The notes beneath the pieces are model-generated. The model saw only the letters and a list, made by a program, of their open reading frames with translations, searched no databases and was not told the origin of the DNA. Below are positions 1 through 28,862 of a DNA stretch of 28,862 nucleotides, one piece after another (position 1 is the stretch's first letter; the number at the start of each line of letters is the position of its first letter). Origin of the DNA: a virus (lineage: Duplodnaviria; Heunggongvirae; Uroviricota; Caudoviricetes); IMG/VR virus record IMGVR_UViG_3300009515_000001. One strand, written 5' to 3'. Both the position numbers and the translations under genes were made by a program.

Positions 1-74
1 GTGAAGAAGATGCTTTGAAAGTTTTACATAAAGAAGGCTTAGTGATAAGACGAATAGTGGAGGATAAAGAATGA
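1..74 (+). CDS. 3' end of a truncated hypothetical gene (...EEDALKVLHKEGLVIRRIVEDKE*)
   Basis: Open frame from base 3 to TGA 72-74; the stop overlaps the ATG at 71 (ATGA coupling). Confidence 0.6.
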   Translation, partial: EEDALKVLHKEGLVIRRIVEDKE

Positions 75-211
75 GAACTGAAAAAGAAGTTTTAGAACAG
101 ATTAAGCATTTTGAAAAAATTATTGCAAAAACTGAAAACAAACTATCTAGAGAATACATGAAGTTAGTGGCAAGAAAACAGGCTTTGGAATGGGTGATTG
201 ATGTTGAATGA
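71..211 (+). CDS. 46-aa helical hypothetical protein, not in ORF track (MRTEKEVLEQIKHFEK...EWVIDVE)
   Basis: Translated by hand; ATGA overlap with the upstream stop; codon style matches neighbours. Confidence 0.7.
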   Translation: MRTEKEVLEQIKHFEKIIAKTENKLSREYMKLVARKQALEWVIDVE

Positions 212-241
212 TGAAACATCTTTCGGAGTTGCAAAAGAAAA

Positions 242-778
242 ATGAGGATTGATGATTATAGAAACAGGCCAAAATATTGCCAGTGTTCAATGTGTTTTCA
301 GTATTACTCATTCAATGAATATCTAAACCTGGAATCAGAATGGATAGATCCAAAGAACAAAAAAAGATATGGTAAACAGGCAATATGCAAGTGTGGTGCC
401 AGGTTTCATAGAGATTTATGGCATATTGAAACATTAAAAGACCAATATCTTATATCAACAGTTCATTTGGTTATTGGTCATACGTCTGTAACAGATTGGA
501 GTGACATTAACACCGATTACTTTTATGAAACGATGATTTTCAAACTGAAAAACAGAACAAATGATGGGGATAGAAAGGCATTAGACTTTCAAATGAGATA
601 CAAAACAAAGGAAGAAGCAATCAAAGGTCACAAGGATACCGTTGACAGACTTGAAAACATTTTGTTAGATCCAACAAAATACCCAATGGCAATAATCCCA
701 ATGTTTTGTAATGCTTTTGAAGCTGCAAACGATCAAAGAAAAACAATACAATCAGATGTAAAGGAGAGATTGAAATGA
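242..778 (+). CDS. Hypothetical protein with N-terminal Cys-rich (Zn-binding) region and a C-terminal motif common in viral hypothetical proteins
   Basis: CQCSMC and CKCG motifs. ISTVHL..GH...FYETMIF...RYKTKEEAIKGH resembles a widespread phage family of unknown function (recognised from memory). Confidence 0.75.
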   Translation: MRIDDYRNRPKYCQCSMCFQYYSFNEYLNLESEWIDPKNKKRYGKQAICKCGARFHRDLWHIETLKDQYLISTVHLVIGHTSVTDWSDINTDYFYETMIFKLKNRTNDGDRKALDFQMRYKTKEEAIKGHKDTVDRLENILLDPTKYPMAIIPMFCNAFEAANDQRKTIQSDVKERLK

Positions 779-918
779 ATCCGTATGCAATAATTAAACA
801 AATGAAAAAAGCAAGTATCAAAAAAGATCAGGAGATTAAAGAATTAAAAAAAGAGTTAAAGGAATTAGATAAAGAAAACGACTGGCTAAGATCTAGGGTA
901 AAGAGGTTGTTAAAATGA
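775..918 (+). CDS. 47-aa coiled-coil microprotein, not in ORF track (MNPYAIIKQMKK...RVKRLLK)
   Basis: ATGA overlaps at both ends (775-778 and 915-918); heptad pattern IKELKKELKELDKENDWLRSRV. Confidence 0.75.
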   Translation: MNPYAIIKQMKKASIKKDQEIKELKKELKELDKENDWLRSRVKRLLK

Positions 919-1112
919 AAATGGTAGAAATAACAGGCGCACCAGCACACAAATACAACTACTACCAAGTGGATGGGTTTGAAATTAGAATGGGAAAGTT
1001 CCATGATCCAAATGCACACTTTAACGGTGACAAGTGGGAAATAAGAATACATCACAGAAACGCCCAAGTAATTGAGGCATTACTTGAAAAACTAAAGGAT
1101 GATTTAAAATGA
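915..1112 (+). CDS. Hypothetical protein
   Basis: ORF track; ATGA-coupled on both sides. Confidence 0.75.
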   Translation: MKMVEITGAPAHKYNYYQVDGFEIRMGKFHDPNAHFNGDKWEIRIHHRNAQVIEALLEKLKDDLK

Positions 1113-1219
1113 GTATTACAGTTGATATAAACAAATATTGTTCAAAATGTAGTGACGTAAGATCTCATAAGAGATTTGTATTAGGTTTCAAGTGTATGGA
1201 GTGTGGACATTATAGCTAA
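1109..1219 (+). CDS. 36-aa zinc-ribbon microprotein, not in ORF track (MSITVDINKYCSKCSDVRSHKRFVLGFKCMECGHYS)
   Basis: Two CxxC knuckles; ATGA overlap with the upstream stop. Confidence 0.8.
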   Translation: MSITVDINKYCSKCSDVRSHKRFVLGFKCMECGHYS

Positions 1220-1469
1220 AGAATGGGTAAACAAGTCCGAGATGGAGAAAACAGTAAAGAAACTTGACAAAAAGGTGGCTGAAACTAAAAGTGCTGTTGA
1301 TGATTTAATCAAGAGGGGTTATCTAAGAAAATTTTGGAGTAAAAAAAAGAAGAGCTGGATGTTTCAAACAACTCAAAAAGGAAAAAAATGGATGAAATCA
1401 CAAAACGTTAACATCAACGACATACCAGAAAAGTTTCCTATAAAAATAGAAGGAGAAAAAAATGGCTAA
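1203..1469 (+). CDS. Probable winged-helix-type DNA-binding protein (start uncertain, possibly ATG 1242)
   Basis: VDDLIKRGYL...WMFQTTQKGKKWM fits the recognition helix-wing-(T-x-KG) end of MarR/PadR-like winged helices. Confidence 0.5.
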   Translation: MDIIAKEWVNKSEMEKTVKKLDKKVAETKSAVDDLIKRGYLRKFWSKKKKSWMFQTTQKGKKWMKSQNVNINDIPEKFPIKIEGEKNG

Positions 1470-2058
1470 AGAATGGAAGATCAAATCAGAAAGAAGAGAT
1501 CCTGATTCAGGGATGAGGTGTAAAATCTGCAAGGGAAAGCCCACACGCTGGTACAAGCTAATGAGTACAACTGTTTACCGTTGTGAAGATCACAAAACAA
1601 TGATTGCCAGTCCAGTTTATGATCAGGGAAAGATCTCATCAAGGGGAGAACTAATTGGCATGGAAGTTAATCCAACCTTTGAATCAGGAGTAACCAAAGT
1701 CAAAGATTACATGCAAAAAAGCGGTAATATTCCAAATGTAAAGCTCTTAGAAGAGGAAACATTAGGTTGTAGCCAAGATCATTCATGGATTGAAAGAGAT
1801 GATCCAGACTTTGAACAAAAGGTAAAAGAATTTTCAGATAAACATCTAAGAAAAAAACACCCAATATTATTTTCAACAATGACATACTATGATAAAAAAG
1901 GCGAACATAACTTACTAATTGAGAATCCAGAAGAGTATTTCCTTTGTAAAATAAGCAAAGAACAGGTATCTGATAACTTCCCAAAGGCAATACCAACAGA
2001 ACTGGTAGGAACTGAATTTTCAGCAAAGGATCTAGTAAAGGAGAATCGTTGGACTTGA
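1462..2058 (+). CDS. Hypothetical protein with N-terminal zinc finger
   Basis: CKIC...YRCEDH (C3H-type ligand set). Confidence 0.7.
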   Translation: MAKEWKIKSERRDPDSGMRCKICKGKPTRWYKLMSTTVYRCEDHKTMIASPVYDQGKISSRGELIGMEVNPTFESGVTKVKDYMQKSGNIPNVKLLEEETLGCSQDHSWIERDDPDFEQKVKEFSDKHLRKKHPILFSTMTYYDKKGEHNLLIENPEEYFLCKISKEQVSDNFPKAIPTELVGTEFSAKDLVKENRWT

Positions 2059-2441
2059 GTGAGAAAAGAACTTTAATATTAGTACATGAAAAAGAACGTA
2101 GAAGAAAGATGAAGCAGAAGGCCAATATGAAATCCTGGTATAATAGAAATCGTGAAAAACAAAGACTGAATATGTCAAAATGGTATCAAAATAATAAGAA
2201 TTGGTATAAAAAATACAGAAAAAACAATCCAGAACAGATCAAAGAAACCTTTGACACGTATAGAAAGACAAAGAAGGGAAAAGAAGCGATCAAAAGATAC
2301 GAGCAAAGTCCAAAGCGTTTAGCTAAGAGAGCATTTTGGGAATTTAAGAAACGGTTACAGCAAAAAGTTGATCGTGGTGAAATATCAAAGTCAACAATGT
2401 ATAAGAAAATCAAAGAAAGACTAAAGGAGAAACCACTATGA
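2049..2441 (+). CDS. Highly basic helical protein, possibly nucleic-acid binding
   Basis: K/R-rich with recurring WY/KY units (KSWYNRNREKQR, SKWYQNNKNWYKKYRKNN); no nuclease motif seen. Confidence 0.7.
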   Translation: MDLSEKRTLILVHEKERRRKMKQKANMKSWYNRNREKQRLNMSKWYQNNKNWYKKYRKNNPEQIKETFDTYRKTKKGKEAIKRYEQSPKRLAKRAFWEFKKRLQQKVDRGEISKSTMYKKIKERLKEKPL

Positions 2442-2638
2442 GCTTAACATTTGGAGAAAAAATTGAAATTAACTACCAAAAGGATCAGATTATCCTAGTT
2501 ATTGAAAATAAAAACAGATACTGGAACAACATAGTAACACTGGCACTTAGAAAGATAGCTGATATTGCAGGAAAGAAAGAGGCAAACAAAACAATAAAGG
2601 AGTTAGGATTGGAAAAATTGGGGTTTAAACCACAATGA
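2438..2638 (+). CDS. Hypothetical protein
   Basis: ORF track; ATGA-coupled on both sides. Confidence 0.75.
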   Translation: MSLTFGEKIEINYQKDQIILVIENKNRYWNNIVTLALRKIADIAGKKEANKTIKELGLEKLGFKPQ

Positions 2639-2796
2639 TTCTATTTAATACACCAAATTTTTATTTTGCTTTCAACTGGAATCCAAAAGTAAAACGTGAA
2701 AAATTTGCACAGAATTATCGTGGGGATGACTTTAGGTTAATTGATTTTTGGAAGTTTAGAATATTAATTACTGAACTAAGGAGAATAGAGGCATGA
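2635..2796 (+). CDS. 53-aa hypothetical protein, not in ORF track (MILFNTPNFYFAFNWNPK...LRRIEA)
   Basis: Fills the gap exactly, with ATGA overlaps at 2635-2638 and 2793-2796. Confidence 0.75.
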   Translation: MILFNTPNFYFAFNWNPKVKREKFAQNYRGDDFRLIDFWKFRILITELRRIEA

Positions 2797-2987
2797 AAAA
2801 AATAGAAGATATGACAGCAGATGAGATAGTAAAAAATAACATTCACCCAACTGATCCCAAAGATCGAATAATAGCAACTCGTAAAGTTTGCAAATCAGGA
2901 ATAGAATCAATCAATAGATTACTAGAAAAATGGGAAGAGGAAGAAAAACAAAGCAAGAGGAAAAGGTTTTGGGAGTTTTGGAAATGA
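2793..2987 (+). CDS. Hypothetical protein
   Basis: ORF track; ATGA-coupled. Confidence 0.75.
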   Translation: MKKIEDMTADEIVKNNIHPTDPKDRIIATRKVCKSGIESINRLLEKWEEEEKQSKRKRFWEFWK

Positions 2988-3163
2988 ATCTGCCAATAAC
3001 ATTAGAACAAGCAAACGTATGTCCTGGTTGTTATGAACGAGATATAATTAATTGGAAGAAACACTTCATGGATAAACACCCAAACGAAGTAGCATATCAT
3101 TTCAATTTACAGATATGGGCAGTCATAAAATCATTAGATAATTTAGGGAAGTACACGCCATGA
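2984..3163 (+). CDS. 59-aa probable C2H2-type zinc-binding protein (start corrected from 2930 to ATG 2984)
   Basis: ATGA overlap at 2984-2987; CPGC...WKKHFMDKH. Confidence 0.7.
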   Translation: MNLPITLEQANVCPGCYERDIINWKKHFMDKHPNEVAYHFNLQIWAVIKSLDNLGKYTP

Positions 3164-3372
3164 AAAAATGTTTTTACTGCAAGGAATCATTGGATCAGGA
3201 TAACACCTGTATAAATAAAAATTGTAGATGGTTTGGTAGGACACTTTACACAAGAAAAGAACTTGAAGAAATAATGGAAAAAGAAGGAGATCCAGTAAAA
3301 ATGGATGACGAATTATTCAATAATATACAGAAAAAAATGGAGTTGAGTAAAATTGGAAAGAAGTGGGAATAG
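3160..3372 (+). CDS. Zinc-finger microprotein
   Basis: CFYC...CINKNC; ATGA-coupled. Confidence 0.75.
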   Translation: MKKCFYCKESLDQDNTCINKNCRWFGRTLYTRKELEEIMEKEGDPVKMDDELFNNIQKKMELSKIGKKWE

Positions 3373-3396
3373 AGTATCAACAAAGTGCAACAACTG

Positions 3397-3404
3397 TTTA
3401 TATA
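3397..3404 (+). promoter_or_regulatory. Archaeal TATA box for a leaderless gene at 3426
   Basis: TTTATATA at -29 to -22 from ATG 3426. Confidence 0.6.
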
Positions 3405-3425
3405 TTAGTACATGGTGTATATAGT

Positions 3426-4265
3426 ATGGTAAAAAGAAAGACCAATAAAAGAAAATCAAAGAAAAGAAAGAAATCATCTACACCTAAGAGAACCAGACTA
3501 GATGTGTTAAAGGAACAGTTAAACAATTTGGCTTTACGTAATTCAGAATCATGGAATACAATTATGGCTAACAGCGGAATAGATAAAGAAAGATTAGTAG
3601 TTTTTATCAAAAATAATGGATATGAAGGATTAAAAAAATTACCAAACATCAGAATAGCACAACCAATATTAGATCAAATGATTAAAAATTTCAGAATTTA
3701 TGATAAAATGGAAAATCTAATCCATAGAATGGAAGCGGCACAAAATAGATTATTCTCAAAACAGTTAGAAGATGAAACATTAAAACTAGAAGCACAGGTA
3801 GCTGAATTAGAAAAGGAAGAATCATTCTATACAACACAGCCAGATGAAAAAGGCTTTGTTGAATTAAAACAAAAATGGTATGCAGAAATGGAATTTTGGG
3901 AACAAAGACTTGCAGAAGCTGAAATCCTGGTAGCTGAAAATCCAGAAAGTGAGAAAGCTATTGCGGCATTAGAAGAAGCTAAACGAGAAATCTCAATGTT
4001 AAAAAAGAAAAAGAACTGGAAAAGAATGAAGAATATTCAGCCAAACATAGCAAAGTGGTCACAAAAGATCAGTAAAGGAATTAACACAGTACAAGATTCA
4101 ATTTCAGAAGTAACACAACCATTTAGAGAAATGGGAGAAATGTCAGGGTATGATACAAAGAAAAAGGACACAACTGATTATGAAAAAATGTTCAGTCCTG
4201 AAAGTGTATTTGATACAAAATCAAGCAAAAAGAAAAAGGAAGTTGATTTCTTTGGGGGATTTTAA
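3426..4265 (+). CDS. Coiled-coil protein with basic N-terminal tail (start corrected from 3363 to ATG 3426)
   Basis: MVKRKTNKRKSKKRKK start behind a TATA box; long E/K/L/A-rich heptad region. Confidence 0.75.
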   Translation: MVKRKTNKRKSKKRKKSSTPKRTRLDVLKEQLNNLALRNSESWNTIMANSGIDKERLVVFIKNNGYEGLKKLPNIRIAQPILDQMIKNFRIYDKMENLIHRMEAAQNRLFSKQLEDETLKLEAQVAELEKEESFYTTQPDEKGFVELKQKWYAEMEFWEQRLAEAEILVAENPESEKAIAALEEAKREISMLKKKKNWKRMKNIQPNIAKWSQKISKGINTVQDSISEVTQPFREMGEMSGYDTKKKDTTDYEKMFSPESVFDTKSSKKKKEVDFFGGF

Positions 4266-4610
4266 TTGGTAAACAAATACATGTATAAAAGCGGTAGAAC
4301 AGCAGAAGGTCAAAAATTAGATATTTTACTTTCAATTGCAAACGAAATAGCTGAAAGTAACAGATTGTTAAGGCTAGATCTAGAAATGAAATACAAGGGA
4401 TATGCAAGAGAAAGACTTTACAAAGTTTATTCAGATGGCAAAGGTGGAAAAATAAGAATCCCACCAGAAGAAAAAGATAAGGAAGAATACAAGTTAGAGA
4501 TGGAAGCAATCATCAAAGAGTTTTCCGATCACGCAGTTGAGGAAGAATCTGTTGAAAATATAATTAAAAAATTAGACAAACCTGACGACCAAACGGAGGA
4601 GAAAACTTAG
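4266..4610 (+). CDS. Hypothetical protein (TTG start)
   Basis: ORF track; abuts the upstream stop. Confidence 0.7.
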   Translation: MVNKYMYKSGRTAEGQKLDILLSIANEIAESNRLLRLDLEMKYKGYARERLYKVYSDGKGGKIRIPPEEKDKEEYKLEMEAIIKEFSDHAVEEESVENIIKKLDKPDDQTEEKT

Positions 4611-4705
4611 TGGGAGAAACAACCTGTTTTTACTGTGGGCAGAAAATGTATGTCCATGAATATATGGATCATATTGAAGTTTGTAGTGCGAGGAATGAAA
4701 CATAA
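4610..4705 (+). CDS. 31-aa C2HC zinc-finger microprotein, not in ORF track (MGETTCFYCGQKMYVHEYMDHIEVCSARNET)
   Basis: GTG start overlaps the upstream TAG; CxxC...HxxxC; its TAA overlaps the next ATG (TAATG). Confidence 0.7.
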   Translation: MGETTCFYCGQKMYVHEYMDHIEVCSARNET

Positions 4706-4869
4706 TGGCTGAACCAATGGTAGTATTTCTTCAAATTGTATTCGGATTGTTAGTGTTTGCATTGGTAGGTATTGTTTGGTTTACAATTTACCAGTTCACG
4801 AAACCTAGCTTACAGAAATTTAACAAGGGTTGGCTTCATAAAAAGAAAACTGGGGCGAAAACATTATGA
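4705..4869 (+). CDS. 54-aa single-pass membrane microprotein, not in ORF track (MAEPMVVFLQIVFGLLVFALVGIVWFTIYQF...)
   Basis: Hydrophobic helix followed by a basic tail; TAATG and ATGA overlaps at its two ends. Confidence 0.75.
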   Translation: MAEPMVVFLQIVFGLLVFALVGIVWFTIYQFTKPSLQKFNKGWLHKKKTGAKTL

Positions 4870-7800
4870 AAAAAAAGAAAGATAAGAAGGTAGAAAAGAT
4901 TACTAAGGATATTAGATCTGGAAATGTTAAATCACAAAAGTGTGATGGTTGCCAGCAGAAATTTATCTTTCTAAGTCCTTCCGATTCAGGAAGAGATCTT
5001 TGTTTTAATTGTTTTTCCAATCAAGAAAGCACATTTGAAGCCATGAAAATGTCATCAAAGATGGGTGAATACCAAACTGAACTTTGGACCAATGCTTTAC
5101 CAGACAACTATGAAGAGATTGTAAAGAACAGGGCAATCAACAGGGAATTAATTTTTTCCGATATAAACAAAGGTGATTCAAGATTAATAATAGATCATAT
5201 ATTAGATAAAATAAAAGAAGGAATTGGAAGAAAGTTTCAATCAGGTAACAACTTAACTGAAAAAGATTATGATGATGTTTATGAAAATTGTATGAAAATT
5301 TGGGATGAGTATCCAGACATTCCACCAGGAATAAGAACAAAAATGATGAATATTATCAAAGAAGAATTTAATTTCTACAAGGAAGCACATAACACACATC
5401 TTAAAGGAGAACAAAAAGAAAGAGAGAGATTACTAAACGTTCTGAAGGATAAGATCAAGCCAGAATTTTACAAAAAAATAGAAAAGATAATGGAGATGTG
5501 GATCGAAGATAGGAAAGAACCACTATCAGAAATTGCTGATGAGCAGATATTATCTGTAGCTGATGGTGCCATTCACAATGTAGAAAAACATAAGGAAATG
5601 CCAAATGGTTACTGTAAAATCTGTGATGAGTATTATAATAGCGGTTCAATCAAAACAAAACTTTCAGTAGCACTAGAAATTATAGATGAATCAATCAGTT
5701 TGTTTTCAAGAAAAAGAAAGCAGTTTTACGAATCACAAAAAAAGGAAGGAATAGACGAAGCCCAAACCCAAGAAGATTATCAGAATGAAGTATCAAAATA
5801 CTCTATTGATCTAAAGAAAAACTTTCAAAACACAAGTCAAGAAAAAGTAGATGAGTTCATACAAAAACTGAAAGACGAAAACAACAGGATCAAAGAAGAT
5901 TACAGAAAGGAACGAGAAAGAAAAAAACAGGAAATAACAATGAAATCTTGGAACGAAGCAAGATCATACATAAGAAAACAAAACCTATTCACACAGACTG
6001 ATTTTGAGAACTTTTCCAAGTCAGGTGATTTTCCAGAAGATATGCACCCAACACCAAACTTGTTTTACAAAGAATGGAAACAACTCAAAAGTAAAACACT
6101 TTCAGAACAGTATAAGGAATTTCTAGGTTTTGAAGGAAGAACATACAACTTTAGAAAAGATCCAAAGGCATACAAAAGACAAACTACAAAACAAATATTC
6201 CAAGAACTTCAAGAAAGATTCGATCATTATTGCAGTTTAACTCCAGGATTTTTGGTAACACAGTTCAAAAATGCAGGGTTGTTCCACCATAGAGATCCTG
6301 GTATTCGTGCATTTGTTAGACAGTTTATTGAAACTGAAAAGACACCAGAAGGAAAAAAAGAACTATACGAAGCACTATCAAGAACAATTTTCAACTTACA
6401 GGTAGGTCATTTCCCAAAAGGTGAAGTGGATCTAACACCACTATCTGAAAAAGAAAAAACATATCTAGACAGAAAGCAATCTCCAGTAAAAAAAGTATCG
6501 CCATTACTAGAAAAAATTCAGATATTTTCAGTTAAAAATATTATTCAAAACGCAAGAGAGGTTATTCCAATTACAAAAGATACAAGGCTTTGGAATCTTC
6601 ATGTAGAGATCATAAAGAATATGATCTTCAAACAATTATTTGATCCAAAAAGAGAATTAACTGAAATTGAACACATGATTCAAGAAAAGAAAAACGGTAA
6701 TCCGTTCCATGATGAAGTCATGTCTAGGTTTTGGGATGAGTACAATGGATTAAAATCAATAAAATTCTGGAAGAATGATTACAGTTTCAAGGTTGCAGGA
6801 CAGTTAAAAATGCCAACACTAAACCAGCTTTATACAGCCTTCAAGATGAGAAAGATTAATGGGTTCTGTAATTTTTCAGATCCAGGAACTGGAAAAACTA
6901 ACGCTGCATACTTGGCTACTAGAAATCCAGAAATAAGAAGAGTGCTAATAATTGCACCATTTAACATAACAAAACAATGGGTATCAGCGTTGGAAAATAT
7001 CTATCCTCACTCATTCATATCAATAGGAAAAGAACCATTCAAGAATTGGGCAAAAGGCGATTATGACAAATATTACCATGTAATCAACTATGAAAAATTT
7101 GCAAGAGATCGTGGTAAATTGGTAAACGAATTAGCAAATTTCGATATTGATTTTGTAATAATTGACGAATCACATCACACCAAAGTAAGAAATGAATCAT
7201 CAATTTCCCATACAAGAATCAATATTGAAAAACTTCTTGACAGGTTAAGAAGCCAGAACAGAAAGCTCAAATGCCTAATGCTATCTGCAACGCCAGTTAT
7301 AAACAACGTACAAGAGGGAAAATCACTCTTAGAAATGGTGACAGGAACAAAATATCCAGACCTAAAAACAGTAAACAATCTAGGAAATGCAACTGAACTT
7401 CATTCAGAATTTATCCCATATTCAATAAGATATGAGAAAACATACGAGGATATAGATCAGCAAGGTAAAGACAAACCAATTAAAGTGAGTGCAACCATTC
7501 CAGAATTTCTAAAACCAGAAGAGAAAAGAAAGCTATCATGGATGGAGTTAGAACAGATATGCACAAAGGCAAGAATACCAGAAATAGTAAAAAAACTAAA
7601 AAAGAAAACGATCATCTACACAGATTATGTCGGTGGCAATCCTAAACTTGGTTTACCAATATTAAAGCAACTGAAAAATGCTGTTGAGAATGAGGGATTT
7701 TCAGTTGGATTCTTTACTGGTGAAGAGATAGAACCAGGTGTTGGTGGCAAGGGCGGTCTAGAAGATTGGTCCAATTGTAAAATAATTGATGGGAAAAAGA

Positions 7801-8225
7801 TACCATTCAATCCATTTGTAAATGGTAACTTGGAAGTTTTAATCGCTTCAAGTTCTATTGCAGAAGGCATTGATGAATTGCAGTATGTTTGTAACAATAT
7901 TATTTTCAACGGTTTGGTTTGGACATTTGCTGACTTTAAACAAATAATTGGCAGGTTAGTAAGACAAGGACAGAAAAGCAATACAGTACTAATAAGTTTA
8001 ATTCTTGCAACATTAAACAGCTATGAATATGATGAAAAGATCAAACTAAACAGGTTAGAGTTAAAGAAAATACTTGGTAATTGTGTATTAGATGGAACAC
8101 TTCCTGACCTAGCAAAGCTACCAAACACAAAAAAAGAGTATAGTAAAATGATGAAAACAATTCTAAATGAAAACGAATCAATAATCAAAGTTCCAATAAA
8201 GGAGAAACAGGATGAAAGAACATAG
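4866..8225 (+). CDS. Large SF2 helicase/ATPase (SNF2-like) with N-terminal zinc finger and an integrase-repeat-like unit
   Basis: Walker A SDPGTGKT, motif Ia IIAP, Walker B IIDESH, motif III SATP, motif V SSSIAEGID, motif VI QIIGRLVRQGQ. N-terminal CDGC..CFNC. SWNEARSYIRKQNL...FPEDMHPTPNLFYKEWK unit. Confidence 0.9.
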   Translation: MKKKKDKKVEKITKDIRSGNVKSQKCDGCQQKFIFLSPSDSGRDLCFNCFSNQESTFEAMKMSSKMGEYQTELWTNALPDNYEEIVKNRAINRELIFSDINKGDSRLIIDHILDKIKEGIGRKFQSGNNLTEKDYDDVYENCMKIWDEYPDIPPGIRTKMMNIIKEEFNFYKEAHNTHLKGEQKERERLLNVLKDKIKPEFYKKIEKIMEMWIEDRKEPLSEIADEQILSVADGAIHNVEKHKEMPNGYCKICDEYYNSGSIKTKLSVALEIIDESISLFSRKRKQFYESQKKEGIDEAQTQEDYQNEVSKYSIDLKKNFQNTSQEKVDEFIQKLKDENNRIKEDYRKERERKKQEITMKSWNEARSYIRKQNLFTQTDFENFSKSGDFPEDMHPTPNLFYKEWKQLKSKTLSEQYKEFLGFEGRTYNFRKDPKAYKRQTTKQIFQELQERFDHYCSLTPGFLVTQFKNAGLFHHRDPGIRAFVRQFIETEKTPEGKKELYEALSRTIFNLQVGHFPKGEVDLTPLSEKEKTYLDRKQSPVKKVSPLLEKIQIFSVKNIIQNAREVIPITKDTRLWNLHVEIIKNMIFKQLFDPKRELTEIEHMIQEKKNGNPFHDEVMSRFWDEYNGLKSIKFWKNDYSFKVAGQLKMPTLNQLYTAFKMRKINGFCNFSDPGTGKTNAAYLATRNPEIRRVLIIAPFNITKQWVSALENIYPHSFISIGKEPFKNWAKGDYDKYYHVINYEKFARDRGKLVNELANFDIDFVIIDESHHTKVRNESSISHTRINIEKLLDRLRSQNRKLKCLMLSATPVINNVQEGKSLLEMVTGTKYPDLKTVNNLGNATELHSEFIPYSIRYEKTYEDIDQQGKDKPIKVSATIPEFLKPEEKRKLSWMELEQICTKARIPEIVKKLKKKTIIYTDYVGGNPKLGLPILKQLKNAVENEGFSVGFFTGEEIEPGVGGKGGLEDWSNCKIIDGKKIPFNPFVNGNLEVLIASSSIAEGIDELQYVCNNIIFNGLVWTFADFKQIIGRLVRQGQKSNTVLISLILATLNSYEYDEKIKLNRLELKKILGNCVLDGTLPDLAKLPNTKKEYSKMMKTILNENESIIKVPIKEKQDERT

Positions 8226-8802
8226 AAAGGGAGCTTGCCCAAGCTGTGGTAGGGATCACTCAAAACAACCTACTTTGCAAAAATCTGGAATGAGTAAAAA
8301 AGACCATAGGGATTACATTACTGAATTATGTGAAGAACTTTATCAAGTAGGAATTATAATTAAAGACAAATCGGATATTAAATATTCAGAACTAGATGGA
8401 AAGCCTGAACCAGCTATCACGTTAAGTGAAAAATTTGTAAAAAAACTCGAAGAGCATTATAAAATTCAGGAGCAAATTGAGTATTCTGACAAGTTAAGAG
8501 GTGTAGATAGTAAAACTGACTATCAAGGAATGGATAGGGATTCGTATATCATTGGAATAACAATTCAGGATTTATGCAAGATCCCAACACCAGATTGCCA
8601 GAAATGTAAAAATATAATTGCTAGATATAGGGGAGAAAAAAACGCCACCCAAATCTACATAGAACATCTCAAAAAGGAACACCATGAAATTTACAAAATG
8701 AAAGAAAAACTGAATCATCATATCTATGAATGGATAATTCTAATCAAGGACATGGTTGAATTAAACAACAAGAAGGCAAGGGAGTGGCGATCTAATTGCT
8801 AA
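8212..8802 (+). CDS. Hypothetical protein with Cys/His zinc-binding motifs
   Basis: CPSCGRDH at the N-terminus; CQKC...EHLKKEH. Confidence 0.75.
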   Translation: MKEHRKGACPSCGRDHSKQPTLQKSGMSKKDHRDYITELCEELYQVGIIIKDKSDIKYSELDGKPEPAITLSEKFVKKLEEHYKIQEQIEYSDKLRGVDSKTDYQGMDRDSYIIGITIQDLCKIPTPDCQKCKNIIARYRGEKNATQIYIEHLKKEHHEIYKMKEKLNHHIYEWIILIKDMVELNNKKAREWRSNC

Positions 8803-8810
8803 CCAATATG

Positions 8811-8818
8811 TTTATAAC
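8811..8818 (+). promoter_or_regulatory. TATA box for the gene at 8842
   Basis: TTTATAAC at -31 to -24 from ATG 8842. Confidence 0.55.
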
Positions 8819-8841
8819 ATTTAATATGCCCAATCTTCACG

Positions 8842-9024
8842 ATGGAAGAAGAGGATGGCAAGGACAAGATAGAACACAGCGAGTTTACACCACCACCACA
8901 AAACGACAAAGAAGAGAAAAAACCATTCGGTTTGTTAAAAAACAGGTGGGCAAAGATTACATTAATCGGAATGGCTGGCCTGTTAGCTGTAATCTGGTAT
9001 GTATCAGTTTGGGCAAAGCCATAG
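8842..9024 (+). CDS. Small tail-anchored membrane protein
   Basis: Acidic N-terminus and C-terminal TM (ITLIGMAGLLAVIWYVSVW); TATA box at the expected distance. Confidence 0.7.
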   Translation: MEEEDGKDKIEHSEFTPPPQNDKEEKKPFGLLKNRWAKITLIGMAGLLAVIWYVSVWAKP

Positions 9025-9034
9025 GAGTAAACCA

Positions 9035-9217
9035 ATGACTGAATTATTTGAAAGTAGTTCAGTAAACATTTGGTTAGACGACTTTGAGGGTGAGGAAATG
9101 GTTACAGTAAGAATTGGAATGACAACAATACAAATGCCAAAATCAATTTTCTTGGAGTTGCATGGCGGAGTTAATGAATCTATGAAAAAAATTGAAGATT
9201 CAAAACACCTTGAATGA
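9035..9217 (+). CDS. 60-aa hypothetical protein (start corrected from 8999 to ATG 9035)
   Basis: GGAG Shine-Dalgarno-like motif at 9024-9027; avoids overlap with the 8842 gene. Confidence 0.7.
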   Translation: MTELFESSSVNIWLDDFEGEEMVTVRIGMTTIQMPKSIFLELHGGVNESMKKIEDSKHLE

Positions 9218-9255
9218 TATTTGCGATCAGAAGATTATAACTTAATTTTAAAAAA

Positions 9256-9278
9256 TGTTATAAACAACTTGTTATAAC
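9256..9278 (+). promoter_or_regulatory. TATA box with a repeated TGTTATAA element upstream of GTG 9287
   Basis: TTATAAAC at 9258-9265 (-29 to -22); TGTTATAA at 9256 and 9270. Confidence 0.45.
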
Positions 9279-9286
9279 TATTTGCA

Positions 9287-9505
9287 GTGAAGGGGTTAAA
9301 GAAGAAGCTTGCTGGTGGAATAGTTATAACCGTTTTATTATTAATTTCTGGTATTATAATGGTAATTGCTGAAAACAGAAATGAACTTTTTGTTCCAATA
9401 GCTTTTTGCTTTGCCTTTGCAGGTGGAATTTCATTATGGATGGTTCTTAATTTACGAGAATCTAAAAAACGAAAAGAAGAGAATTTTAGGAGAAAAAACA
9501 GATGA
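9287..9505 (+). CDS. Small two-TM membrane protein
   Basis: Two hydrophobic helices with basic flanks. Confidence 0.75.
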   Translation: MKGLKKKLAGGIVITVLLLISGIIMVIAENRNELFVPIAFCFAFAGGISLWMVLNLRESKKRKEENFRRKNR

Positions 9506-9585
9506 ACCAAATCGATATTGAGGAATTACTTGATTACAGGGCTGAAAAAGCTTATGTAAAAAGAATCAGGAGAGAATCAATTTGA
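9502..9585 (+). CDS. 27-aa microprotein, not in ORF track (MNQIDIEELLDYRAEKAYVKRIRRESI)
   Basis: ATGA and TTGA overlaps at its two ends. Confidence 0.55.
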   Translation: MNQIDIEELLDYRAEKAYVKRIRRESI

Positions 9586-9908
9586 TTGATCTAAAAGATT
9601 ATTCAAAGTTCAATGATTCAGTTGACAAGTATCCTGATTCAGTAAAACCAGTAATATACATTCTGGGGCTTGTAGCCGAACTAGGGGAGTTTTGCAACAA
9701 ATACAAGAAGGTTTTTCGAGATCATGGTGGTCAGTTAGATCCAAGACAGAAGGATTATGGGCTGGAACTTGGTGATATTGGCTGGTATTTTGAACGACTA
9801 TCTACATCAATAGGTTTTGATCTAGAAGAAATTTTTGAAATGAATCGAGAAAAATTGGAATCCAGGAAACAAAGAGGCAAGATTCATGGAGAAGGAGATC
9901 ACAGATGA
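9582..9908 (+). CDS. mazG: MazG-like nucleotide pyrophosphohydrolase
   Basis: LGLVAELGEFCNKYKKVFRD...ELGDIGWY...LEEIFEMNREKLESRKQRGKIHGEGDHR matches the single-domain viral MazG-like family (ExxE...ELGD..WY; N..KL..R..RG...G.GD.R). Confidence 0.92.
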   Translation: MIDLKDYSKFNDSVDKYPDSVKPVIYILGLVAELGEFCNKYKKVFRDHGGQLDPRQKDYGLELGDIGWYFERLSTSIGFDLEEIFEMNREKLESRKQRGKIHGEGDHR

Positions 9909-10015
9909 TTGAATATACTTCAGTAAATTTAATTCTAAAAATGATACTAGATGCAATAGAAAAAACTGAAAATAAACCGACAAAAACAAAAAAAATCAGG
10001 GGGTTAGTACAATGA
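9905..10015 (+). CDS. 36-aa microprotein, not in ORF track (MIEYTSVNLILKMILDAIEK...RGLVQ)
   Basis: ATGA overlaps at both ends. Confidence 0.6.
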   Translation: MIEYTSVNLILKMILDAIEKTENKPTKTKKIRGLVQ

Positions 10016-10158
10016 CTTTGATTGATTATGATAAGGTTAATTTTTGTTCTCACTGTCGTATAAAAATCACAAAAGATCTAATAAGATGTCCTGAATGTAA
10101 TTGGTTGGTGAGAACCAGACCTGTTAAAATAAAAGAGGAGAATGTGATTCGATATTGA
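10012..10158 (+). CDS. 48-aa zinc-finger microprotein, not in ORF track (MTLIDYDKVNFCSHCRIKITKDLIRCPECNWLVRTRPVK...)
   Basis: CxxC...CPxC...RTRP, the same C-terminal signature as the 11232 and 11661 proteins; ATGA/TTGA overlaps. Confidence 0.8.
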   Translation: MTLIDYDKVNFCSHCRIKITKDLIRCPECNWLVRTRPVKIKEENVIRY

Positions 10159-10361
10159 TCATTAACGCTAAACCATGTAATTTTGTTAAACCAAGTAAAA
10201 AATTAACTGATAAATTCAAAAAAGAAGTTGATAGATACTATGATAAACGATACCATTTGAAACGTGGTAAGAAAAATGGAAAGTATGTTTGGAAGTGGGT
10301 GATGTGGAAACGTGCAAGACAGATAGAATATTTCAAAAGGATGAGGAAGTTAAAAAAATGA
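10155..10361 (+). CDS. Basic hypothetical protein (TTG start)
   Basis: ORF track; coupled on both sides. Confidence 0.65.
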   Translation: MIINAKPCNFVKPSKKLTDKFKKEVDRYYDKRYHLKRGKKNGKYVWKWVMWKRARQIEYFKRMRKLKK

Positions 10362-10621
10362 GTTACCCCAAAACTGAATCATGGACTAGCAGAAATTTAA
10401 TATATATAACAATTGCTTCAATATTGATTCCTGGTTTTGTTTTGCTTGGGGTTCTAACACATGATACTATTATTGATAGAGAAGAAATTCTATATATAAT
10501 ATATGATGGTGATTCATGCGAAAAATTATTCCATGCTTTATCATACGAAGATAGAAAAATTTTAAGAGATCAAACAGAAACGAAAGTAATATCTAATTTT
10601 ATTTTGGAGAATAATTGCTGA
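10358..10621 (+). CDS. Single-TM protein (start corrected from 10289 to ATG 10358)
   Basis: ATGA overlap at 10358-10361; TM LIYITIASILIPGFVLLGVL. Confidence 0.7.
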   Translation: MSYPKTESWTSRNLIYITIASILIPGFVLLGVLTHDTIIDREEILYIIYDGDSCEKLFHALSYEDRKILRDQTETKVISNFILENNC

Positions 10622-11232
10622 TGATCCGAAACTTTTTTGAAAAGATAAAGGAAACAAAGAAGGTAGCAACTGAAAAGAATGTTCACAACTGGTATAACTG
10701 CGTATTTCATAGCGTTATACTCATAATGATCACAAGCATGATTCTTTCATTATATACAATTCATCTATTTGGAATTAATTTAGACACAACTATTGGAGAA
10801 TTAATACTGACATTTCAACCTGGTATATTCCTACCGTTATTTTATTCAATTACACTATCATACCTTTTTTTAGAAAAATTAATCGTATTACACATTCTAG
10901 CATTTGCAAAGTTCAACAAGTTAATCTTCAAGGGATGGGAAAAGTTTGACATGTGGTATTATCGAAAATATAGAAAGACATCACCATTAACTGAAAATCT
11001 TGCAAAGGTTCAGCGTAAGATTTCAAAATATCAGTCAACAAAACGCAGAAGAAGAATGTTGTTGGTGGGAGTGATAATATTCGTGGTGCTACTCAACTTC
11101 ACAATACGTCTGCCATACATCATGGAATCATTGGAAAATACTGAACAAACTGAAATAGAAAACGATTCAACTGATAATATTGAACAAACAAAAGAACCTG
11201 AACGTAAAATCATAGTAAGAGGAGCTGGATAA
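10615..11232 (+). CDS. Multi-pass membrane protein
   Basis: About three hydrophobic segments and a basic loop. Confidence 0.75.
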   Translation: MLMIRNFFEKIKETKKVATEKNVHNWYNCVFHSVILIMITSMILSLYTIHLFGINLDTTIGELILTFQPGIFLPLFYSITLSYLFLEKLIVLHILAFAKFNKLIFKGWEKFDMWYYRKYRKTSPLTENLAKVQRKISKYQSTKRRRRMLLVGVIIFVVLLNFTIRLPYIMESLENTEQTEIENDSTDNIEQTKEPERKIIVRGAG

Positions 11233-11456
11233 TGAAAAGAACATGTAGAGGTATATGTGATCGTTATTCAAGTCCTAAACATAACAATCGTGGGCTTTAT
11301 ACAACAGGACACAAACGTTGTAACACATGTGAGATCTATTTGAAAACTGACAAAACACAATGTCCATGTTGTAATAATTTCCTTAGAAACAGACCACGAA
11401 ATGGTCACTATAAAGAGGCATTTAGAAAGTACGTAAAACAGGAGGTGAAAGCGTGA
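11232..11456 (+). CDS. Cys-rich zinc-binding protein resembling a conserved Nitrososphaeria small-protein family (paralog 1)
   Basis: CRGICDRY...Y.TGHKRCNTCEIY...CPCCNNFLRNRPRN; family recalled from thaumarchaeal genomes, needs a BLAST check. Confidence 0.8.
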   Translation: MKRTCRGICDRYSSPKHNNRGLYTTGHKRCNTCEIYLKTDKTQCPCCNNFLRNRPRNGHYKEAFRKYVKQEVKA

Positions 11457-11674
11457 ACCAGAAGCAAATGTTAATCTCTTTTCTAAACTCAAAGAAGAAG
11501 CCACAAACATTAGATGATATAATGCAGTTTGTTGAAAAAGAAATGCAAGTTCCAAGATCAACAATAAGAGCTAGACTTTCAGAAATGAGAAAGAAACCAG
11601 TAAAGATAGACGATAAATTATTCCTAGCAGTACACAACGGAGATGGATGGGTAGGTAAAGTTGCCGAACTGTAA
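11453..11674 (+). CDS. Winged helix-turn-helix DNA-binding protein
   Basis: PQTLDDIMQFVEKEMQVPRSTIRARLSEM followed by short beta strands. Confidence 0.7.
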   Translation: MNQKQMLISFLNSKKKPQTLDDIMQFVEKEMQVPRSTIRARLSEMRKKPVKIDDKLFLAVHNGDGWVGKVAEL

Positions 11675-11867
11675 AGGAATCTGTAACAGATTCAAGGTTG
11701 GTAAACCTAATAGAAGAGGTAGCTACTATGAGTACGCAAAGTATTGTAGAGTTTGTTCAGTGTGGTTTGATAAAAAATATACTGATTGTCCATGCTGTAA
11801 ATCTAAACTTAAATCTAGGCCATCTTATAGTAAGCAAAAGAGAAGGCTTGGTATGGTGAAAGCATAA
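11661..11867 (+). CDS. Cys-rich zinc-binding protein (paralog 2 of 11232)
   Basis: CKGICNRF...Y...KYCRVCSVW...CPCCKSKLKSRP aligns by eye with the 11232 protein. Confidence 0.8.
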   Translation: MPNCKGICNRFKVGKPNRRGSYYEYAKYCRVCSVWFDKKYTDCPCCKSKLKSRPSYSKQKRRLGMVKA

Positions 11868-13102
11868 TGGAATTGTTCAAAAAGAAGCAACCTAAAAGTA
11901 CTGAAAAACAAAAAACAGTAATAAGTATTATCGATCTGTATAACGAGTTTTCATCAATAGCATTAGAAGCAGAATATAATCAATTACAGGAAGATTTTAA
12001 AACAAACCCATCTGAAAAAATTTCAAAAAGATTACAGATAATAGCCAAAGTATTGAACGATAGAGCATACGATCAGGGTAATGGTAAATTATTCAATGAA
12101 GCAAAAGACATGTTACCAAGTTTTACAAAGGAAAAATTTGATATAATGACAAAGGATGAGAAGGATTCCCTTCAAAAACTAATTAACAGTAAAAAACAGC
12201 TAGATGAATCAATAAGAAAGTTAAATGAACCAGAACCAGAACAAATAGAAATAACTGTAAACTTGAATGAAGATCCAAAAGAAAATGAAGTGATTGAAAC
12301 TCCTAGAGAAAAAAAGACATTGATAAATCAGATTGAGGTTGAAGATAATCCAACACCAATTATTGATATAGAACCAAAGCCAAAGAAACCAGGTTTCTTC
12401 AAGAAAAAAGTAAAGAAAACCACTGAATATGAAACAGACAAACCATTCGCTAGAGATGAGTTACTAGAACAATCAGCCAAACCACAAAAGAAGCAAAGTA
12501 TTTTCAGTAAACCAATTGGTGATGTATTCAAGAAAAAGGTTACACCAGAACAAAAACAAAGAGCAGTCAAAATGCAACAGGCAACAGAAGCTAAACATAA
12601 AGATGGTGCAAGTTTAATGAAAGGTGTTTTTAACAAAAAAGAAAAGAAAGAAAAAATAAAGTTACCAGATGTTATTTGTCCTGACTGCACTCACCCATTA
12701 AAAGCACATCAATCAAAGGGCGAAGCAACAGGATGTAAGTGTGGTTGTTTAAGAACAATTTATGATATTGCGAAGAAACAAGGAATTTCACTTCAAGATC
12801 CAAAAGAAGTTTTAACAAGAATTATGGAAGAAAACACCAAACCTGTTGAACCAGAAGTTGAACCAGAACTAATAGAAGCTATTGAAAAACAGGCAAAGCA
12901 GTTATCAACATTGAAAAAAGAAACAAAACCTAGCGTTCAAAAGCCCAAGATCAAAGAAGAAATTACAATGACTGAACCACCAAGAAAAGCACAAAGCCTG
13001 TGTGCAAACTGCGATCATGTTCCTAAATCACATTTTGATGGTACTGAATTCTGTACTGTTATTGGTTGCACTTGCGATAATTATCGGGCATATCCAGAAT
13101 GA
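11867..13102 (+). CDS. 411-aa largely disordered K/E-rich protein with two Cys/His metal-binding modules
   Basis: CPDCTHPLKAH...GCKCGC and CANCDHVPKSH...CTVIGCTC. Confidence 0.8.
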   Translation: MELFKKKQPKSTEKQKTVISIIDLYNEFSSIALEAEYNQLQEDFKTNPSEKISKRLQIIAKVLNDRAYDQGNGKLFNEAKDMLPSFTKEKFDIMTKDEKDSLQKLINSKKQLDESIRKLNEPEPEQIEITVNLNEDPKENEVIETPREKKTLINQIEVEDNPTPIIDIEPKPKKPGFFKKKVKKTTEYETDKPFARDELLEQSAKPQKKQSIFSKPIGDVFKKKVTPEQKQRAVKMQQATEAKHKDGASLMKGVFNKKEKKEKIKLPDVICPDCTHPLKAHQSKGEATGCKCGCLRTIYDIAKKQGISLQDPKEVLTRIMEENTKPVEPEVEPELIEAIEKQAKQLSTLKKETKPSVQKPKIKEEITMTEPPRKAQSLCANCDHVPKSHFDGTEFCTVIGCTCDNYRAYPE

Positions 13103-13329
13103 AGTTTGGAAAAAAGGAAAAAATTATTATATTTCCACTAGCAGGATTAGTAGCACTTGTTATTATAATGGGGTTAGTACACGAACCAGAACAAGGTGTA
13201 CTGATTTCAGATACTGAAAACACATGCCAAGAGGGATGGATAAAATATGAATTAGAAAGCGGTATCCTTTGCTCTAAAACTGAACTTTCTCAAAGACAGA
13301 TTGATGAATACGGACAAGTTACTCCATGA
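13099..13329 (+). CDS. Small membrane-anchored protein with a Cys pair
   Basis: N-terminal TM after a basic stretch; CQEGW...ILC. Confidence 0.7.
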   Translation: MKFGKKEKIIIFPLAGLVALVIIMGLVHEPEQGVLISDTENTCQEGWIKYELESGILCSKTELSQRQIDEYGQVTP

Positions 13330-13335
13330 TAAAAG

Positions 13336-13947
13336 ATGAAGTTCAATCTAAAAGAGTTTATAGAATCATTTTCAGTAGGAATAATTCTATTATTTGTTCT
13401 AGTTCCAATAAGAATAGTTTTTGTCAGATATGTTTCAGATGATTGGCTAGGTAGCTTCGGTGTAATAACAGTATTTTCGTTAATGATATTATACCTGGCA
13501 AAAAAAGATAAGCTAGGCTGGTTTGGAAGGGCTTTTACCAGACAGATGTTCAAGGTTCATAAGGGTAAAAGAAGAATCTATGTTTACACACAACTGACTT
13601 TGGGGTTATTGTTTTTTGCAGGAACTATCTATGCAATTCATCTAGGAGATTCCTACTTTGAAACTGAAAAAGTAATTGTAGTAGAATCCCTGCCATTCAA
13701 AAACATTGACCAGTTTGTTGAAAAATCACAAGATGAGATCAGATTAAGGGATCTTCCATTTGCCATGATAATCTTTGTTTACATTTTGATCTTTCGGTTT
13801 GATCTTTTTGCAATAATGATCGCAAGTTTGAATGAGATATTTGATGGTTGGATAATGCACTTTGCAACTGTCTTTCTAGTTGAAGTAATTGAGCTGATCG
13901 GTATATTGATATTAACAAAGTTCTACATAAAAAAACCGATAGAATAA
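13336..13947 (+). CDS. Multi-pass membrane protein
   Basis: About five hydrophobic segments. Confidence 0.8.
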   Translation: MKFNLKEFIESFSVGIILLFVLVPIRIVFVRYVSDDWLGSFGVITVFSLMILYLAKKDKLGWFGRAFTRQMFKVHKGKRRIYVYTQLTLGLLFFAGTIYAIHLGDSYFETEKVIVVESLPFKNIDQFVEKSQDEIRLRDLPFAMIIFVYILIFRFDLFAIMIASLNEIFDGWIMHFATVFLVEVIELIGILILTKFYIKKPIE

Positions 13948-13948
13948 G

Positions 13949-13955
13949 TTTTTTT
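13949..13955 (+). terminator. Oligo-T archaeal terminator ending the early region
   Basis: T7 run directly after TAA 13945-13947. Confidence 0.5.
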
Positions 13956-13974
13956 ACAATAAAAAAGTAAAAAA

Positions 13975-14046
13975 AAGAAGGAAACTTCTTCCTTTAGGAG
14001 CCAGCCAATCTTGGTGGTCAAAGGTTTTTCAGCTTTTGATCACCAA
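13975..14046 (+). other. Two stem-loops in the early/late intergenic gap
   Basis: AAGAAG-GAAA-CTTCTT (13975-13990). 14-bp stem TTGGTGGTCAAAGG / CTTTTGATCACCAA (14011-14024 with 14033-14046) with two G-U pairs on the plus strand. Confidence 0.6.
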
Positions 14047-14053
14047 AACCTAA

Positions 14054-14063
14054 TTTTTAATAA
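14054..14063 (+). promoter_or_regulatory. TATA box of the virion-module operon
   Basis: TTTTTAATAA begins 31 nt upstream of GTG 14085. Confidence 0.55.
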
Positions 14064-14084
14064 GTGAAACTATATTGATTCAGT

Positions 14085-15083
14085 GTGGGAAGTATTGAAG
14101 TATTAACCATTGTAATCGTTATTGTATTTGGTGCATTAATGATTCCAATATTGTTCGATGAAAACCCAGCTGCGTTTCTAGAAAACTCACTTTGTACTAT
14201 AATAACACCTTTTGGTGGAAATAATTTTACATGTAATTCAATTAGTGGTAATGTAACATTCACTGGTTTAAATGGGATAGATATTTTTGCAAATGGAACA
14301 AATCAAATAATTTGGAATTTTACTGGTTCGGCAGGAAATGGTACTGGTGGTGGAAACCAAACAGATGAAACTCATGTTTCTTTAGGTGGAGATGCGGATA
14401 TTTTCAAGAATGAAACGTTATCTAATGCAAACTTTCGCGGCGTTAGCGCCGGTATTGGTATTAATGTAACCGAAAGAACTAACGACGCGTTGATCGCCTT
14501 AATAGACTGTGATAATAATGAATTACTTTTATTCAATGGAACTACTGATGATTTTGAATGTATTGACGGGCAAACCTTCGCCGCCGAAGCTTCTATAGAT
14601 AATACTGAAATTTTCTTTGCACATTTATCCGCTACTAATGCCGACGACGTAAAAGTTAGTTTTACTAATTATGATATGAGGGCGGTTAGATTTAACGATA
14701 ATGTAGACGTAGGGGCTACTTGGAGTTATACAGTACCAATTAATTTTAATTCAACGGGTACAACTATGGAGTTTAAACTATTTTGGTTTTCACAAAGTAG
14801 TGATGTTGGAGATGTATGTTGGCAATTTAAAATTAATGATGTAGTGGAAAATGATAATTTAGATTTTACATTAACGCAAGTAGATGAAATATGTACCGCT
14901 AACTTAGGCATTGATGTTTTAGCAGTTGATACTTTTCAAATACCTTCTACTACTCATAATTTTACTGCAAATGATTTAGCATGGATTCAAATACATAGAC
15001 AGGCAAAACAAAATAATAATCCTAATGATACATTTGAACAAAACGCTTACGCAATAATAGGGAAACTTAGATGGATCGCTTAA
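14085..15083 (+). CDS. Membrane-anchored or secreted glycoprotein, tail-fibre-like virion protein
   Basis: N-terminal hydrophobic helix; many N-x-S/T sequons; ADIFKN...FRGVSAGIGINVT segment and a C-terminal F..WSYTVP...KLFW...GDVCWQ beta-sandwich reminiscent of phage tail-fibre modules. Confidence 0.65.
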   Translation: MGSIEVLTIVIVIVFGALMIPILFDENPAAFLENSLCTIITPFGGNNFTCNSISGNVTFTGLNGIDIFANGTNQIIWNFTGSAGNGTGGGNQTDETHVSLGGDADIFKNETLSNANFRGVSAGIGINVTERTNDALIALIDCDNNELLLFNGTTDDFECIDGQTFAAEASIDNTEIFFAHLSATNADDVKVSFTNYDMRAVRFNDNVDVGATWSYTVPINFNSTGTTMEFKLFWFSQSSDVGDVCWQFKINDVVENDNLDFTLTQVDEICTANLGIDVLAVDTFQIPSTTHNFTANDLAWIQIHRQAKQNNNPNDTFEQNAYAIIGKLRWIA

Positions 15084-16039
15084 TTTTATTACTAAGTGTT
15101 AGCCTATTAGTAGTTAGTTCTATTACATTAATAGAAGCTCAAAAATTACCACCACCTGAAAAACAATTACCTCCACAAGTAGAACTTGAAGCCGAGTACA
15201 TAGGCAAGGCAATATTAGTTACATGGAAATTACCAATAGAAGAAACTAATACTACTACTGCTTACAAGTGGGTTTTACAACGTGATATAAATGGAAGTGG
15301 TTTTGTTGATATTGCCAACGGTGAACGAGATCCAAATAACAAGCCATTAAGCGAAGGACAGGAAGTTAGATATTATCTAGATAAAGTTAGCTCTCGAGGT
15401 TCTACATACAATTACAAAATCTTTTACGTTTCTGTCGATGGTCGAGAGATTACAGAAAGCAACGCTAAATCATCAGTCTTTATTGATAAAGACGAACCTT
15501 TAATTCATGTTGGAAAGGGTAATTATTTAGAAACTACTAGAATACTTACACCTTTCAACAAACCAATAATTAGAGTTTTATTTGATTCCTTTTTTGATAC
15601 GTTCCCATTAGCCTATGCTCCAACATCGAATTTAGAACCTATTATAACTTCAAGTTTAAACCCTAAAGACGAACCTTATTTATTTAATATTACACCTTTA
15701 CCTAATCCCGATCTATCATCAGATTGTAACCAAGTTTTAGAGATATTATACAAACCGAGTTTAAGTGGTGGACAAACCTTTGAAGTGTTCGCTACAATTT
15801 TAGAAAGTCAAATAATAGTTAGAAACCAACATCTTTATGATAACCTAGCAGATTCAAACAAACGAATCTTTAACGAATGGTATTTGATACCAAATTCCGA
15901 AGAATCAATACAAAACTTTGAAGCCCTTGAAGTCCAATTAGATATAGATTCTTCCTTAGAAATAGATCCAAATAATCATAGACAACTATCAATCTATGGA
16001 GTTAACATATACATACCAACAGGATCTTCATCATGTTAA
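15071..16039 (+). CDS. Secreted protein with one FN3-like domain
   Basis: Signal peptide (…TLIEA); AILVTWKLP...WVLQRDINGSGFVDIA...YYLDK..RGSTYNYKIFYV FN3 pattern. Confidence 0.75.
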   Translation: MDRLILLLSVSLLVVSSITLIEAQKLPPPEKQLPPQVELEAEYIGKAILVTWKLPIEETNTTTAYKWVLQRDINGSGFVDIANGERDPNNKPLSEGQEVRYYLDKVSSRGSTYNYKIFYVSVDGREITESNAKSSVFIDKDEPLIHVGKGNYLETTRILTPFNKPIIRVLFDSFFDTFPLAYAPTSNLEPIITSSLNPKDEPYLFNITPLPNPDLSSDCNQVLEILYKPSLSGGQTFEVFATILESQIIVRNQHLYDNLADSNKRIFNEWYLIPNSEESIQNFEALEVQLDIDSSLEIDPNNHRQLSIYGVNIYIPTGSSSC

Positions 16040-16042
16040 ATC

Positions 16043-16050
16043 TTTTAATT
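16043..16050 (+). promoter_or_regulatory. TATA box for the gene at 16074
   Basis: TTTTAATT at -31 to -24. Confidence 0.45.
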
Positions 16051-16073
16051 AACAGTTATGAGGTTAAAATAGT

Positions 16074-16415
16074 ATGCCATTAATGGAAGCGGGATTGTTC
16101 GGGTTACTGGCTGGTGGAGCCTTTATCTTACTGATTATTTCATTCAAGTTTGGTGCCTTATTGAAGGTAATTTCAGCAGTATTATTCTTTTCAGTTGCAT
16201 TGATCTTGATGGCTGGTTACGAGGTAGCATATACTTCAGAAACGGTAGGAACACCATCATGTCCTGCTAATGATCCCTGTATAACCCAGCATTATCTAAT
16301 AAGGGAAGATCCAGGTACTGGAGAAACATCAGGTGAGTGGGCTGCATGGTTCTTTATTCTACTAGGAATACTTAGCTCAATGCTCTTTATTGTGGAGATG
16401 TTTGTAACAAAGTAG
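16074..16415 (+). CDS. Three-TM small membrane protein (candidate minor virion protein)
   Basis: Three hydrophobic helices; loop with CPANDPC. Confidence 0.75.
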   Translation: MPLMEAGLFGLLAGGAFILLIISFKFGALLKVISAVLFFSVALILMAGYEVAYTSETVGTPSCPANDPCITQHYLIREDPGTGETSGEWAAWFFILLGILSSMLFIVEMFVTK

Positions 16416-16425
16416 GTGTTATTAG

Positions 16426-16902
16426 ATGGTTTTATTCTTTAAACTTTGGTTTTTCTTCTTCATTGGCAACTTGATCTTCGGATCAGCTATCAGCATACTT
16501 GCAAGTGATCCATTGATTGATTGTCCTGCTTCTGAAACTGGTTGTGAAAACCCAAATACCACGTTTTTTGCTACGCTTGGCGTTAGTGCAACCAATGTTA
16601 CAGCTCCTGATACTGAATCATTTTATGGTTCACAGTTCTCACCTGAAAATGAAACAGGTGACACTGTTCCAGATTCAGTAGGGTTTTGGGAATCAATAGA
16701 CTTTCTAAACATTGGTGAGTTACTTAGGTTCTTGAGCTTTGTAAACCCACTTTATACATTTGATGTTATGGAAGATATGTTCTTATCAGTAGGAATAGAG
16801 GAAGATTCACTATCAACCATCTTTATTGCATTAAAATCAATCTTCTTTGCACTTGGAATACTTGGATTCCTCTTTGTAATCTTCAAGATAGATGTCATTT
16901 AA
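16426..16902 (+). CDS. Membrane protein with a glycosylated loop (candidate minor virion protein)
   Basis: N- and C-terminal TMs; CPASETGC loop; NTT, NVT and NET sequons. Confidence 0.75.
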   Translation: MVLFFKLWFFFFIGNLIFGSAISILASDPLIDCPASETGCENPNTTFFATLGVSATNVTAPDTESFYGSQFSPENETGDTVPDSVGFWESIDFLNIGELLRFLSFVNPLYTFDVMEDMFLSVGIEEDSLSTIFIALKSIFFALGILGFLFVIFKIDVI

Positions 16903-17881
16903 TCTGAAACATCTTCTTTAAGTTCAGTTTATCATAGTTTGCAACCAACATTCCTGCCATTACACCGATTATAACAACCAAAGGTAGCATACGATAAGGC
17001 CAAATAGAGTATGTACTCATTCCTGTTAGTATTGGAGAGGTCAAAATCATACCCAAAACAAGCAACAAGACAGGTTTAGAGTTCTTTATCTTCTTCCAAT
17101 TCATCAAAAGAAGAAACCCAGTAACAACTAGAATCAACAAAGTCGATTGATCATCAGCAAAACCCTGCCACATCCATGAAACAAAGCCACCAGCAAACTT
17201 TCTTAAATGAATTTCCTGTATCACTACCAAGCCCCCAAGAGCTGGAACTGAAAATTGCTTGATACTGAAAATCAGTACTACTCCTATACCAGCTAGAACT
17301 GAAAAAATATAGAAAGCTTTTCTGTTGTAAAAAAACTCAAAGATAAGAATGGCAGGAAGAAACAGAATTGTTATTGCTTTCGCTGGAACGGAAAAGATGT
17401 ACGGAACAACTGAAACATACCACCTTTTTGTTGTTGATAAATATAATGCAAAAATAAAAAGTAAAGCCCAAAAGCTAGGATATGTAACACTGGTGTCGTA
17501 AGTGTAAAATATACTGCTTTGTAGTACAACACCAACAGATACGATTCCTGCAAGTCTTTTTTCTGCAAGATTAACAGTAAGAAGATAGGTAACAACTAAC
17601 AACATAACACTTGAAGCTAGGACTAAAACCTTATAGTTTTGAAATAGTTGATAAGATGTTTCTAACAGAAGAAAGTGAAGTGAGTGCCTGAAATCATTTT
17701 CAATCCAGTCCACATCCCAAACATAAAGTCTTGACATTCTGCGATCATAATCAAAACAAGAACCAACACCTTCACATTCATCAAGCCATAATTCATTAAA
17801 TGAAATTCCGATATACATGCCGATAATAACGATCATGAACACAAAAGTCCAGTCTTTAGATAGATCAAAACCTTCGGACAT
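16895..17881 (-). CDS. Polytopic membrane protein, probable GT-C-fold (PMT/ArnT-like) glycosyltransferase
   Basis: About 9-10 TMs; first TM followed by an acidic loop, then HSLHFLLL...VVTYLL...AGIVS..VL.SSIF...YPSFWALLFIFALYL...K...LFLP...PYRMLP pattern typical of GT-C; own TATA box. Confidence 0.6.
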   Translation of the reverse strand: MSEGFDLSKDWTFVFMIVIIGMYIGISFNELWLDECEGVGSCFDYDRRMSRLYVWDVDWIENDFRHSLHFLLLETSYQLFQNYKVLVLASSVMLLVVTYLLTVNLAEKRLAGIVSVGVVLQSSIFYTYDTSVTYPSFWALLFIFALYLSTTKRWYVSVVPYIFSVPAKAITILFLPAILIFEFFYNRKAFYIFSVLAGIGVVLIFSIKQFSVPALGGLVVIQEIHLRKFAGGFVSWMWQGFADDQSTLLILVVTGFLLLMNWKKIKNSKPVLLLVLGMILTSPILTGMSTYSIWPYRMLPLVVIIGVMAGMLVANYDKLNLKKMFQIK

Positions 17882-17902
17882 GTAGCTAAAATCAAGCTAG
17901 AT

Positions 17903-17910
17903 GTTATAAA
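17903..17910 (-). promoter_or_regulatory. TATA box for the minus-strand gene starting at 17881
   Basis: Minus strand reads TTTATAAC at -29 to -22. Confidence 0.55.
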
Positions 17911-17970
17911 CATATCAGCAAAAATTCATCAAGAATAAAACTTAAAAACAAAACAAGCTGATACTATTGC

Positions 17971-18069
17971 ATGAGTAAAAGACAGCCAAGACCTAAGAAA
18001 AAGGGAATGTCTAAAAAGATAGATGGGGAAATTGGTGGCGGAAAACCAGGTTCAGGTTTTAACCGCTAG
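17971..18069 (+). CDS. 32-aa highly basic peptide, not in ORF track (MSKRQPRPKKKGMSKKIDGEIGGGKPGSGFNR)
   Basis: TTAAAAA at 17942-17948 (-29 to -23) precedes the ATG; lies directly upstream of the capsid-like gene. Confidence 0.6.
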   Translation: MSKRQPRPKKKGMSKKIDGEIGGGKPGSGFNR

Positions 18070-18115
18070 TCAACACTTATTTAAAATAAATGGATTAATA
18101 CCCATCAACTTTTCT

Positions 18116-18128
18116 TTTAAATAACCTA
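18116..18128 (+). promoter_or_regulatory. TATA box of the capsid-like gene
   Basis: TTTAAATAACCTA; the TATA part lies at -31 to -24 from ATG 18147. Confidence 0.7.
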
Positions 18129-18146
18129 AGAGATTAGTTTCAATTA

Positions 18147-18377
18147 ATGGTACTATCACTGGGCTTTATCCTAGCCTTCATTGGTGCAGCTGTTGCATTA
18201 CTGATCGGAATTTTGATATTTTCCGAAGTCAGTGATGCCATAATTTGCCCCGTTGGCCAGGGAAATACCGAGTGTGAAAATGCTAAGGACACTGCATGGA
18301 CTGTTATAGGTATATTGCCTGTGGCACTCTTCTTTGCCCTCTTTGCGATTTTTGGAGCCCTCGGTGGGCGTCAATAA
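18147..18377 (+). CDS. Probable major capsid protein of spindle-shaped archaeal virus type (two hydrophobic helices)
   Basis: 76 aa; helix-loop-helix with a ...IGILPVALFFALF second helix like SSV1 VP1/His1-type MCPs. Stand-alone unit with its own TATA box and a hairpin plus oligo-T terminator, as expected for a highly expressed gene. Confidence 0.7.
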   Translation: MVLSLGFILAFIGAAVALLIGILIFSEVSDAIICPVGQGNTECENAKDTAWTVIGILPVALFFALFAIFGALGGRQ

Positions 18378-18407
18378 ACGTAGAGTTGTCATTGATCACT
18401 CTCAAAT

Positions 18408-18450
18408 AGTGTGTGGAAAAACACACTCAAAACTCCTTTTTCTTTTTTTT
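18408..18450 (+). terminator. Hairpin plus oligo-T terminator after the capsid-like gene
   Basis: AGTGTGT-GGAAAA-ACACACT (18408-18427), then TTTTTCTTTTTTTT to 18450. Confidence 0.7.
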
Positions 18451-18517
18451 AAAATCCAAAAAACATCAGGTTTTGTTTTTCTAACTTGTAAAAGTTTCAC
18501 GTTTTAATAACAATTTA

Positions 18518-18554
18518 TGAAACACTAAAACAAAAAAATCTTGTTTGTGTTTCA
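18518..18554. repeat. Inverted repeat
   Basis: TGAAACAC(TA)AAACAA ... TTGTTTGTGTTTCA: 14 bp with a 2-nt bulge. Confidence 0.6.
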
Positions 18555-18561
18555 AAAATAC

Positions 18562-18638
18562 TGTAACACAAGAATTAAAAAATCTAGAATTGTTTCTTTT
18601 GCCATTTTTCATGTAACACAAGAATAAATAAATCTAGA
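18562..18638 (+). repeat. Two 27-bp direct repeats, 50-bp period
   Basis: TGTAACACAAGAATTAAAAAATCTAGA (18562-18588) and TGTAACACAAGAATAAATAAATCTAGA (18612-18638); 25/27 identical. Confidence 0.85.
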
Positions 18639-18640
18639 GA

Positions 18641-18677
18641 TTGTGTCAGACAATTCATAAAATAATCTTTAAAATAA
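18641..18677 (+). promoter_or_regulatory. Operator-like site TTGTGTCAGACAAT plus TATA box of the 18699 gene
   Basis: TGTCAGACAAT (18644-18654) is identical to 19050-19060; TTTAAAATA begins at -31 from ATG 18699. Confidence 0.6.
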
Positions 18678-18698
18678 CTGATTGATGTTAAAATCTAC

Positions 18699-19013
18699 AT
18701 GGCAGTAACAATAATTATAATTGCAACACTTTCAATTATTGCAACTGTCATGGCTGTTCTGGCACTAATGCCTGTCATACAAGATATGGGAACAGATGCT
18801 AGTGGAAGCTGGGATAAACAACAGGAATTAAAGAACATAACATGTAATCCTGCTGATAGTGAGTGCCTGGAACGTCAGATTAATGCAATTCGTTCATTAT
18901 CTGCAAGAGATAAAGCATTTACAGCTATTGTGGCATTACCAATATTCTTGATTGGAGCTATCGCGGCTTGGGCATTTTTGGCTGTAACTCGTAGAGATTT
19001 TGGAGAAGTCTAG
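18699..19013 (+). CDS. Two-helix hydrophobic protein, capsid-protein paralog (VP3-like minor capsid candidate)
   Basis: RDKAFTAIVALPIFL aligns with KDTAWTVIGILPVAL of 18147; CNPADSEC loop parallels CPVGQGNTEC; C-terminal WAFLAVTRRD. Confidence 0.65.
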   Translation: MAVTIIIIATLSIIATVMAVLALMPVIQDMGTDASGSWDKQQELKNITCNPADSECLERQINAIRSLSARDKAFTAIVALPIFLIGAIAAWAFLAVTRRDFGEV

Positions 19014-19022
19014 AAAATTTTC

Positions 19023-19068
19023 TTATAAATAACCTAGAAAGGTGATCAATGTCAGACAATGTCTGACA
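19023..19068 (+). promoter_or_regulatory. TATA box plus 19-bp palindromic operator over the RHH gene start
   Basis: TTATAAATAACCTA at 19023-19036; TGTCAGACA-A-TGTCTGACA at 19050-19068 is a perfect inverted repeat around one base. Confidence 0.75.
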
Positions 19069-19223
19069 CAAGGAAGAAGCTTCAGCGTAGAGTATCCTTT
19101 AGAATAACTGATCGCCAAGCCAAAGAACTTGATCGAATGATAAAACAAGGAATGAACCCATCAATGCAGTTCAGAACTGCTTTGGAAAAAATGATGCGTG
19201 ATGCCAGGAGAAGAAGATTTTGA
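19059..19223 (+). CDS. 54-aa ribbon-helix-helix transcription regulator, not in ORF track (MSDTRKKLQRRVSFRITDRQAKELDRMIKQGMNPSMQFRTALEKMMRDARRRRF)
   Basis: Alternating strand VSFRI, helix A TDRQAKELDRM, G turn, helix B S..FRTALEKM: canonical CopG/Arc-type pattern. Confidence 0.85.
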   Translation: MSDTRKKLQRRVSFRITDRQAKELDRMIKQGMNPSMQFRTALEKMMRDARRRRF

Positions 19224-19419
19224 TCAGTTTAAAATCACCACTGGATCTCAAATTCGATTCGGAGAAATATCTAAAAAAAGTAAAAGAAATGGAGGAAAAG
19301 AAAAAATGCTCATAGCTACTGAAAAGGACTGTCTTTGTAAAATTAAAATTATTTCATCTAAAGATCCTGAACACTGTAAGAACTGTAAAGGATACATAAA
19401 CTACAAGGTGGGAATGTAA
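19198..19419 (+). CDS. Small basic protein with a C-terminal Cys cluster
   Basis: CLC...CKNC; overlaps the RHH gene end. Confidence 0.6.
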   Translation: MMPGEEDFDQFKITTGSQIRFGEISKKSKRNGGKEKMLIATEKDCLCKIKIISSKDPEHCKNCKGYINYKVGM

Positions 19420-19499
19420 GTGGCAGTTTTAATTATTGTAAGATCAGCTCTAGAAAGACTAGAACAAAAAAAGTTCAAAGAATCAATGAGGTGGAACAA

Positions 19500-19751
19500 A
19501 TGGCAGTAGCAATTGTAGTTCTTGCAATCATTTCATTGTTTTCAGTTGGTATTGCGATGTTTACATTTCAACCAGCCATTTACGATCTTGCATATAACAA
19601 CTCATTTTGGGAAGATGCTAACAACGTTGATGTAAGATTACAGGTTCTTAGGGATTCTATCTACGGAGCAACAATAGCTATTCCAGCAATAATGGTAGGC
19701 GTAGTAGCTGTATGGGCTTTGCTGGCTGTATCAAGGAGAGATGATGTCTGA
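19500..19751 (+). CDS. Two-helix hydrophobic protein, paralog of 18699 (start corrected from 19491 to ATG 19500)
   Basis: GAGGTG SD-like motif at 19488-19493; MAVAIVVLAII parallels MAVTIIIIATL; RD...AIPA..G..A.WALLAVSRRD matches the 18699 protein. Confidence 0.75.
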   Translation: MAVAIVVLAIISLFSVGIAMFTFQPAIYDLAYNNSFWEDANNVDVRLQVLRDSIYGATIAIPAIMVGVVAVWALLAVSRRDDV

Positions 19752-22700
19752 TGGGCAAAAAGAGAAGAAAACCATACATGTCAAAACCAGATCCAGAACT
19801 ACGTGAAGTAAAATACATTCTACTTGGGGTTGTAATCGTTTTTCTAGGATACTTTGTACTATTTCCAGTATTATCTGCACCATCTATGTTTCTACTTCCA
19901 GAAGCTTATGCAGAAGATCAGAACATCATAATGCTAGGTGATGTAAATCGGCCACGACAGGGTGGAACTGGAACAACCTGTCCTACAATTACTGGACCAT
20001 CTAGTGCGACAGATGCAGGAACATCAACAATAAGACACTGGCGACAGTCGGATGCAACTGGATGTGAGGTTACAACTTGGACATTTGACTTGGATTCAAC
20101 AACACATGTACTTATTCCATCATACTTTAATGATTTTATAACAGGTCTAAGCTTCATTCATGATCCAACTGGAGTTTCTACAATGGGTTCTGCTTGTAGA
20201 TTGTATGAGGTATCAGAACAGGGAGTAGATCCAAGATTAAACATTACAGCCGCCTATGAGGTTGTAGATGGAAGAAATCAAAACATAGTTGGAAGTTACA
20301 ACAACTGTGATACTGGCGGAACAGCCCCAGAGTGGTTAAGTTCTGGAACTTCGAATTATCTTGATTCAATGGCATTAAACAGCACTTTCTTTTCTTATGG
20401 TATTCAGACATTATCTGACAACAGACAGGTAGCAAGTGATTCAACTCATAATGCCAATACATTTATGAAATTAAGATTCACCAACCCAACAGTTCTAACA
20501 AATACAATGTGGATGATGCAAGAACATCCAAAATTTCCATCTAGTGACATTACTGGTGGTTTCTTTGGAATTGACGATACGACATTTACAATGGATTCAA
20601 ACACATTAGATGATACGGAAATTGGTCAGGTAGTAGTCATCAAAGAATTTAACAAGACAACTGATAGTTTGGATGGTTCAAGTATTAGAATTACAGGTGG
20701 TTTAGTATCACAAACAAGTGCAGCTGATCAGTGGGTTAGAATTGAAGTAAAAGATGGATCTTATGGAACTCAAACCTTAAATTCATTTCCAGAAGATGAA
20801 TATGATACTTATCAAGACGGTGGATCACTTGGAGTGATCCATATTCAACCAACTACAAGTATAGAAACATTTGATATTTCATTTACACCTAATTGGTCAA
20901 ATTCAACAAACGATATAGTAACTGTATTCATAGGTGTAGATGATAACTCTACTGCTGGTTCTACAATTGCAAACATTACATCAGTCGAATGGGATTCAAT
21001 TATAAAATATAATTTTGAGGACATAAATCAATTAAATTTCTATGAAACATCAGTAGAATTATCATCTAATTCAGAGATAAGAGTTGGGGCAAATGACTAT
21101 GATGCAGGTTTTATAAATATGACAAATGTAACTGCTTCTGGATTTAGTCCAAGTACATTACCAACACCATCATCTCCAACTGACGGATTTGCAAATGCGA
21201 CATCGACAACAACAATAGATCTTACCTGGAATCATAATCTATTAAACGTAACAGACTTTGAAATTTCAAGAAACGGAACAAAGCTTACAGATACAAACAA
21301 CATAGATCTAAACTATACAGATACTGGTTTAACGGAGGAAACGCCATACGGATATACAGTATGTGCAATCAACGGTGATGTAAAAGAATCTACTTGTACT
21401 ACAATGGAAGCAGTAACACAAGCAACGCCAATTCCAGATCCAGTTTCAGACTTTGACGCAACCGCATTTGAAACTGGTGTTTTCTTAAACTGGACAAAAC
21501 CATCATCAACACCAGAACTAGACACATATCACATTGAAAGATCATTTAGTTTAAACGGAACATGGCAATTCAGGGAAATATTCCCAGGTTCAGGTGGTGG
21601 TTCAACTATCTGTGGATTTTCTGGAAGTAGCGGACCAAATGATGTTTGGCAAATGAGTTCAACAGGTTCAACAAATTACGGTGCATGTCAAACTTGGATA
21701 AACCTACCAACAGAACTAATCAATAACACAAAGGTTCACATTGATTGGGAAGGTGAAATACTTGGATTCCAAACAGGTACATACACAATTAAAACTGGTT
21801 ATGCTAACCAAGCTGTATTTGGAAATCCATTTACATCATTACCAGTATTAGATAGTTCAGATATTGTTATAGGAACACAAGGGCAACCAACTTTAGACAC
21901 AGGTCTTAATGTAATAGGAACACCAGTAACAAAAAGCATAGTTGTTACAACAGGATTCCCAAGAGAGATCTCCACCTATGAACCATCAGCAGGTGAGTAT
22001 GCAGCAGATACTTCAAATCCATACACTGCATTAGTAATTCAAGTAGAAGATGATATAACAGATGGAGGAGCACCAGCACTTAGAATATTTTCAGTAAATG
22101 TAACAGATGCCACAACTGATGAAACTTTAATGTTTTGGAATTTCACCGAAACTAACAATGCAGGTTTAGATAATAATATAGTATTCAATTACGATTATGG
22201 AACATTTGATGTAGATATTTCAAATACTGAACCAGATGATGCGACAATATTCAATACTTTTGAACCAGTAGTATCAGTAAATAGAGAGCAAGGATGGGAT
22301 GAACAGGGATCAATAACAGAAACATCAAAATCAATAGACTACGGTCCACAAACAAACGAGATCAGATTTAGAGATGATGGAAAAACAGTAATAATTTCAC
22401 ACCCAGTTGCAGGATTTGGAAATCCAATACTAAAACAGTACAACCTAACACAAGCATGGAATCTAACAACAGCAGTATTCTACAAAGATGAACCACTTAA
22501 CGAAATAAACAATATCTTAGATGGAACATTATCTGCATTTGATGTAAAACCAGATGGAACATTGTTGTGGGCTACTGATACAGTATCAGATGAAATATTT
22601 GAGTTTGAAATGACAACACCATGGGACCTATCAACCTTAGACTATACAGGTGGTAATAGCTTCTTTTGTAGAATGACAGGTGAAGATGCAGTTTGTGATA

Positions 22701-25700
22701 AAAGTAGTGCCGACAATATCTTTACACTTAGATTTACAACAGACGGTAGATTCATCATAGCCTTAGATCAAACTGGTGCATTAGGACAGACAGAAGATAA
22801 AATTTACAAATATGCCATGTCAACACCCTACGACATTGAAACATTGTTTGAAAGACCACAGGAATATGATCTGACTTCAGACGCAAATGGTGGTGACAGT
22901 TGGAACAACATGGCATTATCAACAAACGGAACTTTATTGTACTTGGTTTCACAAGAGGGTGGAACTTGTCCACAATCTGACATAGTACAAAGATTTGAGC
23001 TAAATAACCCATTCAACATTACAAGTGCCAATAAAATTGGTTTTGGTAGAAACATTTGTTCAAACATAGACAGCCCAACAGGACTAAACTTCAAACCAGA
23101 TGGAACAATCATGTATGTAACAGGTAGAGATGTATCTGGTGGGGCTTTAGACCATACAGCACAGTTTGCATTACTTGATGTTTCTGAACCTAACTCATAT
23201 TATGATTATGATGTTGAATTAAATACAGACTATAAATATCAAATATTTTCTGAAAACACAAATGGAAACAGTACAGTTACACAAAGTAATAGTGTTTTAA
23301 CAAATGACAAACCAGCACAGGTAACAGGATTAACCGCAGTAAGAAATACACCAACACAGATAGATCTACAATGGGATACAATTCCAGATACTTCAGGTCA
23401 AGGAGATCCAAGCACAGGCGTACTATTACAGGAATATAGAATTTTCAGAAGTGAAAATGGTGGTGCGTTTGAGTTAGTTGGAGTAAATGAAAGACAATCC
23501 CCACCAGCAATTTTCTTCAATGATACATCTGTAAATGCCACATTTTTCTATTCGTATAACGTAGAAGCTTGTAACGAACTTGGTTGTGGAAATAGTTCAT
23601 CATCATTCTTTGTTGCAACATCACCACCAAAACCACAGAACCTAACTGCAACTGCTGATATTGCAGATGTTTTGTTAGAATGGATCGGTAACTCAACAAC
23701 TGATGATGATTATAGAATTGAAAGAGGTAATGCAACAGTAGTCGGTTCATGGACATTAGGAACATCAATTCCTGATGAATATGACGTTTCATATAATATT
23801 GGGGCTGGAATATTTTTATCATCAGATGGACAATACCTATTCTTACCAGATGTACTTAGTGACACTGTAAATAGACATACAATGTCAACTCCATTTGAAA
23901 TAACAACTGCAACATCAACTCAAAACAGTACAGATCTTACTTCTACATTAGGATCAAAAGTATCTCAAATTACAGACATTCATTTTAAACGAGATGGAAA
24001 AACAATGTTTGTTTTAGATAATACGAATACAGACATTTATGAATATAGTTTAGGAACAGCTTGGGATCTTTCAACATTGGCATATAATGCTGAATTTACT
24101 GGATTACCTAGTGGTATGCAAGGATTCTGGTTTACAGAAGATGGTTTGAGAGTTTTTCTTGTTAGATCAACTACTGACCAAGTTTACAAATATAATTTAA
24201 CAAGTGCATGGGATATTTCAACAATAACATTTGCACAGGTAGTTAGTTCAGGAGCTTCAACAGGACCATTTGATATAATGGTTAGACCTGATGGTAAATT
24301 CTTAGGAATTTTAGATATTGGGGCTGGCTTGAATGATTCAATAGACGGATATAACATGACAACTGCATTTGATTTAACAACTTTAGTAGGAGCAGGTGGT
24401 ATGAATGTAGGTCAATCTGGTGCCTATGCTCCTGAACCAAGAAGTATGTTTATACCACCTGATGGAAGGGCGGCATACGTTGACCAAGTAACACCTGATG
24501 ATAAGGCATTTCAATTCAATCTTAATTCAACTCTATTAGATAACTTTTTGCTAGGGGAATTTGAGATCATTGTTCCAAGTTTGGTTGATTCAAATGTAGA
24601 ATTTCTAAGTGATGACTTTACAAAATATCCAGATAATGCAACAGCAGATCTAACATGGATTCCAGAAGTTACAGGATTTGATAGTGCAGATGATGTTGTT
24701 GGAGTAAATGCAACCTTAGATAAAATAATGTTCACAACAAGTACATCATCAGGATCGAATATTTTATTTGATCTCAATGCTTTACTTGGAAAAAATCTAA
24801 CTGATAGTTCTGGTGCTGGTGATTTTAATATGACATGGACTTCCGATTTAACACAACTTGATGGTGATTGTTCAAATCTTTGTGTTACTGGAGCTATGTT
24901 TGTTAACTTAATTGATAGGGATGCTACACAAGGAGGAACACAAACAGGTATCACAACTGGATATTTTTATCAGGGATTAAATCCTTCATTTGAAGATGAT
25001 ATTGCATTATATGTAATGGAAGATCAAGCACCATCACTTGATGAATTTAATGGAAATTGTAATAATCATGGACCTAATCCAAATCCAGAAACATTATTCC
25101 ATCAAATAACAAAAATTGGTAATGATATAAACTATAAAGTAGGAATCGATACAACTTATGGAGAGTGTTCAGTTAGTCATACAACTGTAAAAACACTTGA
25201 CGACATTCAATACTTAACGTTAAGAAGAACAGGAACAGGTTCTTCTAGTAACGATCATGGATTCAGATTTGATGACTTTTCAATATCAACTAACGGAACA
25301 TTAGTAACATTATACCGAGATAAAGACGTAGAACTTGGAACAGCTTATACATATAGAGTAACAGCATTAAACAGCACAATCCCATCAGAACCATCAGAAA
25401 CAGCTTCAGTTCTAACAAACGATTTCCCTGAAATAGTTGAAAATGCACAGGCAGAATTCAATATTCCAACCCAAGTCGATATTCAATGGGATGAGTTAGA
25501 CTTTGATTCTGGAGCTGGAAACCCAACAACAGGATTAAACCTAACAAAATACCAAATTTTCAGGCAAAACGTTACAGCCGCAACACCCTATGAACTAGCT
25601 GGGGAAGTGTTTGCCTCAAGCCCACCACCAAACTTCTTTAACGATACTTCTGCCACATTTCCAAGTGTTTTTAATTACCAAATTTCAGCCTGTAATGCTT

Positions 25701-28700
25701 TAGGTTGTAGTGCAAACTCAACATCTTCTCAAACATTAGTAACTCAAGTTCCAGATCCAGTTGTAAACATGAGTGCAATAGCTGTTAACAATACAGTTTC
25801 ATTGGATTGGGATGATTCAACATTTGCAATAAATTACACAATAACAAGAGGAATTCTTAATGCAAGTCATATTATAATTGCTCAAGGTGTAACAACTTCT
25901 GATTATATTGATACTACAGTATCAACAAATGTAAACTACACATATTCAGCATGGGCTGTAAACAACAATGGAAACGGAACAACTGGATTCTCAAATTCAG
26001 TAATAACTAACGATCTACCAACAGCCCCACAAAACCTGGTAGGCGCTATGGGAATTGTAATTCCTGATCTGGAAGATGTGTTCTTGGATTGGGAACACCC
26101 ATTAGACAACGGAACAGGAGATCCAAGTACAGGTGTTGATATTATCCACTACCAAGTAGAAAGAAAGCAAGGAGTAGGTGCATTTTCATTCTTGGCAAAC
26201 ACATCAAATGCTGTTCCAGAATACGAAGATGAAACCGTAATTTCAGGAGCAAACTACACATACAAAGTACGAGGTATTAACGCATTAGGTTTCAGTCCAT
26301 TCAGTAACACATTCAGTATTATAACAACACCACTAACACCGCCACAAGCCCCAACTGATCTAACAGCAAACACATTAAGTGGAACAGAAATTAAGCTTGA
26401 TTGGTTAGCCCCAGTTTCAGGAGATCCACCAACAGACTATGTTCTTCAACAAAGACATGTAGGATTCGGTGGATTTGTTACACTTGCAACAATTCCAGCC
26501 CCAAGCCTAACATACACATCAACAGGTTTGGTTAGTGGCGACACCTATGATTATAGGGTTAGGGCAGACAACGGAGCTGGTTCAAGTCCGTATTCAAACA
26601 TAGCTACCAACGCAACATTTACAGTTCCAGGCGCACCATTAAACTTGATTGCAAATACAATAAACGATACTGCGATCTTTTTGGACTGGGATGTGCCAAG
26701 CTTCACAAACGGTGGTATAATAAAATATGAGATCGAAAGAGAATCACCAGAAAATGGTGGGTTCAGTAAGATAGCTGAAATTGCAACAACGACAGAATCA
26801 AACTTTACATCAACTGCATACAAGGTTGAAACAAACAACTTTGCAGGAAGCACTTGCCCTACTAACAGAATCGGTCCATCAACACTTTCAGGAGAAATGA
26901 GGGCTTCACCATCAAACAGTGTTTTAGATTGTGAAAGACAGGCATTTGAGTTTGATATATCATCAATCCCAACAGGTGCAATAGTAACAAATGCAACAAT
27001 AGAATATGACGTTACATTAGTAGCAGGGGGACCACCAAGAACCTGTGATTTCAACGACATTCAATTCCAACCATCTGCATATCCAGTAAACTTTACAGGA
27101 GCTTCAAACTTATGGGATGATATAGGAAATGGAACTAGCTTTATTGCAGGAAATACAGATTGTCAAACTATTGCTAATGATTACATAAGAGTATTGCCAG
27201 CAAGTGCTATTGCTGATATACAAGATAATATTGATGGTGCAGAAGGATGGTGGGCATTTGGTGGAAAGCTATCTAGTGAAGTAAGGGTATCAAGCCAAAC
27301 ACATAGAGCAGATACAGGTACTTTCCTATTAACACTTGAAATAATCAATGCAACAACAAGTCCAGATACTGAATATACAGATACAGGTTTAACACCAAAG
27401 ACTGAATATAATTATCGTGTTAATGCAACCAACCTAATAGGTTCTGGACCATACTCTAATGAGGCTAAAGATACAACCTTTGGTGTAGCAGGACCGCCAA
27501 TAAACCTAGCCTTTGATACAAACGGAGTTTCAACTATCACAGTAGAATGGGATGAACCAGTAAATAACTTTGGTTCTGCGGTAACAGGTTATAGAATAGA
27601 CCAAGCACAAGATGTTGGTGGAACATTTGTTACTGTAATTGGCAACACTGGAAACAACGTTGAACCACTTGAAGAAACATTCATCGGGTTGTTGCAACAG
27701 ACAACTTACATTTACAGAATTGCTGCGATCAATGGATTCGGTCTTGGTGACTTTAGTGCAAACCTAACAGCAGGAACATTCATCGGACCATCTGAACCAG
27801 AAAACTTCTTTGCACAGTTTAACGCAACAAAGCCATACAGTGTGTTCTTGTCATGGGAAACACCACTTAGCGATGGCGGTAAGCCAATTCAGGGTTACTT
27901 GGTTGAAAGAAAGAACGAATCAGGAGTGTTTGTTTTGATCGCAAACTTGACAAGTCCATTACTTCTAAACTATACCGATGATTCATTACTCCAGTTAATC
28001 GAACATGAGTATCGAGTTGCGGCATATTCAAACCCAATAGGATCATTTACTAGCGGATCAACTGCAACAGTAGTTCCACCGAACTTCACATCATTTGTTA
28101 TTAATGACTTTAATGTAGTGGGTGATGTATTAGGACAGGCATATACAATAGAGATCAATGACTGTTTCCCTGCATGTGTGTTAACTTCAGCAGATATTGA
28201 AAGAAATGGTATTGTAGAAGCAAACTATCTGGTAGGACAGCCACTCCCATTAGATACGCCACTTAACTTTACAACATTCTTCATAATACCAGTAGCAGGA
28301 TCACATGACATTAACACAACTGCAATAGTTACAAATCCAGGAACAACAGGAGATGATGAGGTCGGAGTTATAACAACAAGTTTCGAGTTCCAAGTGGATA
28401 CAATCTTCTTTAACCATTCAAGAAACACCGCATTTGATGAGCTAAACTTTGAACTTGTTAGACATCCAATTCCCTGGAACGCTGAATGTGAGCTTCGTGG
28501 TGGCAGACCAGCGGTTATAGATACAGTAATACCAGTCTTGCCTTTCGGTGGTACAATTACTTTGCCTGGTTCTATTGCAATAAATCCGTTTGATATTACA
28601 GCAACACTAAGCTTACAGGGAGTTGGTTCTTATGAAAGTCCGCCAACATTTGATGTAGTTCCAAGTAGAAATGCGTATATGGCCTGCTTTGATCCAGAAG

Positions 28701-28862
28701 ATATTCAAATTCTAGCATTTACAAGCTTTGGAACAGGAAACGGAACACTGGCATTAACTGGATTTACTGACCAGTTAGGAACATTCTTGGGAGTTCCAGT
28801 TCCATTCATATTCATAATTATACTTGCGGCAATCTGGACAGGAAGATCAGCTAGCACAGGAA
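19751..28862 (+). CDS. Giant (at least 3037 aa, 3' truncated) virion adhesin/tail glycoprotein: about 11 FN3 domains, two beta-propellers, lectin/CBM-like sandwiches, C-terminal membrane anchor; not in ORF track
   Basis: Translated by hand with no stop from ATG 19751 (TGATG overlap) to the window end. Signal/TM ending LLPEAYA; repeated FN3 motifs (P..P.NL.A...I.L.W...Y.I.R...Y.D..L...Y.Y.V.A.N..G.S..S); F.PDG...W/FD(L/I)ST blades; dozens of N-x-S/T sequons; TM FLGVPVPFIFIIILAAIW at the end. Confidence 0.92.
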   Translation, partial: MGKKRRKPYMSKPDPELREVKYILLGVVIVFLGYFVLFPVLSAPSMFLLPEAYAEDQNIIMLGDVNRPRQGGTGTTCPTITGPSSATDAGTSTIRHWRQSDATGCEVTTWTFDLDSTTHVLIPSYFNDFITGLSFIHDPTGVSTMGSACRLYEVSEQGVDPRLNITAAYEVVDGRNQNIVGSYNNCDTGGTAPEWLSSGTSNYLDSMALNSTFFSYGIQTLSDNRQVASDSTHNANTFMKLRFTNPTVLTNTMWMMQEHPKFPSSDITGGFFGIDDTTFTMDSNTLDDTEIGQVVVIKEFNKTTDSLDGSSIRITGGLVSQTSAADQWVRIEVKDGSYGTQTLNSFPEDEYDTYQDGGSLGVIHIQPTTSIETFDISFTPNWSNSTNDIVTVFIGVDDNSTAGSTIANITSVEWDSIIKYNFEDINQLNFYETSVELSSNSEIRVGANDYDAGFINMTNVTASGFSPSTLPTPSSPTDGFANATSTTTIDLTWNHNLLNVTDFEISRNGTKLTDTNNIDLNYTDTGLTEETPYGYTVCAINGDVKESTCTTMEAVTQATPIPDPVSDFDATAFETGVFLNWTKPSSTPELDTYHIERSFSLNGTWQFREIFPGSGGGSTICGFSGSSGPNDVWQMSSTGSTNYGACQTWINLPTELINNTKVHIDWEGEILGFQTGTYTIKTGYANQAVFGNPFTSLPVLDSSDIVIGTQGQPTLDTGLNVIGTPVTKSIVVTTGFPREISTYEPSAGEYAADTSNPYTALVIQVEDDITDGGAPALRIFSVNVTDATTDETLMFWNFTETNNAGLDNNIVFNYDYGTFDVDISNTEPDDATIFNTFEPVVSVNREQGWDEQGSITETSKSIDYGPQTNEIRFRDDGKTVIISHPVAGFGNPILKQYNLTQAWNLTTAVFYKDEPLNEINNILDGTLSAFDVKPDGTLLWATDTVSDEIFEFEMTTPWDLSTLDYTGGNSFFCRMTGEDAVCDKSSADNIFTLRFTTDGRFIIALDQTGALGQTEDKIYKYAMSTPYDIETLFERPQEYDLTSDANGGDSWNNMALSTNGTLLYLVSQEGGTCPQSDIVQRFELNNPFNITSANKIGFGRNICSNIDSPTGLNFKPDGTIMYVTGRDVSGGALDHTAQFALLDVSEPNSYYDYDVELNTDYKYQIFSENTNGNSTVTQSNSVLTNDKPAQVTGLTAVRNTPTQIDLQWDTIPDTSGQGDPSTGVLLQEYRIFRSENGGAFELVGVNERQSPPAIFFNDTSVNATFFYSYNVEACNELGCGNSSSSFFVATSPPKPQNLTATADIADVLLEWIGNSTTDDDYRIERGNATVVGSWTLGTSIPDEYDVSYNIGAGIFLSSDGQYLFLPDVLSDTVNRHTMSTPFEITTATSTQNSTDLTSTLGSKVSQITDIHFKRDGKTMFVLDNTNTDIYEYSLGTAWDLSTLAYNAEFTGLPSGMQGFWFTEDGLRVFLVRSTTDQVYKYNLTSAWDISTITFAQVVSSGASTGPFDIMVRPDGKFLGILDIGAGLNDSIDGYNMTTAFDLTTLVGAGGMNVGQSGAYAPEPRSMFIPPDGRAAYVDQVTPDDKAFQFNLNSTLLDNFLLGEFEIIVPSLVDSNVEFLSDDFTKYPDNATADLTWIPEVTGFDSADDVVGVNATLDKIMFTTSTSSGSNILFDLNALLGKNLTDSSGAGDFNMTWTSDLTQLDGDCSNLCVTGAMFVNLIDRDATQGGTQTGITTGYFYQGLNPSFEDDIALYVMEDQAPSLDEFNGNCNNHGPNPNPETLFHQITKIGNDINYKVGIDTTYGECSVSHTTVKTLDDIQYLTLRRTGTGSSSNDHGFRFDDFSISTNGTLVTLYRDKDVELGTAYTYRVTALNSTIPSEPSETASVLTNDFPEIVENAQAEFNIPTQVDIQWDELDFDSGAGNPTTGLNLTKYQIFRQNVTAATPYELAGEVFASSPPPNFFNDTSATFPSVFNYQISACNALGCSANSTSSQTLVTQVPDPVVNMSAIAVNNTVSLDWDDSTFAINYTITRGILNASHIIIAQGVTTSDYIDTTVSTNVNYTYSAWAVNNNGNGTTGFSNSVITNDLPTAPQNLVGAMGIVIPDLEDVFLDWEHPLDNGTGDPSTGVDIIHYQVERKQGVGAFSFLANTSNAVPEYEDETVISGANYTYKVRGINALGFSPFSNTFSIITTPLTPPQAPTDLTANTLSGTEIKLDWLAPVSGDPPTDYVLQQRHVGFGGFVTLATIPAPSLTYTSTGLVSGDTYDYRVRADNGAGSSPYSNIATNATFTVPGAPLNLIANTINDTAIFLDWDVPSFTNGGIIKYEIERESPENGGFSKIAEIATTTESNFTSTAYKVETNNFAGSTCPTNRIGPSTLSGEMRASPSNSVLDCERQAFEFDISSIPTGAIVTNATIEYDVTLVAGGPPRTCDFNDIQFQPSAYPVNFTGASNLWDDIGNGTSFIAGNTDCQTIANDYIRVLPASAIADIQDNIDGAEGWWAFGGKLSSEVRVSSQTHRADTGTFLLTLEIINATTSPDTEYTDTGLTPKTEYNYRVNATNLIGSGPYSNEAKDTTFGVAGPPINLAFDTNGVSTITVEWDEPVNNFGSAVTGYRIDQAQDVGGTFVTVIGNTGNNVEPLEETFIGLLQQTTYIYRIAAINGFGLGDFSANLTAGTFIGPSEPENFFAQFNATKPYSVFLSWETPLSDGGKPIQGYLVERKNESGVFVLIANLTSPLLLNYTDDSLLQLIEHEYRVAAYSNPIGSFTSGSTATVVPPNFTSFVINDFNVVGDVLGQAYTIEINDCFPACVLTSADIERNGIVEANYLVGQPLPLDTPLNFTTFFIIPVAGSHDINTTAIVTNPGTTGDDEVGVITTSFEFQVDTIFFNHSRNTAFDELNFELVRHPIPWNAECELRGGRPAVIDTVIPVLPFGGTITLPGSIAINPFDITATLSLQGVGSYESPPTFDVVPSRNAYMACFDPEDIQILAFTSFGTGNGTLALTGFTDQLGTFLGVPVPFIFIIILAAIWTGRSASTG

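Follow-up and report, generated by a model that had tools for sequence, protein, structure and literature searches.

Virion genes of a large archaeal virus, probably of spindle type and distantly related to Nipumfusiviridae

The window analysed here, a stretch of 28,862 nucleotides of viral DNA (IMGVR_UViG_3300009515_000001), encodes small hydrophobic hairpin proteins next to a giant membrane-anchored protein, and a helicase. This raises the question of whether a virion module of spindle type is combined at this locus with a replication module of a different kind, as was proposed in an earlier note on this DNA. Marine nitrification is driven by ammonia-oxidising archaea, to which the virus was assigned and for which very few viruses have become known. 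Our analyses indicate that the window probably comes from a dsDNA archaeal virus with a genome of at least 93 kb, of which it would cover the virion-gene arm and some of the small-gene arm. The virus belongs to an undescribed lineage distantly related to Nipumfusiviridae.

Extent of the genome and its small genes

The window (28.9 kb) is about one third of a larger viral contig of 92,862 bp. In a protein database, the window helicase (100% identity) is assigned to a contig of this length, which equals 28,862 + 64,000, and an identical copy (100%) of the hairpin protein encoded at 18147 belongs to a JGI contig of the same size. The open reading frame of the giant protein (19751) is clipped at the window edge, with ~49 codons missing compared with the ends in relatives. 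The figure of about 29 kb in the earlier note is therefore not the genome size, and since the window is a fraction of the genome, the lack of an enzyme in 29 kb says little. Homologues of the recombinase described below are on contigs of 89,493, 93,009, 95,078 and 95,107 bp, and two of these sizes recur for members of the 18147 cluster. Such contigs suggest genomes of about 90-95 kb, and the related contigs taken together are of 87-95 kb.

The readable DNA consisted of the window, which is 31% of the 92,862-bp contig, and 58 of the 68 kb of a close relative, JABAOF010002213.1, whose hairpin is 96% identical to 18147 and in which 17 window genes are matched in the same order. Over these 58 kb, Pfam annotation of the relative gave only small or mobile-type genes, and an MT-A70 methylase is also present. 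Further genes of the relative, at L070 1674-5806, specify a pyrimidine-dimer glycosylase, Ku and an ATP-dependent DNA ligase domain. At L069 10001-16234, the giant gene is followed by a gene for a 2077-aa basic low-complexity protein whose final residue is Phe, and which resembles in character Nipumfusiviridae ORFs of 1300-1800 aa.

The window is AT-rich (GC 29-41%) and densely coding, and contains ~42 open reading frames, of which the credible ones are all on the plus strand except 16895-17881; neither tRNA genes nor long repeats were found in it. Three independent contigs (the window, L065 and ERZ23486238) start 4.6-4.9 kb upstream of the helicase gene, and the two starts that are comparable, window 1-4866 and L065 1-4645, are non-homologous. 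Either a variable region upstream of the helicase gene breaks the assembly, or the genome ends there.

The genes that start at 14085, 16074, 18147 and 18699 each have a TATA-like box 30-32 nt upstream, and that of 18147 is preserved in most close relatives. A scan of the window for sigma-70 promoters, on the other hand, was at chance level (24 versus 23.5), which upholds the archaeal promoter spacing claimed before. For the microproteins described as Zn-finger, RHH and wHTH types, the outcome was mixed. Several CxxC microproteins are indeed present, including two Zn-finger proteins (11232 and 11661) that flank a wHTH-like gene (11453; together 11232..11867, plus strand), and the HMM of the Zn-finger family had matches in five Nipumfusiviridae genomes (best E 1.5e-12). 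In contrast, profile searches of wHTH 11453 and of the small RHH-like regulator at 19059..19223 (plus strand; 36-67% in close relatives) gave nothing significant, and both names describe a sequence pattern alone. A MazG-like pyrophosphatase is encoded at 9582..9908 (plus strand; PHROG 229, E 7e-25).

Genes of the virion module

The putative major capsid protein (MCP), encoded at 18147..18377 on the plus strand under its own TATA box, is a 76-aa hydrophobic alpha-hairpin with a Cys34-Cys43 loop. It is kept at 93-99% identity in close relatives, and its AF2 model is a hairpin (H5-31/H40-72, pLDDT 85). A second, minor capsid-like hairpin protein (18699..19013, plus strand), also with its own TATA box, has two hydrophobic segments and is conserved in relatives; it is a paralogue (aligned family A4) of a third hairpin protein (19500..19751, plus strand), which is kept at 75-85% in close relatives and about 40% in a sister clade. 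The latter gene immediately precedes the giant gene, the position held by the second hairpin gene in Nipumfusiviridae. The arrangement that had been noticed at the outset, of two-helix hydrophobic genes beside a giant one, was thus confirmed, with 18147, 18699 and 19500 directly before the 19751 frame. Homology of 18147 to the 18699/19500 family was undetectable (hhalign 0.1%), and a set of three paralogues is unproven. Likewise, no sequence match was found between the 18699/19500 family and the second Nipumfusiviridae hairpin (hhalign 0.3%).

Nipumfusiviridae is an ICTV family of putative spindle viruses of Nitrosopumilaceae with genomes of 27-38 kb and no pPolB (PMC10866085, PMC12451623). 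When an HMM built from seven MCPs of this family was searched against the window proteins, 18147 was the best match (E 1.7e-5, 16.5 bits), the runner-up being a membrane protein (E 0.8, 1.5 bits). In the reverse search, with an HMM of the 18147 family against 1128 ORFs, Nipumfusiviridae MCPs accounted for six of the top nine matches, just one of which was at E<0.01. Comparison of the two families by hhalign gave a probability of 31-49%, versus at most 0.6% for other membrane-protein controls, and two loop cysteines are common to both. These results point to a remote but specific homology of 18147 to the Nipumfusiviridae MCP, which is itself a prediction for uncultured viruses. The profile check of 18147 against spindle-virus MCPs, which had been recommended, was therefore positive for this family but not for others: with the hairpins as queries, Pfam, PHROG and PDB-sequence searches gave no match to VP1 or His1 capsid families, and the PF06281 VP1_VP3 HMM did not match any of 33 family members. 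ESM Atlas scores of 18147 (0.85-0.86; Fuselloviridae VP1/VP3 0.86) are leads only. Fold searches with the 18147 model yielded helical hairpins of a generic kind, the best of which (Z 8.1) was unrelated, and no viral match at E<0.001; judged from such models the two-helix hairpin fold is by itself non-specific.

The giant protein (19751..28862, plus strand, running beyond the window) is a membrane-anchored, FN3-repeat, sequon-rich protein and a putative adhesin or tail protein. It has six FN3 matches (E 2e-41), hydrophobic segments at both the N-terminus and the C-terminus, and 71 N-glycosylation sequons where 42 were expected (maximum of 58 in 500 shuffles). An HMM of its C-terminal family ranked three Nipumfusiviridae giants first. 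Residues 50-54 are PEAYA, so that the signal-peptide ending reported earlier is present; as a lineage marker, however, it is unremarkable, because we take it to be an ordinary A-x-A signal-peptidase ending.

Upstream of the hairpin genes, two small membrane proteins complete the module. The HMM of a three-TM protein (16074..16415, plus strand), which was found in 25 loci, placed Nipumfusiviridae counterparts first, weakly (E 0.16-0.2), and that of a two-TM protein (16426..16902, plus strand) had Nipumfusiviridae ORF8-type proteins at ranks 1-4 (E 0.001-0.06). Two N-terminally anchored exported proteins encoded at 14085..16039 (plus strand) are variable among relatives. The sole credible minus-strand gene (16895..17881) encodes a conserved polytopic membrane protein, 38-70% identical across 14 loci; a glycosyltransferase was considered for it but gained no profile support, with no Pfam, PHROG or NCBIfam match. 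In close relatives this antisense multi-TM gene is strongly conserved next to the capsid gene, and in some an HNH-like or other gene is found instead.

Relatives and alternative readings

The sister clade has a hairpin 56-59% identical to 18147, a 19500 homologue and the same recombinase family, together with an ATPase of the Nipumfusiviridae type (E 1e-25 to 1e-37) and the upstream partner of that ATPase. Among 50,697 phage records, the sister-clade ATPase matched only Nipumfusiviridae. Because the clade joins an 18147-like hairpin to the Nipumfusiviridae ATPase, the module is of spindle-virus type, with the reservation that the MCP serving as reference is a predicted one. The spindle-type reading stands as a probable one on this genomic evidence, with the morphology itself inferred from genes. 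The sister clade was seen at loci L027-L051 and L064/L067 (e.g. L035 2657-10620), on contigs of up to ~30 kb, and is apparently uncatalogued too.

The same hairpin subunit could instead build another particle, whether filamentous, bacilliform, large two-tailed or pleomorphic. At ~93 kb, which is ~2.5-3 times the Nipumfusiviridae size, the genome may not fit a small spindle. Hairpin MCPs are also the subunits of rods, in APBV1, and of large tailed spindles, in SMV1 (cited in PMC10866085), and the loops of many paralogues hold large inserts. The order of the genes and their remote homology nevertheless match the small-spindle module, and we regard a different particle as unlikely.

These inserts are a distinctive feature of the lineage. 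In ~50 of 150 homologue clusters of 18147, both helices are kept and ~160-800 extra residues are present in the loop, some of which are LamG-like or BNR-repeat domains; one contig has four insert-bearing hairpin copies. At L001 (1401-2336, 7142-8224, 8226-9290 and 10001-10723) and L024 (15330-17199), near-identical helices hold unrelated inserts of 160-290 aa. The short capsid-like gene is also duplicated or triplicated in tandem (L016 10001-10610, L018 8056-8689, L021 9708-10657 and L039 2013-2627). What is new compared with the known relatives is the size (related contigs of 87-95 kb versus 27-38 kb) and the presence of capsid-like paralogues with whole domains in the hairpin loop.

A second alternative is that the virus is a divergent member of Nipumfusiviridae. 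The likeness to this family (NYM1/NYMAG-47, BK067782-BK067792) extends from the predicted two-Cys hairpin MCP and a second hairpin directly before a membrane-anchored giant to the two small membrane proteins, the Zn-finger family, the similar module order, the lack of pPolB and the predicted Nitrosopumilaceae host. However, in BLASTP comparisons at E 1e-5, only 0-3 of the ~42 window proteins matched any one of seven Nipumfusiviridae genomes, and those that did were Zn fingers and FN3 repeats with 25-40% identity, too small a set for an average identity to mean much, the comparison covering 31% of the contig. Moreover, a size of at least 93 kb lies well outside the 27-38 kb of the family, three short hairpins are present here, with insert-bearing paralogues in the family of the first, and the HTH-tyrosine recombinase of this lineage was undetected in the seven genomes tested. 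A primase-helicase such as that of NYM1 was not seen here, and the ATPase of the spindle type is not beside the virion genes; neither the window nor 58 of the 68 kb of JABAOF010002213.1 yielded it. On present evidence, the lineage is not in Nipumfusiviridae, and membership is quite improbable.

Other spindle viruses are less similar. Thaspiviridae, represented by NSV1 (PMC8491892), also have a small hydrophobic two-helix MCP (81 aa in NSV1) and an ammonia-oxidiser host, which is proposed here. The NSV1 genome, however, is a linear molecule of 27-29 kb bounded by 176-bp inverted terminal repeats, and it encodes pPolB and PCNA; no such feature was seen here. Thaspiviridae are excluded on size, and NSV1 is set apart by its description; that the lineage is distinct from this family, as originally claimed, therefore agrees with a size three times that of NSV1 and with the lack of a visible pPolB. 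Fuselloviridae (SSV1, SSV19) and the nanohaloarchaeal DNSV-1/2 (10.1101/2025.02.15.638363) resemble this lineage in having hairpin capsid proteins in paralogous copies, a gene for a giant adhesin and an integrase of the tyrosine type, but have genomes of ~20 kb and other hosts, and their PF06281 VP1_VP3 family had no significant match here. The ANME-1 Tepeuviridae and Itzamnaviridae (10.1101/2022.07.04.498658), compared by description only, are large predicted spindle viruses with structural and enzymatic arms, the larger ones having an RNA-primed PolB, which was not seen here. Spindle virion modules with varied replication genes are, in general, already known. With regard to size, the largest ANME-1 spindle virus predicted in that study is tepeuvirus PBV144, at 72.6 kb (10.1101/2022.07.04.498658). 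If the genome here does measure at least 93 kb, hairpin-capsid viruses would span a wider range of sizes, and the scaling of their shell could be put to the test. Bicaudaviruses reach ~76 kb.

It was also considered that the contig could be a non-viral integrative or conjugative element, in which the hairpins would be pilin-like (VirB2/CedA-type) and the giant a cell-surface adhesin. The presence of a tyrosine recombinase, the non-specificity of two-helix folds and the lack of any relative in the IMG/VR copy are all compatible with such an element. Nevertheless, a pilin or VirB2-like match of 18147, which the earlier note had named as evidence against its own proposal, was looked for and not obtained: no Pfam pilin family matched among 33 hairpin-family members, and 18147 shows no sign of a class III signal peptide. 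Furthermore, a search for Walker-A proteins, VirB4 included, was negative both for the window and for 58 kb of JABAOF010002213.1 read on the coding strand, and the reciprocal match between 18147 and the Nipumfusiviridae MCP is specific. A non-viral element is thus very improbable. The other findings that had been named as adverse were also sought: HK97 and portal proteins, and likewise terminases, were found neither among the scanned window proteins nor across the 58 kb of JABAOF010002213.1 annotated with Pfam, in which no pPolB was annotated either.

Helicase, recombinase, host and distribution

The SNF2-like SF2 helicase (4866..8225, plus strand; Pfam SNF2-rel E 1.5e-8) is present as described before, with motifs I, II, III and VI intact. 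It is syntenic in two other contigs, one of them L065 (61%), but is missing at the syntenic site and across 58 kb of JABAOF010002213.1, and also from a 24-kb sister-clade contig. Its closest named homologues (36-38%) are mostly from Nitrosopumilus, Nitrososphaeraceae and Nitrosotenuis, many of them fused to Methyltransf_8, and its NCBIfam matches are weak and of the DrmD, DpdE and RapA type. Judging from the contigs compared, the helicase is an accessory gene that is patchy in the lineage, and a role related to restriction-modification or DNA remodelling appears likelier than one in replication.

The claim that neither a PolB nor an integrase is present was correct in part. PolB motifs were found neither in six frames of the window nor in 58 kb of JABAOF010002213.1, and the window itself has no integrase homologue, but the gene of a tyrosine recombinase, P0418, is carried by a 92,862-bp contig from JGI, which from its matching size and source we infer to be the window's own. 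In JABAOF010002213.1, a 465-aa protein with an N-terminal HTH, ~10 kb past the giant gene, is 51% identical to P0418; the ESM Atlas links this homologue to a Tyr-recombinase cluster (score 0.98) and to PF00589 clusters (0.92). All members of the family keep the residues R, R-H, W and Y. The recombinase catalytic domain was missed by Pfam, PHROG and PDB-sequence searches, and the P0418 family had no match in phage records. From its sequence, P0418 appears to be a divergent HTH-tyrosine recombinase, not necessarily of the SSV1 type. A conserved C-terminal Cys/His cluster, possibly a Zn site, was also seen in the family (L069 16756-18153; P0418), which escapes the Pfam, PHROG and NCBIfam integrase models.

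A spindle virus of ~29 kb that has neither PolB nor integrase and replicates by means of the SNF2 helicase, as the window and the helicase kept in synteny in at least two related contigs might have suggested, is already refuted as to genome size and integrase by the 92,862-bp contig and its recombinase, and is hardly tenable otherwise, given a helicase that is missing from a close relative and that resembles Methyltransf_8-linked proteins. The same distribution argues against a different replication module built on the helicase, and since Nipumfusiviridae already do without pPolB, putative PolB-less spindle viruses of ammonia oxidisers are not new.

For the preferred reading, a large spindle-type virus, the following course can be proposed. 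The 18147 hairpin would insert in the host membrane and polymerise into a helical spindle shell, in which the 18699 and 19500 hairpins may serve as minor shell or tip proteins and the giant FN3 glycoprotein as a terminal adhesin, and virions might be extruded without lysis, like those of NSV1. The role of the recombinase would be genome integration or, with a circular genome, the resolution of dimers. Because no polymerase was seen, replication is probably carried out by host enzymes, and the helicase would most likely be a DNA-translocating accessory derived from restriction-modification-like cassettes.

The promoter spacing, an 84% identical 18147 hairpin in a Nitrosopumilaceae bin, the helicase homologues and the link to Nipumfusiviridae make a Nitrosopumilaceae host fairly likely. 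The ammonia-oxidiser host proposed earlier is therefore plausible, but its basis is bin labels and gene sharing. A sister-clade contig was binned with a genome of a class whose genomes are 0.5-1.2 Mb, unlike those of ammonia oxidisers, and bin labels are for this reason unreliable; among 400 genomes of that class, only two weak matches (E 4e-4) were obtained, which are probably due to chance.

The 18147 lineage was found at 51 or more loci in metagenomes, and its proteins form 156 clusters at 50% identity, whereas no relative was found in the IMG/VR copy or among named phages. Being common in metagenomes and yet not found in these collections, the lineage seems to be missed by virus finders. 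The 76-aa 18147 protein is a highly conserved marker with which these viruses could be found and isolated. More broadly, and with slightly less than an even chance of being right, the lineage may be a widespread, uncatalogued family of spindle-type viruses of marine ammonia oxidisers, with genomes of ~90-95 kb, beyond the reported spindle sizes, which would be polymerase-less and integrating and would carry exchangeable lectin-like or beta-propeller inserts in the loops of capsid paralogues. One member of the P0275 cluster came from the Tara sample TARA_R100000781; R1-prefixed Tara samples are presumably of the virus-size fraction, in which case this origin would fit packaging in particles.

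Follow-up and report, generated by a model that had tools for sequence, protein, structure and literature searches.

The window analyzed here, a 28,862-nt stretch of DNA, derives from a ~93-kb virus-like element of ammonia-oxidizing archaea. Its gene neighborhood, made up of orphan genes, is syntenic in relatives found on 69–93 kb contigs, and relatives were binned into archaeal MAGs, one of them a Nitrosotalea MAG. A single ORF occupies positions 19751–28861 (+) and runs to the end of the window; it encodes 3037 aa inside the window, where its 3′ end is open, and the full-length product, P0002, has 3089 aa. Directly before it, at 18147–19750, small proteins with two hydrophobic helices are encoded. 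P0002 as a whole scored 140 bits against Pfam fn3 (PF00041; gathering cut-off 25), and its stalk comprises 11 FN3 domains, eight of them uninterrupted (a, c, e, f, g, h, j, and k) and three split. The halves of the split domains were matched with an FN3 profile derived from the eight uninterrupted ones. The features are, in order:

19751..19930 (+), basic N-terminus and hydrophobic helix (aa ~20–45), signal peptide or signal anchor (hydropathy, sequence)
19931..21148 (+), conserved N-terminal domain(s) without known family (Pfam scan, relatives)
21149..21427 (+), intact FN3 a (own FN3 profile, 81 bits, profile 1–96)
21434..21550 (+), split FN3 no. 1, N-half, strands A–C, aa 562–600 (profile 2–43)
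21551..22330 (+), guest S1, beta-sandwich of ~260 aa (relatives, alignment)
22331..23170 (+), guest PR1, propeller with five DG-type repeats (Pfam scan, relatives; repeats read from the sequence)
23171..23305 (+), split FN3 no. 1, C-half, strands E–G, aa 1141–1185 (profile 50–96)
23312..23623 (+), intact FN3 c (own FN3 profile)
23624..23761 (+), split FN3 no. 2, N-half, aa 1292–1337 (profile 2–52)
23762..24625 (+), guest PR2, five-bladed beta-propeller (model)
24626..25285 (+), guest S2, beta-sandwich (relatives, model)
25286..25420 (+), split FN3 no. 2, C-half, aa 1846–1890 (profile 52–96)
25424..26623 (+), four intact FN3 domains e, f, g, and h (own FN3 profile)
26624..26785 (+), split FN3 no. 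3, N-half, strands A, B, C, and C′, aa 2292–2345 (profile match, model)
26786..27337 (+), guest C3, beta-sandwich of 184 aa in which four Cys are conserved, putatively CBM96/DNRLRE-like (fold searches)
27338..27478 (+), split FN3 no. 3, C-half, strands E–G, aa 2530–2576 (profile 49–95, model)
27485..28081 (+), intact FN3 j and k (own FN3 profile)
28082..28861 (+), C-terminal domain, conserved, plus one of the three hydrophobic helices at the C-terminus (the first), the remainder lying just past the window (relatives, hydropathy)

Hydropathy analysis of P0002 gave one hydrophobic helix at the N-terminus and three at the C-terminus (aa 3007–3030, 3033–3055, and 3066–3085), and N-x-S/T sequons numbered 71 against 42 expected. 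A PDB sequence search with the N- and C-terminal domains returned no match; five relatives have a propeller inserted close to the aa 305 position of the N-terminal domain(s). A signal helix combined with C-terminal membrane helices would suit a cell-membrane protein equally well, and no capsid or terminase gene was recognizable within the window. Together with the archaeal binning of the relatives, these features fit a protein of the same architecture displayed on the infected or lysogenic cell, where it would serve adhesion between cells or to cell surfaces, vesicle or element transfer, or the exclusion of competing elements. We consider this improbable given that the gene directly follows the two-helix small proteins, in an order that is syntenic across elements, and that the neighborhood resembles the structural block of spindle viruses, in which VP4 is anchored by C-terminal helices (PMC9351363). 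Display on a virion would be the likelier location for P0002.

The three split FN3 domains were already recognized in the first-pass annotation, and complementary profile halves confirmed their borders to within ~8 codons. When N-half and C-half were joined in silico, each pair gave one full-length FN3 match (profile 2–96; 36.9, 42.5, and 65.6 bits), whereas joining the halves in reversed order gave two separate partial matches. Pfam fn3 itself matched segment 2285–2585 with 45 bits in two stretches, the better of which was the C-half (positions 43–81 of 84). The proposal of a common break point holds in approximate form: the interruption lies between strand C and strand E in all three domains, but only in split 3 does it fall clearly within the C′–E loop, as judged from the model strands. 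In split 1, the alignment assigns the motif NGTWQFRE, which directly follows strand C, to the guest module, so that this FN3 may be without a C′ strand of its own. The general picture of a continuous FN3 chain carrying large guest modules at about one point in three of its domains is supported.

Structure modeling of the halves, suggested earlier as a check on their closure, succeeded to different degrees. In the AlphaFold model of split 3 (pLDDT 72.9 overall, ~85 in the halves), the two halves complete one canonical seven-strand FN3 sandwich around the 184-aa insert. This model matched solved single FN3 domains at Z 13–14, with 88–105 residues aligned at rmsd 1.2–2.7 Å, and because the alignment covers model residues ~5–295, the FN3 match spans the insert. 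Among its fold matches was an insulin receptor chain. In the insulin receptor, the FnIII-2 domain likewise has a long insertion between strands C and C′, but most of the inserted segment is disordered and it does not consist of folded, exchangeable domains. In the split 2 model, the halves were of low confidence and disordered. For the split 1 halves, the co-folding score was 0.40 and that of the best control 0.00, with runs agreeing in at least 70% of contacts and partner pLDDT of at least 61. In the calibration, the mark was reached by 58 of 80 solved complexes and by 2 of 110 mismatched pairs; scores up to 0.60 count as a weak pass, and FN3 being a much-solved fold, this one may partly reflect the predictor's familiarity with it. 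Completion of the split 1 and split 2 domains is accordingly supported at the sequence level by the spliced-half matches, with weak co-folding for split 1.

The contents of the three inserts proved to be as first described, namely a sandwich followed by a propeller, a propeller followed by a sandwich, and a CBM-like module. PR2 was modeled with high confidence (pLDDT ~85–95 over model residues 50–310) as five four-stranded blades in a closed ring. Its best structural match was 3qqz (Z 21.1, rmsd 2.9, 227 of 243 residues aligned), a non-enzymatic YjiK domain, followed at Z 17–20 by the catalytic propellers of GH43, GH32, and GH62 and by glutaminyl cyclase; 3qqz, glutaminyl cyclase, and GH43 we take to be all five-bladed. 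PR1 belongs to an SGL/lactonase-like sequence family with ~3,900 relatives, some of which match the SGL and Lactonase Pfam families. Such matches, and the mannanase-like core proposed for the tailspike VP4 of the spindle virus SSV19 (PMC9351363), would be compatible with guests, chiefly the five-bladed propellers, that are enzymes (glycan depolymerases or lactonase-like hydrolases) clearing the glycan or S-layer coat of the host. The identity of PR2 to the matched enzymes is 5–12%, however, its best match is not an enzyme, and the PR1 family occurs mainly in giant repeat proteins, so that we judge an enzymatic role quite unlikely and favor ligand binding.

Of the sandwich guests, S1 had no Pfam match and no PDB sequence match; its family occupies slot 1 in P0002 and slot 3 in six relatives, and also occurs in P0178. 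S2 has no propeller beside it in P0013 and P0014; in P0004 and P0009, it is preceded by another module, of 300 aa. For C3, a Foldseek search with the entire split 3 model matched the alginate-binding CBM 7vbo (E 1.3e-4, probability 1.00, TM by target 0.44). Its Atlas feature scores against CBM96 clusters were 0.96–0.97, with 168–173 shared features, and its AFDB matches included entries named DNRLRE. Five members of the C3 family matched no Pfam family at E up to 10, CBM96 (PF24517) included, and the DNRLRE profile NF033679 gave no confident match (E 0.036 in one of the five). As none of the guest sandwiches matches any Pfam family, the description "lectin-like" rests on fold comparison and language-model leads.

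Among ~22 giant homologs, we identified 32 further N/C split pairs, distributed over 20 relatives and every one of them broken at profile positions 41–62, with inserts of 180–316 or 508–603 aa. The expectation that homologs would be polymorphic at the insert positions was borne out at slot 3. Ten relatives have an uninterrupted FN3 at the orthologous position, three proteins (P0002 and two relatives) hold module A there, and six hold module B, which is unrelated to A (hhalign probability 0.5%). Elsewhere on the stalk, FN3 f (25748–26014), uninterrupted in P0002, is split by inserts of 140–170 aa in P0004, P0011, P0017, and P0018. Guests diverge faster than the stalk, with identities of 45–51% vs. 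62–85%.

These patterns raise the question of what is exchanged. The slot 3 states were scattered on a flank tree built from FN3 domains g+h+j+k, in which the sisters P0012 (A) and P0013 (none; support 100/100) and the sisters P0008 (B) and P0011 (none; support 100/98) differ. For insert-state groups named after quick trees had been seen, AU tests on this tree rejected both a clade of A carriers (p-AU 6e-8) and a single origin of all loaded forms (p-AU 2.6e-4). The tree of the slot 3 host FN3 halves instead groups by insert state, with 2–3 changes where the minimum is 2 (none of 200 shuffles gave so low a count). Between sister genes, nucleotide identity drops from 78–88% in the neighboring FN3 domains to 55–62% in the host halves, and the drop falls inside the host FN3, not at the loop. 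These comparisons suggest co-transfer of the host FN3 together with its guest at slot 3, but short of proof, since AU tests on the short host-FN3 alignment did not reject the flank-tree pairings (p 0.07 and 0.26). Slot 2 differs in being a mosaic: P0004 is nearest to its FN3 halves (70 and 67%), P0013 to S2 (48%), and P0023 and P0005 to the propeller. These discordant nearest relatives fit a reshuffling of guests inside the loop. The first-pass annotation had proposed the loop itself as the recombination slot, which is in line with slot 2 but not with slot 3, where a whole loaded FN3 appears to be exchanged.

The clean, in-frame absence of the insert in the 10 intact relatives and the faster evolution of the guests could also be accounted for by a fully loaded ancestor that underwent independent deletions and fast divergence, with no exchange of cassettes. 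This is very unlikely, as the same slot holds two unrelated modules, one module family is found in different slots, the flank tree rejects single origins, and the parts of slot 2 disagree in their nearest relatives. We therefore retain recombination among related elements as the probable source of guest diversity.

No virus adhesin of this design was thought to have been described, but the split domains of RTX adhesins (PMC12077191) and the inserts of SSV19 VP4 (PMC9351363) are close parallels. In Gram-negative RTX adhesins, ligand-binding domains bud from Ig-like "split domains" (PMC12077191), which occur in AhLap, FrhA, and MpIBP (PMC12077191, PMC10865825) and are the subject of work by Graham et al. 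(2024, Proteins 92:933), which these papers cite. Like P0002, these adhesins have a rod of tandem beta-sandwich extenders, some interrupted by a complete guest that has adjacent termini and buds sideways; their guests include CBM-type sandwiches, and further nesting is possible. P0002 is an archaeal-virus version of this design. It differs in being encoded by an archaeal virus-like element, in using FN3 rather than BIg as host domain, and in carrying guests along the whole rod that are paired within one loop and polymorphic among relatives. It is also without RTX repeats (Pfam scans of the whole protein and of segments gave no RTX/HemolysinCabind match) or a type I secretion signal, and has C-terminal hydrophobic helices as its presumed anchor. 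The analysis of P0002 and its relatives adds polymorphism at an orthologous slot, tree incongruence, and evidence on the exchanged unit.

VP4 of the fusellovirus SSV19, a spindle-virus attachment protein, has a core interrupted by large and flexible segments rich in beta structure, bears N-x-T glycosylation, and is tied to the hydrophobic capsid by a three-helix bundle at its C-terminus (PMC9351363), but its 1,236-aa chain is built on an alpha/alpha6 GH76-like barrel and has no FN3 rod. Outside FN3, no sequence similarity of P0002 to solved structures was detected, VP4 included, and the analogy with VP4 is therefore functional only. In siphophages, "evolved" Dit and Tal proteins are reported as a further case of an adhesion device whose baseplate proteins gain CBMs, the presence or absence of which varies among related phages; as far as the accounts in PMC7533335 and PMC10688798 go, these belong to bacterial tailed phages and bear one or two modules on a non-FN3 host, as opposed to a loaded rod.

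Taken together, we favor (at roughly 65% probability) a type-I-like, predicted-glycosylated surface fiber in which split FN3 hosts display lateral guests and diversity arises by recombination. The fiber would run from the signal or anchor helix through the conserved N-terminal domain, the 11-FN3 rod, and the conserved C-terminal domain to the three hydrophobic helices, and is putatively heavily N-glycosylated, judging from its sequons. The chain would leave an FN3 sandwich after strand C or C′, form one or two full guests, and re-enter for strands E–G; with guest ends adjacent and the chain returning to FN3, the guests should project sideways and leave the rod unbroken. We infer that they act as ligand-binding, probably glycan-binding, heads for attachment to the host envelope, which would make P0002 a receptor-binding adhesin, and that the C-terminal helices may anchor it in the virion or a membrane, much as the three-helix bundle does in VP4. 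At slot 3, an entire loaded or unloaded FN3 unit may be swapped via the well-conserved neighboring FN3 domains, and at slot 2 guests may be reshuffled within the loop.

The findings would indicate that the "split domain" display of bacterial fibrillar adhesins had a separate origin among archaeal viruses, with FN3 as the scaffold. Empty, A-loaded, and B-loaded forms of one FN3 provide a natural map of tolerance to whole-domain insertion, of possible use to engineers of FN3 scaffolds. Ammonia-oxidizing archaea have a major part in nitrogen cycling in the sea, and this gene family supplies concrete candidates for host recognition by their viruses; a paper on related elements (PMC10866085) does not mention an adhesin, fiber, or receptor, and we found no account there of host recognition by such viruses. 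More tentatively, and with considerable doubt, P0002 and its relatives may constitute a combinatorial host-recognition system of large thaumarchaeal viruses, in which every stalk FN3 is a potential dock and both loaded or unloaded units and loop guests are exchanged between elements that circulate together, by homologous recombination through the conserved stalk repeats. If so, a single fiber would present a set of lateral heads that can be changed, and this set, rather than a distal tip, would determine host range.

The giant FN3 gene is a single open reading frame of 3037 codons that runs from 19751 to the end of the window, in DNA with a G+C content of ∼33% and nearly all genes on the + strand. 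Its full-length product, P0002 (3089 aa), is encoded on a 92.9 kb contig. FN3 was the only Pfam family seen in this protein, which has one N-terminal and three C-terminal hydrophobic helices and carries 71 N-x-S/T sequons vs. 42 predicted from its composition. The C-terminal end of P0002, just past the end of the window, reads ...GKRFF; the ORF at 3363–4265 (300 aa) ends in ...DFFGGF (4248–4265).

Given that three FN3 domains of P0002 had been read as interrupted in the first-pass annotation, an FN3 profile was made from the protein's own eight uninterrupted FN3 domains and run against the protein. The search returned full-length matches plus three pairs of half-matches covering complementary parts of the profile, which bore out the annotated split coordinates to ∼8 codons:

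Split 1: N-half aa 562–600 (profile 2–43); C-half aa 1141–1185 (profile 50–96)
Split 2: N-half aa 1292–1337 (profile 2–52); C-half aa 1846–1890 (profile 52–96)
Split 3: N-half aa 2292 onward; C-half aa 2530–2576 (profile 49–95)

Pfam fn3, run on aa 2285–2585, likewise matched in two stretches, the C-half corresponding to positions 43–81 of 84. When each N-half was spliced to its C-half, a single end-to-end FN3 match resulted in every case (36.9, 42.5, and 65.6 bits), whereas splicing in reverse order gave two separate partial domains. Complementary half-matches together with a single spliced match exclude chance resemblance, and we conclude that the three interruptions are real.

Closure of the two halves into one FN3 sandwich, as had been proposed, was clearest for split 3. 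Residues 2285–2585 were folded from an alignment comprising three orthologs with the insert, 10 orthologs that lack it, and two distant insert relatives, giving a model of mean pLDDT 72.9, with the FN3 strands at ∼85. In an exhaustive structural comparison, solved single FN3 domains ranked at the top (Z 13–14; 88–105 residues aligned, rmsd 1.2–2.7 Å). The aligned range spanned model residues ∼5–295, so that both halves were used, across the 184-aa insert; in the model the guest comes after strands A, B, C, and C' and before E, F, and G. For split 2 (aa 1288–1895), the alignment was dominated by propeller fragments, and the model showed a confident propeller, a moderate sandwich, and both FN3 halves below a pLDDT of 50. 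The halves of split 1, co-folded as separate chains, scored 0.40 (highest of three controls, 0.00); the runs agreed on 70% or more of the contacts, and the partner pLDDT was 61 or higher. Of 80 solved complexes used for calibration, 58 reached the mark, as did 2 of 110 mismatches, and a score of up to 0.60 was taken as a weak pass; the result thus lends weak support to pairing of the split 1 halves with each other, and because FN3 is a much-solved fold the score may partly reflect memorized structures.

The annotation had also placed the three breaks at about the same point of the fold. All three domains are indeed split, but in split 1 the sequence right after strand C, NGTWQFRE, is the conserved start of a guest module family, which may leave this FN3 without a C' strand. 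In slot 2, the strand-like segment FEIIVPSLVD (aa ∼1609–1618; 24575–24605) follows the first guest and precedes S2, in a region that is disordered in the split 2 model. It is conserved in five of six aligned slot-2 units and absent from P0014, and from its sequence it may supply the C' strand that the second FN3 lacks. If so, the propeller and S2 would occupy two loops (C–C' and C'–E), i.e., they would be separate insertions.

The contents of the first two inserts were found in the order initially described, and GC and GC3 did not differ between inserts and stalk:

Insert 1: S1, a beta-sandwich of ∼260 aa, then a propeller (PR1) with five DG-type repeats
Insert 2: a propeller (PR2), then S2, a sandwich of ∼220 aa

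The insert 2 propeller has five blades in the model and matches YjiK (3qqz, Z 21.1), glutaminyl cyclases, and GH43 enzymes; it belongs to a sequence family of ∼3,900 representatives, in which giant repeat proteins with Pfam matches of the SGL/lactonase type are numerous. Any enzymatic role of the propellers is hypothetical. The guest sandwiches had no Pfam, NCBIfam, or PDB sequence match of note, and Atlas leads were weak and mixed (CBM27, CBM_4_9, and GalBD-like for S1; DUF6645 and PelX_N for S2). For C3, the guest of insert 3, Foldseek returned an alginate-binding CBM (7vbo), DNRLRE-named AlphaFold DB entries were among the matches, and Atlas features pointed to CBM96 clusters (0.96–0.97); as these three independent leads agree, the earlier label “CBM-like” is a fair one. 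The nested unit of an FN3 with a CBM96-like guest had no global match in the AFDB clusters (best TM by query 0.43), which is weak evidence.

P0002 belongs to a family of ∼22 giant proteins (1,900–5,100 aa) that have in common an N-terminal domain, much of the FN3 rod, a C-terminal domain, and membrane helices. Their genes share a neighborhood of orphan genes, on contigs reaching 93 kb. One relative, located terminally on a 61.9 kb contig of a Nitrosotalea MAG (L004:6196–7887), is 40% identical to the j+k+C-terminal region (letters denote successive FN3 domains) and, by this sequence match, ties the family to a second genus of ammonia-oxidizing archaea. These findings agree with a large virus-like element of ammonia-oxidizing archaea. 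Relatives contributed 32 further pairs of N- and C-halves, every one broken at profile positions 41–62, between strands C and E, around inserts of two size classes (180–316 and 508–603 aa). Among 167 unrelated proteins recovered via the propeller, 20 had FN3 domains and only one of these (P0178) had split pairs, which indicates that splitting belongs to this lineage.

Other positions are also loaded in the family. Domain “f” (25748–26014), intact in the window, is split by inserts of 140–170 aa in P0004, P0011, P0017, and P0018. An extra block of ∼315 aa stands between “f” and “g” in P0008, P0009, and P0010. In P0004, P0006, P0007, P0009, and P0018 the two portions of the N-terminal domain lie ∼300 aa apart with a propeller between them, at a site corresponding to aa ∼305 (20660–20670); the insert of P0006 (aa 325–613) gave an SGL match (E 1e-5). 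Domain insertion in these proteins is thus not limited to FN3. An iterative inventory of modules across the family did not cover 84 segments.

The insert polymorphism expected of homologs if the loop were a slot for exchange was present at slot 3, where the alignment is unambiguous. The FN3 is uninterrupted in 10 relatives, contains C3 (hereafter module A) in P0002, P0003, and P0012, and contains a different module, B, in six others. A and B have no detectable homology (hhalign probability 0.5%), and B is of the same family as S1, the slot 1 guest of P0002. In a tree built from 402 columns of the flanking domains (g+h+j+k; groups were named after quick trees had been viewed), neither the A carriers (p-AU 6e-8) nor all loaded forms (p-AU 2.6e-4) form a clade, and well-supported sisters differ in state: P0012 (A) vs. 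P0013 (none), and P0008 (B) vs. P0011 (none).

What is exchanged at slot 3 appears larger than the guest. The tree of the host FN3 halves groups proteins by insert state, with two to three changes vs. a minimum of two, a value as low being reached in 0 of 200 shuffles. Nucleotide identity between sister genes is 78–88% in the neighboring FN3 domains vs. 55–62% in the host FN3 either side of the junction. State-grouped halves and the drop in identity inside the host FN3 point to a moving unit that seems to consist of the host FN3 together with its guest, the conserved neighboring repeats being the likely homology arms. AU tests on the short host-FN3 alignment did not reject the flank-tree pairings (p 0.07 and 0.26), so that joint movement is suggested rather than proven.

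Slot 2 behaves otherwise. Its halves and S2 are common to six proteins, which differ in what precedes S2: in P0013 and P0014 the N-half leads straight into S2, P0002 and P0005 carry a propeller at this position, and P0004 and P0009 have a 300-aa module unrelated to it (ConA/LamG-like by eye; Pfam gave nothing). The nearest relatives of the P0002 parts are discordant: P0004 for the halves, P0013 for S2, and P0023 and P0005 for the propeller. This pattern fits what reshuffling within the loop would give. The suggestion that the loop itself is a recombination slot therefore finds agreement at slot 2 but not at slot 3, where the host FN3 seems to travel with the guest. Neither att-like nor template-repeat structures were found when the insert borders were searched for repeats. 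Two 17-nt direct copies (88% identity) lie around S2 (24610–24626/25270–25286) and were set aside as probable chance or coding constraint, since both encode a conserved DDF, and a 38-nt pair (71% identity) flanking the propeller, within conserved DDF/NAT-coding motifs, was taken as chance.

Elsewhere in the window, the ORF at 14085–15083 (332 aa) has 12 N-x-S/T sequons (3.6 per 100), and that at 15071–16039 begins with a signal-like segment and contains an FN3-like stretch (W..LP...Y.W.L.R...Y.Y.I); the two probably encode further surface proteins. Small ORFs immediately 5' of the giant gene (18147–19750; e.g., 18699–19013) encode two hydrophobic helices each, compatible with spindle-virus capsid proteins. 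No match came from phage-database DNA, from genome or viral contig collections scanned with single proteins, or from viral contigs scanned with an alignment.

P0002 would act as a glycosylated attachment fiber anchored by its C-terminal helices, with the guests held out from the split FN3 domains as lateral binding heads; we infer that the guests bind the host and that the fiber is part of the virion. The principle is already known, contrary to the initial view of the architecture as undescribed. Among described devices, the split domain of RTX adhesins comes closest, and its authors take such splits as a guide to ligand-binding domains (PMC12077191); Pfam scans of the whole protein and of segments found no RTX repeats in P0002. 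The closest viral parallel is SSV19 VP4, which carries beta-rich protrusions within its core, is glycosylated at NXT sites, and is joined to the capsid by a C-terminal three-helix bundle (PMC9351363); the N- and C-terminal domains of P0002 have no sequence similarity to solved chains. What appears new is that an archaeal virus-like element uses FN3 as the host domain, that several positions of one rod are loaded, each loop holding at most two guests, and that an empty/A/B polymorphism is documented along with tree incongruence.
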